Virus record (IMG/VR): IMGVR_UViG_3300028591_000071
Length of the DNA: 64,000 nucleotides
Origin: a virus
Taxonomy: Duplodnaviria; Caudoviricetes
Direction: 5' to 3' (one strand)
Part shown: positions 1-64,000 of the stretch, piece by piece
How the letters are laid out: each line of letters starts with the position of its first letter
Position numbering within the stretch: the first letter of the stretch is position 1
The notes under the pieces: model-generated
The model's input: the letters and a program-made list of their open reading frames with translations, nothing else
Told to the model about the DNA's origin: nothing
The model's database searches: none
Program-made: the position numbers and the translations under genes

Positions 1-90
1 AATCTTCGTATAACCAGTGCCGATGTTGGCCCTTAATTTCTCCAACCTGTCCTTTTCCTTTATAATCTTTCTTATGCTTCTCTTATCCAT
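1..90 (-). CDS. Hypothetical protein, N-terminal part only (runs off the window start)
   Basis: ATG at 90, 4 nt after the stop of the nuclease gene; open frame MDKRSIRKIIKEKDRLEKLRANIGTGYTKI to the edge. Confidence 0.6.
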   Translation of the reverse strand, partial: MDKRSIRKIIKEKDRLEKLRANIGTGYTKI

Positions 91-94
91 ATGA

Positions 95-946
95 TTAGTA
101 GTTAATCAATTCTTCTTTGTCCTGTTCAATATCCGAGAAATCAGATATGTCAAACCTAATAAAACCACCATCATCGTTTGGCACATCTACATATTTAAAC
201 TCAATCTCTTCGGGGTCTTCGATATCCCAAAGGACAAATCCATGCCCCGATATTGACTCACCGAAGTTGTTCTGCCGTATGCTTGAGCAATAGACAACCC
301 TAACTCCATCTCTCTTTATCTCCTGACGCTTATGGATATGGCCCGCGATAACGAAATCACAACCGTTAAACACACCTGGGTCAACGCCGTTCTCCGTCAC
401 ATAATTGGTTACGGTTATTGCGCCATTTACATCCGCATGAATAAGGCCGACATATACCTGTTTGTCTTCCTCGTGCTCATGGGCTGTCTTATGCACTTCA
501 ATGTCTGGCGTTTCAAATCCTGTGAATGAAGAATAGAGACACCACGCAACATTATCGTCATCATATATTCCCGACTGATATCCGAGTTCCTTATCAAGAT
601 AAACTACCTGTTGATACTTCCCAATCTCGAACAACGGAGTTAGGGAATCAACCCTATCGGTATTGTTCATAAGGAAATCATGATTACCGATGATGACTAT
701 CGTCTTGCAAATCTTGTCGAGTTCGGAGAAAAACCAATCCACGCACAGAAGGGATTCATTGGTAATCTCAAGTTTCCTGTCGAAAATGTCTCCCGCAACG
801 ACTATTCTCACATTCTCAGGAGAATCCTCTTCATCAACGATGCTCTTGCATTTGTCTATGAATCGTTGGAGAACAACCTTAAGTTGTTCAATTCCTTTCA
901 GCGACGGAACATGTATGTCGCTGCATGCTATAATCTTTGTAATCAT
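95..946 (-). CDS. Mre11/SbcD (T4 gp47-like) metallophosphoesterase DNA nuclease, catalytic domain only
   Basis: All five phosphoesterase motifs: SDIH, AGDIFD, GNHD, LIH, AGHIH, followed by YCSS..Q.NFGE. Confidence 0.88.
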   Translation of the reverse strand: MITKIIACSDIHVPSLKGIEQLKVVLQRFIDKCKSIVDEEDSPENVRIVVAGDIFDRKLEITNESLLCVDWFFSELDKICKTIVIIGNHDFLMNNTDRVDSLTPLFEIGKYQQVVYLDKELGYQSGIYDDDNVAWCLYSSFTGFETPDIEVHKTAHEHEEDKQVYVGLIHADVNGAITVTNYVTENGVDPGVFNGCDFVIAGHIHKRQEIKRDGVRVVYCSSIRQNNFGESISGHGFVLWDIEDPEEIEFKYVDVPNDDGGFIRFDISDFSDIEQDKEELINY

Positions 947-1167
947 AATCCGTAAACCGTATTATTCAAGTTCTCGATAATTTCTTCCACATCGCTATCG
1001 GTTTCTATTTCGACGCGATATGTATCTCCATACCATTGCCATCCGGGACCCTTCCAATTCAAAATGACCTTACAATTGTTCTTTTTCGCAATGTCTCTTG
1101 CATCCATAAGGTCCAATAACGAAGGCAATCCATTATAAACCCAATATTCCTTAACCTCGTATATCAT
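943..1167 (-). CDS. Small hypothetical protein (74 aa)
   Basis: ATGA overlaps with both neighbouring genes. Confidence 0.75.
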   Translation of the reverse strand: MIYEVKEYWVYNGLPSLLDLMDARDIAKKNNCKVILNWKGPGWQWYGDTYRVEIETDSDVEEIIENLNNTVYGL

Positions 1168-2309
1168 ACTAATAACTCTATTTCACTGAATTGCTTTGCT
1201 GTACGCATCGCCTTTATTATTCCTCTTTTTCCCTCGGACTCATATACCTCACCAAAATCCTTATACCCCTCATAGGTGTAAATCTTTCCGTTAAGCCGCA
1301 CATTTTGCGGATTATAATCCGCATGCACTGACAAATCTTCAACATCCTCGACTATTGGATGAACTTCTATCTCCTCTCCGTCAATTACTGGATTTTCATA
1401 AGGAACATATCTCCCGTTCAACCCCTCTCCAAGTCTGATATACTTTATTTTCCCAAAGAGACGGCCCCTGTTGAGCGTGTTGTATATCCGTTTCACTTCA
1501 TCTATCGTCGTATCCCCGTCAAGGCAGATAATGATGTTCGCATTGGCCCGTTCCTTGAGTTTTGAATACAATTCCATGCTCTTGTTCATCGTCTTACCCA
1601 TCAACGAAACAGAGTTCGGGTAATAGATACAGTCAATTGCGCCTTCAACAAGGTAAATGTCGGCATCCCATTGTATCTTATCCTCATGAAGGATTATCTT
1701 GTTCTTGTCCGCGTCACAGTTCTTGTATTTGTTCCGCTTATCCTTTGAACGATATGTACGGCCAATGTAATAGTTAAGGTCTCCTGCGGAATTATACGAA
1801 GGGAATATAATCCTATTCCTCCATGTCCAATCCTCTTCATCCCATGTGGTGCGGCCTATATTATAATAATCTATAAGGTCTTGGGTAATCTTTCTCTTTT
1901 CAAGATATGCCTTCAACTCTTTGTCCCTGCACGAATATAGGTCTATCTTTTGGAAAGTCTTCGGAAGTTTGAGATACTTTTCCTCGAAAATGTCCCCGTT
2001 ATCCTTGAACATGTCAAGGTTATAGTATTTGTTTTCCTTGATGTCATTAAGTATTGAGAAATACTCATCACACAACGACGAACCGCCCCTTGCCCTTATG
2101 AGTTTGGACAACGAACCTGAACTTCCGCAAGACCAACAATGGAATTTGCCAAGAGAAAACGATATTTCAAGATTGTATTTGTTATCAACCCCGCCTTTTT
2201 CATCGGCACAGAACGGGCAATTGAACTGATACTGCGTAGTACCATTGTCATAACTACCCTGTTTGCTCTCGCCAAGGATTGATACCAATATGTTGTATAT
2301 TCTCTGCAT
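1164..2309 (-). CDS. DNA primase (Zn-finger plus TOPRIM, DnaG/T4 gp61-like)
   Basis: CPFC...CWSC zinc ribbon, YLEKRKI, RIIFP, KYKN, VEGAID, LDGD, KD motifs. Start moved to ATG 2309 because the track's TTG start overlaps the promoter. Confidence 0.9.
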   Translation of the reverse strand: MQRIYNILVSILGESKQGSYDNGTTQYQFNCPFCADEKGGVDNKYNLEISFSLGKFHCWSCGSSGSLSKLIRARGGSSLCDEYFSILNDIKENKYYNLDMFKDNGDIFEEKYLKLPKTFQKIDLYSCRDKELKAYLEKRKITQDLIDYYNIGRTTWDEEDWTWRNRIIFPSYNSAGDLNYYIGRTYRSKDKRNKYKNCDADKNKIILHEDKIQWDADIYLVEGAIDCIYYPNSVSLMGKTMNKSMELYSKLKERANANIIICLDGDTTIDEVKRIYNTLNRGRLFGKIKYIRLGEGLNGRYVPYENPVIDGEEIEVHPIVEDVEDLSVHADYNPQNVRLNGKIYTYEGYKDFGEVYESEGKRGIIKAMRTAKQFSEIELLV

Positions 2310-2325
2310 ACAATAAACCTTGGCC

Positions 2326-2357
2326 CAAATATACAACAAAAATCAGAAAAAAACAAA
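2326..2357 (-). promoter_or_regulatory. Putative early promoter TTGTTT-N17-TATATT; also matches Bacteroidetes TTTG-N20-TAnnTTTG
   Basis: Minus strand reads tttgtttttttctgatttttgttgTATATTTG, ending 16 nt before the primase ATG. Confidence 0.7.
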
Positions 2358-2384
2358 AACGCGAGACCATCGTGGCCCCGCGTT
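2350..2384 (-). terminator. Intrinsic terminator
   Basis: aacgcggggcca-cga-tggtctcgcgtt stem (two G-U pairs) followed by a U tract, after the 2405 gene. Confidence 0.75.
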
Positions 2385-2404
2385 CGCTTGTCTATTTGTA
2401 AATT

Positions 2405-2842
2405 TTAGAACAGTCCACAATCAACATCATCATATGTCTTAAGGACTCCGTCCACATAAACGAAATTCTTCAACCCCTGTGATTTAACCCTGACACCATA
2501 CTTCTCGTCAAAGTCGAAAGATTCACTCACTAACTCAGTTCCGTCCGATGTTGCCTTTGGGAAAAACTCAACAATCTCATATCCGGTTCCGTCTTCTCCG
2601 ACAAGGAACCTATCATAAGGATTTACATCATTAGTTGAAGGCATCCCTGACAATATCGCATTAACAGGAAGCAATTGACCGGCTTCCCGTACCACCAAAT
2701 TTTCTCCGTAATATTCAGATATGCTGCCATCAGTCTCAACCACACAATACCTTGTCCAAGGGTCAAGCCTATTAACGCTCTTAAGGAACTCATATGAACT
2801 CCTTGCGCCTCTCCAATTTCTTACTCTATGTTTTTCAGCCAT
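2405..2842 (-). CDS. Small virion or fibre-adaptor-like protein
   Basis: Last gene of a structural block; C-terminal VDCGLF resembles the IDCGEY/F ends of the 21179 and 25593 fibres. Confidence 0.55.
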   Translation of the reverse strand: MAEKHRVRNWRGARSSYEFLKSVNRLDPWTRYCVVETDGSISEYYGENLVVREAGQLLPVNAILSGMPSTNDVNPYDRFLVGEDGTGYEIVEFFPKATSDGTELVSESFDFDEKYGVRVKSQGLKNFVYVDGVLKTYDDVDCGLF

Positions 2843-2867
2843 TTTATATCTTATATATTACAAAAAA

Positions 2868-3440
2868 TTATTCAATAACCAAATCGTCATCCGTTTCCCA
2901 ATATAAATATTCAGACATTGCGGAAAAACTCGTTTCAAGTGCACCAATTCTGCCTTTTAATAGTTCAACGTCTCCTTCTACATCACCACTTGCCGAAGTC
3001 GTTCCGAGTTTTGCAACTTCTCCCGGCCCCGTTACGATATAGAAACCTGAAGAATAGGTTGAACCCGATATTTCCTCTTCCCCGAGAACGTTTATAATCT
3101 GTCCGACATTATCCTCGGTTGCGAGGGCTTTTGCTTCGGTGTATGTTGATACAGCGGGAGCCGCGCCATTTGATGAACCGATTTCCTCAAGCGAACCGTC
3201 AATAAGTATCTTGTAAACGGTTACGGCGCTGTCGGCTGATGCAACAACCGACAGAACCTGTCCGACATAGGCAATATCTCCGTACTCACTCGTTCCGTTT
3301 GCATACGACTGAGCGTCTTCGAACGAAGCGAAAACATTTGTTGGGTCTAACGGTATCTGCCTTGACCTTTGGTATGATTTAGGAAGGCTTATTACTGAAA
3401 GAGCCCTCAATTCGTCTTTTGAAAAAGCTTTTGCACCCAT
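2868..3440 (-). CDS. Putative fibre-associated structural protein (190 aa)
   Basis: PLD...Y.GQ.L.V module resembling the N-terminus of the collagen fibre; short coiled coil; AGGAGG upstream. Confidence 0.55.
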   Translation of the reverse strand: MGAKAFSKDELRALSVISLPKSYQRSRQIPLDPTNVFASFEDAQSYANGTSEYGDIAYVGQVLSVVASADSAVTVYKILIDGSLEEIGSSNGAAPAVSTYTEAKALATEDNVGQIINVLGEEEISGSTYSSGFYIVTGPGEVAKLGTTSASGDVEGDVELLKGRIGALETSFSAMSEYLYWETDDDLVIE

Positions 3441-3458
3441 TTTCTACTTCCTCCTATG

Positions 3459-6400
3459 TTAGTTTTTGAATTTTATTTTATATGTGTCAGATGACGGATA
3501 TGGAGATGCAGGGGTGAATGTCCAAACCTTGTATTCGATTGGCTTGTACCCGTTTGCACCAGGAACCATAACTGTCGTTGTGTCAAAGACATCTTCGATA
3601 TTGGCGTTTACTGAAACCTGGAATATCTCTATGTTCGTGAATGCCGTTGAAGGAACTGCAATAACGCACTGTGCCTTTCCTGCGGTGATAGGGAAATCCC
3701 ACTGTGTTCCGGTCGCTGCGGCTGTTGAACCTGTAAGGCTTCTGATGAGAGTAGCGTCAATGCTTCCAGTAGCAACTGCAGTATCAAGAAGCCCGTAGAA
3801 ATACTTTCTGTATCCTGTAACCGTCCTTGATGTCGTGCTGCCCGTCGGCGTCGTTGACTTTCCGTCATAGAAACTATCGGTTATTTCAACCTTGCAGTCC
3901 TCACTGAACGTCTTGACATTTGATGCTGCATAAATCGTGCACTCCTCAAAGTTCTCAGCAGGGGTATATGTCATACCTGTCTGTCTTACCACTATGCTGT
4001 TAGCACCGTCGTTTGCATACATTGCGTCTGCATTTGCAGGGAAGTTCTCATTTACTGATGTACCTGTGATAGATACATTTGTCATTCCCGCTGTATCAGA
4101 CTTGAATCCGTTCACCGTAGGAACAGCCAATGTGTAATCTCCACTCTTTTCTGCAATGTATGACTTTGAATATGTTCCGCTTGTATATGCTCCGTCAACA
4201 CCCTTCTTGTAACCGTTGCTGTATCCAGTTGTCGTTACATTGTAGTTATAATTACTTGTATTTGCGGTTGCACCATTGAAGTAATATATCGTACCCGCTT
4301 CAACAGTTTGGTTGGAACTGATATTGCTTCCGCCCGCGGTCTGTGATAAGTTCAGTGTAGGATTCTTCGAACTAACATTCCAAGCATATGTCGCCGTTGG
4401 AGTAGGCCACGTTACCTTACTGAACAGTTTAACCAATACCTCTTCGATGCTTGTTCCTGCAGGTATAACCTTATTACCGCTTTCGTCGGTCCAACCCGCA
4501 TCAGTCGGCCAAGTGTCGCAGTCATCAGCCAAAGGGCCACCCGCCACGATAATGGAATTACCGAGAACAGATGATTGAGACGCCTGATTAATTGCTGCAA
4601 CCGTATCGGCAGATGTCGCATATTCGGAAAGTGCAGTTTCGAGGGCCGCACTTGTAGTATATCCCGATAGGTCGATATTAACCGACTTTTCAACTACTTC
4701 AAGAGAAGTTCCGTTCAACTTGACATCTTCGATAACATTCTCGTCACCGAGATTCAGGTTATTAACGGTCTCTTCAAGCGTCTCGAGACTTCCGCTAACC
4801 GCAGCGATGTCCCTGTTCATTGCCGCAGCATCTTCAGGATGTTCCTGAATCCAAGCAGCAATCTCTTCAAGTGTATCTAACGCTTCCTGAGCATCTTCAG
4901 GTATAAGTGATTCGGTAAGAGCTGATAATGTGATACTCTTAACCTTTTCCTTATCGAGTGAAATCTCATCGTTTTCTATGATGATACCTTCGCCCTGTGT
5001 GTATGTTCCTGCCAATCCCTGAGGACCCTGAGAACCATCTACACCCTGAGCACCTTCAACACCTTGAGGACCCTGAGAACCTTCGTTTCCTTGTTCTCCC
5101 TGAGGTCCCTGTGTACCTTCATCACCCTGAGGGCCTTGAACACCTTCGTCGCCCTGCGGACCCTGTGCTCCGGTCTCGCCTTGAGGACCTTGGTCACCTA
5201 CAGCACCTTGGCTGCCCTCGACACCCTGAGGTCCTTGAGCACCATCTTCGCCGTTAGTTCCCGCTTCTCCTTGTGGTCCTTGGGCTCCATCTTCACCCTT
5301 TTCGCCTTGAGGTCCCTGTTCTCCGGTTTCACCCTGTGCACCTTCAAGTCCTTGTGGTCCCTGTGCCCCGTCTTCACCGTTGATTCCTGCTTCGCCTTGA
5401 GGACCCTGTGTTCCATCATCACCTTTTTCGCCTTGAGGACCTTGGTCACCTACAGCGCCCTGTGCTCCAGCCTCACCTTGTGGTCCCTGTTCGCCATCGG
5501 TTCCAGCCTCACCTTGAGGACCCTGTGCTCCATCTTCACCGTTGATTCCTGCTTCACCTTGTGGTCCTTGGTCTCCGTCCGTTCCTTTATCTCCCTGAGG
5601 GCCTTGTGCACCGGTTTCACCCTGTGCGCCTACCTCGCCCTGAGGACCTTGTGCTCCATCCTCGCCCTTTTCACCTTGAGGACCCTGAGCACCGTCTTCT
5701 CCGTTTGTTCCTACCTCACCCTGAGGACCTTGAACACCTTCGTCGCCCTGTGGACCCTGAGCACCGTCTTCTCCATTAGCTCCGGCCTCACCTTGCGGTC
5801 CCTGCTCGCCGTTTTCACCTGAAGCACCCTGCGCACCTTCAAGTCCCTGAGGTCCTTGTTCGCCGGTCTCTCCGACGGCACCCTGTGCTCCTTCGATACC
5901 TTGTGGACCCTGTGCTCCCGTTTCACCAACAGCACCTTGACTACCGGCCTCGCCCTGAGGACCCTGTGCACCATCAGCGCCCTTGATGTTTCCGACATTC
6001 TTCCAATCTGAATTCAGGTTGTCCCATACGTAAAGATTGCCACCTACAAGGTAAGCGTCTCCTATGTTTCCGGTTGGATGTTCGTCATAAAGGTCTTCCA
6101 CGGTATTATAAGAACCAAGAATGCTTACTCCCTTTCCGTCTTCACCCTTGGCTCCCTGTGCTCCTTCAAGTCCTTGTGGACCCTGAACGCCTTCGTCACC
6201 CTGAGGGCCTTGCGCTCCCGTATCACCTTGTGGGCCCTGTGCGCCTTCTGCTCCATCTTCACCCTTCTCTCCTTGCGGACCTTGGCTTCCATCAATACCT
6301 GCTTCGCCCTGTGGACCTTGCTCCCCAACGGCACCCTGTGCACCTTCTGCACCTTGAGCACCATCGGTTCCGTCAGTCCCCTTTAATGATTCAAGCCATT

Positions 6401-7985
6401 CTTCTTTGGTCATATAATCAGCCTCACTAATCAACTGAACCTCGAAATCCGTTGACTTGGTAAGAACATCCGTTCCGTCTATTGTCTCTGTGTATTCAGG
6501 AAGATTAAGGTCTCCTTCCGCGGGAACACTTATGATACCGTATGTCCTATCAACATCAGTACCCCATATCTTTGCGGATGGCTTCCATACGAATCTTTCT
6601 CCGTTCTTGTAAAGAACCCTGATATATGTTGCTCCATCGAAATTATGGTTAACGACAAGCCAAGGGAATTGTGTTGGGTCAAATGGTGGCCAAGTATCTC
6701 CATCTTGTTCCGCTTCAACAGGGTTGAGAGTATAATAATCGTTGAGTTCATTGTACCTTGCCTCTGCAAAGTTCCTGTGGTCAACAATCAAAAAATTTCC
6801 TTTCTCTGCTACGCTATCCAAATAAAGGTCATAGGCGGATTTTCCAACCCATCCGTCTTCACCCTTATCTCCTTGCGGTCCTTGCTCGCCATCCGTTCCG
6901 TTTTCTCCGGCGGCTCCCTGAGCACCTTCAACACCTTGTGGGCCCTGAGCACCGTCTTCACCGTTTATTCCGTTCTCTCCTGCCGCACCCTGTGCACCCT
7001 CAGCACCCTGAGGGCCCTGTGCTCCGTCTTCTCCGTTTTGTCCATTTTCTCCTGCAGGACCTTGGGCTCCGTCTGCTCCCGCTGCACCATCTTCTCCCTT
7101 AGGACCTTGGACACCATCTTCACCCTTTTCACCTTGAGGACCCTGAGCACCGTCTTCACCGTTGATTCCTGCTTCTCCCTGTGGGCCCTGAGCCCCATCG
7201 GCTCCATCTTCACCCTTTTCACCAGTAGGACCTTGCACCCCTTCTAAGCCCTGAGGGCCTTGAGCACCTGTTTCGCCAACAGGGCCCTGTGCACCCGGAA
7301 CAGGAATTGCCCCCTGTCCGGCAATTGACGTAATATCAACTCTTATTGGAGAAAGAGAATCATCATTATAATAGAATTCAATAAACGTGTCATTACCTTC
7401 CGTAACAACTGTACCACTCGTGATGAATTGGTCATACTGCCACTGAGAAAGAATATCTTCCAAGCCTGCCGACTCGCCAATTTTTACATTATCATAATAA
7501 AGTTCAATTGAAGTATCAGCACTGTTCGCAACCACAGCAAACTTCTGTGGGTCTGCGTGGTTATATTCCCATGTTGGAACACCATCGACAATTTCGCTTG
7601 CAATGTACTCTGCCCACTTTCCGTCTCTTGTTTCGTCCGAAAGTACAATGGCTTTCTGCCCGACTTTAAATGCTTTGCTTATATTCGCTCCGCGAGTTAA
7701 AAGTCCTACAATGTCATTTGAAAAATCTACAAGTTCCTGATAAGTGTCAGTAACTATCGTGCTTGCAATTGTCCAATGATTTTTTCCAACCCTTGAAGCA
7801 CCGTTTGAATCGATTGAGAACTTTAATGGATGCCCATCGTTCAAAACGGTCACTTCCATTCCGTCATAGGAATAGGTGAAATATTCAAATGTTGACAATC
7901 CTGACACATTAGCCAAAGTTGTTTGTCTAATGTCAAGCGGCTGTTTTTTCTGCAAATTTAATTGCTCGTTTATGCTAATTGCCAT
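3459..7985 (-). CDS. Collagen-like tail or head fibre protein (1508 aa)
   Basis: Three Gly-X-Y tracts separated by globular inserts; [10 protein letters not shown] coiled segment; beta-rich C-terminal domains. Confidence 0.85.
5006..5984 (-). repeat. Long Gly-X-Y collagen repeat (about 108 triplets)
   Basis: Uninterrupted GAQGPQGE-type units with 9-nt DNA periodicity. Confidence 0.95.
6131..6382 (-). repeat. Gly-X-Y collagen repeat, middle tract
   Basis: GTDGTDGAQ...GEDGKG. Confidence 0.9.
6836..7299 (-). repeat. Gly-X-Y collagen repeat, N-proximal tract
   Basis: GAQGPVGET...[11 protein letters not shown]. Confidence 0.9.
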
Positions 7986-7994
7986 TATCTAATA

Positions 7995-10643
7995 TTATTT
8001 TGTAAGTGTTATTTCAAGAGATTTTACTGAACCTTCAGAGAAGTATCCGTGAGCGGCAGGATACTCTTCGTCTATTCTGAATTCATACCAAACAGTATAA
8101 TCAGCGCCGCTTATCTTAATGTCCTGTGCCTTGGTGAGAGATACAGGTTGCAATCCTCCCCTGAGTCCGCTATATTCAGAAAGGTCTAACCGAGAAGGTG
8201 CAACTATAATCGGCTCCCTTGCGGCACTCTCCAAATATGCGTCAAACTCTTCATCCGTATCATTGTCATAATGGTCGAAGTATGTTGGGTCTGCAGGAAT
8301 TTCTATTGGGAATTTTCCATCTGCAGGGAAATCAGGAAACGTGCTGAGAGCAAGAACATCTTGGCTGTCGTTGGTTATTGCGGTGATAACATTGTGGTTC
8401 AATGCTCCCCAATAGATTGTTTTAACGACAGGCTTTTCAACATATTCTCCGTAAACAGTCACCGCACTTGCAGGCATTGGCGTTCCTTCTTCAACAGAGC
8501 CATCATCCCACTTGAACTCATATGTAACTCCACTGATTTCAATCTCAGCAGGAAGTTCAGGATAAATGATTTCTTCCTTGTAGAGTGTTTCGCCCGATTC
8601 AATTATACCGGCCGGTGCCGCAGCACTGCTTCTCCTCATAAATGAAAGTTTGAACGGCTTAGGGATGATAGTCACCTCTACGGTAACCTCGTCCTCTTCA
8701 ACAACCATTCCTTCGGTATAAGCCGAACCGTTAACGGTCCAATCTACCTGATAACCTGGGTCTTCAATGTCAACCTTGGTTTCAGGGCTTGCTGATGCTA
8801 TAATGTCTTCTATGATATCAGCAATAGGCGTTCCGTAATCGTAGGTCGTTGCACTCTCCGCAGTGTCTCCACTTATAACGGGAGTTACACTTGACTTTTT
8901 GGTCTTGATGATAGGAACCACCGTTACATCTTCGTCAGGCATTGTGTCTGCACTCGTGATTGTTGTTCCGTTCATCTGCCATTCTTCGATGTACTCATAT
9001 GGGCCAACCTCTATTGCCCCTTCCAGTGCCTCGAGGATGTTCTCACCATAGTTGATTGTTACACTGCTTGCACCTGAAACTGTTATAATATGCTCATTTG
9101 GAACAATTTCCGCCGTGTATTGAACATCGTTTGCAGGGACCGTTGCGCCCACAGGTACATTGGTTTCAATATGATGTCCGACCATCTCATTTGGATAGTT
9201 GGCCTCAATGTAATCTTCAATTGCTGATGCAATGTCTGACTTATATTCCAAAAGAAGCACAAATGGTTCTTTGCCCGCGAGATTAATCGTTACATTGTAT
9301 TTATTGATATCCGCGTCAATGGTTATTCCACTTGCAGGAACAGTTTCAACGCTTCCCGTGTAAGAATATCCTTCAGGAATCAGTGTGCTGATTTCCGTTC
9401 CATATGCTACCGAGCCGCTGTATATCACATCATTATTGTGCGTGATGACAACAGGATATGAATTGACGCTCGTCTCACAAGTTGCTTCCACATTATAATA
9501 AGGCATCGTATAATTACCTGAAACACCGTCAAGTTCAGGGTTGAATACCCAATCAGTTACCGTGTAGCCTTCTTTCTCGTGTTTTGCTCTTGGCTCCACA
9601 TTTGCGCCATAACTATAAGTTTCGGACTGTCCGTCCTGAACCCCATCGACATAGTAAGACAACGTGTATTGGTTTGCCGTCTTGATGGTATAGAAGTTTA
9701 CATCGCTTGCAGGCATCTTATTATCAACCACTTCTGTATCGGCACTCCACTGTGTGAACGAATATCCTGATTCCACAGGAACATCCTTTGATGGAATTGT
9801 CTGTCCGTACTTTAAGGTGGAGGATTCAACCAAGTCGTCATTGATGAAATAACTTACAGTATATGAATTTGCTGAAAGAACAGCCTTTAATACGAGGTTG
9901 TTGATGTCAGGCATATTCACATAGTAAGGTGTCCACCCACAAATAGTGTACCCCTCCTTGCTGTCCGCAGCAGGATATGCTATAGGGTCATCATATTCAA
10001 AGGTTGCCGTTGAAGCCTCCCCGCTTATGTTGAACGTTACATTATATGATTTCTTGGTAAATGTTCCACTAAAAACATAATCCTGCTTAACTGTTGAAGG
10101 AATAGAAGGCTCCCATCCGCTGAAAGTGTATCCCGTCCTTGAAGATGAAGGGATATTGGTGATTTTCTTTCCCCAATCAATGGTCTGCGTATAATCGTCT
10201 AAAACCTCATCGTTAACCTTGAAACTCACGTTGAATTTCTTGATTGTATTCGTTCCGTAAAGGGTGAGGTTTGATGCAGGCATCGTTGTGTGCGTATTTC
10301 CGCTAGCATCCTTCCATCCACTGAAGTCATAACCTTCTTTGCTGCCATCGTACTCAGGGATTGGTGCACCTTCCTCAAGATTATAACTCTTTTTAAGGGA
10401 ACCATCGACATAAAACTTCAACGAATATGTCTTAGTGGAAGAACTCTCGCTTCCGCCGCCGTCTCCGCCGCCTCCATTTACGTTAACCGTCATCGGCTTC
10501 ATATATTCTTCCACGGGAAGGTCACACAAGTCAAGAACATGAGCACCCCAATGGTACATCTCTTCATATCTGTTATCCTCTTCAAGAGTAATACCGCTTT
10601 CTGGGCGTATTGCCATTTCTCGTGGGTCGTTCAAATATGACAT
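7995..10643 (-). CDS. Structural protein with tandem Listeria-Bacteroides (InlB B-repeat/Flg_new-like) repeats (882 aa)
   Basis: About 60-aa repeats with KEGYDFSGW, RTGYTFSGW, KEGYTICGW, ESGYSFTQW, KEGYTVTDW cores and MP..(N/D)(L/V) ends. Confidence 0.8.
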   Translation of the reverse strand: MSYLNDPREMAIRPESGITLEEDNRYEEMYHWGAHVLDLCDLPVEEYMKPMTVNVNGGGGDGGGSESSSTKTYSLKFYVDGSLKKSYNLEEGAPIPEYDGSKEGYDFSGWKDASGNTHTTMPASNLTLYGTNTIKKFNVSFKVNDEVLDDYTQTIDWGKKITNIPSSSRTGYTFSGWEPSIPSTVKQDYVFSGTFTKKSYNVTFNISGEASTATFEYDDPIAYPAADSKEGYTICGWTPYYVNMPDINNLVLKAVLSANSYTVSYFINDDLVESSTLKYGQTIPSKDVPVESGYSFTQWSADTEVVDNKMPASDVNFYTIKTANQYTLSYYVDGVQDGQSETYSYGANVEPRAKHEKEGYTVTDWVFNPELDGVSGNYTMPYYNVEATCETSVNSYPVVITHNNDVIYSGSVAYGTEISTLIPEGYSYTGSVETVPASGITIDADINKYNVTINLAGKEPFVLLLEYKSDIASAIEDYIEANYPNEMVGHHIETNVPVGATVPANDVQYTAEIVPNEHIITVSGASSVTINYGENILEALEGAIEVGPYEYIEEWQMNGTTITSADTMPDEDVTVVPIIKTKKSSVTPVISGDTAESATTYDYGTPIADIIEDIIASASPETKVDIEDPGYQVDWTVNGSAYTEGMVVEEDEVTVEVTIIPKPFKLSFMRRSSAAAPAGIIESGETLYKEEIIYPELPAEIEISGVTYEFKWDDGSVEEGTPMPASAVTVYGEYVEKPVVKTIYWGALNHNVITAITNDSQDVLALSTFPDFPADGKFPIEIPADPTYFDHYDNDTDEEFDAYLESAAREPIIVAPSRLDLSEYSGLRGGLQPVSLTKAQDIKISGADYTVWYEFRIDEEYPAAHGYFSEGSVKSLEITLTK

Positions 10644-10737
10644 AACTGTTATATTATTTTCTTATTATTAATCTTATCGCAAACCATAGTCGTGTGCTGT
10701 TTTATATGGTTTTAAAGAGTAAGCATATTATTTTATC

Positions 10738-10745
10738 ATAAATAG
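10738..10745 (-). promoter_or_regulatory. Putative late promoter motif CTATTTAT
   Basis: Recurrent motif, downstream of a terminator and upstream of the 10643 structural operon. Confidence 0.6.
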
Positions 10746-10779
10746 CGTGTGTAACCAAAAACTCGCCCCTTCCTAAAAC

Positions 10780-10806
10780 AAAAAAGCCGCTGTTTTCACA
10801 ACGGCT
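10780..10806 (-). terminator. Intrinsic terminator after the resolvase
   Basis: agccgttgtgaaaacagcggct followed by a U tract. Confidence 0.75.
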
Positions 10807-10830
10807 CGCAACTCCTGAAACCTCAGAATT

Positions 10831-11640
10831 TTATTTTTCGTTTGTCAGTATTATAGTTTTGTTAAATTCCTTGTTCCATACTTTTGTAGTATATGATATT
10901 TCAATACCAGAATCAGTATCTTTAATATTATAATCACTTATAAATGGTTTATCTAATCCATAATGGTTTATATTAATATAAGCTAACGCGCACACGAGAG
11001 AATCACAGGCGTCATAATTCTCCTTCCTCAGTTCCCCCTTGTCATTGTACGCCCAAGAAATGTTTTCCTTTCCATACATATCATTTACCATATTCATCAT
11101 CACCAACTTCTTGTCGATGTCAAATGGGTAACTTCCAAAGAGCACTATCTTTCCGTTCTTTATTGAATCTTTAATATGCTTGAGCGGATATTCCCTCCCC
11201 TTCTTATCATATTTCCTGAGAGAAATCAATTCAGGAAATGAATAGGCCCTTGCGTCATATGATGATATAAAATTTGGAACAATGCCAAGAATCCTATATA
11301 TCGTCTCCGAAATCATTCCGTTGAACCTAAGGAGCGTGGCCACCGTATTCGCATTGTTTGACGAAAGAAGCGGTTCTTCAATAACCACATCTGTAATACT
11401 GTATGCCGTGGCGATATCCTTTATAAACTCATCCTCAAATATCTGTTTCCTAAGAAAAAGGGCTTCAATCCCCTTTATCTTTCTCGGAATTTTAGGGGTT
11501 TTATGGCTCAGATACACAATCTCAGGGTGGTCATCGCCATTATCCTTCAGCACACAAACGCCGATGCACGCCGTACTGACATCAAGCCCAAGAACATATC
11601 TTGGATAAACAGACTCTGCTATATCAATCTTTTCTTCCAT
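10831..11640 (-). CDS. RuvC-like Holliday junction resolvase
   Basis: VLGLDVSTACIG, VVIEEPL, LLRFNG, DACDS acidic RNase H-fold motifs; ATG 11640 preferred. Confidence 0.82.
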   Translation of the reverse strand: MEEKIDIAESVYPRYVLGLDVSTACIGVCVLKDNGDDHPEIVYLSHKTPKIPRKIKGIEALFLRKQIFEDEFIKDIATAYSITDVVIEEPLLSSNNANTVATLLRFNGMISETIYRILGIVPNFISSYDARAYSFPELISLRKYDKKGREYPLKHIKDSIKNGKIVLFGSYPFDIDKKLVMMNMVNDMYGKENISWAYNDKGELRKENYDACDSLVCALAYININHYGLDKPFISDYNIKDTDSGIEISYTTKVWNKEFNKTIILTNEK

Positions 11641-11660
11641 ATTTCTTACTAATTCATAAA

Positions 11661-11689
11661 AATGTATAGCGCAACGCACAAATTATCAA
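11661..11689 (-). promoter_or_regulatory. sigma70-like promoter TTGATA-N17-TACATT
   Basis: 17-nt spacing, upstream of the resolvase. Confidence 0.5.
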
Positions 11690-11697
11690 TATTTTTT

Positions 11698-11726
11698 TTG
11701 TTATTTCGGGAAATATTTTGTAAATT
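11698..11726 (+). promoter_or_regulatory. sigma70-like promoter TTGTTA-N17-TAAATT
   Basis: Spacer ends in TG as in the other copies; divergent from the resolvase promoter. Confidence 0.55.
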
Positions 11727-11747
11727 AACGTCAAAGTATAATCATTT

Positions 11748-12113
11748 ATGCCACATTCAGTTAAAATAGAAGATAAATTATACGACAGGATGAAATCATA
11801 CTGCGACCTGAATGGCACATCGCCATATGCCGTGGCAAGGGAAGCAATTGATAAATATCTGAATGAAATAATGTATGGCGACGCTCCGTTTATGAAGAAG
11901 GAAAAAGATGAAAATCGACAAATTTCCACAGAAACACCCGTCAATTTCGACAAAAATAACGAAGAAACGCCGTCTTTTACTGAAGTTACAAACGAAGCCA
12001 TACCCATGGTTGATACTGAAAAAGTAAAAAGCCTGACAGCCGAAAAGGCTGATGAACAAGCGGCTATTGAACACAATGTCACTGAGGTAAGACCAAAGAA
12101 AAGAAGATTATGA
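11748..12113 (+). CDS. Putative ribbon-helix-helix DNA-binding protein with disordered C-terminus
   Basis: N-terminal SVKIEDKLYDRMKSYC..NGTSPYAVAREAIDKYL fits the CopG/Arc beta-alpha-alpha pattern. Confidence 0.6.
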   Translation: MPHSVKIEDKLYDRMKSYCDLNGTSPYAVAREAIDKYLNEIMYGDAPFMKKEKDENRQISTETPVNFDKNNEETPSFTEVTNEAIPMVDTEKVKSLTAEKADEQAAIEHNVTEVRPKKRRL

Positions 12114-14476
12114 AGAAACTTGAAATAGGACAAGACGCAAAAGTGCTCGTAAGATGGAACACGAGCCAACAACTCACAACAAAGGAAGAGGAGAAGAATA
12201 TCATATCCGCAATGGCGAAGAAATATGGTATTCCATCCAAGAACATTCGTGTTGAAAAGCATTTCATAGACCCATCCCTCGAAGATAATGTCCTCGCGGG
12301 AGAGATAGTGCATAATGTCAATGACCCGAAGTTCATGCAGGAATTGATGAAACAATACATTGCCGCAAAGGGTATAACCGATGTGGATTTCGATGATATC
12401 GTTAAGATTGACTCAGCAATAAATGCCTGCATAGACTTCTCCGTGTATGACAAGGGGAAGAAATATACTATAAAGTGGGTCAAATGGGGTAACTTCCTTT
12501 CATATGGCCCTGACAACTATTTTGACTTTACAAAGTTGCATGGACTTATCCTTTTGAACGGACAGCCCGCAAACAAGAGCGGAAAGTCAACATTTGCTTA
12601 CGACCTTCTTCATTTCCTTCTTTTCGGGAAGACGAACACAAACAAGGCAAAGACGCTCGGAGACTTGTTCAACAATTATCTTCCCGACGAAAGGGTTATG
12701 AATGTTGAAGGTTGCATTAATATCGACGGGGATGATTATATAATAAGGAGAACACTCACGAGAGGTGCTGCGGGAAAAAAAACAAGAACCGTAACCAATA
12801 AAGTAGAATATTTCAGAGTAGCAAAGGATGGTTCCGAAGAAATCCTTCCTGACGAGAACGAACAGGGTGCGAGCACCACGAAAACAACGAAGATAATCAA
12901 GGAGGCACTTGGTAACGAAAGCGATTTTGACCTCATAATCAGTGCAAATGCAAAAGACCTTGACAGCCTTATTTCCCTGACAGAAACCGAGAAAGGAAGA
13001 CTTCTTTCAAGGTGGATTGGGCTTTCCATTATTGAAGACAAGGATGTAAAAGCAAGAGAGAAGTGGAATAAGGAAATAAGCGTTGGGCGCTACTGCGACA
13101 TGTATAACAGAACTCAACTTGAAAATGAAGTCGAAGCCCTTAACGCGGAAAATGCAGCACACGCCGAGCAAAAGAAATCCAACGAAACCGCAATAGCCGA
13201 AGCGGAAAAGAACATTGAAGAATACGGGAATACGAGAGACCTTCTCCTTTCTTCAAAGCAGTCAATCGACCCGAGTCTGACAAAGGTTGATGTTGAAACC
13301 CTTAAGACAACAATCGCCAAATTGGTTGAAAGCGGAAAGGCAAAAAATGCAGAAATTCAGTTCATAGAGGGTCAGATAAAAGAAATTGGGGATGTAGATT
13401 ACTCAGAGGACGAATACAAAGCGATGAAAAAGGAAAACGATGCCCTTATATCGTCAATGTCCGAGGCAAGGGCTAATATAAAACATATAAAGGAGACAAA
13501 CGACAATCTATCCTCATCCGAATATTGTCCCGTCTGTCACAAGAAGTTCGATAATGTTGATAATTCAAAATTAATTGAGGAGAACAAGAAAAAAATAGAA
13601 AAACTGATAGAGGACGGTGTCAAGATGAAAAAGCGCAGCGATTTCCTTACTGAAAAGATGGAATCAATTGCCGACAATAGGTCAAAATATCTTAAAAAGT
13701 CGCAACTTGAACTTAAGATTGCAACGATAAAATCTGATGTCGCATCTCAAAGGTTGGAATATACGGAAAAAAACAACCTCCTGAAGGATATAAAGAAAAA
13801 CGAAGAGGCGATAAGGAAAAACAACGAAATCGACACGAAGTTGAATGTGGTCAATGAAAATATCCGCATCAATGAGGGGATAAAGAGGGCAAAGGAACAG
13901 GATAACAAGGATATTGACCGTTACATCGCAAAGAACACGGAAATGATATCCACAAGGAAGAGTTATATCACAAAGATAGAAGAAGAGTTGAAAACAGAGA
14001 AGAATTGGAAACTCTACCTGCAGATGATTGGAAAGGATGGTATCAGCAAGATGGTTCTTAGGAACACGCTGCCTATCATCAATAATGAGTTGAACAGGCT
14101 TCTCGGAGATGTCACGGACTTCTCAGTGGAGATTACGATGAACGAAAAGAACGACATTGACTTCCTCCTTCACAGGGACGGAATAATAACAAGGCTTAGC
14201 GCCGCATCGGGACTTGAAAAGACACAGGCTGCACTCGCGCTTAGGGTCGTTCTCGGAAAGATGTCGCGCCTTTCAAGGCCTCCGTTCATTCTTCTTGACG
14301 AAGTTCTTGGTACTGTTGCAAAGGAAAATTATGACGACATGAAGAAATTGTACGATAAAATCGTCTCAGAATACGATTTCGTGCTACATATATGCCACAT
14401 AGACCTCGATTGGTATGACGAAGGAAATGTGGTTACTGTTGTGAAGAAAGATAACATTTCAAGTATATCTATTTAA
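12110..14476 (+). CDS. Rad50/SbcC (T4 gp46-like) SMC-family ATPase with an N-terminal extension
   Basis: NFLSYG, Walker A NKSGKST, coiled coils with CPVC zinc hook, signature ASGLE, Walker B ILLDE, H-loop ICH. Confidence 0.92.
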   Translation: MKKLEIGQDAKVLVRWNTSQQLTTKEEEKNIISAMAKKYGIPSKNIRVEKHFIDPSLEDNVLAGEIVHNVNDPKFMQELMKQYIAAKGITDVDFDDIVKIDSAINACIDFSVYDKGKKYTIKWVKWGNFLSYGPDNYFDFTKLHGLILLNGQPANKSGKSTFAYDLLHFLLFGKTNTNKAKTLGDLFNNYLPDERVMNVEGCINIDGDDYIIRRTLTRGAAGKKTRTVTNKVEYFRVAKDGSEEILPDENEQGASTTKTTKIIKEALGNESDFDLIISANAKDLDSLISLTETEKGRLLSRWIGLSIIEDKDVKAREKWNKEISVGRYCDMYNRTQLENEVEALNAENAAHAEQKKSNETAIAEAEKNIEEYGNTRDLLLSSKQSIDPSLTKVDVETLKTTIAKLVESGKAKNAEIQFIEGQIKEIGDVDYSEDEYKAMKKENDALISSMSEARANIKHIKETNDNLSSSEYCPVCHKKFDNVDNSKLIEENKKKIEKLIEDGVKMKKRSDFLTEKMESIADNRSKYLKKSQLELKIATIKSDVASQRLEYTEKNNLLKDIKKNEEAIRKNNEIDTKLNVVNENIRINEGIKRAKEQDNKDIDRYIAKNTEMISTRKSYITKIEEELKTEKNWKLYLQMIGKDGISKMVLRNTLPIINNELNRLLGDVTDFSVEITMNEKNDIDFLLHRDGIITRLSAASGLEKTQAALALRVVLGKMSRLSRPPFILLDEVLGTVAKENYDDMKKLYDKIVSEYDFVLHICHIDLDWYDEGNVVTVVKKDNISSISI

Positions 14477-14503
14477 AAATAAAGGAGAATAATATGGGCA
14501 CAG

Positions 14504-15220
14504 ATGCTTAAAAAAAAGAAAATTGTCAATGAATTTGAACGAAGTACGCAGACCTATTTTTCTGAGATAGGAAAACTGTCTCCGCTCTCAAAAGACGAAG
14601 AACTCTCATTATGGGAAAAGTACAAGAAGCATAACGACCTCTCCGCAAGGGATAAAATAATAAAATCAAACCTTAAGTTTGTTGCGAGCGTGGCCAAGCC
14701 CTTCCAAGGGCTCGGCCTTTCGTATTCAGACCTGATTGCCGAGGGTAATATAGGCTTGATGAAAGCCATGGAGAAATTTGACTACGAAAAGGGATACAAG
14801 ACCATAAGTTATTCCGTTTGGTGGATTAGGCAGACAATCATGGAGGCCCTGAAGGAAAGAAATTTGCTTAAGGGAGACGAACTCCCAAGAGATTTTGAAA
14901 AAAACATTGAATCTGACGATGATTCTGAGTATAATAATGTGTCAAAAAGGGATATTGAAGACGGAGATGCAATGTCTTCAATCAGAGACGGAGAGATAAA
15001 ATCAACGGTCAGGATGCTGATGGGCGTTTTAACCAAACGGGAACAAGCCATACTGATTGACTACTTCGGTCTCGGAAACGAAGACGAGATGACTTTGGAG
15101 GAAATCGGCAAAAAACTCGGGCTGACAAAGGAACGGGTAAGGCAGATAAAGGAAAAGTCTCTTAAGAAGTTAAGGGCAGAAACGTTGAAAAATTCAATAA
15201 CAGAAGATATTTATAATTGA
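14504..15220 (+). CDS. Phage-encoded sigma70-family factor (regions 1.2, 2 and 4; region 3 largely absent)
   Basis: SNLKFVASVAK, DLIAEGNIGLMKA.EKFD, ISYSVWWIRQ, TLEEIG..LGLTKERVRQIKEKSL. Confidence 0.92.
   Translation: MLKKKKIVNEFERSTQTYFSEIGKLSPLSKDEELSLWEKYKKHNDLSARDKIIKSNLKFVASVAKPFQGLGLSYSDLIAEGNIGLMKAMEKFDYEKGYKTISYSVWWIRQTIMEALKERNLLKGDELPRDFEKNIESDDDSEYNNVSKRDIEDGDAMSSIRDGEIKSTVRMLMGVLTKREQAILIDYFGLGNEDEMTLEEIGKKLGLTKERVRQIKEKSLKKLRAETLKNSITEDIYN
15207..15214 (+). promoter_or_regulatory. Putative late promoter motif ATATTTAT
   Basis: Overlaps the end of the sigma gene, about 22 nt before the 15236 start. Confidence 0.5.
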
Positions 15221-15235
15221 TTTAGATTTAATATT

Positions 15236-15787
15236 ATGGCAGCAAAGAAAACCACAGAAAAGAAGGAAACTGCACCAAAGAAAACCGTAACCATAAAGAC
15301 ACCGGAAGAAATAACCGTTGAGGTGAAGGAAGAAACTATTGATACGGAAGAACTTATAGCATCACTACCAAAGAACGAGGAAGGGCAGATTATCGGAGCA
15401 GATATGTATGCTGACGAATCATTAGCAGGTTCGGAGGGCGAGCAGGGTGTTGTTGACATTCAAGAGTTGGATGTTGAAAAAATTGAAGAGGCAGTAACAA
15501 GCGTTGATACGGAAATCAAGGACGACAGCAAAAAACTCGAAGAAGCAAAGGCTGAACTTGAAGAGACACTGAAACCTGTAGAAGAAATCGAGGAAGAGGT
15601 TAAAGAAATCGAGTCAAGGCAAGAGGAAATTCAGAAGATAATTGAAACCGAACCTGAAAAGGCAGAGGAAATTATCGAAAAAGAACTCAGTAAGGCAACA
15701 AAAATCAAAGAGAAAATTGAAAAAATAATCAAGAAGCCAAGAGAAAGCGTTACTACTTGGTGGAATGGAATGGGTTATGATTTTTAA
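15236..15787 (+). CDS. Acidic coiled-coil protein (possible scaffold or internal protein)
   Basis: E/K-rich, heptad-like; aromatic C-terminal tail TTWWNGMGYDF. Confidence 0.6.
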   Translation: MAAKKTTEKKETAPKKTVTIKTPEEITVEVKEETIDTEELIASLPKNEEGQIIGADMYADESLAGSEGEQGVVDIQELDVEKIEEAVTSVDTEIKDDSKKLEEAKAELEETLKPVEEIEEEVKEIESRQEEIQKIIETEPEKAEEIIEKELSKATKIKEKIEKIIKKPRESVTTWWNGMGYDF

Positions 15788-15789
15788 TT

Positions 15790-16311
15790 ATGAAAAGGAT
15801 TAAGACAGAAGATGAAGTCACAAGGGACATTCTCAACACCATAAGAAGAATGAACGAAAGTGCGGAATCAACAAATGAAAAGCGTTTACTTAACGAAGCG
15901 GAAGAAAACGCGAAGACAAATGCAATAGCAATAACGGACAACCCTGTTTTCGGACAGAATGTTCTCACTAATCAAATTCAATCGTTCCGTTCTTCAGTAG
16001 AGGGAGGGGCACAATTTTCAAAGCCGGACGAAGAAGATGTAGCATCTTCACCGCTTATTTATCTTCCGGACGATGGAAATCTTGTGTTCAGTGGCGTAAT
16101 TCCATGTCTTAATAACCTGAAATGGCAGTTTGTTCTCAAGACAAGCACGGGCAACGGTTGCTTCACATGGTGTGACGGCCTTATCCTTACCAAAGAAAAT
16201 ATGGCGATACTCAACAAGTTATATGGGTACTATGTCAATTGGAAAGAGAGCTGGACAATGGAAGCATCTGACCTCGAGGCATTGGCAAACCATTTCAAGG
16301 AAAACCAATAG
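15790..16311 (+). CDS. Hypothetical, probable head-internal protein
   Basis: MNES and LLNE motifs near the N-terminus. Confidence 0.6.
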   Translation: MKRIKTEDEVTRDILNTIRRMNESAESTNEKRLLNEAEENAKTNAIAITDNPVFGQNVLTNQIQSFRSSVEGGAQFSKPDEEDVASSPLIYLPDDGNLVFSGVIPCLNNLKWQFVLKTSTGNGCFTWCDGLILTKENMAILNKLYGYYVNWKESWTMEASDLEALANHFKENQ

Positions 16312-16341
16312 ATAATTTAAAAACATATATCCTTAAAAAAC

Positions 16342-16375
16342 AAAGCATCTCGTTTTGGGGTGCTTTCTCTTTTTT
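16342..16375 (+). terminator. Intrinsic terminator
   Basis: aaagcatctc-gtttt-ggggtgcttt followed by a T-rich tract. Confidence 0.65.
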
Positions 16376-16379
16376 ATTG

Positions 16380-16387
16380 ATATTTAT
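16380..16387 (+). promoter_or_regulatory. Putative late promoter motif ATATTTAT
   Basis: About 18 nt upstream of ATG 16405. Confidence 0.55.
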
Positions 16388-16404
16388 GTAAAAAAAAGAT
16401 AACT

Positions 16405-16575
16405 ATGGACAACAAAAGGATACCCCCATCTACGAATTTTCTCAGTAACTATGACTTTTACCCGGGGGCATCATGTAATTGTGGCGGTAATCCGCCTCCC
16501 GAGCCCGAGCCTGATTGTACCACATATTTTGTTGACGATTATTCCGTTGATGAGTTTGAATCCACCTCGCATTAG
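16405..16575 (+). CDS. Small Cys/Pro-rich protein (56 aa), not in the ORF track
   Basis: MDNKRIPPSTNFLSNYDFYPGASCNCGGNPPPEPEPDCTTYFVDDYSVDEFESTSH; has its own promoter motif and terminator. Confidence 0.65.
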   Translation: MDNKRIPPSTNFLSNYDFYPGASCNCGGNPPPEPEPDCTTYFVDDYSVDEFESTSH

Positions 16576-16587
16576 GGTGGATTTTTT
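16559..16587 (+). terminator. Intrinsic terminator overlapping the small ORF stop
   Basis: aatccacct-cgcatta-gggtggatt followed by tttt. Confidence 0.65.
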
Positions 16588-16599
16588 ACTATTATTATG

Positions 16600-16607
16600 C
16601 TATTTAT
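16600..16607 (+). promoter_or_regulatory. Putative late promoter motif CTATTTAT
   Basis: About 24 nt upstream of ATG 16631. Confidence 0.6.
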
Positions 16608-16630
16608 ATGTGATTAAATATAGGTTTTGT

Positions 16631-16876
16631 ATGGCAAAGAAAGTTATTCTAAACGAATCGATGTTCAATCGCCTGATGTGCGAACAGGTCATCTCGGAAA
16701 GCGAGGTGACTAAGGCGGAGATATCGAAAATGATTAAGGATGCCATTAAAGACGACAGGACTATAAATAAAGATATTGAAAAGAAGGTCAAGGCACTTGT
16801 GGCTCAGGCAGTCAATACGCTGTTCAGGACACTGTGGCAGCGTAGGAATTTCTATGAGGATGAAATCAAAAGGTAA
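16631..16876 (+). CDS. Small probable head-internal protein (81 aa)
   Basis: MAKKVILNESMFNRL N-terminus. The track's upstream extension crosses a terminator and promoter, so the start is set at 16631. Confidence 0.7.
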   Translation: MAKKVILNESMFNRLMCEQVISESEVTKAEISKMIKDAIKDDRTINKDIEKKVKALVAQAVNTLFRTLWQRRNFYEDEIKR

Positions 16877-16878
16877 GT

Positions 16879-18156
16879 ATGGCTCACGATGAAATGACAA
16901 GATACGCCTTCATCTCACACATGGAGGATTACATGAAGAAACTTCTCACCGACCCGCTGAAGGCCGATACTGATGAGTTTCTTAAAAGTCACGGCATTGA
17001 CGGTCCAAGAGCAATAGAAATACTTACTAAGAGAACCGACCCGAATGATGAGAATTCATCAATAGTAGTGAAGAAAGCGGCAATCAGGGATAACGGTACA
17101 GACGAAGACGGCAAGCGTTTGAAAGATACATTCACCGTTAAGTATAGAATTCCAAGAAAGGACTATACGAAGAAGATGAGAAATCTTTACATTTCATTGT
17201 TTGAAAGTAATATCGTTGAGGGTTGCCCGATAATTGAAGAAGGCGCTTGGGGCTATGGCATACTTGACAACGACTCCGCACTCGATTATCAGTCTGAAAC
17301 AACATCTGCATACATTAAAAAGGTTATAAAGGACATTAAGAAATCTCCCGATTCTCAGGGTAAATGGGCAAAGGTTGGGGTTCTCGTCGATTTCCTTAAG
17401 AAATACAAGAGTGACGAACTTCAAGTTACTGACATTTATAGTGCTGCAATCGATTTTGCCAAAGATGTGTTAAAGGACCTTTTTGACGACGAGTCATTTA
17501 TCTCGTCGTGGGATGATGAATCAAAAATTAAATCATCACTAAAAAAGGCATTCAACGACGTTTCTATTTTAAGATACAACGAGGATATTATGATTTCAGG
17601 TGAAAAAGAGCCCGAGAATCATCCTGACAGGGGAGAAGTATCGCTTAATCCGCATCCTGTCTCCAATGATGGAAAATTAATGGAAGATGGAGAATGTGCG
17701 GGTGCAACAAATGCAGATTCAAGCGGCCAATTTACAACTCCATTGTTTGGTAGCCCAATAAGAAAGAAAACGATGTACATCACCCAAGAACAGGCGGATT
17801 ATATTGGCCACATGTTAAAAGAAGAAGAGACGAACGGGGCAATGTCAACACCACCTGTCGATAGCAGGATAGGACATTTCGGATACACAGCCCCTATCGG
17901 AGACGGAAAGAACAACAAGGGAAACGATTTCTACAAAGAAGCGAATGACCACAAGGACATGATGAAAAAAAGTTGGCAAGGCGCCGTAGAGGAAGAAAAA
18001 TCGGGTATCCATATCAAAGAAAAAAATAAGGGCAAATTTAATGCTACGAAGGAGAGGACGGGCAAGAGTACGGAAGAATTGACTCACTCAAAAAACCCAT
18101 TAACTCGCAAGAGGGCCATCTTTGCTCAAAATGCAGCACGTTGGAATAAGAAATGA
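16879..18156 (+). CDS. Mosaic probable head-cargo protein with a DUF4259-like domain and a basic C-terminal module
   Basis: GAWGYGILDNDSALD; C-terminal GIHIKEKNKGKF...TRKRAIFAQNAARW; several hydrophobic-x-E sites. Confidence 0.65.
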   Translation: MAHDEMTRYAFISHMEDYMKKLLTDPLKADTDEFLKSHGIDGPRAIEILTKRTDPNDENSSIVVKKAAIRDNGTDEDGKRLKDTFTVKYRIPRKDYTKKMRNLYISLFESNIVEGCPIIEEGAWGYGILDNDSALDYQSETTSAYIKKVIKDIKKSPDSQGKWAKVGVLVDFLKKYKSDELQVTDIYSAAIDFAKDVLKDLFDDESFISSWDDESKIKSSLKKAFNDVSILRYNEDIMISGEKEPENHPDRGEVSLNPHPVSNDGKLMEDGECAGATNADSSGQFTTPLFGSPIRKKTMYITQEQADYIGHMLKEEETNGAMSTPPVDSRIGHFGYTAPIGDGKNNKGNDFYKEANDHKDMMKKSWQGAVEEEKSGIHIKEKNKGKFNATKERTGKSTEELTHSKNPLTRKRAIFAQNAARWNKK

Positions 18157-18350
18157 ACAACGATATAAGAATATACGGAAACGGACTTAATTCAGAAGTA
18201 ATTAAGGATATAAAGTCTCTCAATGAAAAGATTGAAAAGGAACAAGACCCTGAATCCGCATTGAAATTGAGACTACAGAGACTTTATCGTGGTATGGAGT
18301 TGAACACAGGTATAGCGACAAGGCAACTAAATGGGTATTACCCATATTAA
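18153..18350 (+). CDS. Small hypothetical protein (65 aa)
   Basis: ATGA overlap with the upstream gene. Confidence 0.7.
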   Translation: MNNDIRIYGNGLNSEVIKDIKSLNEKIEKEQDPESALKLRLQRLYRGMELNTGIATRQLNGYYPY

Positions 18351-18374
18351 TAAAACATAATAAAAAGAATAAAA

Positions 18375-19253
18375 ATGGAACAAGTATTCACTGTTAAGGC
18401 GTTGAAGAATCTTGTTGCGGAAAGTTCCAATGAGTTCAAGGCAGTCCTTGGACCAAATGTGGAAGAGGATAACAAGAAAAATAACGGTAAGGCCTACAGC
18501 GACGCCAAGAAAAGGGCCAATGACTATGACGGCGGTCTTGAGCATGAAATGCTCGAGGAAAGACCTGACTATGTAAAGGTTGATGCAAATAAAACCACGC
18601 TCGACTACAACCCACAAAATGCGACAGAAGAAATGAAGGAAAGATGGAAGGCACAAGCCGAAGGCTACACTTCTGTTGCTGAAAAGAATAACGGAATAGC
18701 AAAAACAGGCGAGCGCAAAGGCAACGAAAATGCCTACAAAGGAATCAAGGACGCGGGCAAAAAGATTCACAAGGCTGAAGATGAATATAAATTCACAAAG
18801 GTACAGGTCCGTGACGAGAATCCAAAACCTTATAGCAAGGATGAGATGTATGAAAGCAAAGACGGCTTTGATATGAGGAACATGATTGACAGGTTCCGTT
18901 CAAACGCTCAACCGACAGTTCTTAAGGAACATATTAAAACCGTTTATTTCAAAAAGACGACATTCTTGAGTGAAGACCACATGAAATCAAGGATTCCTGA
19001 TGAATTTAAGAAAGAAGGTGAGCAGTTCAAGATGAAAGACAAGACCGGAAACGTCTATCTGATGGAATGGAAAGATGGAAACGGAAAGATATTGGAACAC
19101 ACCAACAAGAACGGAATGACTGAATCACTCAACGAGATGAAGACGCTCTATTCTTATACCCCATCGGCAAACGAAGACTCACACTCAAGCAGATTGAATG
19201 AGAACGACGCGGCATTTGTTGAGGTACTGAATAAAGTAAGAAAAATAAAATAG
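18375..19253 (+). CDS. Charged probable head-internal or scaffold-type protein
   Basis: LVAES, MYES, LKE, SLNE and RLNE motifs; K/E-rich. Confidence 0.6.
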   Translation: MEQVFTVKALKNLVAESSNEFKAVLGPNVEEDNKKNNGKAYSDAKKRANDYDGGLEHEMLEERPDYVKVDANKTTLDYNPQNATEEMKERWKAQAEGYTSVAEKNNGIAKTGERKGNENAYKGIKDAGKKIHKAEDEYKFTKVQVRDENPKPYSKDEMYESKDGFDMRNMIDRFRSNAQPTVLKEHIKTVYFKKTTFLSEDHMKSRIPDEFKKEGEQFKMKDKTGNVYLMEWKDGNGKILEHTNKNGMTESLNEMKTLYSYTPSANEDSHSSRLNENDAAFVEVLNKVRKIK

Positions 19254-19274
19254 AATAGAAACACACACATAGCG

Positions 19275-19958
19275 ATGGAAGAATTAAACGGAAAAGTAGA
19301 TACCACTATCGGTTGGATAGAGAAATTGAGTGGCGTATTGAAGAAGCACGGGCTTCAGAACATATTACTGACGATGATGGTTTTGTTCCTTACGGTAGTT
19401 GTCGCAAGGTTAACTTTCAATCCTGAGTCGTTATTCAACAAGATGGACGAAATCAAGCAAAAGGCGCATACCGAGTCCGTAATGAAGAGGCTTAACAATG
19501 AGCCACAGATAAGGGAAGCGGTTATTAACCTAAGGAGTGATTTGGATGCTGACAGGGTTTATATTCTCGAAACCCATAACGGTGGAGAGAACTTAGCAAA
19601 CCTCCCATTCCTTTATGTTGACCTGACATACGCAGAACCAAGGAGTCAGGCTGCTTGGATGGAAGAAGAATACAAGAATGTAAGATTGTCAAGGTATCCT
19701 TGGGCATCGGAGGTATTCAGACAGACTTATTGGTCGGGAACGATTGAAGTGCTTGAAGAACTTGACCCCGAACTATATTACAGATTGAAAAATGAAGATG
19801 TTCGCTTCATGGCTTCAATGATGCTGTATGGAACCTATAACCCTTGTGGAGTTGTCGGTGTAGTTTATACTGATGACAACTATCCTTCAGATGACACGAT
19901 AAAACGTGTTTTAATGCGATACGCGACAACACTGTCAACACTACTTAACAATGAATAA
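19275..19958 (+). CDS. Putative T4 gp t-like holin (single TM plus GAF-like soluble domain)
   Basis: TM ILLTMMVLFLTVVVA followed by LRSDLDADRVYILETHNG and a C-terminal GVVGVVY strand. Confidence 0.55.
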   Translation: MEELNGKVDTTIGWIEKLSGVLKKHGLQNILLTMMVLFLTVVVARLTFNPESLFNKMDEIKQKAHTESVMKRLNNEPQIREAVINLRSDLDADRVYILETHNGGENLANLPFLYVDLTYAEPRSQAAWMEEEYKNVRLSRYPWASEVFRQTYWSGTIEVLEELDPELYYRLKNEDVRFMASMMLYGTYNPCGVVGVVYTDDNYPSDDTIKRVLMRYATTLSTLLNNE

Positions 19959-19963
19959 GAAAC

Positions 19964-19988
19964 GGCGGTTTAAACACCGCCTTTTTTT
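19964..19988 (+). terminator. Intrinsic terminator
   Basis: ggcggt-ttaaac-accgcc followed by T7. Confidence 0.8.
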
Positions 19989-19989
19989 A

Positions 19990-20018
19990 TTGCTTTTATC
20001 ATTAATTTTCTGTATATT
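19990..20018 (+). promoter_or_regulatory. sigma70-like promoter TTGCTT-N17-TATATT
   Basis: 17-nt spacer ending in TG, about 20 nt before ATG 20039. Confidence 0.65.
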
Positions 20019-20038
20019 ACTTCAAAGTTAAAATTTTT

Positions 20039-20470
20039 ATGGAAATATCTGAAAGGATAAAACGCCTTGGAAACTATTTTGAAGAAATGCAGATTACTGA
20101 CGCAGACGGGCAGAAGGTAATCTATATCGTCGTAAATTTTCCAAACAGATGGGTTATAGATGAAGAGTTTGCTAAATCTAAGGGCGTTACCATTGCCGAA
20201 GACCAAATGCCGGGCAGATATTATTTCTGTACGGACTTAGAAACAGGTGCGGATGTGGTATTTGATGTAATAGATGATAACATAGATAAGATGAAAGAGG
20301 CCATAGAAAGGGCCCAACTTCTTGCAACAAAAACAAAGGAACTGAAAGCATTGTTTGAGGACGAGAAAACAAAAATAGAAAAACTCAGGACAATCAAATT
20401 CTGTTTTGATGACGACACGCCTGAAGAAATCATAGTACCGAAACAAACCAAGGGGGATAAGAAGAAATGA
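20039..20470 (+). CDS. Hypothetical protein
   Basis: ORF directly behind a promoter; coiled C-terminal half. Confidence 0.75.
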   Translation: MEISERIKRLGNYFEEMQITDADGQKVIYIVVNFPNRWVIDEEFAKSKGVTIAEDQMPGRYYFCTDLETGADVVFDVIDDNIDKMKEAIERAQLLATKTKELKALFEDEKTKIEKLRTIKFCFDDDTPEEIIVPKQTKGDKKK

Positions 20471-20874
20471 ATGCGTGGCTGATAATATTCGTTTACTGTT
20501 TCGTTGCCTACGGCCTGTCCAATATGGTGGTCTTTGGGAGCGGCCCGTTTCGCATATTCGAACATCTGAGAAGCCTGTCATCTGCAATATCAGACCATTT
20601 TGGTATGCTGTTCTCCTGTATGATGTGCTTTCCTGCGAATTTCGGGTGGGTAATATCGCTAATTGATTGGTTCTTAATCAAAGAGGTTGCCATAACCCCG
20701 TTTAACATAATGCTTGCAGGAACAGGACTGTGGTGGCTTGCACTTATATTGGATTGCTGTTTTACTTCCGGCGTTGTTTGGTTTATACACCACATTGAAA
20801 CGTTCTTCGAAAATCTCGGAGGCGGGGAAAACGACATTGAAGAAAATGACGATGTAATACAAATCAACAGTTGA
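20467..20874 (+). CDS. Membrane protein with CxxC (DUF1360-like)
   Basis: Several hydrophobic segments; LFSCMMCF motif; GPFRIFEHLR amphipathic stretch. Confidence 0.6.
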   Translation: MNAWLIIFVYCFVAYGLSNMVVFGSGPFRIFEHLRSLSSAISDHFGMLFSCMMCFPANFGWVISLIDWFLIKEVAITPFNIMLAGTGLWWLALILDCCFTSGVVWFIHHIETFFENLGGGENDIEENDDVIQINS

Positions 20875-20875
20875 T

Positions 20876-21142
20876 ATGGATTACCTTGTATCAAAAGAAA
20901 TCAAGGAAATGAGGAATGAGGAGGCAATGATTAAAGAATCATTGGCTGCGGAGAAATTCTCATTTCAGCGGCAACTCGAAAACGGTCTCGGTGAACAAAT
21001 GATGGAAGAATTGAAAAAACCGAAGAAGCCAAATGTTATCATAGGATTAAAGAACAAAATAAGACGGGCGAGAACAATAAGAAAGTGCAATAAAGAAGAA
21101 CGGAGAATACTTAAGGAACAAAAAAAACGGGGAGACGTTTAA
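20876..21142 (+). CDS. Small basic hypothetical protein
   Basis: Starts 1 nt after the previous stop and ends inside a terminator. Confidence 0.7.
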   Translation: MDYLVSKEIKEMRNEEAMIKESLAAEKFSFQRQLENGLGEQMMEELKKPKKPNVIIGLKNKIRRARTIRKCNKEERRILKEQKKRGDV

Positions 21143-21156
21143 GTCTTCCCGTTTTT
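21121..21156. terminator. Bidirectional intrinsic terminator
   Basis: A7-cggggagac-gtttaa-gtcttcccg-T5 between convergent genes. Confidence 0.8.
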
Positions 21157-21178
21157 CCATTAATATTTGCTCAATTGA

Positions 21179-23497
21179 TTAATATTCACCACAGTCAATT
21201 CCAAATTCGCTGAAATCAAGTTTCCTGTTAGAATCAAGTGAAGCGCCACTTTCCTTACCGGTTGCAATACCCTGTACAGAAGCGTTTGCTGCAGCGACTG
21301 CATCCTGAAGGCCTTGAGTAGCAGCAACTGTTACGGTGTTGTTAGCGGCTGTTGCTGAAACAAAGGTGTCTCCGGTTGCGCCTGTCAATGCGTTTGCTGC
21401 TACTTGGTCTGCGTATGCCTTTGCACCGTAAACGGTAGTTGCGCCTGAGTTATCAGATGCTGTACCAACAACCGTAGAAACTGCTGCCGCTGATGCCGCT
21501 GCGGCTGAGCCTGCTGCGTCAAATGCTGTGGCCTCTGCATATGCTGCTGAACCAAGTCCATGAACAGCAACATCGGCCCCGTTAACTGCGATTGTACCAT
21601 CGGTAGCACCTTCTGCTACAGTGACATTAACCTTCTTGTTACCATCGATTGTAAGGTCTGTACCGTTAACCTGAACACCTTCGAGAACATTATCTTCGCC
21701 AAGATGCATTCCGTCGAGTCTGCTCTCAAGAGCACCGAGAGTGCTACCTGATTCTGATGCACTGCCGACAACTGCGGTGATTGCTGCTGCTGATGCCGCT
21801 GCGGCTGAGCCTGCTGCATCGAAAGCGCTTGCCTCTTCGAATGCTGCGCTCTTAAGTCCTGTGACCGCAACATCTGAACCATTAACTGCGATAGTACCGT
21901 TATTAGTACCTGCGGCTACTGTTACATTAACCTTCTTGTTTGCGTCAGGAGTAAGGTCTGCGCCGTTTACCTGAACACCTTCAACTGTGTTAACCTGTGC
22001 GCTTGCTGCAACACTTGCCAACTTGTCGAAATCAGCGGCTGACATTGCACCTGCACCCGTTGAACTTGCAGCAGCCATTGCAATGCCGTTAGCACCGAGT
22101 GAAAGACCGTTGCCATCAACAACCTTTGCAGAAATTACATTACCGGTAGAAATCTCGATACCATTACCCTGAGTGTAAACATCAACAAGGTCTGATACGA
22201 GAATATCAACTGGCTCTGCCTGATTTGCAATTGTGAGGCGTAGAACCTTTCTGTCTTGGTCATCTAATGTGACCTGACCACTTGTAACAACGAGGTCCTT
22301 AGGGATGTCAACCTTTCCAATCTCTGAACCATTCTGTGAGAATGTATAGGTCTTGAGATAACCCTCTGTAGTGGTTGCTGTGCTGATTGTAACATTTGAA
22401 CCGGTTGCGAGCGCATCGATTCTATCTTCGAGGCCACCAAGAGTCTTGGTCTCACCCGTCATGTCGCCAATGAGCTCGGTCTTAACAGTGTTTGCTGCGC
22501 CTGATGCGTCGAACGCTGTGGTGTCTGCATACGCTACTGAACCAAGACCGTGAACACTGATATCAACTCCGTTTACCTTAACAGTACCATTTGCAGTACC
22601 CTCTGCTACGAGAATATCAACTGCCTTGTCGGTAACTGTAAGAGCGGTTCCATTAACCTTAACGGTTTCGATTACATTAGTCTGTGCGCTTGCTGCGATG
22701 CTTGCGAGTTTTTCCTTCTCAGCGGTTGTGTAATCGTTGGTTGAAAGGCCCTTGCCTTCAACTTTGTCAACCTTGTTTTCAAGACCAGAAACAGCACCAT
22801 CCCATGCTGTTACCTTCTCTGCTGTGATTCCGTCAAGAACGCTTGCATTTGCATGTGTGTGCTTCTTTGCTACTGCGTCAGCGAGGTCTGTTTCAGTCTG
22901 TGTGTAAGTGTCAAGGAGCGCCTTATTTGTGTGTTCGTGAGCCTTTGCCTCTGCTGCGTCCCACTTTGCCTTGTCGCCACTTGCAATGAGGTCAAGTTCT
23001 GCCTTATTGGCGTGCTCATGCTTCTTTGCTACTGCATCTGCGAGGTTTGCTTCAGTTTGTGTGTAAGTGTCAAGGAGCGCCTTGTTTGTGTGTTCATGTG
23101 CTGATGCCGCTGCATTATCCCATGAGGTAACCTTTTCGGATGTGATTCCGTCAAGGACCGCCTTGTTGTCATGAGTGTGAACGCTTTCCTCAATGGTTTC
23201 TACCCTTCCACTCAATGAATCCACATCTGTTCTTAATGCGGTGTCAACTCCCTGTAACTCGGTTTTTGTTGCAGCGAGGTCAGTTTTAAGCGCATAAACA
23301 TCAACTGTTGCAGCACTGATAAGTTTTCCAACTCCATCCTCATCGAGGAACTTAACAACGGTTCCGTCGTTCTTTTTTGTATACAACGCAGCCTCTTCGT
23401 TTGCGTGTTGAACGGCTATTTCACCAAGGTTAAGGTCACTTGCTGATGGGGCCTTAACAGTTTTACTGTGTAAATGTACTAATTTTTGTCTTGCCAT
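21179..23497 (-). CDS. Fibre protein with HxH repeats and VNG beta-repeats (772 aa)
   Basis: N-terminal P...L.LGEIAV domain; five H(T/E)HxN repeats; KVDKVEGKGLSTNDYT fibre motif; three VNG repeat blocks; C-terminal IDCGEY. Confidence 0.8.
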   Translation of the reverse strand: MARQKLVHLHSKTVKAPSASDLNLGEIAVQHANEEAALYTKKNDGTVVKFLDEDGVGKLISAATVDVYALKTDLAATKTELQGVDTALRTDVDSLSGRVETIEESVHTHDNKAVLDGITSEKVTSWDNAAASAHEHTNKALLDTYTQTEANLADAVAKKHEHANKAELDLIASGDKAKWDAAEAKAHEHTNKALLDTYTQTETDLADAVAKKHTHANASVLDGITAEKVTAWDGAVSGLENKVDKVEGKGLSTNDYTTAEKEKLASIAASAQTNVIETVKVNGTALTVTDKAVDILVAEGTANGTVKVNGVDISVHGLGSVAYADTTAFDASGAANTVKTELIGDMTGETKTLGGLEDRIDALATGSNVTISTATTTEGYLKTYTFSQNGSEIGKVDIPKDLVVTSGQVTLDDQDRKVLRLTIANQAEPVDILVSDLVDVYTQGNGIEISTGNVISAKVVDGNGLSLGANGIAMAAASSTGAGAMSAADFDKLASVAASAQVNTVEGVQVNGADLTPDANKKVNVTVAAGTNNGTIAVNGSDVAVTGLKSAAFEEASAFDAAGSAAAASAAAITAVVGSASESGSTLGALESRLDGMHLGEDNVLEGVQVNGTDLTIDGNKKVNVTVAEGATDGTIAVNGADVAVHGLGSAAYAEATAFDAAGSAAAASAAAVSTVVGTASDNSGATTVYGAKAYADQVAANALTGATGDTFVSATAANNTVTVAATQGLQDAVAAANASVQGIATGKESGASLDSNRKLDFSEFGIDCGEY

Positions 23498-23553
23498 AAT
23501 TTAAACGCGTTTTTATTTTTATTTTATGATATTATTGTCAGTTTTTATCGTAT

Positions 23554-23561
23554 ATAAATAG
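23554..23561 (-). promoter_or_regulatory. Putative late promoter motif CTATTTAT
   Basis: Directly abuts a hairpin; about 57 nt upstream of the fibre start. Confidence 0.6.
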
Positions 23562-23590
23562 TGCCCACCCCGCAAAACGCGAGATGGGCA
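23562..23590 (-). terminator. Hairpin, probable terminator
   Basis: tgcccatctcgc-gtttt-gcggggtgggca with G-U pairs. Confidence 0.65.
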
Positions 23591-23615
23591 ACCAATCTTA
23601 TTAACAATAAAATCG

Positions 23616-23711
23616 CTAAAAAATAAAATCGATAATGGCCGGCAGCATACTCAGCCACATATCAAACAACGCTGTGTACGGCGCAACATATTTATACAAA
23701 AACCACTCCAT
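23616..23711 (-). CDS. Possible 31-aa hydrophobic peptide
   Basis: MEWFLYKYVAPYTALFDMWLSMLPAIIDFIF fills the gap between the 23737 stop and the hairpin. Confidence 0.3.
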   Translation of the reverse strand: MEWFLYKYVAPYTALFDMWLSMLPAIIDFIF

Positions 23712-23736
23712 ATATTTATTATACAAATTTTTGAAC

Positions 23737-24753
23737 TTATTTCAAAGTGAAATATTTCGTAGCATTCATCCTTATTTTCTTTATCGTCCATCCGGTCATT
23801 TCCTGTAGCTCTTTTTCAAGTTTCAGTGTAGATTCGGTCTTTTCCGTCTTGTCGCCTATGAATAACAATTGTTTCAATTTATCTTTCTTAGCCTCTACTT
23901 GCAACTCGTTATACAACCTTACCGAATCATAGTCGCCTTTGCAAACGACAAATTCAAGGGAGCCGTCATCATATCTGACCATCAACTTGTTCCTGTAGGT
24001 AAAAATCCTCCTAAACTCATACGGGCCAAAGCCATCTTGAACAATCAACTCTTTATATATCCAATCAAAGGTCTTCCTATCCTTCCTGCTGTCATACCCC
24101 CAAACCCAAAATGTCTCCTCGATGTTGAACCTGAACTTGTCAATTATTTCCCACCCTTCAAGGTCGGTCTTCTGTTCAACTATCTTTCCATATTCGTTCC
24201 TGAGCATTGATGGCCCCCTGTCTGTCCTTTCTATCATCACGCATTCATCAAGAGTTGATTTGTACGTGTGGTCGTAGAGGTGGATATGTTTCGGAAACCT
24301 TACAGATTCGGATATGAACTTCTGTCTGTTGAATTCCAAATAGGCATCTTCGCTCGTGTAGTATTTCCCTATCGTATATGAACGTTTTCCATTCCTGCAA
24401 ATCAATACCTTGAAGTTATACTCCCGCTTTTCCTTGTTTTCACGCTCTTCGGCCCTTTTCTGCCTCTCCTTTTCCTTTTTCTTTTTTGCGCGGTATCTTT
24501 TAGCGTAATTCGGTGTCGGACCAGGCTTTTTCTTCCTCTTCTGTTTTATCCCATTCGCCCTGTCCTGTTCTTTCTTTAGCCTTTTTTTCTCCGCAAGTTC
24601 AGCCTTCTCCTTTTCAGCCTTTTCCTTCCTTCTGCGTGCCCAATATGCGCGAAGCCCCGCCTTTCTTTTCTTGGCGGTTACCTTCTTCATCTTCTTGGAT
24701 ATTTTCAATCTTCGCTGTATCTCTTTCTCAGGAAGTCCTTCAAGGCTTTGCAT
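23737..24753 (-). CDS. Hypothetical protein with a highly basic N-terminal third (possible nucleic-acid binding)
   Basis: K/R-rich first about 110 aa, then a globular domain. Confidence 0.7.
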   Translation of the reverse strand: MQSLEGLPEKEIQRRLKISKKMKKVTAKKRKAGLRAYWARRRKEKAEKEKAELAEKKRLKKEQDRANGIKQKRKKKPGPTPNYAKRYRAKKKKEKERQKRAEERENKEKREYNFKVLICRNGKRSYTIGKYYTSEDAYLEFNRQKFISESVRFPKHIHLYDHTYKSTLDECVMIERTDRGPSMLRNEYGKIVEQKTDLEGWEIIDKFRFNIEETFWVWGYDSRKDRKTFDWIYKELIVQDGFGPYEFRRIFTYRNKLMVRYDDGSLEFVVCKGDYDSVRLYNELQVEAKKDKLKQLLFIGDKTEKTESTLKLEKELQEMTGWTIKKIRMNATKYFTLK

Positions 24754-24782
24754 TTGTTTTTGTCAATAAATCTTTGTATATT
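24754..24782 (+). promoter_or_regulatory. sigma70-like promoter TTGTTT-N17-TATATT
   Basis: Same hexamers as the primase promoter; spacer ends in TG. Confidence 0.65.
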
Positions 24783-24823
24783 CATATAAGTATAACGAAA
24801 AATAATTCCAAAATAAAGATTAT

Positions 24824-25333
24824 ATGGCAAAGTATTCACAAGCAACGGAAGAGGTCGAAAGCCTCGTGGCAGAAATTTCAAGCGAAATAGGGCTTGAGCA
24901 GTTCGGCGTTGATTTCCAGCCGATTTTTATCAATAAATCAAAGGATGTGTGCAAAGTTGTAAAAGCAAATGAATTGTTCGAATACACATCAAAGAGGGAA
25001 GACCTCGTTTTTGTCGTTTGCAACGAAGATGCATTTAGCGGAACCGACCCTCAAGGCCACCCTTATGCTGACGAAAAGACAAAGTACCTTTGGCTCCGTA
25101 CGGAAATGGATAAGGTAAGTTATGACACTGAGAAATTGAAATTGATTATCGGTTGCCCGCAGATAACACTCCCCGTGGGCCTGTACGAAAAATACAAGGA
25201 AGAGGGAAAAGATGAAGTCCTTCTACAGAACGCACTTCTCGGACAACATCTTCTCGCGAAGATAGAGCAGGATAAGAAAGAAGAAGCCGAAAGGCGTAAA
25301 GCATTAAGGACAAAGAAAAGCAAGGAACAATGA
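24824..25333 (+). CDS. Hypothetical protein (169 aa)
   Basis: Clean ORF behind a promoter; no catalytic motif recognised. Confidence 0.7.
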   Translation: MAKYSQATEEVESLVAEISSEIGLEQFGVDFQPIFINKSKDVCKVVKANELFEYTSKREDLVFVVCNEDAFSGTDPQGHPYADEKTKYLWLRTEMDKVSYDTEKLKLIIGCPQITLPVGLYEKYKEEGKDEVLLQNALLGQHLLAKIEQDKKEEAERRKALRTKKSKEQ

Positions 25334-25512
25334 TAGCGGAAGTATTTGCAATCATATTCGCTTTGTTGATATACATCGGAATATGTGCCGTTATTTCGGC
25401 GGTGATAAAATCTTCCTCGGGAGGACGGAAGCCATTTTGGTGGGTATTTTTCTTCGGAGCAATTGGGGCAATCATAACGATATTGCTTGACATAAGAGAT
25501 AAATCCGTGTAG
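25330..25512 (+). CDS. Small two-TM membrane protein
   Basis: Two hydrophobic helices around a GGRK loop; ATGA overlap. Confidence 0.65.
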   Translation: MIAEVFAIIFALLIYIGICAVISAVIKSSSGGRKPFWWVFFFGAIGAIITILLDIRDKSV

Positions 25513-25537
25513 TGTAGTCACGAGCGCTCATTGGCGC

Positions 25538-25571
25538 AAAAAAAAAGGAGGCCGTTTAAGGTCTCCTTTTT
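25538..25571. terminator. Bidirectional intrinsic terminator
   Basis: A9-ggaggcc-gtttaa-ggtctcc-T5 between convergent genes. Confidence 0.8.
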
Positions 25572-25592
25572 CTGTTTTAGTTTTGTCTTAGA

Positions 25593-27416
25593 TTAAAATT
25601 CTCCGCAATCGATAATGAGTTCGCTGAGGTCAAGAGTGATGTCGCCGCCGGCAACCTCTTTCATCTTAGCGCCGTGCTGAATTGTAACACCGTTTCCTGC
25701 AGTAGTCTCGCTAACAGTACCAAGTTTTCCACCCTGAATTGCTGAATCAATAAGGCCTTCCTTTTGTGTTTTAAAGGTTTCAAGAGTAGCAACCCTTTGC
25801 TCAAGTGCCTCAACATCACCTGTTGAAGATTCTGCAAGAGCATTGATAGCAGCCTCAAGTTCTTCTAGAGTGTCACCGCTTGCAGATGCATTACCCTTCA
25901 ATGCTGCTACTGCAGTATTAACTGCATCATCAGCATAAGCCTTTGCACCATGAATGGTGTCTGCGGTCTTTGCATCTCCATCCACGCCAATAACTGTTGA
26001 TTTAGCCGTTTCAATTTCAGTGTGGGTAATTGAAGAAACCGCATAAGTTCCCTTGATTGATGAAATTTCCTGATTGATTGTGGTTACTTTGCCGTCAACA
26101 TAAGTTACAACATTTCCGCTAAGGTCCTTAACCTGTGTGTCAGTATAAGCATTTGCCCTTGTCAATGCGCTTTGTGCTGAATTGTCAGCTGCTGTCTCGG
26201 CAAATGTCTTTGTTGCATAGTCGTTAACAACTGATGCTGATACTGTGAAGAGAGTTGAAGAAACTGCAGAAAGCGAAGCCTTAACAGCAGCGTCTGCTGA
26301 CTGTAGGGTTCCAACCTGTCCACTTACATAGTTCAACGCATCGTTTGTTGCATATGCTGATAAGTCAACTGTTCCACCAAGAGCATCCCAATGTCCTTCT
26401 GGTGAACCTGATACCCATGCATAATTGGTGCCGGCAGGAATAAAGTCTGCTGTTCCAGGAGTACCCTGTGCTGCAAGTACATTGTAAACATCACCAACTT
26501 CAGGATTTTCAATTTCATCGAGTGCGTCTACATTGGCAACAGAACCCTTGTATGTGTAAACAGTTGAAAGTTCGTTGTCAATATAAGTCTTAACATCCGC
26601 AGACATTGAAATGACTGAGCCTGACAATTCAACAACGGAGCCACTTAAGTCTGATACATCTGATGTAGCCCCTTCGATTGCAGCAACAACATTTCCACTT
26701 AAAGTATGTGTGAGACTTGAAGCATATGCCTTTGCACCATAAACTGTATCAGCCTCTGCGTTATCAGCACTTGTTCCGATAACATCAGCCTTAGCATTGG
26801 TGTAAGCACTTGTTACTGCAGCGTCTTTTGCCGTTTGGACTTCGGTCTTCGTTGCATAATCAGTTTCAACCTTTCCGCTGAAAGTCTTAAGAGCCGTGAT
26901 GTCAGCCGTGGCTGTGTCAAGCCTTTCGTCAAGAGAGGTTAGGTTGTTTTCAATGGTTTCTGAAATGTAGGTATTGATTCTACCTGAAAGGGCATCATCC
27001 TGTGCATCAGCATATTTCTTTGCTGCCCAAATGGTATCCGCTGTCGTATCGTCGGTATTTACACCTATTAATTCAGTCTTTGCATCACCAATCTTGGTAT
27101 TCGTCTCTGCAGATGTATAATAGTTATTCACCACTGAACCACTAAGCGTCTTGATTGAACCGCTTAAAGACGAGATGTCACTGTTTATAGTACCCTCAGC
27201 ATCTGTAATTGCGGCGGAAATTGCCGTGCTGACTGCACCAGAGGCAATAAATGGGACAAATTTCTCAGTACCATTGTCGTTAACCTTAATCATGAGCTGT
27301 GGAACACCGCTATTGTGCCTTACAACTATCTCACCAAATTGGACATCGGTGGTCAATGGCATAGCGGTCGCACTACCAGTGTGGTAATTAATCAATTGTT
27401 GTTTGTTTCTTGCCAT
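25593..27416 (-). CDS. Coiled-coil fibre protein (607 aa), related to 21179
   Basis: N-terminal P....VQFGEIVV; three DT(I/V).(G/A)AK.YA repeats; YKGSV..VGDVYNV knob; C-terminal IDCGEF. Confidence 0.8.
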   Translation of the reverse strand: MARNKQQLINYHTGSATAMPLTTDVQFGEIVVRHNSGVPQLMIKVNDNGTEKFVPFIASGAVSTAISAAITDAEGTINSDISSLSGSIKTLSGSVVNNYYTSAETNTKIGDAKTELIGVNTDDTTADTIWAAKKYADAQDDALSGRINTYISETIENNLTSLDERLDTATADITALKTFSGKVETDYATKTEVQTAKDAAVTSAYTNAKADVIGTSADNAEADTVYGAKAYASSLTHTLSGNVVAAIEGATSDVSDLSGSVVELSGSVISMSADVKTYIDNELSTVYTYKGSVANVDALDEIENPEVGDVYNVLAAQGTPGTADFIPAGTNYAWVSGSPEGHWDALGGTVDLSAYATNDALNYVSGQVGTLQSADAAVKASLSAVSSTLFTVSASVVNDYATKTFAETAADNSAQSALTRANAYTDTQVKDLSGNVVTYVDGKVTTINQEISSIKGTYAVSSITHTEIETAKSTVIGVDGDAKTADTIHGAKAYADDAVNTAVAALKGNASASGDTLEELEAAINALAESSTGDVEALEQRVATLETFKTQKEGLIDSAIQGGKLGTVSETTAGNGVTIQHGAKMKEVAGGDITLDLSELIIDCGEF

Positions 27417-27456
27417 AATATTAATATTGTTTTTTTGTTATTTCCAAAAATCTATT

Positions 27457-27464
27457 ATAAATAG
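27457..27464 (-). promoter_or_regulatory. Putative late promoter motif CTATTTAT
   Basis: About 41 nt upstream of the 27416 start. Confidence 0.6.
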
Positions 27465-27481
27465 TTTTGCTCTGTCAAAAA

Positions 27482-30400
27482 TTAGACAAGAGTTTTAATT
27501 ATTGTTGTTATCTGATTAACCTTGGACAATAGTGCCTCGTACTCAGATTTTTTAATTTCAACAACCTCTTCATCTTCAAGTTCAGTTGGCGAAGTTGCCG
27601 AGAATAGTCCCGTACTGTAAGCCCTTGATTTAGGCGATGGGGCAGAGAATGTCATCTGCCCAACACTATAAGTCGTTTCAAATAGTCTTGGTTTGAATGT
27701 ACCAATAAGGTCGGTATATCCATTGTCGGAATATATTGATATTTCTTCTCCGTCATATACCGAGTCAAGAGGTATCAAGAATTCACCATCCATCTCGTTT
27801 GATTCATAGTTCCCAAGATTCGTGCTCCTGCAATATGCAATTCCTGTATATGGGACACCAAGTTGCATTATCGTTACATGTGCGTATCCCGTTAGAAAAA
27901 TCTCTTCCTTGATTGTATAGCCAAGTCCGGTCGTAGGGTCAATCACATAAGCCCACATAGGGTCATTCTCGTATTGCTCTCTTGTCCCGACAGACACAAG
28001 CAATTCTCTTTCAGCCTGAGGCACGTTCGTGCCGCAACCCGCAAATGAGTGCCAAGCGAAACTAATGGCATTCTCAAGGGTTACGGAAGGGACTGTATTT
28101 CCGCTATCGTCAGTGCGGCCAAATGCCGAAATTGTGATGGTCCTAAGATTCCTTGAATTCCAGAACTCAAATTGTGCAAGTCCTATTGTATCGGCGGATG
28201 TTGCATCGGACGACTGTTTTATCGTGATTGTCTGCAAAGGGGTTATATATGAAAATGCCCTTTTTCCAAGCGACATGCGTGTCCCAACAAGTTTGAAATC
28301 AGTTATACCGATTCCCCTGAACGCCTCTTCTCCAAATCCTTCCATGTTTTCAGGAAGCACAAGTTCAGTTATGCCTGCGCAATTCAAGAATGCCCTGTAC
28401 CCTATGGTTCTAACAGTTGATGGGAAGGTTACTGAAGTTACCTGTTTTCCGTTAAACGCGTTTTCAGCAATTTCTTCAACACCATTAGGTATATCAACAT
28501 TTGCGGGCGGATTGTATCCAACAATAAGTCTTCTCATATCTGCAGAATACATACATCCGTTCAATAGTTCAACCGTAGTGTGGTTGTCAAGAGGATTAAG
28601 AACAAGGTCTATCGCACCTGAGCCGTCAACAATGAGTATTCCTTCCTTTGTTAAGGGGTTGCTTCCTCCTCTCTTATAATACCATGTTCCGCCGTAAGTG
28701 AACAATGAATTATCATTATTTACCTGTACGCTTATTGTATTACCCGACTCATCTTCTGTATCATATGCGAACACAGGAAGAATTATCGTTTTGAGGCTCT
28801 GACAATTCTCAATCACATTGACGGGGAAGTATCCGGCATCGCTAAGATACTCCGACACATCATTATTAGTCTTCAAACTCGGCCTGCATACAAAATATGT
28901 CGGGAATGTGACGGTTTCAATATTCCTACAATTGTAAAGCGTTCTCTGACTCATCTTCTGTACAGAATCAGGGAATGTTATCTCCGTCAATGCATTACAC
29001 CCAACGAATGTATGTGAATAGCCGCTCGCGTCGCAGGCAAATTCTTCAACACCATTAGGAATCGTTATTCCGCTAAGTACCGAACATCCGTCAAATGAGC
29101 GAATACCTATCTTCTTAAGCGTTCCCGCAGTTGGGAGCGATACCGAAACAAGATTATCACAGCCCCTGAATGCATTCTCAGGTATTTCCGAAATAAGGTC
29201 GCAGTGTGAAATGTCTATCACCTCTATGTCGCTGTCCATGCAGAATCCTTCCATTATCGTCTGTACGACAGGTGCATCGCTTGTCGTCAATTCGGTAAGT
29301 TCCTTCACACCGAAGAATGCATATGGAAGTATCAACTGTGCTGCAGGTATTTCGTACGTTTCAAATCCATGACCTGCGGTAGGGAACCTCATGAGGGTTG
29401 CTCCGTTGCTTGACATGAGAACACCGTCTATCACGTCATATTTTGCGTGTCCTTCTTCAACAACGAATCTCTCGTAGTGACGACCTCTTAATATCTCATA
29501 GGTAGGAAGCGTCAAGTTAAGAGGTATTTCAAGAACCCTCAGTCTATTGGTCGTCGTCTCAGGAGCCCATTTCTTCTCTTCGAATGCGTTGCCCCTTATC
29601 GTCTCCAATGATGCAGGGAACCTTAGGTAATTGTCACCCGCTTCCGTTGTAGGAAGGATGGCGTTTTTAAATCCCGTTCCTCCAAATGCAAAGTCATCAA
29701 TGGATATTACGCCTTCAGGAAGGGCCAACTGTGTCAACGATGAGCATCTTAGGAATGTACCTTCTTCGATTATATCAATGCCTGAAGGAAGAGTTCTGTT
29801 ATTCACGTCGTTTCCAAACGAATCCTCCTGTTTTGTATACACATTCTTCAATGCGGAGCAATCGGCAAAGCAATATTCTCCGATATGCGTTATTCCGTCA
29901 TGCAATACGATTTCCGTCATGTTTGCATTTGAGAATGCCGATGCAGGAAGTTCCGTTACATTCGTAAAGTAAGCAAATTCAGGGAATACGAAACTATCGG
30001 TTATCCCGCTGAATGCCGTTCCAATATTAGTTACCGCCTCGGCCTGAACCTTTTTCATAGCGTTCTCGTCAGTAGCCCATCCGTTCCTGTAACATATATC
30101 CATCACGACAGGGTTACTATCCCTTGTCATGATAACATTTTCGTTAAGAACAAGTGCATCATAGGATGCGGTGACAACGCTTCCGTCGTGGTTGGTTATC
30201 CTTGCCCCGATTGTCATTGGAGAAGATACCTCGGGTTGGTTGCTTCCAATCCTTACTATATACTCGTGTACATTGTCCGGATTTACATAAGAAGTCTCGA
30301 CATATAACGATTGTGCGGCACCGGTCAATGACCATTCAACAGAATAACTACCTATCGGAAGTTCTTCGTAAGAAGTCAAAAGTTCAAGTGAGAACGCATA

Positions 30401-33400
30401 TTCTCTGTTTGCATACAATGACTTCGTTCCCTCGATTGTCGCATTTGATGCATAGGTAGGGTCTTTGATTGTGAAGTCCATAACGGAAATCTTATCAAAC
30501 GCACTACTTACCAATCCCATGTAAACAAGGACCTTGAAGGTCGTGTTGGTATTAAGAACACGCTCTTCACATCTCAACACTCCTATTTCCTTATTATCGG
30601 AATCTCTTGTGTTCGTTAATGAAAGCCCCTGTCTTACAGACTGAAGGTCGGTGACAACAATATAATTCTTGCCCGCAATAGGGTCTTCGAATATGGTCTC
30701 GCCTTCTTCGGCCTCAGATTTGGTCTTTGTCGTCTCTTCAACAATGTAGAACCTGATTTCACTGAGACTTCCCTCGATTGCCCTCTCGTCAGGATAGATT
30801 TCCCTGCTGAAGACATTCTCCTGTCCTGCAACCATCTCCGTCTTTTCCGAAGTGATGAAGACACTCTCAGGAGTTCTAATGTAAAGTGCGGACATCTTTT
30901 CGTTGAAGCAGTTCTCTCCGAATATCTCCTTCAATTCATTGATATTGTCCATTGAAAGGTTACCGCAAGAACGAAGGTCGATGACACCGCTCAATTGGAA
31001 TAGACGACCCTTCTTGCTGAAGTTCTTGAATAACTTGACAGCGTTAAGGTTATTAAAACTCCACTTGATGTTACTGATGCTTATGCTCTTTCCCTGATAT
31101 ATCGTTGATGCCTGTGTTGATGCCTCAATCGAGTTAATCCAAGGAAGTATAAGTTTATTGTAATAGTCAAGCCCAACACCGGCATTGTTTGAAATCCTAA
31201 GCGAATTGAGGCTCGTGTTAGGTGTATACTTAAGGCCTTCGAACACGTTGGTAGTGAATGACACGTCGTTGAGTGCCATAGTACCGATTGTCTGTGGAAG
31301 TTCAACAAGGTCGAATACGGAACCTGCAGCCGGCTCGAAACTACCGAGTTTTGAACCGAACGCCTTGAATGTATGAAGGTTGTTAAACGCATTGAGCGGA
31401 ACATATGTTATTCCTTCATAGTTGGTTATGTCAAGATACTCAAGGTTAGGAATCTTCGCCCATGTCGTAGTATCCTGAGCCGTCGTATTCTTAACATTCT
31501 CATTACCGATAACGAGTTTCTTCATCGTATTCTGAACAAGGTCGTTTCCGAGGACGAACTTGAAGCTACCCTCATAAACAAACCTTGCCGTTTCTGAGAA
31601 ATCCATCTCAGTCATCTTGTTGAATGAATAGATGTAAACAGGGTCACCCTGAGACTGATTGGTAGGGAACGAGAAGTCGATTGTGTCGCCTTCGTTCCTC
31701 TGCATATTACTCTCATAAATCTTCTTCTGCTGACCCCATGCATAGTAGTATTTCGCACCCGCTACGGCATGTATCGTAGTACCTGACAAACAATTGGTCT
31801 TGATTTCAACATAGGTGTTTTTATAATCACCTGAAAGCCACTGTGCGTCAAGCAGGTTGAAGTGATTAGCAATCCACCAGTGACGGTGTGAACGCCTCGT
31901 ACCCTGCAACATCCAAAGGTTGTTGACCGGCTTTCCTTCCATGTCTCCGATACCTTTTGCAGCCTGAATGTACTTATACCTTTCGTTAGCGTTATAGATA
32001 CGCTCGCACCACTGCTCCGTCTGTTTGGTATCGAACTCAGTTACCATGTTATCATAATTGAGTTTGTACTTGGACATTGAGTAGTCAAGGTCGCGGACCA
32101 TCCTCATGAATTCGTCATCCCTTTCAAGGTTGTTCCAAAGTGTTGAGTCATGGCCCATCATTGCATATGCGTTCGTTCCGCCGCTTTCGTTATCAGCCTG
32201 TTCGTCAACGATAATATCTGATGCCGCGTCAATGGTCTGTCTGTCGAGGTCCCAATGGAACGCCAACTGACCGTTGTTACGAAGTCCGAAGAGACAGTCA
32301 TTATCGTAGTTAATGAAAAACCACTTCCTATACTTCTTGTCTGTTCTCCTGTCGTATTTTCCGTTACCATCGGTGAAGAGCATTGTATTCTTTACGAACT
32401 GGTCGACAGCACCATATCTCATTAGGTAGATGTAATAACCGGCGAGTTTCCAAACATCAAAGTGCTCCCACTTCTCAGTCTCGAACTTCTTCTGCCTATT
32501 CTCTGCGTTGTCAATCAAACCCTGTCCTTCGGCATAAGCATAACTCTCAGCCGTGTCGGTTGTGTAACCATATTGGTAACTATTGATTGTCCTTGCAAAT
32601 GAAGCGTCAATGTCAATGAATCCGCTATACTGCGTATCATCTTCGTGTCTCGTTGAAACAATCCACTTAGACAACTCGTACAATGCTTCAGGATTGCTCT
32701 CGTAGTCCTCAGGGTCAGGATATCTCGCTTCATATGTCTCCTGCCACTTGAATAGTTGTCCGTCAGGTGTCCTGTCATAGAACCCGTCAGTGGTGATGAA
32801 CAATGAAAGCGGGTTGGTATTCTTCAATCCTTCCCATACCTCGACTTTTGAAGAATCGTAAATCATCGTATCCTCGTCTTCAGGGCTTTCGATATCTTCA
32901 AATCCGAATACCTCATATGAGCCCTTGTCGTTTATGAAGTTGTACTGTCCCAAGAATACAAGATTGTTCTCGGCGTGAGATGTCCTGTAGAAGCAGACCA
33001 TAGGGAATCCGTCAACTGCGGTTCTGATGTCATCCTGTCCTTCCGCAATACACTGCTTCTGTGCCTCGGTCCTACATACATACTTCTTTTGGTCTCTCAT
33101 GGCCTGAGTATAGTTAGGAATCCTGTAATGAGCGTCGTTTCCTTCTATATCGACCCCATCGTATGTGATGTATTCCTGTCTGTTGATAAGTGCGCTGTCC
33201 TTATATGTCTGATTCGTATAAGAAGCATCTCCGTTATCAAGTAATTCCGTATTTTCAAATATGTCATTCCATGAACGACCCGCACCGACATTGTGCGAAC
33301 ATGATGACTCCATGAAGTCGGCCTTAAGTGTCCACTTTGTTGCCTTGTGTGAATTTGCCCTGAATCTATATTTACCCTTCTTGAGTGCTTTTCCTTCATA

Positions 33401-35743
33401 GTCAAGGGTGAAGCAATATGTGTTCCTGAGTGTTCCGTTTGTCTTGAAGTCATCGAAATCAATCGCCTGCCCCGTTCTCTTATCCCTAAGCATCAAGTTT
33501 CCCACGACGCTGTTAGGGTCGAGTTCAAAGTTAGATGCGGTATAAAGGTCTTGGTTGAAGTTCTTATCCTTTGTCTTTAACTTGAAGTTCTTACGAGGAT
33601 AACCAAGTGATGATGTACCCTGCAGTTTCATCTGACAGTTGAAGGAAACGAAATTTCTTTCAGGCTCCTGCCTGTTGATATACTCAACATCGAAGCTTCT
33701 CCACTCCTTGTCCTGTCCGTTATCTACGATATCCTGCATATCTCCCGTGAATATCATCACGGGCAGTTTGTTTGCGACTTCATCAAAACCGATTTCAGTT
33801 GCAGAACCGGCCTTAAGAACATTATTCTTTTCATAGATACCCTGAACATCGTCAGAATCAACAACATAGTTGTTAAACGCTTGGTCAACTGTTATTGCCT
33901 TATCATAGATTCTTATTGACCTTAGCCTTACCTTACATTGTCCCGTAGGGTCGCCGATTGTAAGATAGGATGTTGATTGCATGTTATCTCCATCCTGATA
34001 AAGTGCCGCCCTTTCGAGAACACCATTGACAACAATATAAATCAAATAGTCATCTTCCTGCTGTCCCTTCTTATTTCCGATAAATGCTATCTTAAGACGC
34101 TCGTTATCCTTGAAACGGGTATTAATCTTAACGCCATTTGATGTTGAGAACTCCGCATTCGTCGCGGTAACCCTGAAGTATGCTTCATTTTCTTGTGCAT
34201 TATCTTTACATTCGCATATAACGGCATCCTCATTTTCCACGTCAAAAGTTTCAAGGTCAATTTCAACCGTTCCGCCTTGATTAACCCAGTCGTTGAACAT
34301 CGGCTGAATATTAAGTCCGACGGTTGCACCGTTTGATATGACGAGTGATTCCGTCTCCTCGTTCCATCCTTGCTGTGCATTCCAAGAGAATCCGCTGAAC
34401 GTAGCATAGTACCTCGTTCCGTTAGCGCCAACACAATCCCATACATCCCTGTCGGAATCGGTATTTCTTCTACCCGTTGATTGGAGTTTAAGTATGAGAC
34501 GGTCTGTTGCTTCCTTGATACCGCTTGTCGTCTCGGCGACATCGACATTGATTACATATTCGAAAATCTTTTCGTCATCCTCGTCAATCGCATAGACCTT
34601 CAATTCCTTTCCGCTTCCATAATCCATCGGCCTATAACTGAAAGTGCTTATTGCCTCGTTTCCAAATACCTCGGATGATGATATTACCTTTCCGTCGTAC
34701 TCAAAATAAATAACCAATTTCCTTCCGTTGAAGTCATAGATGGACCAATCGAAAGTAATCTGTTCAAACTGAGAAAGTGATATCGTAAGGTTTTCACCTT
34801 CAGGAACGACTGATGTGTCTCCGTCAGCAACCCTGTACATAAGGAATGATGTGGTCGTATCACCTGCTTTCGCAAATGTATAGAAATGAGTAGGCGTGTA
34901 GAAGAGTGTTCCGTCGGATGCCCTTACATATGCCCTTACCTGAAGCGAGTGTTGCCCTATTGCGAGGGATGATATGTCAAGTGTTGCTATACTGTCCCTC
35001 CTGATATCACTGATTACCATTGATTCGGAACTGCTTACGCTAACTCCGTCAATGAAGAATTCAAGGTATTTCGTGTCGCTACATTCGATTATGTATGGAA
35101 CGGTCATCGTATTTCCTGTCTTAGCCACATTGTAATCGAAATCCACATTGAACATAAGGTCGAATATACTGTATGTAAGAACAAACTGTGTTGACGCCTT
35201 CGTTGACATACCGCTTATCTTAACTGCAATGCTGTTTGAACCGTCACGGAGATAATCATCAACGGTAACGGAGAACGGCGTCCAATCACCCGCGATAACG
35301 GGGATTTCATTCGTGAATTTGCTGCTTATTCCTGAGCCGGTGAATGACATCTCAATCTTCGCCCTTGCGTCTGCAGTCATTCCGTTCTCATCAACGATTT
35401 TGAACTTGAATCCGACTGTATTTCCCGTAGTGCCCTTCAATACACTATAAGATATGACGAGACTATCTTGGTCTATCTTCACATCATAATTTGACTTCAT
35501 CTCATATGAACTCAATACGAGCGATTCGTCACCCGTATCAATAAACGCCGCCTTGTCATCTTCATTTGCGAAATAATAAACGACATTAATCCCTTCCGGC
35601 TTATAGACAGCACCTATCTTGGTATTCAACTCGTCCTTGATGAACTCCTGAACCCTACTACCCTTTACAGGCAAAAAACCCGTTGAAGCATCGCCTCCCC
35701 AGTCAGTATTCCTTGTTATCTTGTTGTCGTATTGCTTGGCCAT
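27482..35743 (-). CDS. Giant multidomain virion protein: Ig-like, LamG-like, CotH-kinase-like and BspA-type LRR (2753 aa)
   Basis: QGTSSLGYPRKNFK, LKADFMESS, GQYNF..DKG, YDND..FG (CotH-like); many IP.GV..I...AF..C..L repeats (LRR_5). Confidence 0.8.
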   Translation of the reverse strand: MAKQYDNKITRNTDWGGDASTGFLPVKGSRVQEFIKDELNTKIGAVYKPEGINVVYYFANEDDKAAFIDTGDESLVLSSYEMKSNYDVKIDQDSLVISYSVLKGTTGNTVGFKFKIVDENGMTADARAKIEMSFTGSGISSKFTNEIPVIAGDWTPFSVTVDDYLRDGSNSIAVKISGMSTKASTQFVLTYSIFDLMFNVDFDYNVAKTGNTMTVPYIIECSDTKYLEFFIDGVSVSSSESMVISDIRRDSIATLDISSLAIGQHSLQVRAYVRASDGTLFYTPTHFYTFAKAGDTTTSFLMYRVADGDTSVVPEGENLTISLSQFEQITFDWSIYDFNGRKLVIYFEYDGKVISSSEVFGNEAISTFSYRPMDYGSGKELKVYAIDEDDEKIFEYVINVDVAETTSGIKEATDRLILKLQSTGRRNTDSDRDVWDCVGANGTRYYATFSGFSWNAQQGWNEETESLVISNGATVGLNIQPMFNDWVNQGGTVEIDLETFDVENEDAVICECKDNAQENEAYFRVTATNAEFSTSNGVKINTRFKDNERLKIAFIGNKKGQQEDDYLIYIVVNGVLERAALYQDGDNMQSTSYLTIGDPTGQCKVRLRSIRIYDKAITVDQAFNNYVVDSDDVQGIYEKNNVLKAGSATEIGFDEVANKLPVMIFTGDMQDIVDNGQDKEWRSFDVEYINRQEPERNFVSFNCQMKLQGTSSLGYPRKNFKLKTKDKNFNQDLYTASNFELDPNSVVGNLMLRDKRTGQAIDFDDFKTNGTLRNTYCFTLDYEGKALKKGKYRFRANSHKATKWTLKADFMESSCSHNVGAGRSWNDIFENTELLDNGDASYTNQTYKDSALINRQEYITYDGVDIEGNDAHYRIPNYTQAMRDQKKYVCRTEAQKQCIAEGQDDIRTAVDGFPMVCFYRTSHAENNLVFLGQYNFINDKGSYEVFGFEDIESPEDEDTMIYDSSKVEVWEGLKNTNPLSLFITTDGFYDRTPDGQLFKWQETYEARYPDPEDYESNPEALYELSKWIVSTRHEDDTQYSGFIDIDASFARTINSYQYGYTTDTAESYAYAEGQGLIDNAENRQKKFETEKWEHFDVWKLAGYYIYLMRYGAVDQFVKNTMLFTDGNGKYDRRTDKKYRKWFFINYDNDCLFGLRNNGQLAFHWDLDRQTIDAASDIIVDEQADNESGGTNAYAMMGHDSTLWNNLERDDEFMRMVRDLDYSMSKYKLNYDNMVTEFDTKQTEQWCERIYNANERYKYIQAAKGIGDMEGKPVNNLWMLQGTRRSHRHWWIANHFNLLDAQWLSGDYKNTYVEIKTNCLSGTTIHAVAGAKYYYAWGQQKKIYESNMQRNEGDTIDFSFPTNQSQGDPVYIYSFNKMTEMDFSETARFVYEGSFKFVLGNDLVQNTMKKLVIGNENVKNTTAQDTTTWAKIPNLEYLDITNYEGITYVPLNAFNNLHTFKAFGSKLGSFEPAAGSVFDLVELPQTIGTMALNDVSFTTNVFEGLKYTPNTSLNSLRISNNAGVGLDYYNKLILPWINSIEASTQASTIYQGKSISISNIKWSFNNLNAVKLFKNFSKKGRLFQLSGVIDLRSCGNLSMDNINELKEIFGENCFNEKMSALYIRTPESVFITSEKTEMVAGQENVFSREIYPDERAIEGSLSEIRFYIVEETTKTKSEAEEGETIFEDPIAGKNYIVVTDLQSVRQGLSLTNTRDSDNKEIGVLRCEERVLNTNTTFKVLVYMGLVSSAFDKISVMDFTIKDPTYASNATIEGTKSLYANREYAFSLELLTSYEELPIGSYSVEWSLTGAAQSLYVETSYVNPDNVHEYIVRIGSNQPEVSSPMTIGARITNHDGSVVTASYDALVLNENVIMTRDSNPVVMDICYRNGWATDENAMKKVQAEAVTNIGTAFSGITDSFVFPEFAYFTNVTELPASAFSNANMTEIVLHDGITHIGEYCFADCSALKNVYTKQEDSFGNDVNNRTLPSGIDIIEEGTFLRCSSLTQLALPEGVISIDDFAFGGTGFKNAILPTTEAGDNYLRFPASLETIRGNAFEEKKWAPETTTNRLRVLEIPLNLTLPTYEILRGRHYERFVVEEGHAKYDVIDGVLMSSNGATLMRFPTAGHGFETYEIPAAQLILPYAFFGVKELTELTTSDAPVVQTIMEGFCMDSDIEVIDISHCDLISEIPENAFRGCDNLVSVSLPTAGTLKKIGIRSFDGCSVLSGITIPNGVEEFACDASGYSHTFVGCNALTEITFPDSVQKMSQRTLYNCRNIETVTFPTYFVCRPSLKTNNDVSEYLSDAGYFPVNVIENCQSLKTIILPVFAYDTEDESGNTISVQVNNDNSLFTYGGTWYYKRGGSNPLTKEGILIVDGSGAIDLVLNPLDNHTTVELLNGCMYSADMRRLIVGYNPPANVDIPNGVEEIAENAFNGKQVTSVTFPSTVRTIGYRAFLNCAGITELVLPENMEGFGEEAFRGIGITDFKLVGTRMSLGKRAFSYITPLQTITIKQSSDATSADTIGLAQFEFWNSRNLRTITISAFGRTDDSGNTVPSVTLENAISFAWHSFAGCGTNVPQAERELLVSVGTREQYENDPMWAYVIDPTTGLGYTIKEEIFLTGYAHVTIMQLGVPYTGIAYCRSTNLGNYESNEMDGEFLIPLDSVYDGEEISIYSDNGYTDLIGTFKPRLFETTYSVGQMTFSAPSPKSRAYSTGLFSATSPTELEDEEVVEIKKSEYEALLSKVNQITTIIKTLV

Positions 35744-35761
35744 TTAATAAAAGTTTTTATA

Positions 35762-35932
35762 TTAATTCTTCCATGAATCTTCGTTTAGCCACGGCCTCTC
35801 ATTAATCCAATATCCACTACCATAGCAAGAACGGGCCATTTGCCAAACGAGAAATTTTCCATGGTACACCTCACTCAACGGAAGTGTACCACGGATTATT
35901 TCAACTAATTCTTTCTTGCGTCTTTCAATCAT
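35762..35932 (-). CDS. Small Trp-rich protein (56 aa), not in the ORF track
   Basis: MIERRKKELVEIIRGTLPLSEVYHGKFLVWQMARSCYGSGYWINERPWLNEDSWKN fills the gap between the 35958 and 27482 genes. Confidence 0.8.
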   Translation of the reverse strand: MIERRKKELVEIIRGTLPLSEVYHGKFLVWQMARSCYGSGYWINERPWLNEDSWKN

Positions 35933-35957
35933 ATATTGATATTAGATTTCAAATGTG

Positions 35958-38711
35958 TTATGCGTTCTGCGCACCTTGTGGACCCTGAATACCGTCAGGA
36001 CCCTGAGGTCCCTGAGGGCCGTCATTACCATCGACCCCGTTTTCGCCGGCTACGCCCTGAGCACCCTGTGCACCGTCACTGTATTCGAACCCTGCAACAA
36101 TGCCGTCGGTTGTGATGACGTAAACCGTATTTCTTCCGTTTGCCGAATTAGGCGCTGAATAAATGCTCTCAATTCCTGTACCTTGAGGGCCCTGGACACC
36201 GAAGGTCATACCGCTTTCACCGTTTTCACCCTGAGGGCCCTGAGAACCCTGAGGTCCCTGAGGACCATCATTACCGTCGACTCCGTTTTCACCGGCCGCA
36301 CCCTGTGCACCATCGGCTCCGGCAGGTCCCATAGGACCCTGAACACCGAGGGTCATACCACTTTCACCGTTTTCACCGGCTTCGCCCTGAGGGCCCTGTG
36401 CTCCATCAACACCTGTTAGTCCGTCAGGACCCTGAGGACCTTGAGGTCCGCTTTCGCCCGCTGTGCCCTGTGCTCCGTCAGCACCGGCAGGACCCATAGG
36501 ACCCTGAACGCCCTGTCCTGAGCCATTCATACCATCATTACCCTGAGGACCCTGAGCGCCATCTACTCCGTTAGGACCCATAGGACCCTGAACACCAGTA
36601 ACACCGCTAACCATTGAGCCTTCAAGTGCGGCAACCCTTGCTTCAAGGTCTGCAACCCTCTGAACAAGTCCAAGAAGTTCGCTTACCTTAACCCTGATTT
36701 CATATGATTCACCCTCTGCAAGGAATGCGTCGTACATCGTCTGAAGTTCTTCGTCTGACTTAGGAGTGTGCTTGCCATTGTAATTGGCCTTGAATGCAGC
36801 GAAATCAGCAACCTTCTCGGTATCTGCAACATTGTTTCCAAACGCATAAACAAATTCTGTGTCCTGGCCTGAACGGTCTCCGTTCTTGGAAATCTTCTGC
36901 TCGAAGACAACTGAATTTGCATCTGTTGTCAAAGTGTTGGTTGAGAGAAGGATGTCGTCCATCTTGTGGTCAACATCATCATATGTCCAAACAGTCTCAA
37001 TCTTCTTTCCTGCGAACTTAATCTTACTGTCTGTTTCAAGGTTGATGTTAAGCTCGTTAGGAGTCCACAGTGTGGTCTTAGCCCAAATGTTGGTCTTTTC
37101 CCATCCTGATACCAAGTTGCCGTCTTCGTCGTAAACCGCTCCTGCTACCTGATTCTCATAGTATTCAATTTCTTCTGCAGATAATGTTGCAGGGTCTAAG
37201 TTTGCCTTCTTTGTAATCGGCTTTGTTTCGCCGTATTTTATTGATACATTCTTAGTACCCTTGTAAAGATACTTTGTTGGGTCCTCATAGAATGATTCTT
37301 CGCCGGCGCCCATTGCAACGATTGTATAACTACTTACAGAGCCTGTTGTTATATCACACTTGGTGTTATAAACAATTGTTCCTTCTGCGGCTGCTGTCTC
37401 TCCATCTGCTAAAACGGTGTTTACTGAAGCCTTGTAATAGACCTTATCCTTATCATTGTAGAAAGACTCGTTAACATAGTTGACAACTCTATCACCCTTT
37501 ATGTGCGGTTCACCAAATTCGTCGACGGTCGTCGTTTCTTTCGGATTGGTTGCTTCCCATGTATATTTACCGGTTACATCAACTGCGAAATTACCTTTGC
37601 TCTTTCCAAGTTTCACATATTGAAGACCATCAGGAAGAGCGTCAATGTAATGCTTATCAAGAACCCACTGTTCTGATGCAAGCCCCGTAGTATCGATATG
37701 CATGTCAGTCATTGCTGATGCTACAACATCTTCAACCTCATCCCTCGTTACGAATACGCTTGTGTCGATGCCTTCTCCGCTAAGAGCAGCCTTTGCAACT
37801 GCTGCATTAACAGTGTCCTCAAGATTCTTGCACTTATTAGCAGCGTCAAGAATTTCGTTCCAACTTGCAGAAGGGGTAGTAGCGTTGATGACATCCTTGA
37901 AATCGTCTGACTGTGTTGGATAATCAATCTTTCCGGTTGATGTCACTGCAGGCGTGTTCCTTGTAACGCCATAGACCTTCGCATCACCCTTGAAACGGTA
38001 GTCTCCCGTGTAAAGTGAAGTGTGAAGGTTGTTGAATGTACCGAACTCAAGACCCTTACCTCCTTCCTTGCAGTATGCTGCGGTTGCACCGATTTCGCTT
38101 GTCCTGTCACTTTCGAACTTAATCTTATTTTCCTTGCCATTGCTGTCGGTTCCTGCAACCTGAAGGGCAATTCCACCGTGGTCATAGCAACGGAAGTCCA
38201 TTGCACGGGCCTTCATCTTAAGATAAACAGGACCTGTCGTACCAACGACCTCTCCGCCGTTCCACTTGTCGTTCCTTACCTTGATGTCGATTGAATCGGC
38301 ATCGAATTCTGTTGTGTTGCATTTCTGATTATCAAGCGTCAATTCGGCTGCATTAACCTTAAGTCCGACAACGCGTGTTGCCTTTGGCTGTGCGCCGTTA
38401 CATACCTTGAATGTGAATTCAGTTGCATCAGCACCATGCTGCTCACAGTCGAACTGTACAGCCTCCGGCTTTCCATTCTCATCAATACCAGGCTTAATCT
38501 GAACAGCCTGTGCAGCAACGAGATTCAACTTCTCGCCACCTGCAACAGCGGCATTGACTTCGAAGTTGTTAGATGCATTTACATAGATTCCCTTGAGGGT
38601 GGCCAAAGAATTGACCATCCCGCTTGTTATTTCGGTTCCATTGACATATTTTGCGTCAATGTAATGTGGGGTTCCACTGATTAAGAACCCTTTAATTGCG
38701 TCTGCTGCCAT
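35958..38711 (-). CDS. Fibre protein with a beta-rich N-terminus, short coiled coil and C-terminal collagen (917 aa)
   Basis: LVQRVADLEARVAALE followed by Gly-X-Y tracts up to the stop codon. Confidence 0.8.
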   Translation of the reverse strand: MAADAIKGFLISGTPHYIDAKYVNGTEITSGMVNSLATLKGIYVNASNNFEVNAAVAGGEKLNLVAAQAVQIKPGIDENGKPEAVQFDCEQHGADATEFTFKVCNGAQPKATRVVGLKVNAAELTLDNQKCNTTEFDADSIDIKVRNDKWNGGEVVGTTGPVYLKMKARAMDFRCYDHGGIALQVAGTDSNGKENKIKFESDRTSEIGATAAYCKEGGKGLEFGTFNNLHTSLYTGDYRFKGDAKVYGVTRNTPAVTSTGKIDYPTQSDDFKDVINATTPSASWNEILDAANKCKNLEDTVNAAVAKAALSGEGIDTSVFVTRDEVEDVVASAMTDMHIDTTGLASEQWVLDKHYIDALPDGLQYVKLGKSKGNFAVDVTGKYTWEATNPKETTTVDEFGEPHIKGDRVVNYVNESFYNDKDKVYYKASVNTVLADGETAAAEGTIVYNTKCDITTGSVSSYTIVAMGAGEESFYEDPTKYLYKGTKNVSIKYGETKPITKKANLDPATLSAEEIEYYENQVAGAVYDEDGNLVSGWEKTNIWAKTTLWTPNELNINLETDSKIKFAGKKIETVWTYDDVDHKMDDILLSTNTLTTDANSVVFEQKISKNGDRSGQDTEFVYAFGNNVADTEKVADFAAFKANYNGKHTPKSDEELQTMYDAFLAEGESYEIRVKVSELLGLVQRVADLEARVAALEGSMVSGVTGVQGPMGPNGVDGAQGPQGNDGMNGSGQGVQGPMGPAGADGAQGTAGESGPQGPQGPDGLTGVDGAQGPQGEAGENGESGMTLGVQGPMGPAGADGAQGAAGENGVDGNDGPQGPQGSQGPQGENGESGMTFGVQGPQGTGIESIYSAPNSANGRNTVYVITTDGIVAGFEYSDGAQGAQGVAGENGVDGNDGPQGPQGPDGIQGPQGAQNA
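35965..36606 (-). repeat. Interrupted Gly-X-Y collagen repeats
   Basis: GVQGPMGP occurs three times; GENGVDGNDGPQGPQG twice; GENGESGMT twice. Confidence 0.9.
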
Positions 38712-38734
38712 AATGTTATATTGTTTTTTTCTTA

Positions 38735-39685
38735 TTATGCTATTATAAATCCGTTTTCGTTCACGGAGAAATCATTCAGGTTGATAAATCCATCGAGTTC
38801 TTCAATCGATTCTATCACCACATTATTGTCCTCATCAAGAAGTATGCTCCTATTCGTAGGTATTATCGGCGTGATTGAATCAAGGTCAATGAATCCGTCA
38901 ACAAGAGGCGCATTGAGTGTTATAAACCCATCATTTTCTTCAATATTCAAGAACGAAATCATGTTCCCGCTCAATGTATAAACCGTTCCGCCTGATTCCG
39001 GTTCCGTTTCTCCTTCGTATATGCAATAATATATGTCGTCTGAGTATTGGACCATCTTTCCGTCGATGATTACCGACCCGCTTGCAAGCAGTTCGTCGTA
39101 CTGCGCCCTTGTCAAGAACTGATGGTCTCCGCTTCTCCTTACATTGCTTATCTGCTCGTCTATGTATTCCCTTAGGGTAACTAACTCTTCTTCATTGTTT
39201 GTTGTTGCCGCACTTATCTCAACGATATCGTTTGCCATTTTCGCAGCCCCTGTGGTATCATTGATAATCCATTCCGCTATTTCCCTGAGAGTGTCGAACC
39301 TCGTATCAGCCGAGTCAATCACCTTAACCACCTCAAGTGATGCAATTTCCCTTATATGCTCATCGGTAACCGCTTCCGGCGTGGATGCACTTATGATGTT
39401 TATCCTCTCATTCAGGAACTGTTCAACCGCATTTACATATTCAACGGTCTGTGCCGATGTAAGATAATTCTCTCGTAAAAAATCCTTTATTTCATCGGGG
39501 GTCGTGCTTCCCGAAATGGCAACGCTGCTTATCTTAACGACTTCACCCCTCGTATTTATGAGATAAATTGCTTCAAAACCCGGCTCGTTGGAAATAATTA
39601 TCTCACCGGTACTTACGAACTTATCTCTTGTTATCTGAGAAGAGTTATTATAATGTTTGTTTAATACTACTCTACCTGAACTCAT
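38735..39685 (-). CDS. Fibre adaptor-like structural protein (316 aa)
   Basis: N-terminal GEIII domain; DTLREIAEWI shared with the 3459 fibre; LTRAQYDEL...IYYCI motif; DGFI.L repeats. Confidence 0.65.
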   Translation of the reverse strand: MSSGRVVLNKHYNNSSQITRDKFVSTGEIIISNEPGFEAIYLINTRGEVVKISSVAISGSTTPDEIKDFLRENYLTSAQTVEYVNAVEQFLNERINIISASTPEAVTDEHIREIASLEVVKVIDSADTRFDTLREIAEWIINDTTGAAKMANDIVEISAATTNNEEELVTLREYIDEQISNVRRSGDHQFLTRAQYDELLASGSVIIDGKMVQYSDDIYYCIYEGETEPESGGTVYTLSGNMISFLNIEENDGFITLNAPLVDGFIDLDSITPIIPTNRSILLDEDNNVVIESIEELDGFINLNDFSVNENGFIIA

Positions 39686-39706
39686 AATGCTGTGGCATAT
39701 TTTTCT

Positions 39707-39714
39707 ATAAATAG
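39707..39714 (-). promoter_or_regulatory. Putative late promoter motif CTATTTAT
   Basis: About 22 nt upstream of the 39685 start, downstream of a terminator. Confidence 0.6.
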
Positions 39715-39738
39715 ATTAGTCAGGGTAAAACATTAAAC

Positions 39739-39767
39739 AAAAATTGAGTACCATTGTGGTACTCAAT
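39739..39767 (-). terminator. Intrinsic terminator
   Basis: Perfect 11-bp inverted repeat attgagtacca/tggtactcaat followed by a U tract on the minus strand. Confidence 0.75.
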
Positions 39768-39843
39768 CTTAATCTTAGTCTATGTATTCTGCATTTAAAG
39801 GAACCGTTGCCGTCATAGAATTCTACCAGCCCCGTCACTAATA

Positions 39844-42558
39844 TTATAGCCCATTGCTGAACGTATACGAGAAGATAGCCGTTGACGGCATCATCTGTTC
39901 GACATACTTAAGGACCACATTTTCTATATATGTCTTGTATTCTTCACTACTTCCTGTAACGAAATCAATATTGATGTTCTTTAAATTTATAACGGAAAGT
40001 GCGGCACTCTCATCAAACTGTCCTTTCTTTTCAGGTGAAACAAATTCAGGATAACCCCACTTCCCCGTATTCTCATCGTCCTTATCACCCGGCGTCTCAT
40101 CCGTATTGTCACACTTCATAAACGAGTCTTTTCCATTTTCAAAATAGAAACACTTCACATCTGAAGACACAACATTAACGTCGAATCCTATACTTGTTAT
40201 CGCACTAAGGATATCCGCTTCTTCTTCAATGTCAAGCCTTGAGAACAGTCCGTGTTCAACCTCGTGTTTAAAGAGTGTATTATAATGGTCGACATAACTG
40301 CTTCCATCGTCATAACTTCCATATCCCACGTGTGGATTATTGCCGATGAATGTGGTCTTTATAGTTTCCATATAGAGAACTCGCTCGCCGTCGCACGTTA
40401 TGTTACCGCTTCCGTCAAATTCTTCAGTAAAGACGTTTCGCCATCCATAACAATCAAATATGTCATTGCTTACATACCCGATGTTCGTGGACAATTCCTC
40501 GGTCTTCAGTATGAAATAATGTGAGAAACCGCTAAAGCCGTCGGTAATCTTCGCACTGTCTTCTGCATTTGCCACATATTGGTCTTCTATACCTGTAATG
40601 TCTTCAACATAGCATACGCAGTTCTCGAACAGATTATCCGTCGTCAATCCGGTCAATTCATATAGGTTTGCCGCATATTTCATATATTGCAGCGTTTCCC
40701 CATAGAGCCCTATGAAATCGCCGTTTATCTTTTCTATGGTGGTCATCGCGCTTACAAGATGCTTGGTGCTCTTATCCTTCATTCCTTCCCATCCACCAAA
40801 TTGTTGGAAATAAAGCCCCGAACCGTAGACGGCATTCTTATCATACCAAGGTATAATGTATTTGTCTCCAGGTTCGCCACCCTGAGGACCTTGTGGCCCC
40901 TGTGGTCCTTCGGGCTCTTCGGTAGGAGGAGTTACTTCCGTTATCGGCCACTCAGCGAGAACATCGTCCCCATAGTAATAATTGTCATAATAAGGGAGAC
41001 AGGTCTTGAATTCATAAGATTTAGGGAAACGATTCGCTATTCCGAACTGTTCCGTTATCGTGTAATCGCTCGCACTCATTCCGAACATACCGAGAATAAC
41101 TTCTATACCCCGCTTTGTTCCCTTCAGCGACTGTATATAATCTGAATTCAATATCATTCTCCTTATAAAACCGATATTGGAATCAGCAGCCGTATATCCC
41201 GAATATGTAGTACCTGAATATATGACGTCACTGATGACGGTCCTGTCAACCGTAGGCCCGACATTATATGCGTCCCACCCATCATTTTCAAGGCAATCGG
41301 TAAGGAAATAATCAGGAGTGTTGCTCTTTTCGTTATATGTAATTGCATTTGTCGTCTTTATGTTATTCGCATATCTCCTTATGTCGTCAAACTGCCGCCC
41401 ATATAACTCTATTGCACCCCTAATCTTGGTATCATCTATATCGGAAAGGTCCTGTTCATCGCCATCTTCCTGCCTGAAAAATGTCCAGTCAAGGTTTTTG
41501 ATTGATTGGTGGGTGAGCATCCTCCAAAGATTCCCGCAATCATATTCGTCATAATATTCCGCGAGATGTATGAGTGCCTTCAAATATCCTTCCAGCTTAG
41601 GACCGCTTGTGTGCGGCATCGGATAATTCTGCATCGTAGATGCACTTGTTGAAGGCCACGTATATCTCTTCATCGTATAATAGTGACCCTCGCCGTCAAA
41701 ATAAGGCGTTTCAAGTTCGCACGTGAATTGCGGCTTTGAATCAAGGGTTAAGAGAATCTTCTCGAAATCGTCAAGTTCATCATACTTCTCCTTAAAATAT
41801 TCAGGCTTTGGCTCAAGGAAAACACCCTTAGGTCCCGTCACTATATATTCACCACTCCTAATTCTGTAAGTAATAAACGTAGTCCTGTTAATGGTTGTCG
41901 TTGCCACCTTGTTTGCACAGCCAGTATCTCCTGAACCAGCTGTTATGGCGAAACTTGTCACGGGGCTGCCGTTCAGCATATACTTGTCATAACTCAAAGA
42001 CAGCACCTTGAACGGGTCATTGGTTCCTTCAACTGATTCCGCAGGGGTCCATATATCGAGCCCAAAATAATTTTCAACGACCGTTACCCCTGATGGTAAA
42101 GATGGTAAATCAGGTATTAGCTTCGAATAATCTTCATATGCATCGCACAAACCACCCGGATATCTCAATATGATATCCCTGACTGTCGCTTTCATCAACT
42201 CCGTTGCTGAGCCATAATAAGCAAAATCCCTGACCGAAGAATAATCCGGCTTAAGGACTATCTTCGATTCATCCGTCGTAACACCCGAGCAATCCCCCTC
42301 TGTCCAATATTCAACGCTCGCGCCTGACGGCGGAATCCAAATCCCCGAAAAATGTTTCTTTTTCCCGTTTATATCACTTCTTACCCTGAACTTGAAGTTT
42401 GAATCGGAAAACATTATCACATCCTCATCGTACACACCATCTTCGGGAACGATGGTCATATGGTCGTTCTCAAAAATTGTACCGTCGGCTGTGGAAGAAT
42501 GCTTCTTCCTGTAAACAAAGTCAGTCTTACTCTTTATGTATTGGGTCCTTCTGCTCAT
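39844..42558 (-). CDS. Probable baseplate wedge protein (904 aa)
   Basis: RRMILN...KGTKRGIEVILGMFG resembles the P2 gpI-like wedge motif; lies in the baseplate operon. Confidence 0.55.
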   Translation of the reverse strand: MSRRTQYIKSKTDFVYRKKHSSTADGTIFENDHMTIVPEDGVYDEDVIMFSDSNFKFRVRSDINGKKKHFSGIWIPPSGASVEYWTEGDCSGVTTDESKIVLKPDYSSVRDFAYYGSATELMKATVRDIILRYPGGLCDAYEDYSKLIPDLPSLPSGVTVVENYFGLDIWTPAESVEGTNDPFKVLSLSYDKYMLNGSPVTSFAITAGSGDTGCANKVATTTINRTTFITYRIRSGEYIVTGPKGVFLEPKPEYFKEKYDELDDFEKILLTLDSKPQFTCELETPYFDGEGHYYTMKRYTWPSTSASTMQNYPMPHTSGPKLEGYLKALIHLAEYYDEYDCGNLWRMLTHQSIKNLDWTFFRQEDGDEQDLSDIDDTKIRGAIELYGRQFDDIRRYANNIKTTNAITYNEKSNTPDYFLTDCLENDGWDAYNVGPTVDRTVISDVIYSGTTYSGYTAADSNIGFIRRMILNSDYIQSLKGTKRGIEVILGMFGMSASDYTITEQFGIANRFPKSYEFKTCLPYYDNYYYGDDVLAEWPITEVTPPTEEPEGPQGPQGPQGGEPGDKYIIPWYDKNAVYGSGLYFQQFGGWEGMKDKSTKHLVSAMTTIEKINGDFIGLYGETLQYMKYAANLYELTGLTTDNLFENCVCYVEDITGIEDQYVANAEDSAKITDGFSGFSHYFILKTEELSTNIGYVSNDIFDCYGWRNVFTEEFDGSGNITCDGERVLYMETIKTTFIGNNPHVGYGSYDDGSSYVDHYNTLFKHEVEHGLFSRLDIEEEADILSAITSIGFDVNVVSSDVKCFYFENGKDSFMKCDNTDETPGDKDDENTGKWGYPEFVSPEKKGQFDESAALSVINLKNINIDFVTGSSEEYKTYIENVVLKYVEQMMPSTAIFSYTFSNGL

Positions 42559-42559
42559 A

Positions 42560-43420
42560 TTAGTCGTCCATTACATTGTCATATGTCTGATTAGCATCGA
42601 TTGTCTCCCTCTTTCTCTTAATATCGTATAGAGGGACACCGAGCCTGCTCTTCTTCGTATAATAGTCGTGTTGCTGATAAATTTCGTTCTCTTCGTTGTA
42701 AGTGGTGATGATTCCGTGGTCCCTGTCCCTTGCCTGGTCACCCTCGAGCATATAGGTTATGGTATCTGCATCGTGTTCGACCAACTCCACTTCAATGAGT
42801 TTTGGAGTGAAGAGTGTATTGGTGAGGATAATGTCCGCACCGGGCGTTCCTATATTCGGTCTTGCGTTCTGAGCAAAACTTGGTGATGATGACGGGGATA
42901 CGGTACAGAAAACAAGAGAACTTGATGTGTCCTCAAGGTTATATCTCGTGGCTTTTGGATAACCATCACCAATGGAAACCGTTACGGGCGCACACCTGTT
43001 GCAGGATTTAATCATCCTGATTTCGCCGGTATCAACCAACTCCATCCTATACCCGACAAGGTCACTTATGCCGGCAAGCGAATCTATGTTAAGGACAACA
43101 CCCCTCACGTCAGGATATGAAGACAATACACTTACATCAACTATTTTTGCCTTAATCTCTTTCGGTCTGATAAAGATGGTATAAATACCCTTCCTGTTGA
43201 ACTCGTCCAATGGGAGTCTGAGGTCATAAACACCATCTATCTGTTCCTTGTCGTCATCAGTGACGGCAGGAATGAGGCATTCGGCAGGGTCAAGAGGCTT
43301 ATATCCCTGAAAATTTTCGTCATCCGTACCTCTCGTCGGCCTATAGTGATATAAAACTTCTGCATCCCTATATGGTTCTATCTTGGCGGGCCTTATTGAC
43401 CCGAAAACACCACTAATCAT
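42560..43420 (-). CDS. Hypothetical structural protein (286 aa)
   Basis: Tightly packed in the baseplate operon. Confidence 0.65.
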   Translation of the reverse strand: MISGVFGSIRPAKIEPYRDAEVLYHYRPTRGTDDENFQGYKPLDPAECLIPAVTDDDKEQIDGVYDLRLPLDEFNRKGIYTIFIRPKEIKAKIVDVSVLSSYPDVRGVVLNIDSLAGISDLVGYRMELVDTGEIRMIKSCNRCAPVTVSIGDGYPKATRYNLEDTSSSLVFCTVSPSSSPSFAQNARPNIGTPGADIILTNTLFTPKLIEVELVEHDADTITYMLEGDQARDRDHGIITTYNEENEIYQQHDYYTKKSRLGVPLYDIKRKRETIDANQTYDNVMDD

Positions 43421-43425
43421 CTTCT

Positions 43426-45789
43426 TTATAAATTATAATAGTTATTACCATAATTCTCAAGGTCTTCCATAGAATTGCATTCTGAAAGTTTGAAATGCCT
43501 CTCAAATGCAGCTGCGGAACCCCTGTCCATCGTCACGCTAAACCTACTCTTCGTATCTCCCATAAATAGCGGGACATCTTCTCTTGTAAACACCGGAGCA
43601 TCAAACATATCATCGTCATTGAACATCGTTCCTATCTCCATCCCGATGATTGTCGCAAGGTTTGCCATTCTATATGTGCCATACTCTTCGCTATACACTT
43701 CCTTCTTCGTCGATTCGGTATCAATCTTGTCGTAATAGATTACTATTCCGTCCCTTCCGTCTATCCTTATCTTTTTCTTCATTCCGTGTACATAAGGATA
43801 AGTCTCCTGATACTGTATTCCGGTATTTTCCACATATGTGTATTGTCCGTCGCTACCCTGTAGTTTTGCACCAATCGTATAAGTTATCGTCCACGAACTG
43901 TCAACTATTTCAATGCTGTTCACGTAATCCCCGACATACAAGTTATCATCAATCTCATATATGTTATGGGCAGAACCCTCGGTATACGGTATCCTGAATG
44001 TCTGAAGCCCTTTGCTTCCCATCGTGACCGGCTCACCCTGTCCCGAAAACATATACCCATTGTCTCTCTTGACCATAAAGTAATATGTATCGCCGTTTGA
44101 CGGGGTTAAAACCATATTCTTGAAGCATTCAAGAATGGTAACCGTCCTGTATTTGTTCTTTCCCTTCGTTGCCTCAGCACTTTCACCATCCGCACATTTG
44201 ATTGCGGCGGCTTCCGATTCGGTTAATCTTGTGCATTCCCACCATTTATAGTTATAGACAGTATAGCCCGTCGTCGTTGTCTTTATTCCGTGCCCATGGG
44301 AATCATTCACTTCTTCTTCCGACGTAGCGTTTGGCATATTAACCGGTGTTACACTCTGAAGGAGAACCCTGTCAACATCTGTTCTTGTCAGGGCAGGTAC
44401 TTCTTCCGTGCCCTCTAATGTACCCCTTTCTACATAATCGCTATTATCATAAACAATTACATATGAAATACCTTCGCCCGTAACACTGCTGTTGTCCTCA
44501 TAATACGTGCACTTCAACAGGTTTGTCTTTTTGCCTTCCTCAGGAAAATCAACCCACGCCCCAACCAATCCTTCAACGGTCTCCGCATCATCATCTATAA
44601 CATAATACAACTTTGATTCAACCGTTGCTGAAATTGCTGAAAACACCGGAACAACCGTACCGTTCTGTGTATAAGCACTCTTTGATTCTATGTATGATTC
44701 ATAAACGGTCTCATAAGAGCATTCCTGTTCAATTGATATAGGGAAGGAAATATATGGAGCGACAAACGTCATTCCCATTCCGTTATCCGGAACACTTGGT
44801 ATTGATTGCGGAAATTCCAATTCGTTAGCCCTCTTCTTGAGAAAATCATACATTGCATCTCCGCCGTGTTCGTTCCATTCCTTAAGGCCCTGCTCACTCT
44901 TGTTGCCCTTTCTCTTCTCAAACCAATCTATATGTTTCTGTATGTTCGTATAAAACACAAAATCAGGTACATATATTCCACTTATATTATACGGAACCTC
45001 AATCTTGCCTATGACATACTTGTCAACAAACTCCATGAACTGATACAGTCCAACCTCGTTGTCACTCCCTTCGAACATCTCGAGACACCACGTCTTGCCG
45101 GTATGTACGTACTTGTTTTCTTCAATGTCCGTATATTCCGTTTCAGCACTGAACCACCAATTCTCTATCTTTTTCAACTCATCGTAATCATCAACTATGA
45201 CATAGAACTTTCCCCGCTCTATATCTTCCTCCGTGGTTGTCATGCCGTAGATGTGCCTGTCTTTTGCATAATTACGCGAATCAACGGGTATGAATTCATA
45301 TCTTGCCCTTTTCAAGCCCGAATAATCTTCTTCCGATATCAGGTCGGTAAGGCAAAGGGCACTGGTCTTGTTCTCAATAACAACCGTTTCGCCGCAGCCG
45401 CTCCCGTATATACCGACAACGTTTCTCCCGCCAACAAAGGTCGGCACCTCGATTTTTTCGCCATCCATTTCTTCAATATGTACGGTCTCGTCAACTATAT
45501 TCGTTTCATTGACCACACACTTTGTCCTGATGCCCGATTCTATTATCCTGTTGGCTTCATTGTACCTTCTTATTATGTCGCAATACCTTACCCTGTCAAC
45601 GACCTTTTCCTTCTCCGTCTTTTTTTCAAGTATCCCGATGTCCGAAACAAGCATACCCCAATTCCCGTTCTCATTCTCATTCGACACAAGATACATTTCC
45701 GGGTCAGAATTGAACGGAATATATGGCAAGACCCCATTGGTCCTGCTCTTGCTCTTCTCTATGCTTATCTTTTTCCTAACTGGCTCCAT
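43426..45789 (-). CDS. Hypothetical structural protein (about 787 aa)
   Basis: Long ORF in the operon; ATG 45789 (MEPVRKK) preferred because it gives the shorter overlap. Confidence 0.65.
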   Translation of the reverse strand: MEPVRKKISIEKSKSRTNGVLPYIPFNSDPEMYLVSNENENGNWGMLVSDIGILEKKTEKEKVVDRVRYCDIIRRYNEANRIIESGIRTKCVVNETNIVDETVHIEEMDGEKIEVPTFVGGRNVVGIYGSGCGETVVIENKTSALCLTDLISEEDYSGLKRARYEFIPVDSRNYAKDRHIYGMTTTEEDIERGKFYVIVDDYDELKKIENWWFSAETEYTDIEENKYVHTGKTWCLEMFEGSDNEVGLYQFMEFVDKYVIGKIEVPYNISGIYVPDFVFYTNIQKHIDWFEKRKGNKSEQGLKEWNEHGGDAMYDFLKKRANELEFPQSIPSVPDNGMGMTFVAPYISFPISIEQECSYETVYESYIESKSAYTQNGTVVPVFSAISATVESKLYYVIDDDAETVEGLVGAWVDFPEEGKKTNLLKCTYYEDNSSVTGEGISYVIVYDNSDYVERGTLEGTEEVPALTRTDVDRVLLQSVTPVNMPNATSEEEVNDSHGHGIKTTTTGYTVYNYKWWECTRLTESEAAAIKCADGESAEATKGKNKYRTVTILECFKNMVLTPSNGDTYYFMVKRDNGYMFSGQGEPVTMGSKGLQTFRIPYTEGSAHNIYEIDDNLYVGDYVNSIEIVDSSWTITYTIGAKLQGSDGQYTYVENTGIQYQETYPYVHGMKKKIRIDGRDGIVIYYDKIDTESTKKEVYSEEYGTYRMANLATIIGMEIGTMFNDDDMFDAPVFTREDVPLFMGDTKSRFSVTMDRGSAAAFERHFKLSECNSMEDLENYGNNYYNL

Positions 45790-47935
45790 CGTTATATTCA
45801 AGTTTCGGTTCGAACAGGACAAGTCTTATGTTCCCGTCTTCATTTATCGCATCAGGTATGGTGTAAACATACTTTTCATCAATGTACTGCACTCTTACGG
45901 GGATGTAAAGATTTTGCATGAAATTAGCTACCGTGAGTGCACTATAACCGTTGTCATCATGCGGCCAAATTATCATTGGTATTGTTTTTCCGTTACCGGC
46001 GTGATTGAATTCAACCTTCATATAAATAGTTCTGTAGGTATTTCCACTATCTACCTTTTCAGCATCATCCTTGAACAGATAAATATTAAATCCCTCGCTT
46101 GATGTCATCATATTGTATTCATTTTCAATCACTATCTCAGTGTCAAGCCTTGCTGATGCTGAGTTGTTGTCAAAGAACACAATAGGGACTGACAACTCCT
46201 TCTTCCCGAGCAGGGATGCCCTAAGAAGAAATTGTTTCATGAACTTTCCGTACAATGCGGTGGTGTCAAAAAACGATGTTGAATAATAAAGCAGTTTCTG
46301 TTCCACCGGGTCTTTGGATGTGTAATAAGAGAACCTTAAGAACGACTTGGACACCTTTGACTTCCTGTACATTATATCGCTGTCCGTGAAATCAAGCACT
46401 CCTATCATATCGGAAACCTTCCCGCTCGCTTCAACAAACTCTTTCATCTTTTGCGGGCTGAACGTCGCTTCCTCATAATCCATCCCGTTCCACCATATGG
46501 TCGCCGCCGAATCCGGGTTTATATTCCACCCATCGAGATATGGGCTGTAATCTAAATCAAAGCCTATTGCCTTCGCCGCTTCCTGTGATTCCTTGTCTAT
46601 CTCTTCACGCTTCCTGAAATGGAAATCAAACGTTATTGACGTTGCGGGTTTCAATCCATCTTCACCGTAATCAATGTGCGGTGAATATTTAACCTTTTCC
46701 ATGTCAATGACATCAGGAATGGCCGCATCCATTATCCGTTGGGCATAAACCAAATCTGATTCGTCATTTACAACGGTTCCAATCATATCTTCGGAAGAAA
46801 ACGCAAGGAACGGGACTTTCCAATATCCCGAATATCTGGTCAACTCCACGTGGCTTATCCCCGGTCTCTCATATACCACCTTTCGTGGTTGGTTTTCATT
46901 ATTTACTTCAAGGATTGGCCACCAAGGGTCTCCCCACATCGTACATCGTTTCCTCAAGTCCTCCGAATACATGAAAGTATAGTAGTATTCATTATAAACA
47001 GGCTCGAAATACGATGCGTGTTCTATAAGATATATCGCAGCATCATAATTGTCTTCTATGACTTCTCCCGATGGATATTTGCCTATCGTGGACGCTGACG
47101 TGAAGAGAATTGCGTTCCTACTGAATGATGACGGACAATATGTGTATGTATATACCTTGAAATCATAAGGATAACCGCTTATGTCGTACTTTCCGCAAGT
47201 ATCATATCCACTATATGTCAAAGTGTCGGCAGACGTAACCGTCATCGGAATACCCGTGAATGGAATCGATACGCCGTCAATGTATCCTATCCTGTTTCCG
47301 TTCATATCAAAGGCACACAACGAAAATCCGCTCAAATAATCATTTGCCGCCGCAATATCCTGTTGGTATATGCCGTGCGGTTCGTTGAACCTTATCAGGA
47401 AATGTTCGTATTCAACATCATCTTCCGTCTTCCCGCTGACGTGCATGACCGAGTCGTCAATTTTAAGGCCATCGTCTTCCATTACAATCAGATAACCCAT
47501 CTTAGGGTCAAAATACCCTTTCCCAACGGACATTGATGTGGCAGACATCGCTTCGTCGGTATCTCCGCTAAATGTAAGAAGGGTATGAATGTCGGCACTT
47601 GTGGATGCAGAAATTATCTTAAGGTCGTAATTCCTATCCCTGAGATATAGTTTTCTCTTTGGCGGAAGCGTTGTATACATGGCGTCCCATATTCCGTTCT
47701 CGTCTTCAAATTCAGTCTTTTCAAGAATCTGAACAGGCGACGTTGCCGTTTCATAAACGCCGTCATCCCCATAGACAATCCTCCTGAAATACAACATCTC
47801 CCCGATATTCATCTTCCAATTGATATTGTTTGTGAACACAATAAAGAGCCTGTCGCCTTCCTCAGCCATCATATAGACATCGGTCGGATAATATCCGTAT
47901 ATCTTCTTCCTTGAGTTTACCTTTATCGCATCCAT
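45776..47935 (-). CDS. Hypothetical structural protein (about 719 aa)
   Basis: TAATG coupling with the upstream gene gives a start at 47935. Confidence 0.7.
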   Translation of the reverse strand: MDAIKVNSRKKIYGYYPTDVYMMAEEGDRLFIVFTNNINWKMNIGEMLYFRRIVYGDDGVYETATSPVQILEKTEFEDENGIWDAMYTTLPPKRKLYLRDRNYDLKIISASTSADIHTLLTFSGDTDEAMSATSMSVGKGYFDPKMGYLIVMEDDGLKIDDSVMHVSGKTEDDVEYEHFLIRFNEPHGIYQQDIAAANDYLSGFSLCAFDMNGNRIGYIDGVSIPFTGIPMTVTSADTLTYSGYDTCGKYDISGYPYDFKVYTYTYCPSSFSRNAILFTSASTIGKYPSGEVIEDNYDAAIYLIEHASYFEPVYNEYYYTFMYSEDLRKRCTMWGDPWWPILEVNNENQPRKVVYERPGISHVELTRYSGYWKVPFLAFSSEDMIGTVVNDESDLVYAQRIMDAAIPDVIDMEKVKYSPHIDYGEDGLKPATSITFDFHFRKREEIDKESQEAAKAIGFDLDYSPYLDGWNINPDSAATIWWNGMDYEEATFSPQKMKEFVEASGKVSDMIGVLDFTDSDIMYRKSKVSKSFLRFSYYTSKDPVEQKLLYYSTSFFDTTALYGKFMKQFLLRASLLGKKELSVPIVFFDNNSASARLDTEIVIENEYNMMTSSEGFNIYLFKDDAEKVDSGNTYRTIYMKVEFNHAGNGKTIPMIIWPHDDNGYSALTVANFMQNLYIPVRVQYIDEKYVYTIPDAINEDGNIRLVLFEPKLEYNDGAS

Positions 47936-50649
47936 TAGTAACAAATATTGTTCAGATTATTATAAAAATTGTATACCGAACTCAAGTCGAGCCTGTCTGA
48001 CGAACTCTCAAGCCTGAAATATTCCATAGGGTTGTATATATCCGTACCCTTAGCCCACAGCAGGCCGAAATCACCGAACGGGTCCTGTCTCCTTAAGAAG
48101 AACGTTATATTCTTTTCAATATAGAAATGCCCGTTGGCAAAAGGTATGTCATATAGTTCGGAATCCTGTGTCATGAGTGACGGACTGACAAACCCCCTCC
48201 ATACAAACGACCTTGTCTCCTTGTCAAACGCGGCATAAGTAGGTATGGCATCTTCGCTGTAATACGCCCTGAATCGCCTATCGGGGCCATTGGATAGGGC
48301 TCCCTTTATCTCGTCACTTGTCTTCCCGAACGGAACGCCCTCAAACGAAAGGGTAAGTTTCATACTGTCCACTTTCTTTATCTCACCCCACGCAATTACC
48401 GGCGGGTAATAAACACCGTCAACGATTCCGCCTTCGTCATAAAAAGCGATATAGTCACCCTTCTTGAAGTTATAATCGGTTGGAACGGCTATCTTTATGG
48501 TTGTGTTCTCAAGTCCCTCAACACCTACGACTTCTCCAAACTTATAATTAATCAATTTCGCCCTTCTTTTCTCAACAGATTCGGAATCTTCCTTCAACTG
48601 AATCCTTGTGTGCGGATTATAGAAATACCCTTCAGGACAGATATTTGCTGATATTACAACTTCTTCTCTATTATACTTGGTTTCTGAAAGATTCTCTTCT
48701 TTAACCTCGAATCCGGCTAATCGTCCGCCGCTCTCCTGCCTGAAGTCATAATCATCGGATTTTAACTTATCATATGGCATTTTGGTATACTTGGAGCCCT
48801 TATATTCCCTCTGTGCCGTATTGAATCTGTATAGAACAGGGGTTATCTCCGTTTCAGTATAATACGACGGGTCAAATTCAACGACATTACCATAAAATGT
48901 ATCGTCATCAATCGTTATATCATAACAAACTGCAGATGGAACGCCAAACAGGATTGTCTGACCGAACGAAGAACACGCTAAAAGGTCCCCCGATTCATAC
49001 ATGGTTGTTCCTGTTATGTCTATATTATGCAGATATCGTATGTTATAATCGAACTGTGCCGCAGACGACGGCCCGAAGTCAACACCCGCAGTAACCTCGC
49101 CGAAGCAATGCGAAAACTCTATGCCCGAAGACGAATAATCATTTGTGCTGTTGTCATACCACTCATCGTGCCCCGCATTCCTCTTGACTACCGTGAAATA
49201 GATTTCAGAGACGGGTCTGCCGCGATGGTCCTCAAGTTCACTGATATCAACATCGTCGGTAAAAACTACCTGTGCGACCCTGTCCCCGTAGATATTCTCC
49301 GCAAACGCAAGTTTATTGACATCACTCCTTAAGTTCTGTTCATCTCCGTTGGAGTCCTTTCTCTTTATCTTCTTGTATATCCTGAAATAGTACTGACACT
49401 CGCTTCCGTTCGACACTTTCTTATAGAACATCTCTTCGGAGATGTTTTCATATATGTTCTTCACGTCACTTATTCTTATGCTGAAATATCTGTCCTTTTC
49501 AGCCCCGTCAAGATTACCGACAGATGAAATCTTGACCTTTAATGGATATTTTACGAACGGCAGGCCTTCGGCATTCGATGCGGTATCCCCTGAATAATAA
49601 TAGATATTTATGTAGCTTCCGACAGATAAAGTATGCTTGAAAGACGACTTATACATAATGGTATTGTCATCAACATATGCCGCCTCGGTACTTATTGTCC
49701 CCCCATATCCCCCGCAAACGGTATCAACCATATCAGTGTCCGCCGAATATGGATATGTAAGGCAATAGTCCCAATTCTTTTCAGGCCTTTGTCTGAACTT
49801 GTTGTATTTCGGCAGGAAGGAATATAATGAACGGTCAGGATACATATCTATGAACTCACAAGCTTTGTTGTTTGCGAGCATCCTGTTTATCGTCACGCCA
49901 CTGCTTTTTCCTCCGGAATTCGGTATGTCAATGTATCCGGGATTTGTAAAACCAATCCACCCGTCCTTCTCCTTTATTCTATTGAGATATGCGTCCCTGA
50001 GAGTCGTTATGCTCTCTGAATTATAAAGATGAAGCCTAGTCTTTTCCATGTCGTTTGGATTAATCATGTTCTCTATGAAATTTCCTTCACCATCACGCAT
50101 ATAGTCTTTTATTGTATTATAGACCTCCTTGCTGTCAGGCTTGGTAGTGTTGTTCATCATATTCACATGAGCGAAAGTATCTGACCTCAGCATATGGTTG
50201 TTGAATATATCCATTCCGCAATGATAGACGAATCCTCCGTTTGACTTATGGCTATACTCGGTATCTTTTATCGCCTGTTTCCTCGTTATCTTGGATGTGT
50301 TCTGAATCGTATCAGCCACCGTTCCGTCTTCCCTCTTCACATCTTCGGGATTTATTGCGGAGGTCTCAAGGTCCGTAAGTACAATGGCATCTTCAGAGCC
50401 CTCGTTTTGAACAATTTCGGTCTGCACATTAAAAAGAACGTTGCTGCAGATTGGATTTACTACAAATATAAACCTATACTTATCACAAGCATCCCTTTCA
50501 GCGAGATACTGTTCATATAGGGAAAGATTTGCATAAATGCTATTCCCTTGGAGTGTCTTTGATTTCGTTGTCAAATCCACTCCAATGGTATTGCTCACAT
50601 TCACAGCATCCCTATATCGGTTTTCTTCTAATAGTATCTTCGTTCCCAT
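47935..50649 (-). CDS. Hypothetical structural protein (about 904 aa)
   Basis: TGATG coupling with the upstream gene. Confidence 0.7.
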   Translation of the reverse strand: MGTKILLEENRYRDAVNVSNTIGVDLTTKSKTLQGNSIYANLSLYEQYLAERDACDKYRFIFVVNPICSNVLFNVQTEIVQNEGSEDAIVLTDLETSAINPEDVKREDGTVADTIQNTSKITRKQAIKDTEYSHKSNGGFVYHCGMDIFNNHMLRSDTFAHVNMMNNTTKPDSKEVYNTIKDYMRDGEGNFIENMINPNDMEKTRLHLYNSESITTLRDAYLNRIKEKDGWIGFTNPGYIDIPNSGGKSSGVTINRMLANNKACEFIDMYPDRSLYSFLPKYNKFRQRPEKNWDYCLTYPYSADTDMVDTVCGGYGGTISTEAAYVDDNTIMYKSSFKHTLSVGSYINIYYYSGDTASNAEGLPFVKYPLKVKISSVGNLDGAEKDRYFSIRISDVKNIYENISEEMFYKKVSNGSECQYYFRIYKKIKRKDSNGDEQNLRSDVNKLAFAENIYGDRVAQVVFTDDVDISELEDHRGRPVSEIYFTVVKRNAGHDEWYDNSTNDYSSSGIEFSHCFGEVTAGVDFGPSSAAQFDYNIRYLHNIDITGTTMYESGDLLACSSFGQTILFGVPSAVCYDITIDDDTFYGNVVEFDPSYYTETEITPVLYRFNTAQREYKGSKYTKMPYDKLKSDDYDFRQESGGRLAGFEVKEENLSETKYNREEVVISANICPEGYFYNPHTRIQLKEDSESVEKRRAKLINYKFGEVVGVEGLENTTIKIAVPTDYNFKKGDYIAFYDEGGIVDGVYYPPVIAWGEIKKVDSMKLTLSFEGVPFGKTSDEIKGALSNGPDRRFRAYYSEDAIPTYAAFDKETRSFVWRGFVSPSLMTQDSELYDIPFANGHFYIEKNITFFLRRQDPFGDFGLLWAKGTDIYNPMEYFRLESSSDRLDLSSVYNFYNNLNNICY

Positions 50650-53600
50650 CACTGTTCAAATTTATATTTATAAGTTGCTTTTTGAGTATTCTTTATCAGA
50701 ATCTCATAACTACCTTCTCCAAATATCCAACAATGCAAGACTAAATCGAATCTGTTGCTGTTAATTGATAGCGGATTGCTGCCAGATAACGGTATCTCTA
50801 AGAGTCCCGTGGTCAGACTGCTTGCGGTAACCTCTCTGGAGACCATATTTCCATTGATTGTATACCAGAACGAGACAGAACCCGTAATATTTTTAACTTC
50901 AATCATTGGCAATGATGTAAGTTTGATATATTCAATATTTTTGCCATATTCAGCCGACGCCACAACGAACTCGTCATTGCTGTCATTTATTTTTTCTATC
51001 TCAACCGATGGCGAGATGAAATCGCTCTGTTCGCCGTCATCACCTTCACCGCCTTCACCAGGGTGGCCTCCTCTCTGATAAATAACCAATGTTGTGGTAC
51101 CGGTAGGCGGACCTTGCCACGTTAATTCTATCTTACGTTCTCTTTCTTCCTCGTTTTCGTTCGGATAAACTGTTATAGATACCGGTACGTATTGTGTACC
51201 ATCCGCATCAGTACTTCCGCCACCGTAAGTTATATCAAAGAAATTAGACTCCGATGTAGGACTTATAGTATAGTCTGTCGCAGCGCTGAACACTTTGGCG
51301 TAAATCTCCACGGTTTCACCCGAAGAACCAACCGTAACCATTGTTATAGCATTTTCATCGCTCGGATTATCAATAAATAACGCAAGGGCATACCTGCCTT
51401 CAAGCGTGTTAGATGCAACTGGGTCTAAATAAATTCTATATACATTTCCATTGGCATTCCCGTTTTCGTCTTCAAAATGTTGAACACCTATTACGATGAA
51501 TCGGTCTGCGCCCCTGGTGGACATAGGTTCTCCAGGGACAATAGCACTACTACGGTCTAAACGACTCTTTATCGCCTTGGACATGGACCATGTTCCCCCA
51601 CTGACAACCGTCGACAATATCTTTATGGACTTCCTGAATCCAATCTTTGGTTTCCCCTTCTCCGGTGGCATGTTCATCGTAGAAGCCGATGCTTCAGCCA
51701 AATACCTTTCCAAATCTCCTATTCTAATGCGGTTTTGTTTCGACACTTTTATCGCATGAATCTTGTAGTCGGATTCGCCGTTATCACTATCACCATCGTC
51801 GGTTTCTTCAGTCCAAGGAAGATATGCTTTTATTTTTCTTCCTTCATCGGCTATCTGTATAATAATATCACCACCGTAAGTATCATAAATAGCCCCCTCT
51901 TCAAAGTATCCTAATACATAAAGCATCTTAGGACTATTAAAGAGCGATATTCGCGGATATGTCGGCACATACTTGTAATTATCCTCATAGAAAATGTCAT
52001 CACTCCTACCTTCAAACGGGACAAGATAATATGTGATATTATCATATCCACCCTCGCTGTCACCCCACAATCTTATTTCATCATTTCCCACCAATTGATA
52101 ATACATGGTATTATGGAACGCACTTCCCATTTTTAGTTCGACCGATACCGCTTCTGCCTTATATGCATTGTAATTCTCATATAACGTATCAGTGTCCAAA
52201 ATCTTGTATGCCAGTATATCGTTACCATGAACATAATAAGGGAAACCTTCTGTTATCCCAAATGACGGGTCATCAATGCGTTCATCAGTAAAGCCCGATA
52301 CTTGTTTGCTCCTATTTGCTGTTAAACCCATATAATCAGGCAGAGGGCCGACATTTATTTGTGTCTTCCCCTCATTGTCGCTATTATCGGACCTGTTATA
52401 GATTCCGGTTATATAGGAATCCCCTGCAAAACATTGTTTGAAAGTGACTCCATTCATTATGTCAGCCTCAATCTTTTCCCCGCGAATTTCCGATACCGCC
52501 GTAGGCTTTGAAATCCCATCAGTATCTGTAACCATTTCCAACTTGGTATCCATTATTTCGAAATAGTTTACTTTGACTTCGAAATGTTTCTTGATTACAG
52601 GATAATTGATGGTTGGATAAACCACTCCGTTCTCATACAGTCCACCTTCGTCATCATCACCAAACAGGGTTATGCTTCCTCCGCCGGGATTTACATAAGC
52701 AGGCATAACGTTACCATACGGAACAGGTTTAAATATGCATCCATCCCCTTCCCTTAATAACGATGACGAAGCATCCAACGCCTTAGTCATGCCATTCTTG
52801 TTGGTGATAGTAGACGCATAATTTCCACAAACCATGGAATCGTTCACCGTCATGGCATTATAATTATAGATTGGTCTTTCCGGCTTTTCGTTTATTGTTA
52901 ATGTGGCATAATAAGATGCATCATCATCCAAGGAATAACCATCAGGTATTGCAATATCATATTCGGCTGATGATATAGGTTCGTTTTCATTAATATAAAC
53001 ACCATTAACTGATTGTGGGCTTCCAAACAACCATTTCAACCCGTTTATAGGTCGCACGTGACTTGAGAACGGCACTAATTTACCATATGGATATAGGATA
53101 CTCTTCTTTATATCCCAAGCCAAAAAACTACCGGTCGTGTCTTCTAGATAACTCCTCCACCAGTTATCAGGCGTCATCGCATCACCCGCAAGTTCCTTAT
53201 ATTCCGTTGCCAACACCGGGCCCATGGTGAGATTAAGGGTGCTCGTATCCAAAAGGGTAAATGATGATATTTTCAGATAAACGGCATTCCCGCCATTGCA
53301 CCGATAACTGACATAGATGTCATAAGGAGTATTTGCTGAATTCAAATAAAGATATGTATCCCCGCCTTCAACAACCGTAACGGATTTCTCCGCATTACCT
53401 GCGGGGTTTCCTCCTTCGGCCACGGCCACAAGCTTCAGGTCACTGATTTCAGTTTCTTCATCATCTTCAGGGATATTAATTTTAACATCGGTTCCAAGTA
53501 TGTATCCACCTTCAAAAATGCTGCCGCCACCCCTGCTGGTATTCTGCCAAATCTTATTGAAATCATACTTTTCGAACGACCCTCCAATTACTCCGGCTCC

Positions 53601-56600
53601 CACTGAAAATTCAAGAGTGGCCTCGCTTCCATTAGCGTCAGTAACTATTATCTTATGCTGTCCAATACTTAAGGTAAAACCTTCAATATCATTTTCATCT
53701 TCATATATATGCCTCTCGCCGTCTATGTTAATGATTAAAGGTGGCTCCATGTTACGGACATAAGGCACAACCAATGATGTACCATCACAAATCGAAAAAT
53801 CATCGACAGAAACATAAATCGATGGCTGCCTTTGTGATAAGGTTGATGTCTCGCACTCAGAGAAAAACTGTTTGTTAAACTCATCAAGAGCCGTAGAACC
53901 ATCCCTTAATCCAAAATAGAAATAGAAACTATTTTCATACTGAGGAAGATACATGATTCCGTTCTTGTCTTTGCCGAACTGCCTTACGTGTCTTTCCTTG
54001 AGTTTTTTAACATCATCATATGTCAAGCCGAACCTGAACATATAATAATCTATGCTCGGGAATTCTATGGTCCTTGTCTTCGTATTGGCTGTTTCGTTTT
54101 CATCGTAATCATCCCTTGTATTGCCTGGTAGGATGCCAAATTTGCTCAGCCAATTACTTTCTTCCTTAACGCTCGTTATTTTCTGGTTATAAGGCGTTGA
54201 AACACCGGCATACTTAGTAAATTCCCCATTGAAATTTATTGGGTTGGAATGCTGAAAATCATAAACCTTATATCCGTTGTCGGGATTAACCTTATCTGCA
54301 ATCAATCTGTTCTTGTTCATTGTCGCAAACATCTTGCGGAAATCATCATCTATGATTTCCTCGCCGGAAATAAAGCCCGTAGGTGCGATATACGTATATT
54401 CCATCTTGGTGTCTCCGTCATTCTCATTCACATCACGGACTTCTTCCCTCCTCTGTGACATTGAAACCCCAAGTTCACATATTCGTTCAAGATTAATGCA
54501 TGACTTTATGTTTGTCTGTGAATTGACGCAAGATAGCCCAAGGAAATGCCCACCGGGATAATACAACTTATTTTTGTCAATCTTCCCCTGTCCAGGACCT
54601 GTATAATTCCATGCAATTCCAGCGGATTCCGTCATGGCGATAGTGTCACTAGGGTCATCATACTGAGTATCATAATTTTCACTTGCGCCGCTGAAAAATT
54701 TCAGTTCGTTATAAAGAGCGGTGTCACCCGAAATCGGTATGACCCTTACCGGTTTCTCAAGTTCAGACAATTCTGTTTTTTCCGTTGTTTGATTTCCCGT
54801 TGAACATATTGTTCCCTTATCACCATATGAATAAAGCGGCCCGCTCTCTTCCATATTTGTGAGAGCAAGGTTTGTCGGCATGATATATGAAGACCCAACA
54901 AGATGCTTGAACGCTTGCGGTATTCCATATAAATCACAATTGTTGAGTGAACCAAGAAGAACTATATCGGTAGCAAAGAGATTTATCTTCCTGTGGAGAG
55001 GAGATGTGTTGTTCGTCCATTCACAAGGTTTGAAATAATACACATGGTGTCCGTAAATAGTCTCCTTCTCATGGCAGATACCCCCATTTTTCTTAAAAAT
55101 GGTTTGTTGGGTAAGTCCTCTTTTCTTATGAAGGTTATTGGATTTGACGATTTCTTTATCCCCCCAAAGGGATGTTGTCACCTTTGAATATGTATTGTAA
55201 TTACCGACCCTCTGTCTCTCAAAGCCCATTGAACACATCTGTGTATAGCGTCTTGACTTTGAGAAAGTCTTGGTGTCATCCATACAACCCTTTATCTTAG
55301 CCCTTGCTACGGTGATACCAAGAAACTTGCGTTTTTTTCTCATATATCTCACGAACCTAGGGACATATATGAGACCGTTAATCCAATCATTATAGAAGTC
55401 AAAATTAATTACCTTATATTCCTGTGCAAGGTTCATCTCAATGCAGGAAATAAGATAGTCGGTCCTAATTGTCAAGCACGTCGCCTTATCGTCCGTATCC
55501 TGATTTTGGTCATCTATTGACTCCTTATCGTCATCCGTAGTGATGCCCGTTAATGTTTGTTTAAGGAGATTATATGGCTCTAAACCTTTAGGCGGGTCAG
55601 ATGTTGTCCAAAGGTTTTTGAGAAACATTGGTGCAAAATACCAATTCTCTAAGTCAGGACATAATCCCTCGTCAATTACATTCATCTTAAGGGTTAGCGC
55701 CTTTCTGTATTGTTTCTTAAATGGATGCCACGTAATTAACTTGGATTTTCCCAACTTATTTAGGACATAATTTGGTAAGGCCCGAAGAATACCTCCCGCT
55801 ATATCAATTTCTCCAAGGCCAGCCAGGAAGTTACCAAACGCTGAAATAACCGTATTAACAACTCCGGTCACCTTTATGAATGCCTTAACCAACAAGCATA
55901 TCACCTTGAACATGAACGGCAACCTGATTCTAATGTTGTTGTACGGCATCGGATTATTTCCGCCAAAGTTTTGTACATGCTTGATGCCTGAGAATTTATC
56001 CTCTTTCCATCCGCCCACCTTTCGTTTCTGAAAACGCGGGATATATGACTTTACCGTGTAAACATTGTTCCAAAACAAATCCCTGAATGATTCATCCTTG
56101 GTATAAGTTCCGAACTCGTAATCATAATCCTCATGGTCAACGCCATCCAAATTCTGCGGATTGTGCGGAACAAGAACCTTCGGCCTGAAGAAATTCTCGG
56201 TATTCAGTTCCATATCCTGAAGGGATATCCTGAACCTTACCCTTGTCCTTGTAGGAATACCCTTGTCCGGGTTGTCGGTAGGAACCATATTCCCGTATTC
56301 GTCGGTAATCATATAATCAAGATTCATAGGAATCTGATAGCACCAAATTCCGTTTCCGTCAATCAACTCCGTTCCCTTGACCTGAAATTCCTCGACACTC
56401 CCGCCATAGGTCTTCCTAATCATCTCGATGGTTCCCTTACCCGTAACCAATTCGTCCATATTTCCCATACTTGGGGTCGGGATACACTTCTTCGAAATAC
56501 CATTCGACGCATTGTCGCCTGCAATACACCCCATGAAAACACAAGTAGGCTCAAACTTGTACGCTACGTCAATGTCCGCCCTTGTGATTCCAATGGTTTC

Positions 56601-57296
56601 ACCCATTCCTTCGTTCCCCCAAAACGGCTGTACATACACGGTCTTGTCCTGGGTGAATATTTGGCTCAGATTAGTGTATGATGTTCCCGTCTTGAACATA
56701 TTCGGATTCTCGAACTGTTCCACGGTATAACCCTTGTAGATAAAGTCCCTCGGCCTTTGTGAAAGGATTCCACAATCGGACAGGTCAAGGTCCATGTGTA
56801 TCGTATGGGTTCCCGTAGGAACACCGCAAATCATATAGTCGCCCGCATTGTTTGTTCTTGTGGTATATTTGTAATACTTCTCAAATACCTCCATGATAAC
56901 GTCGTTATCGAGAAGATATCTTTTATTCGGAAACGTACCGACAATCTGATGGCAGTCACCGACCTTCTCATCCGGAAGAAGATTATATCTTACCCCATCC
57001 GAGCCCCTGCTGACGCTTGACGAATAGGAGTAAATTTTTTGCATCTCCTCGCTGTCAACGGAATCGGCACTGATGAATATGCTTATCTTGGCATTCGGTA
57101 CGCCAAATCCGCCGTTCGCCTGCACCCTTCCCGCAACGACGCCGTAATTGGAATTATGAAGACGATACACATCCGAACTTGTCAGTTTCATTGACAATAT
57201 ATCGAATGTGTCATAATCCTGTTCAAGGTTAACGCTTACGTAGGTATCATTACCTATCGTCGTCTTTATCCTATATGACTTGCTGTTCTCCGACAT
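50649..57296 (-). CDS. Very large baseplate-associated protein (2215 aa) with a BACON-like domain near the C-terminus
   Basis: N-terminal GVVAGRV...GVPNAKI...TNNAGDY beta-sandwich; ITVYPNE...R...I.L......LVIYQ.G BACON-like pattern. Confidence 0.65.
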   Translation of the reverse strand: MSENSKSYRIKTTIGNDTYVSVNLEQDYDTFDILSMKLTSSDVYRLHNSNYGVVAGRVQANGGFGVPNAKISIFISADSVDSEEMQKIYSYSSSVSRGSDGVRYNLLPDEKVGDCHQIVGTFPNKRYLLDNDVIMEVFEKYYKYTTRTNNAGDYMICGVPTGTHTIHMDLDLSDCGILSQRPRDFIYKGYTVEQFENPNMFKTGTSYTNLSQIFTQDKTVYVQPFWGNEGMGETIGITRADIDVAYKFEPTCVFMGCIAGDNASNGISKKCIPTPSMGNMDELVTGKGTIEMIRKTYGGSVEEFQVKGTELIDGNGIWCYQIPMNLDYMITDEYGNMVPTDNPDKGIPTRTRVRFRISLQDMELNTENFFRPKVLVPHNPQNLDGVDHEDYDYEFGTYTKDESFRDLFWNNVYTVKSYIPRFQKRKVGGWKEDKFSGIKHVQNFGGNNPMPYNNIRIRLPFMFKVICLLVKAFIKVTGVVNTVISAFGNFLAGLGEIDIAGGILRALPNYVLNKLGKSKLITWHPFKKQYRKALTLKMNVIDEGLCPDLENWYFAPMFLKNLWTTSDPPKGLEPYNLLKQTLTGITTDDDKESIDDQNQDTDDKATCLTIRTDYLISCIEMNLAQEYKVINFDFYNDWINGLIYVPRFVRYMRKKRKFLGITVARAKIKGCMDDTKTFSKSRRYTQMCSMGFERQRVGNYNTYSKVTTSLWGDKEIVKSNNLHKKRGLTQQTIFKKNGGICHEKETIYGHHVYYFKPCEWTNNTSPLHRKINLFATDIVLLGSLNNCDLYGIPQAFKHLVGSSYIMPTNLALTNMEESGPLYSYGDKGTICSTGNQTTEKTELSELEKPVRVIPISGDTALYNELKFFSGASENYDTQYDDPSDTIAMTESAGIAWNYTGPGQGKIDKNKLYYPGGHFLGLSCVNSQTNIKSCINLERICELGVSMSQRREEVRDVNENDGDTKMEYTYIAPTGFISGEEIIDDDFRKMFATMNKNRLIADKVNPDNGYKVYDFQHSNPINFNGEFTKYAGVSTPYNQKITSVKEESNWLSKFGILPGNTRDDYDENETANTKTRTIEFPSIDYYMFRFGLTYDDVKKLKERHVRQFGKDKNGIMYLPQYENSFYFYFGLRDGSTALDEFNKQFFSECETSTLSQRQPSIYVSVDDFSICDGTSLVVPYVRNMEPPLIINIDGERHIYEDENDIEGFTLSIGQHKIIVTDANGSEATLEFSVGAGVIGGSFEKYDFNKIWQNTSRGGGSIFEGGYILGTDVKINIPEDDEETEISDLKLVAVAEGGNPAGNAEKSVTVVEGGDTYLYLNSANTPYDIYVSYRCNGGNAVYLKISSFTLLDTSTLNLTMGPVLATEYKELAGDAMTPDNWWRSYLEDTTGSFLAWDIKKSILYPYGKLVPFSSHVRPINGLKWLFGSPQSVNGVYINENEPISSAEYDIAIPDGYSLDDDASYYATLTINEKPERPIYNYNAMTVNDSMVCGNYASTITNKNGMTKALDASSSLLREGDGCIFKPVPYGNVMPAYVNPGGGSITLFGDDDEGGLYENGVVYPTINYPVIKKHFEVKVNYFEIMDTKLEMVTDTDGISKPTAVSEIRGEKIEADIMNGVTFKQCFAGDSYITGIYNRSDNSDNEGKTQINVGPLPDYMGLTANRSKQVSGFTDERIDDPSFGITEGFPYYVHGNDILAYKILDTDTLYENYNAYKAEAVSVELKMGSAFHNTMYYQLVGNDEIRLWGDSEGGYDNITYYLVPFEGRSDDIFYEDNYKYVPTYPRISLFNSPKMLYVLGYFEEGAIYDTYGGDIIIQIADEGRKIKAYLPWTEETDDGDSDNGESDYKIHAIKVSKQNRIRIGDLERYLAEASASTMNMPPEKGKPKIGFRKSIKILSTVVSGGTWSMSKAIKSRLDRSSAIVPGEPMSTRGADRFIVIGVQHFEDENGNANGNVYRIYLDPVASNTLEGRYALALFIDNPSDENAITMVTVGSSGETVEIYAKVFSAATDYTISPTSESNFFDITYGGGSTDADGTQYVPVSITVYPNENEEERERKIELTWQGPPTGTTTLVIYQRGGHPGEGGEGDDGEQSDFISPSVEIEKINDSNDEFVVASAEYGKNIEYIKLTSLPMIEVKNITGSVSFWYTINGNMVSREVTASSLTTGLLEIPLSGSNPLSINSNRFDLVLHCWIFGEGSYEILIKNTQKATYKYKFEQ

Positions 57297-57531
57297 TCTT
57301 ATTCAACCTGAATATTTTATCTAAAACGATGTGCTCGCCCCTTACCGCTTTTACAATGACATAAACAACCATAAACGGTATAACCGGTATTAACATCAGA
57401 CATATGAAGAGATTTTCAATCTTTGCTAAGACGCTTCCTCTTATATTCGTCTTCTTGTTCTTCGGCAGATTGTCCCCGTATTTCTTATGTAAGTAATCTA
57501 TCTGTTGATTTACCTTGCAAGCACACGCCAT
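57271..57531 (-). CDS. Small membrane protein with an N-terminal CxC (MACACK)
   Basis: Hydrophobic LFICLMLIPVIPFMVVYVIV; starts 1 nt after the gp6-like stop. Confidence 0.7.
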   Translation of the reverse strand: MACACKVNQQIDYLHKKYGDNLPKNKKTNIRGSVLAKIENLFICLMLIPVIPFMVVYVIVKAVRGEHIVLDKIFRLNKNVGEQQVI

Positions 57532-57532
57532 A

Positions 57533-59401
57533 TTATCTTTCCTTTATCCTTACTATAATGTCCGTTCCCGGATTCTTGATTTCAACCATAGTATCGCCAT
57601 CGTTATATATCACGCCATCCGTCACTTCCAAATCCAATATCTCTTCGCCCTCATCATTGATTGCAATAGGCTGCGACGGGGATGTTTGCGAATATCCGTC
57701 ACCCGCACCGTTCTTAGGGGATATCTCGATGCCAATCAAGTTTATGACACCGTCAACCTTTGATACTTCCTTTTCAAGGTCTCCGACATATATCTCTTCG
57801 CCCATCATATGGTCATTGATGTCGAAATATGTACGAACGGTTTTTATGATGTTCTTGACAACATCAGACTTATTGTAATTCTTGTCTATGATGGCGTCAA
57901 CCTTCACCCCGACATTGATTATCCGGCCGGCTTTTATCTCAACGAAATCATTAATCATCCTATACCTTTCAAGATATCTCTCGATATTCTTTATGAGTGT
58001 TATAGGAAGCAGGTCGCTGAGTTTCCCCTCGTTGTCAAGCCCAAGAAGATAGACTGCAATCTTGTTATTTTCTTCTGCAACGCCAACCCTGAACGGGGTT
58101 CCATATCTCGGAGGCATATTCAGAATCCTGTCAACATAATCCTTGACCGTGACACACCTTTCCTGTGCGGCATTATGGTACTTAATCAAATATCTCAACT
58201 CCGCGTTTGACGGCATATCCTTTCCTGAAACGGACGGGGTTGTATTAATGACACTTATTGCGTGTCTTTCGCCCCTATACTCAACGTTCAATTGTGAAAT
58301 CCTGCTTATGGCCCCCGCGGCAACGTTGCTTGACGCACCGCCGCCTACCCTGTAAAGAACATATACGGTACTGTTGGCATTAGGAAGGACACCAAGTGCA
58401 TTGTTGTTGAGAATCCTCGTTATTTGCCACTTTGAGAAATCCGACATCCCGTCCCCGATATTGACGTTTCCAACACCGGAGCCGAAAATTATCTTCAAAT
58501 AGCCATTGTCAGTGTATTCCGTAATGAATTTGTGCGAAACAGGCTCCCATTTACCCTTCGTTACGCAATATATCGGCTTTCCTGATGACGAGTAATAATA
58601 ACGCTTGGCTATATTTGTTTTCTCGTCAATATCATCAGTCCATCTGTCGGGCTGTGCAAGGTTGTCAACTTCGAAAAACCTTGTGATAAGTCCCTCGCAA
58701 ACAATCTCTCTGTTGTCATAGAACTGTCCATATGAAGGAACATTGTCTGTTGACTTACCCTCAGCAATAAGGACTGATTCGACGTTCATTACATTTTCAG
58801 CCGGAAGGATAATCTCCATAAATGGCTTTATGTCCTCAGGTGAAAGGCTCTGTCTGTATATCCTCGTGTCTCCCGCAACGACAACGGCAAGTTTGGATAC
58901 GGTATATCCCGTTATTACGCCATTGGTGTTAACATTTGGAACTATGGTCCTGTCGCTGACGCCATCATCGTTGAACTGAGACTTGAAGTCCACATCGTAG
59001 AGCAATTCGAACTGCTGTGATGCGGAACCAACCTTCGTTCCCCTCTTCACTATCGGCGCTTCTTCCCAATTAGGGTACTGCCCGTTTGCCGGCAACTGAC
59101 AAGAAAACCTTACCTCGGCCATTGAACCCTTCGGCCCCGGTATTTTCACTCCGTTGTTCCTTGCAATGTTATAGAGTGATGCACGTTCATTTGCGCTGTC
59201 AATATTCGTTTCCTGATAAACCCTGTCAATATGATACGAAAGGTCATCGGCAACCGCAGCATTGATTCCTATAAGCCACGCTGCAACTGAAGCGTCATCG
59301 TATGTTACATTGAATTCAGGAAAATACTTCTTTGAATATTCCACCAACGCCCTTCTGTAATCGGCGTATGTCCTGTTTAAATATGATATACCCTTTTCCA
59401 T
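57533..59401 (-). CDS. Baseplate wedge subunit (T4 gp6/baseplate J-like)
   Basis: YLNRTY, IARNNG.K, IIFGSG, YRVGGG..SNV..G.I, AQERCVT.KDY motifs. Confidence 0.85.
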   Translation of the reverse strand: MEKGISYLNRTYADYRRALVEYSKKYFPEFNVTYDDASVAAWLIGINAAVADDLSYHIDRVYQETNIDSANERASLYNIARNNGVKIPGPKGSMAEVRFSCQLPANGQYPNWEEAPIVKRGTKVGSASQQFELLYDVDFKSQFNDDGVSDRTIVPNVNTNGVITGYTVSKLAVVVAGDTRIYRQSLSPEDIKPFMEIILPAENVMNVESVLIAEGKSTDNVPSYGQFYDNREIVCEGLITRFFEVDNLAQPDRWTDDIDEKTNIAKRYYYSSSGKPIYCVTKGKWEPVSHKFITEYTDNGYLKIIFGSGVGNVNIGDGMSDFSKWQITRILNNNALGVLPNANSTVYVLYRVGGGASSNVAAGAISRISQLNVEYRGERHAISVINTTPSVSGKDMPSNAELRYLIKYHNAAQERCVTVKDYVDRILNMPPRYGTPFRVGVAEENNKIAVYLLGLDNEGKLSDLLPITLIKNIERYLERYRMINDFVEIKAGRIINVGVKVDAIIDKNYNKSDVVKNIIKTVRTYFDINDHMMGEEIYVGDLEKEVSKVDGVINLIGIEISPKNGAGDGYSQTSPSQPIAINDEGEEILDLEVTDGVIYNDGDTMVEIKNPGTDIIVRIKER

Positions 59402-59404
59402 CTC

Positions 59405-59794
59405 TTAAAGTTTTATTGATACGGTTGTATCTTCTATCTTATTACCGATTGTTACTGAATATGACAGCGAAACGATTACCCCGTTTTCTGAAGTCTCGTC
59501 ACTGTATACCGTTATGTCCTTGAATTTTGCCGCAGGCACATACTTGTTGACCTGTCTTGTTATCTCGCCTTTTATTTCCGCATATGATTCATCATCCTTC
59601 GGACCGAAAATATAGTTGATTAGATTCGTCCCGAAATCAGGATTCCTTACCATCTGTCCCCTTGGCGTAAACACGACGTGTACCACCTGTGACTTTATGC
59701 TTTCCGAATAGGTTTTATTGACATCCATATAGATATTGTCAATGTTGTTATTCGAAAATGGATATTTTATTCCATATGTCTGTCCTTTAACCAT
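59405..59794 (-). CDS. Baseplate protein, gp25/GPW-like (sheath initiator)
   Basis: IKSQV.HVVFTPRGQ.VRNPDFGTNL..YIF.P. Confidence 0.88.
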   Translation of the reverse strand: MVKGQTYGIKYPFSNNNIDNIYMDVNKTYSESIKSQVVHVVFTPRGQMVRNPDFGTNLINYIFGPKDDESYAEIKGEITRQVNKYVPAAKFKDITVYSDETSENGVIVSLSYSVTIGNKIEDTTVSIKL

Positions 59795-59811
59795 CTATAA
59801 ACGATTTTTAC

Positions 59812-59819
59812 ATAAATAG
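59812..59819 (-). promoter_or_regulatory. Putative late promoter motif CTATTTAT
   Basis: About 18 nt upstream of the gp25-like start, heading the 20-kb baseplate operon. Confidence 0.65.
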
Positions 59820-59874
59820 TAATGAGCATATTTTCACTCTCCTTAAAATAAAGACTTAATCGCTAATAGTGAAT

Positions 59875-59901
59875 AAAAAACGCGGTCAAAAAACCGCGTT
59901 T
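59875..59901 (-). terminator. Intrinsic terminator after the GT gene
   Basis: aaacgcggt/accgcgttt inverted repeat with a U tract. Confidence 0.75.
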
Positions 59902-59904
59902 CCA

Positions 59905-62900
59905 TTAAGTGTACATTCCTTCTTCCTGTTTTTCATATGGAATCTTCAAAATCTTCTCGTCCTTGAAATTATGCTGCAGCCATAATGTCCAAACTCTCTC
60001 TGAAAGGAATCCGAGAATCGAGCATTGCCACTTGAACGCCCTCTCAGGTATGTTCCTGTTTCCCTCATATCTCGGGTATTTTCCCACTTCGAGGTTATAC
60101 TTCACGTGTTCCTCAAGTTCTTTCTGCGAATGGATGCCCGTCATCGTAAGATATCCGTCAAGACACTTGAACAAGAACTCACAGTATCTGTCATAGTCCT
60201 CGGCTTTCATTATGAACCCGTTTGAATAATATAGGTTCGGCCCGTTCTTGATGTATTTGTCGTAGTCTTCCGCATAATCAGGGTAGAACGCCTTTATAGC
60301 CATCTCCAACACATAGAGGTCATCAACGCAGTTTGAGAAAGCATAGCCCTGCTCTACGGTATCAGCGGGTATGACCATCGGCTCTTTCTCTGTAGGTGTC
60401 TTGTGGTCAGGATGATAGAATGGCTCGCAAGTAATCACATCATACTTCTCAAGCGTTTTCTCGATATCAAGTTCCGTAATCCCGCTGAACGGCCTTCTGT
60501 ACTGCATCTGTCCCTTAATCTTCGCATCATGGACATTCTTCCAAATCCAATATGTTCCCGTATTCTCGATATAGAGATAATTCTTGTCGGAAATATTATC
60601 TCCCGTATTGTCCTTCGTCCTGCAGACATCTGTTCCGTTTGCCGCCCCAACCTGCAGCGGCGTGATGCAATCGGTGTTGATGAATTCGAAATTCTTCTGC
60701 GCATAACATAGTGAATAAACCTTGATATCGTCTCTCTTCGGCACTATTGCTTCTTCCTTCGGGAGGAGATAACTCATATCGATTCCAAGTTCGTCCTTGA
60801 ATATCTGCACCTTTTCCTTAGTCACCTCGTTGGTTCTGAAGAAACGGGTTTCAATAAGGTTCTTTACGCGGCTTCCGTCCCACAATTGGTCAGGGAAGCC
60901 CCTCCTCATCTTTTCGCAATATTCTCTTGCCGTCTTTGTCGTATAATGCCTGAATGCTGCGATTTGGAAATCAACCGGAGCAAACGGGGACTCTGAATCA
61001 ACGTGAAAACCCACATTGTTGCAACATCTTAGATTGTTCGGCGACGGTGTGTGGGTAAATCCCTTTCCTTCCCACTTTATATCGTCAAGTCCGCCCCTAA
61101 TGATTGAACTGACATGCATATCCTCAGGGAAATTATAGGCAATGCACCTGTCTGCGGGAATAGGGTCGGGAAATCTTACCCACAAGGGCTCATCAGTGAC
61201 ATCGGTCTTCCCGCAGTCTCCGAATGTCATAAGGTTTACGTGAATCATGTCGTAATTTCTGAACTGCGGCATCGCAAGATATTGACCGACGGTCATCTGT
61301 CTTGCAAACGTAAGATATTCATCACCACAGTCAATGAAGAGAATCCAATCGTAATCGTTCTTCATCTCCGCATAACAATCAGTATAACACTTCAACTGAA
61401 TGACCTTCTGCCCGCGAACATCGACGATTTCAACAAAACCATCATTGATGTAATCACCAATGACATCTTCGAAACGTTCCCCGTCAGGGTCGTTATTGTC
61501 ATAAATCCTAATGTGTGTAATTCCAAGATTCCTGTACCACTCCACATAATGGCGGACATATCTGTTCTCATTCTTTCCGATGCAGCAAATGAGTGTCTTA
61601 ATCTCTTCTGCCGTCTTGTATTTCGGTTCCTCGATTCCAAGTTCAGGGAAACGCTGCATAAACCTCTTCCTTTCCTCTACGGCTTCGGTATTCGGGTAAG
61701 ACACCCCTTGTGGATGGAAAAGTGTCACGGTATCATCAATAACCGTCTTAAGCCCCATCTGTTTTGCAAGATAATAATGAGCCTCGCCGCCCCATCCGTA
61801 CTTGTTATCCTCGAAATTTTGGAACGGATAGATACGGTCTGCAATATCCTTCCTTACTAGACGGAACCACCCTTCAGCACCTTCAACCACACGGAAGCCG
61901 TTCGAGCCCTGTTTGAACTGATGTAGATTCTCAGCAATGAATCTCGTCTGTCCCATACATTTTGACCCAGGCTCTGCAGACGGCTCATAAACGCCGACAT
62001 CATTTGACTGTACTACCTTCTGCACCGAATTGATGAGTGCCGTCACATATTTCTCGTCTCGCATCTCAACATCGGAATCAACGGTCATCATCCACTTCGT
62101 TCCGTCTTCCACCATCTTGTTGTAGGTTATAATCCTCTGTCCACCATTGTAAACATTATGTTCCAAAAGGATATGCGGGTCATTGCCGAACTCCCCGAAA
62201 GGATTGCCAAGACCGTTATCAAGGCACTTCGTATCAATAATATATGTATCAAAATAATCCTTGAACCTACGATACCATAATGCAGCGTTCTCGTCATTAC
62301 CATAGTTAAGGATTGCGAATGTCACTTCGGTTTTAAGGTTGCCGAACGCATCATAATCTATGAACTGTTTCCAGAATTCCCAATCGTATCTCTTGTAAGC
62401 GTGGCATCCAAATGGAAGTTTGTTCCCGTTTTGCTTGTATTGAATCGAAGGGGAAACCTCAAGCGAGAATAATGATGCCTCCTGAGGGGTAGGGATATTG
62501 AGAGATTTGTCAAAATTAGCCGCAAAGAATCCGTCATCGGTTCCTTCGTGCGGAAGCCCCTTGCCGAGGAATTTCTTAAGGTATGTTATAATCGAATCGA
62601 TTTTCCTGAGTGAAAAACCTCCGTTGCCAACGAACAGCCCCCTGTCAGAGAACCACTTTACGAAAAACGGCGCACCGATATAATCATATCCTTTGTCGCA
62701 CCACATATCGAGTTCGTCACGGAAAACCCAGCAATCGGTCTGATAAACCAACATATATTCGTAGTCCGCAAACCTCTCGTAAAATTCGACGGAATTCATA
62801 AGCCGTCCATAATCAAGGCGTGATTTGAAATAATCTGCCTTAAATCTCTCAGAAGCCCATGTCTCGCCTAATGGAAATGAATATTCCTGAACATCCATTC

Positions 62901-63801
62901 CTTCAGGGCAAACAAGCCTTATATCATATTTTCCAAGAACGGAACGCAACCTTATCAGCGACTGCCTTTCATCTTCACTCACCTGCGGTTTGTATGCAGG
63001 AACTATTATAACACATTTCTTATTTTCCATATTTTTGCATTTTTTAAATTTGTACGGCTCAACTTCTTTATTAAACATATATTTTTTGTTCTTCGTTATT
63101 TTTACAGGTATCCTTACATATGTTCCATGCCAAAACATCTTAAAATAACTTCCATCCAAGATATTGTCGCCAAGCGGAAGGACTTTCAAATGGCTGTACT
63201 CACTATTGACAACAAATGAGAATATAACTTGGTCAAGTCTGTCAATTCTCGACTCATAAGCAAGTTGCCTCATTAGCGAAAGTGTTTTATCACATATCTC
63301 CCTGTTGGTTTCAGTATTCTTATGAATCATTACATTGCCCTGAAATATACCCAAATATCCATCAACATCATATCCGCTATCCCTTATGAATCCAAGTGTC
63401 TTTTCCGTCTGTCCATGTTTATAGTTTCTGTATTTTTCCCAAACGGACAACTCCTCAGCAAAATTATATCTCTCAGGGTGTATGAACAACCCAATATCAT
63501 ATCCGCCCTTTATAAATGTTTCATATATCTCATCTGTATCTCCACATGGGGTCGTTGTTCCATCTATCCTTATAACAACATCCGTAGAAACATAATCAAA
63601 CGGATTGAACCTAATAGTATAACAAAGGTCCATATTGTCTTCCGGGTGTTCATTTTCAACATAAACAACATTCCAAGTTGAAGATGTTATGCTTTTGTCA
63701 TCCGTCACATAAACATATTCGCAATTTTCGGACGGGTTCTCAACTTCGTGCAAAACCTCATATCCTCCTATGTTGTATGTTAATATACTATATTTTTTCA
63801 T
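59905..63801 (-). CDS. Five-domain glycosyltransferase fusion (DUF616-like, DUF5672-like, GT-A, GT2_4/GT92-like, DUF4422-like)
   Basis: VTDD/RIDG/HPER/DQV; YQTDCWVF..YDYIGAP..VGNGGFSLR..PFGCHA; VDSDV; KNE..Y...Y..LG..IYDNND..FIDCGDEY; PLQVGA..DNTGDNISDKN..Y.E.T..YWIWKN..QYRR..GFLSER. Confidence 0.85.
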   Translation of the reverse strand: MKKYSILTYNIGGYEVLHEVENPSENCEYVYVTDDKSITSSTWNVVYVENEHPEDNMDLCYTIRFNPFDYVSTDVVIRIDGTTTPCGDTDEIYETFIKGGYDIGLFIHPERYNFAEELSVWEKYRNYKHGQTEKTLGFIRDSGYDVDGYLGIFQGNVMIHKNTETNREICDKTLSLMRQLAYESRIDRLDQVIFSFVVNSEYSHLKVLPLGDNILDGSYFKMFWHGTYVRIPVKITKNKKYMFNKEVEPYKFKKCKNMENKKCVIIVPAYKPQVSEDERQSLIRLRSVLGKYDIRLVCPEGMDVQEYSFPLGETWASERFKADYFKSRLDYGRLMNSVEFYERFADYEYMLVYQTDCWVFRDELDMWCDKGYDYIGAPFFVKWFSDRGLFVGNGGFSLRKIDSIITYLKKFLGKGLPHEGTDDGFFAANFDKSLNIPTPQEASLFSLEVSPSIQYKQNGNKLPFGCHAYKRYDWEFWKQFIDYDAFGNLKTEVTFAILNYGNDENAALWYRRFKDYFDTYIIDTKCLDNGLGNPFGEFGNDPHILLEHNVYNGGQRIITYNKMVEDGTKWMMTVDSDVEMRDEKYVTALINSVQKVVQSNDVGVYEPSAEPGSKCMGQTRFIAENLHQFKQGSNGFRVVEGAEGWFRLVRKDIADRIYPFQNFEDNKYGWGGEAHYYLAKQMGLKTVIDDTVTLFHPQGVSYPNTEAVEERKRFMQRFPELGIEEPKYKTAEEIKTLICCIGKNENRYVRHYVEWYRNLGITHIRIYDNNDPDGERFEDVIGDYINDGFVEIVDVRGQKVIQLKCYTDCYAEMKNDYDWILFIDCGDEYLTFARQMTVGQYLAMPQFRNYDMIHVNLMTFGDCGKTDVTDEPLWVRFPDPIPADRCIAYNFPEDMHVSSIIRGGLDDIKWEGKGFTHTPSPNNLRCCNNVGFHVDSESPFAPVDFQIAAFRHYTTKTAREYCEKMRRGFPDQLWDGSRVKNLIETRFFRTNEVTKEKVQIFKDELGIDMSYLLPKEEAIVPKRDDIKVYSLCYAQKNFEFINTDCITPLQVGAANGTDVCRTKDNTGDNISDKNYLYIENTGTYWIWKNVHDAKIKGQMQYRRPFSGITELDIEKTLEKYDVITCEPFYHPDHKTPTEKEPMVIPADTVEQGYAFSNCVDDLYVLEMAIKAFYPDYAEDYDKYIKNGPNLYYSNGFIMKAEDYDRYCEFLFKCLDGYLTMTGIHSQKELEEHVKYNLEVGKYPRYEGNRNIPERAFKWQCSILGFLSERVWTLWLQHNFKDEKILKIPYEKQEEGMYT

Positions 63802-64000
63802 TTTAGTCCACTTACTAATTCATTATATAAGTCCTCTTTTTCCTGTGTCCACTCATTTTGGCTGAAAAACATATTCATATTCAAGGCATTCGGGTCTAAC
63901 GAAAGGGCCCACCCCTTCCTTATCTTATTGGTAACAAATTCTTCTATGGTTTTCATCGAATAATGATTAAGAGCAACATTCTCATAACCGCAACCGCCTC
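63798..64000 (-). CDS. Glycosyltransferase (GT2_4/GT92-like), C-terminal fragment; runs off the window end
   Basis: LNHYSMKTIEEFVTNKIRKG...FFSQNEWTQEK parallels domain 4 of the fusion (FRHYTTKTAREYCEKMRRG...FFRTNEVTKEK); ATGA overlap. Confidence 0.75.
   Translation of the reverse strand, partial: GGCGYENVALNHYSMKTIEEFVTNKIRKGWALSLDPNALNMNMFFSQNEWTQEKEDLYNELVSGLK

Follow-up and report, generated by a model that had tools for sequence, protein, structure and literature searches.

The S-[AG]-x-T motif is in excess in virion proteins

The tetrapeptide S-[AG]-x-T is about fivefold more frequent than expected by chance in the outward-facing tail, fibre and baseplate-rim proteins of a rumen jumbo phage and its clade. 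The 34 open reading frames (ORFs) of the window, that is, of the whole stretch of 64,000 nt analyzed here, contain 71 copies, compared with 15.2 expected. Seventy of the 71 are located in the 16 virion ORFs (14,526 aa; 13.3 expected) and one in the other 18 ORFs (5,884 aa; 1.7 expected), in agreement with the distribution over exposed virion proteins claimed in a preliminary description of this DNA. The chance estimate given there, one site per 900 aa, was close to the recomputed rate for the virion proteins, which is about one per 1100 aa. Shuffling of the virion proteins within blocks of 10, 20 or 40 residues (1000 shuffles) yielded 13.8–14.8 ± 3.7 sites with a maximum of 26, and the observed 70 sites thus correspond to a z of about 15. 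After removal of the collagen-like and Flg_new proteins, 51 sites remained, compared with 10.7 expected. When all 8000 a-b-x-c patterns were scanned blindly in the window proteins, SAxT (34 vs. 6.1 expected, P 5e-15) ranked 8th and SGxT (36 vs. 7.1, P 1e-14) ranked 9th. Only collagen Gly-x-y patterns ranked above them, so that these two are the top non-collagen patterns. Therefore, the excess is not caused by the post hoc choice of the motif.

The signal resides at the protein level, because it is confined to the reading frame and draws on both families of Ser codons; AGY-G[GC]-NNN-AC was found 37 times in frame vs. 1–2 times in the other frames. At position 1, Ser is enriched 5.3-fold (vs. 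1.6 for Thr, 1.65 for Asn and 1.25 for Asp), at position 2, Ala 5.6-fold and Gly 5.1-fold (Ser and Leu 2.1-fold, all remaining residues at most 1.6-fold), and at position 4, Thr 5.3-fold (vs. 1.9 for Ser, 2.1 for Val and 1.3 for Ile). Altered spacing gave values of 1.05 (S[AG]T) and 1.5 (S[AG]xxT), and the reversed motif 1.06. Pro does not occur at x in the virion proteins of the window, and it is depleted there across 373 deduplicated sites of the clade. The flanks of these 373 sites have almost no consensus; position −1 shows a roughly twofold enrichment of hydrophobic residues, and both −1 and +2 are poor in basic residues. This specificity for residues and spacing is enzyme-like. As stated previously, the motif is distinct from the O-glycosylation motif of Bacteroidota, D-[ST]-[AILVMT], which shows no excess in the virion proteins of the window (59 observed, 58.8 expected; 1.00-fold), and neither does N-x-[ST] (117 vs. 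133.7; 0.88-fold).

Motif-rich and motif-free proteins of the window

All genes described here are encoded on the minus strand. An 882-aa protein (7995..10643) with four stretches of Listeria-Bacteroides (Flg_new/InlB B) repeats (PF09479, E 1.8e-19) contains 11 sites vs. 0.96 expected, a number reached in none of 2000 shuffles. The density is highest in a 316-aa virion-module protein of unknown family (38735..39685; AlphaFold model of low confidence, pLDDT 37.6), which has 6 sites vs. 0.24 expected; its orthologue in the relative G003 has 4 vs. 0.2. Two baseplate-periphery proteins contain 8 sites each, namely a 904-aa protein (39844..42558; 0.71 expected), whose sites mostly differ from those of the orthologues in L001 and L003, and a 722-aa protein with 21 orthologues (45776..47944; 0.40 expected). 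In the AF2 model of the latter, which is poor (pLDDT 57.9, six of the eight sites in segments below 50), each of the eight sites is placed either in a loop or at the end of a secondary structure element, one of them directly before a helix. The hand counts for these four proteins were reproduced exactly.

The motif also recurs in the five further genes for which this had been noted. These encode a giant 2215-aa tail/baseplate protein (50649..57296; 7 sites vs. 1.45 expected, P 0.0015; orthologues 6 vs. 1.3 in G003 and 9 vs. 1.5 in G008), a 905-aa baseplate-module protein (47935..50652; 3 vs. 0.52), a 2753-aa protein with BspA-type leucine-rich repeats (27482..35743; 7 vs. 2.2, P 0.0065; PF13306 LRR_5, E 2.9e-53), a 917-aa collagen-like tail fibre (35958..38711; 4 vs. 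0.87; PF01391 and tail-fibre PHROGs), in which two sites (SGMT) are in the Gly-x-y register, and a 1508-aa collagen-like fibre (3459..7985; 4 vs. 1.7; PF01391, E 1.8e-86). Further sites are located in a 798-aa baseplate-module protein (43426..45822; 2 vs. 0.43; orthologues 3 vs. 0.3 in G001 and 4 vs. 0.5 in G003), a 607-aa Ala/Thr/Ser-rich fibre that is probably a coiled coil (25593..27416; 4 vs. 1.5; G003 orthologue 7 vs. 1.5), a 772-aa Ala-rich fibre-like protein (21179..23497; 4 vs. 1.5; phrog_38190), which has a short stretch in common with a 1479-aa fibre of G001 (22 vs. 2.8), and a 190-aa protein of unknown function (2868..3440; 2 vs. 0.32; phrog_33094).

The inner core of the baseplate provides the contrast. 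Sites are absent from the gp25-like wedge protein (59405..59794; PF04965) and its three orthologues, from the Baseplate_J-like wedge protein (57533..59401; PF04865; 0.26 expected), and from a conserved 286-aa baseplate protein (42560..43420) and its four orthologues. The phosphoesterase, primase, Rad50/SbcC-like and sigma factor ORFs of the window likewise have none, and the preliminary description had correctly reported the absence from the last three and from the core wedge. Conserved orthologues of replication and core baseplate proteins have close to zero sites. The motif is found in fibres and in Fib_succ_major, GH2/CHB_HEX_C, BspA-LRR and BACON proteins, and in the sheath the six sites are confined to additional N-terminal domains, outside the conserved core. 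Restriction of the motif to outward-facing virion proteins is thus supported.

Motif density is maintained in the clade while positions turn over

With the 286-aa baseplate protein, 21 related loci were collected, in which S-[AG]-x-T is enriched 2.7- to 11.5-fold. Together with the shuffles for the window (70 vs. about 14), this upheld the enrichment claimed before. In the complete relatives G001, G008 and G012, SAxT and SGxT rank 0–4 among the 8000 patterns (all ORFs of at least 400 aa). The tail and fibre proteins of T4 show no excess (1.1-fold), and the Prevotella megaphage Lak-C1 has almost none (1.45-fold), with ranks of 1010 and 252 for the two patterns. The hosts of the clade are probably Prevotella-type bacteria, of the phylum Bacteroidota. 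For the Flg_new protein, 52 phage-type orthologues contain 314 sites vs. 35.6 expected (8.8-fold), whereas 49 bacterial InlB-B-repeat proteins of the same fold contain 57 vs. 60.8 (0.94-fold). Therefore, something phage-specific probably reads the motif.

The density of the motif is maintained, while the positions of the sites turn over quickly. Only 39 of 223 alignable sites (about 17%) are kept at 43–52% identity, about twice the background expectation, and in the closest genome pair the sites are less conserved than the average Ser and Thr. Among 53 aligned orthologues, motifs start in 52 different columns, of which 21 are singletons and none is universal. The claim that S-[AG]-x-T is a selected linear signal rather than a structural repeat is supported, because the sites lack a flanking consensus and occur in unrelated folds, and the bacterial Flg_new proteins are devoid of an excess. 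In a fibre of G001 with a 21-residue repeat, the Thr of the motif falls on a heptad core position, as read off the sequence.

Glycosyltransferase genes in the tail operon

A 1298-aa multi-glycosyltransferase (59905..63801), with one S-[AG]-x-T site of its own, was divided on the basis of Pfam matches and feature leads into a GT-like segment (1–316), DUF5672 (317–467), a GT2-like segment (468–741), GT92/GT2_4 (742–842) and DUF4422/GT111 (1033–1227). It had been described as a five-domain glycosyltransferase (GT). Pfam corroborated three GT-type domains (DUF5672, GT92/GT2_4 and DUF4422), whereas segments 1 and 3 resemble viral GT clusters by language-model features only. The DUF4422 match (PF14393; residues 1018–1298) scored 132.7 bits, above the gathering score. 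A GT92 gene lies upstream, with 4 nt overlaps, and gp25 follows 110 nt downstream; both GT genes are co-directional with and coupled to gp25 and Baseplate_J. An embedding of the GT genes in a late tail/baseplate operon is thus supported, and this part of the claim that adjacent GTs serve the motif stood. However, the 1298-aa protein is absent from G012 and only weakly matched in G008, both of which are enriched 3.5-fold, and hence it is not required for the motif excess in relatives.

The co-occurrence of GTs and motif also held only in part. Four of the five domains, including the GT92-type part, are missing from some enriched relatives, and DUF5672, domain 1 and domain 3 from most. DUF4422, in contrast, was above the cut-off in five of five near-complete relatives and is the only clade-conserved GT domain among those tested; it adjoins motif-rich genes in G008, G014 and the window. 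The unrelated phage G015 also has DUF4422, but its S-[AG]-x-T value is only 1.3, and thus DUF4422 is not sufficient. Furthermore, all genomes positive for the excess are kin, so that the co-occurrence amounts to little more than one evolutionary event.

Comparison with known systems

Virions of mycobacteriophages are O-glycosylated by phage-encoded GTs, with glycans at the C-termini of capsid and tail-tube subunits (Freeman et al., 2023, PMC10527164, as summarized in PMC12619734). Here, too, GT genes are placed among structural genes, and the product proposed for this uncultured phage is likewise a coat of glycans on the assembled particle. Unlike in mycobacteriophages, the candidate sites are internal, scattered tetrapeptides in fibres, adhesin-like proteins, the baseplate rim and the outer sheath, and the phages are jumbo myovirus-like, probably with Prevotella-type hosts. 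The heptosyltransferases TibC and Aah hyper-glycosylate many Ser sites of the adhesins TibA and AIDA-I in the cytoplasm (PMC4358343). The present proposal resembles this in that many Ser residues of large surface adhesins would be modified in the cytoplasm before export or assembly; unlike for TibC/Aah, no homologue of the BAHT enzyme (TIGR04414) was found in five clade genomes at E ≤ 0.01. The GT41 enzymes HMW1C/NGT are cytoplasmic and soluble and read an N-x-S/T sequon on adhesins. The proposal likewise involves adhesins and a short sequon in which a Thr/Ser follows at a distance of two to three residues, but the five clade genomes lack a GT41 domain (Glyco_transf_41), N-x-S/T stands at 0.88-fold, and the linkage would be to oxygen.

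With the O-glycosylation of Bacteroidota, the clade shares the probable host phylum, and that system also uses a three-residue sequon on surface proteins, but this sequon is at 1.00-fold in the virion proteins of the window. It operates outside the cytoplasm, the compartment in which virions are assembled. GT111/DUF4422, the N-terminal domain of Klebsiella WbbM, is a UDP-galactofuranose transferase that extends the O-antigen galactan, and the family is known only as a glycan extender, not as a protein modifier (PMC12269835). In the 1298-aa protein, the C-terminal domain matches PF14393 above the cut-off, and each relative has one gene that does so; unlike for WbbM, the candidate acceptor is a protein, and glf (PF03275) is absent from the five phage genomes, although the host could supply UDP-galactofuranose.

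Possible explanations

The interpretation that we favor, with a probability of about 0.4, is that a phage-specific factor reads S-[AG]-x-T as a short linear motif, and that the best candidate is the phage's own GTs, which would O-glycosylate the virion periphery. It is doubtful that the motif is instead a lineage-specific turn or cap element that nothing reads, in which Ser would form an ST-turn or helix N-cap, followed by a small residue and a Thr that starts a strand or completes a capping box, and which the clade would reuse when building or remodelling fibre and loop segments. Local motifs of this kind, such as S-x-x-[ET] capping boxes and ST-turns, are well established. The hydrophobic preference at −1, the placement of the eight sites in the low-confidence model of the 722-aa protein, the Thr on the heptad core position of the G001 fibre repeat and the retention of sites at twice the background are all consistent with such an element. 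However, it would not predict the 0.94-fold value of bacterial Flg_new-fold proteins vs. 8.8-fold for the phage orthologues, or the 1.1-fold value of the T4 proteins. Furthermore, Asp, Asn and Thr form turns or caps just as well, yet show hardly any enrichment at position 1, Val and Ile lack the enrichment seen for Thr at position 4, Gly and Ala are equally used in helical fibres and beta-rich proteins despite opposite backbone preferences, and in the closest genome pair the sites are less conserved than average Ser/Thr. An origin from composition, repeats, domain inheritance or a DNA-level signal is hardly credible. Some sites do stem from repeat families (collagen Gly-x-y with SGMT, CHB_HEX_C-like units with I-S-A-D-T-I, and BspA LRR units), and counts in paralogous repeats are not independent, but this explanation was refuted by the shuffle, exclusion, reversal, frame, flank and bacterial-homologue controls described above.

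All evidence for a reader, namely the blind ranking, the specificity, the turnover and the contrast to bacterial proteins, would equally fit a reader other than a GT. This might be a modifying enzyme of another kind, for instance a kinase, a chaperone of fibre assembly, or a partner to which the motif docks, be it on the particle itself or on a surface of the host or the rumen. The GTs would then have a different target, for instance DNA or the envelope of the host, or would act on the collagen fibres only. None of the individual GTs coincides cleanly with the motif, the depletion of basic residues at −1 and +2 is compatible with a charge-sensitive reader, and phage GTs are known to act often on DNA or on the host envelope and serotype (PMC12619734). 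Nevertheless, we regard this as unlikely, given that no kinase or other candidate modifying enzyme was identified in the window, that the GT genes are physically within the tail operon, and that every enriched genome tested has DUF4422. The favored interpretation, in turn, is weakened by a GT repertoire that varies across relatives while the motif is constant, by the insufficiency of DUF4422 and its known role as a glycan extender, by the absence of glf and of BAHT and GT41 enzymes, by the kinship of all positive genomes, and by the heptad core position of Thr in the G001 fibre repeat, which, as read off the sequence, would leave no room for a sugar.

Taken together, the glycosylation interpretation of the preliminary description is partly supported. 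Attachment of a sugar to the motif is plausible; that anything is attached, that it is a sugar, which residue accepts it and which enzyme primes it are points that we infer. In the favored interpretation, selection on the protein sequence would hold the density of hydrophobic-Ser-(Ala/Gly)-x(not Pro)-Thr high in a clade of jumbo phages from rumen and gut, with fibres, adhesin-like repeat proteins, the baseplate rim and outer sheath domains as targets. The motif would most likely be a recognition or acceptor site for a phage-specific factor in the infected cell, because its sites change position while their number is maintained, and because bacterial proteins with the Flg_new fold show no excess. 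The best candidate reader would be the late-expressed GT set, that is, the GT92 gene and the five-domain GT in the baseplate operon, which would O-glycosylate Ser (or Thr) and thereby coat the periphery of the tail.

Gene content of the late operon

The window stems from a jumbo phage that has not been cultured, and its minus strand carries a late operon that encodes a fused glycosyltransferase (GT), wedge proteins, very large proteins, fibres, and repeat proteins. This strand carries the 1298-aa multi-glycosyltransferase (59905-63801), gp25-like and Baseplate_J-like wedge proteins, and a run of very large proteins of 2215, 905, 722 (45776-47944), 798, 286 (42560-43420), 904, and 316 aa (38735-39685). 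It also encodes a collagen-like fibre of 917 aa (35958-38711), a BspA-type LRR protein of 2753 aa (27482-35743; LRR_5, E 3e-53), two Ala/Thr-rich fibres, an 882-aa protein built from Listeria-Bacteroides (Flg_new) repeats (7995-10643), and a collagen-like fibre of 1508 aa (3459-7985). A non-virion block, with a Rad50/SbcC-like protein, a sigma factor, and others, lies on the plus strand at 12-21 kb.

For the baseplate genes, no nucleotide or protein match was found among GenBank phages, and the sole likeness of the window to a GenBank phage is a GT92-like stretch found in Prevotella Lak megaphages. The ORFs 43426-45822 and 45776-47944 overlap by 47 nt, and TTG is the first possible start in both; the downstream gene probably begins at a more internal position. 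For the 2753-aa LRR protein, relatives have several smaller paralogues (phrog_9915-like, LRR_5), some of which are encoded outside the tail module.

Excess and specificity of the S-[AG]-x-T motif

The preliminary description had reported, from hand counts, that S-[AG]-x-T recurs in the virion proteins, and every one of these counts was reproduced. Across the 34 ORFs of the window, the motif was observed 71 times, compared to 15.2 occurrences expected from each protein's own composition. The 16 virion ORFs account for 70 of these (13.3 expected), and the non-virion ORFs (5,884 aa) for one (1.7 expected). The excess also stands against the shuffle control that had been proposed: with shuffling inside blocks of 10, 20 or 40 residues, so that local composition was preserved, about 14 +/- 3.7 occurrences were expected, with a maximum of 26 in 1000 trials. 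Because the motif had been picked after the sequence was seen, the complete set of 8000 a-b-x-c patterns was scanned blindly. SAxT (34 vs. 6.1 expected) and SGxT (36 vs. 7.1), with P about 1e-14 each, were outranked only by the collagen Gly-x-y patterns. When the collagen and Flg_new proteins were removed, 51 occurrences remained, with 10.7 expected.

The enrichment is specific at each of the defined positions. At position 1, it was 5.3x for Ser, compared to 1.6 for Thr, 1.65 for Asn, and 1.25 for Asp; at position 2, Ala (5.6x) and Gly (5.1x) were followed by Ser and Leu (2.1x), with all others at or below 1.6x; and at position 4, it was 5.3x for Thr, compared to 1.9 for Ser, 2.1 for Val, and 1.3 for Ile. 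Altered spacing yielded 1.05x for S[AG]T and 1.5x for S[AG]xxT, and the reversed motif 1.06x. N-x-[ST] showed no enrichment (0.88x). The Bacteroidota motif D-[ST]-[AILVMT] was found at 1.00x, so that the two motifs are indeed distinct, as had been proposed. Among 373 deduplicated sites of the clade, Leu, Ile or Phe is about 2x enriched at position -1, and the underrepresented residues are Pro at x and Lys and Arg at -1 and +2. Apart from these preferences, the flanks are nearly free of information and lack a real consensus; therefore, the profile is that of a short linear motif and not of a repeat unit, in agreement with the initial reading as a linear signal.

The S-[AG]-x-T signal resides at the protein level. 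In the coding frame, AGY-G[GC]-NNN-AC was counted 37 times, compared to 1-2 in the other frames; the remaining half of the motif sites use Ser codons of the TCN type, and all four Thr codons occur. A DNA-level motif is ruled out because the pattern is present in frame only and both Ser codon families are used, and the local shuffles, together with the reversed motif, rule out composition or local low complexity. We exclude chance, composition, repeats, and DNA signals as causes of the excess.

Distribution across related phages

With the conserved 286-aa baseplate protein, 21 related IMG/VR loci were gathered, on contigs of up to 393 kb. The contigs of these phages derive from rumen metagenomes. 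The motif was enriched 2.7-11.5x in 21 of the 21 loci; T[AG]xT reached 2-3.6x in some of them, and the reversed control remained near 1. Whole-genome counts in near-complete relatives were 157 vs. 51.9 expected (G001), 170 vs. 47.8 (G008), 149 vs. 42.4 (G012), and 112 vs. 57.7 (G003). Among all ORFs of at least 400 aa in G001, G008, and G012, SAxT and SGxT occupied ranks 0-4 of the 8000 patterns.

In each genome, the excess is concentrated in 5-16 large proteins, including coiled-coil fibres, Fib_succ_major, GH2 plus CHB_HEX_C, BspA-LRR and BACON proteins, and the tail sheath. The sheath protein of G001 (phrog_23, E 7e-57) has six sites, all of them in N-terminal extra domains; the conserved core (residues 613-996) contains none. 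Only 0-2 sites were counted in conserved replication orthologues, gp25, Baseplate_J, the 286-aa protein, and most of the large core proteins that are conserved. One motif-rich G001 protein of 2035 aa (52254-58361) carries a complete family-2 glycoside hydrolase together with CHB_HEX_C/Fn3-associated domains and probably represents a fibre equipped with an enzyme that cuts polysaccharides.

No excess was detected in 16 tail, fibre, and capsid proteins of T4 (11 vs. 10.0). The Prevotella megaphage Lak-C1, which has 36 proteins in common with G001, yielded 79 occurrences vs. 54.3, with SAxT and SGxT ranked 1010 and 252. The sole Lak-C1 protein with a significant excess (11 vs. 2.6) is a 1088-aa ORF at 525680 of MK250029.1, read with TAG as Gln; the Lak-C1 ORFs of at least 600 aa together show a mild 1.6x for S[AG]xT. 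A weak form of the signal may thus be present in this phage.

Site turnover and contrast with bacterial proteins of the same fold

Of 223 sites that could be aligned between orthologues (43-52% identity), only 39 were retained; about 20 would be expected from how well Ser, Ala/Gly, and Thr are conserved in the background. Within the most closely related pair of genomes, conservation is lower for the Ser and Thr of the motif than for the average Ser and Thr. Sites are altered by point substitution within alignable sequence, for example YPYSADTDMV vs. YPFKKDTAKL and YPYEKDVRML. Given that a several-fold excess persists in every lineage despite this loss of sites, selection seems to act on the number of sites and not on their position.

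The Flg_new protein allowed a comparison between phages and bacteria. In 52 full-length phage-type orthologues (contigs up to 399 kb), the motif was found 314 times vs. 35.6 expected (8.8x), and those at only 30-55% identity still showed 6.6x. In contrast, 49 bacterial InlB-B-repeat proteins from Muribaculaceae, Bacteroidaceae, Hungatella, and others showed no excess (57 vs. 60.8, 0.94x). Therefore, the fold does not need the motif, and inheritance from the domain consensus is ruled out for Flg_new. In an alignment of 53 phage-type sequences, the motif begins in 52 distinct columns; 10 of these are shared by over 15 sequences, 21 are used by a single sequence, and no column is common to all. 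To judge from these alignments, the phage lineage overlays the motif on the Flg_new fold at shifting places.

Glycosyltransferases of the clade

The fused GT had been described as a five-domain enzyme. Pfam supports DUF5672, GT92/GT2_4, and the terminal DUF4422 (PF14393); the other two segments, which resemble viral GT clusters (TOD1/MUCI70-like and GT2-like) by language-model features only, provide a lead. DUF4422 corresponds to CAZy family GT111 (PMC12269835). According to the gene calls of the public contig, a 270-aa GT92 gene and two further genes, with 4-nt overlaps, are located upstream of the fused GT, and gp25 follows 110 nt downstream, all inside the baseplate operon. In relatives, the domains of the fused GT are split or recombined otherwise, in ORFs of 560, 1081, 864, and 249 aa.

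GT genes are thus located in the baseplate operon, in line with the proposed adjacency, but the fused GT proved dispensable. It is missing from G012 and has only a weak match in G008, both of which are 3.5x enriched for the motif, so that the 1298-aa protein is rejected as a required reader. Each of DUF5672, domain 1, and domain 3 is absent from the majority of relatives. DUF4422 is the only tested family above the cut-off in 5 of 5 near-complete genomes; it was also found in the compared genomes G013, G014, and G016, and its gene adjoins motif-rich genes in the window, G008, and G014. Lak-C1 lacks DUF4422, and the motif is nearly absent there; G015, an unrelated phage with DUF4422, shows no motif excess. 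Because all motif-positive genomes are kin, the co-occurrence of DUF4422 and the motif amounts to little more than one event. The DUF4422 neighbourhoods on other IMG/VR contigs are mixed and interpretable only as whole contigs, and the motif-enriched contigs from this search are distant kin of the same clade. No glf gene was found in five phage genomes, and the known protein glycosyltransferases BAHT and GT41 are not encoded in the five genomes searched. Subtraction of the Lak-C1 gene content from the core of G001, G003, G008, and G012 left 91 genes, a set too large to single out a reader.

Collagen-like fibres and other overrepresented patterns

In the two collagen-like fibres of the window, the Y position of Gly-X-Y is mostly Gln, followed by Asp, and not Thr; Gln occupies 88 of 188 triplets in 3459-7985 and 22 of 56 in 35958-38711. 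QGxQ occurs 51 times vs. 2.2 expected, and DGxQ is also in extreme excess. Such a Gln/Asp-rich Y position is an unusual collagen composition. The Gly-x-Thr type of collagen-like sequence is O-glycosylated in the BclA protein of Bacillus. A (G-x-T)n link of this kind was rejected for the window, given the Gln and Asp at Y, and would account only for the two SGMT sites. In G003 (IMGVR_UViG_3300028833_000001), the ORFs of at least 400 aa contain TGxT 307 times vs. 38, plus GAxG and GPxG, a pattern that suggests very long Gly-x-Thr collagen-like fibres. In G001, such ORFs also show very large excesses of CPxC (20 vs. 0.6), CPxH (18 vs. 0.4), and HGxF (26 vs. 1.9), which may point to a family of paralogues that bear a metal-binding motif; CPxC is also the top pattern of Lak-C1 (12 vs. 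0.4).

Discussion

We favour the existence of some reader of the motif, with a probability of about 0.6. Four observations argue against a mere structural habit that nothing reads: same-fold proteins from bacteria have no excess, position 1 strictly favours Ser over Thr, Asp, and Asn, Gly and Ala are equally used, and the positions are labile. Such a habit, which we consider unlikely, would fit the sites at the ends of predicted strands or before a helix in the weak model of the 722-aa protein, the hydrophobic residue often found at -1, and the Thr on a heptad core position in the 21-residue repeat of the G001 fibre, according to our reading of the sequence. If this register is right, Ser and not Thr would be the acceptor in coiled-coil contexts. 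The AF2 models of the 722-aa protein (16 sequences, pLDDT 57.9) and the 316-aa protein (3 sequences, 37.6) are too low in confidence to judge exposure.

As to the nature of the reader, the most favoured candidate, if a tentative one, is that the late GT set O-glycosylates the sites. Its full form, a true O-glycosylation sequon, is more doubtful: a phage-encoded priming transferase, possibly of the DUF4422/GT111 type or an unrecognised enzyme, would read S-[A/G]-x-T in the cytoplasm, and lineage-specific GT sets would then elongate the primed sugar, giving the tail periphery a glycan coat that varies. A reader other than a GT, acting in other modifications or in docking, appears less probable than O-glycosylation.

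No paper describing the S-[AG]-x-T motif was found in the literature. To our knowledge, phage-encoded virion glycosylation has so far been documented for a few mycobacteriophages, without a sequon. Theirs is the nearest documented system, with C-terminal tails as targets and no sequon (PMC12619734). Unlike the mycobacteriophages, the phages analyzed here have a defined four-residue candidate motif. The window contributes a rumen clade, the contrast between phage and bacterial proteins of the same fold, and the dispensability of the large fused GT while DUF4422 is conserved.

Even if no sugar were attached, the repeated emergence of a motif at changing places in dozens of proteins that are unrelated, and solely in the phage members of shared folds, calls for a reader. 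If the acceptor code is true, it would lie on the receptor-facing parts of jumbo phages, glycosylation sites would be predictable from sequence, and the big, fast-changing GT sets in the tail operons of large phages would be explained. The glycan layer could then affect the range of hosts, how the phages adhere to mucus or plant fibre, how well they resist rumen proteases, and how the immune systems of animals recognise them.
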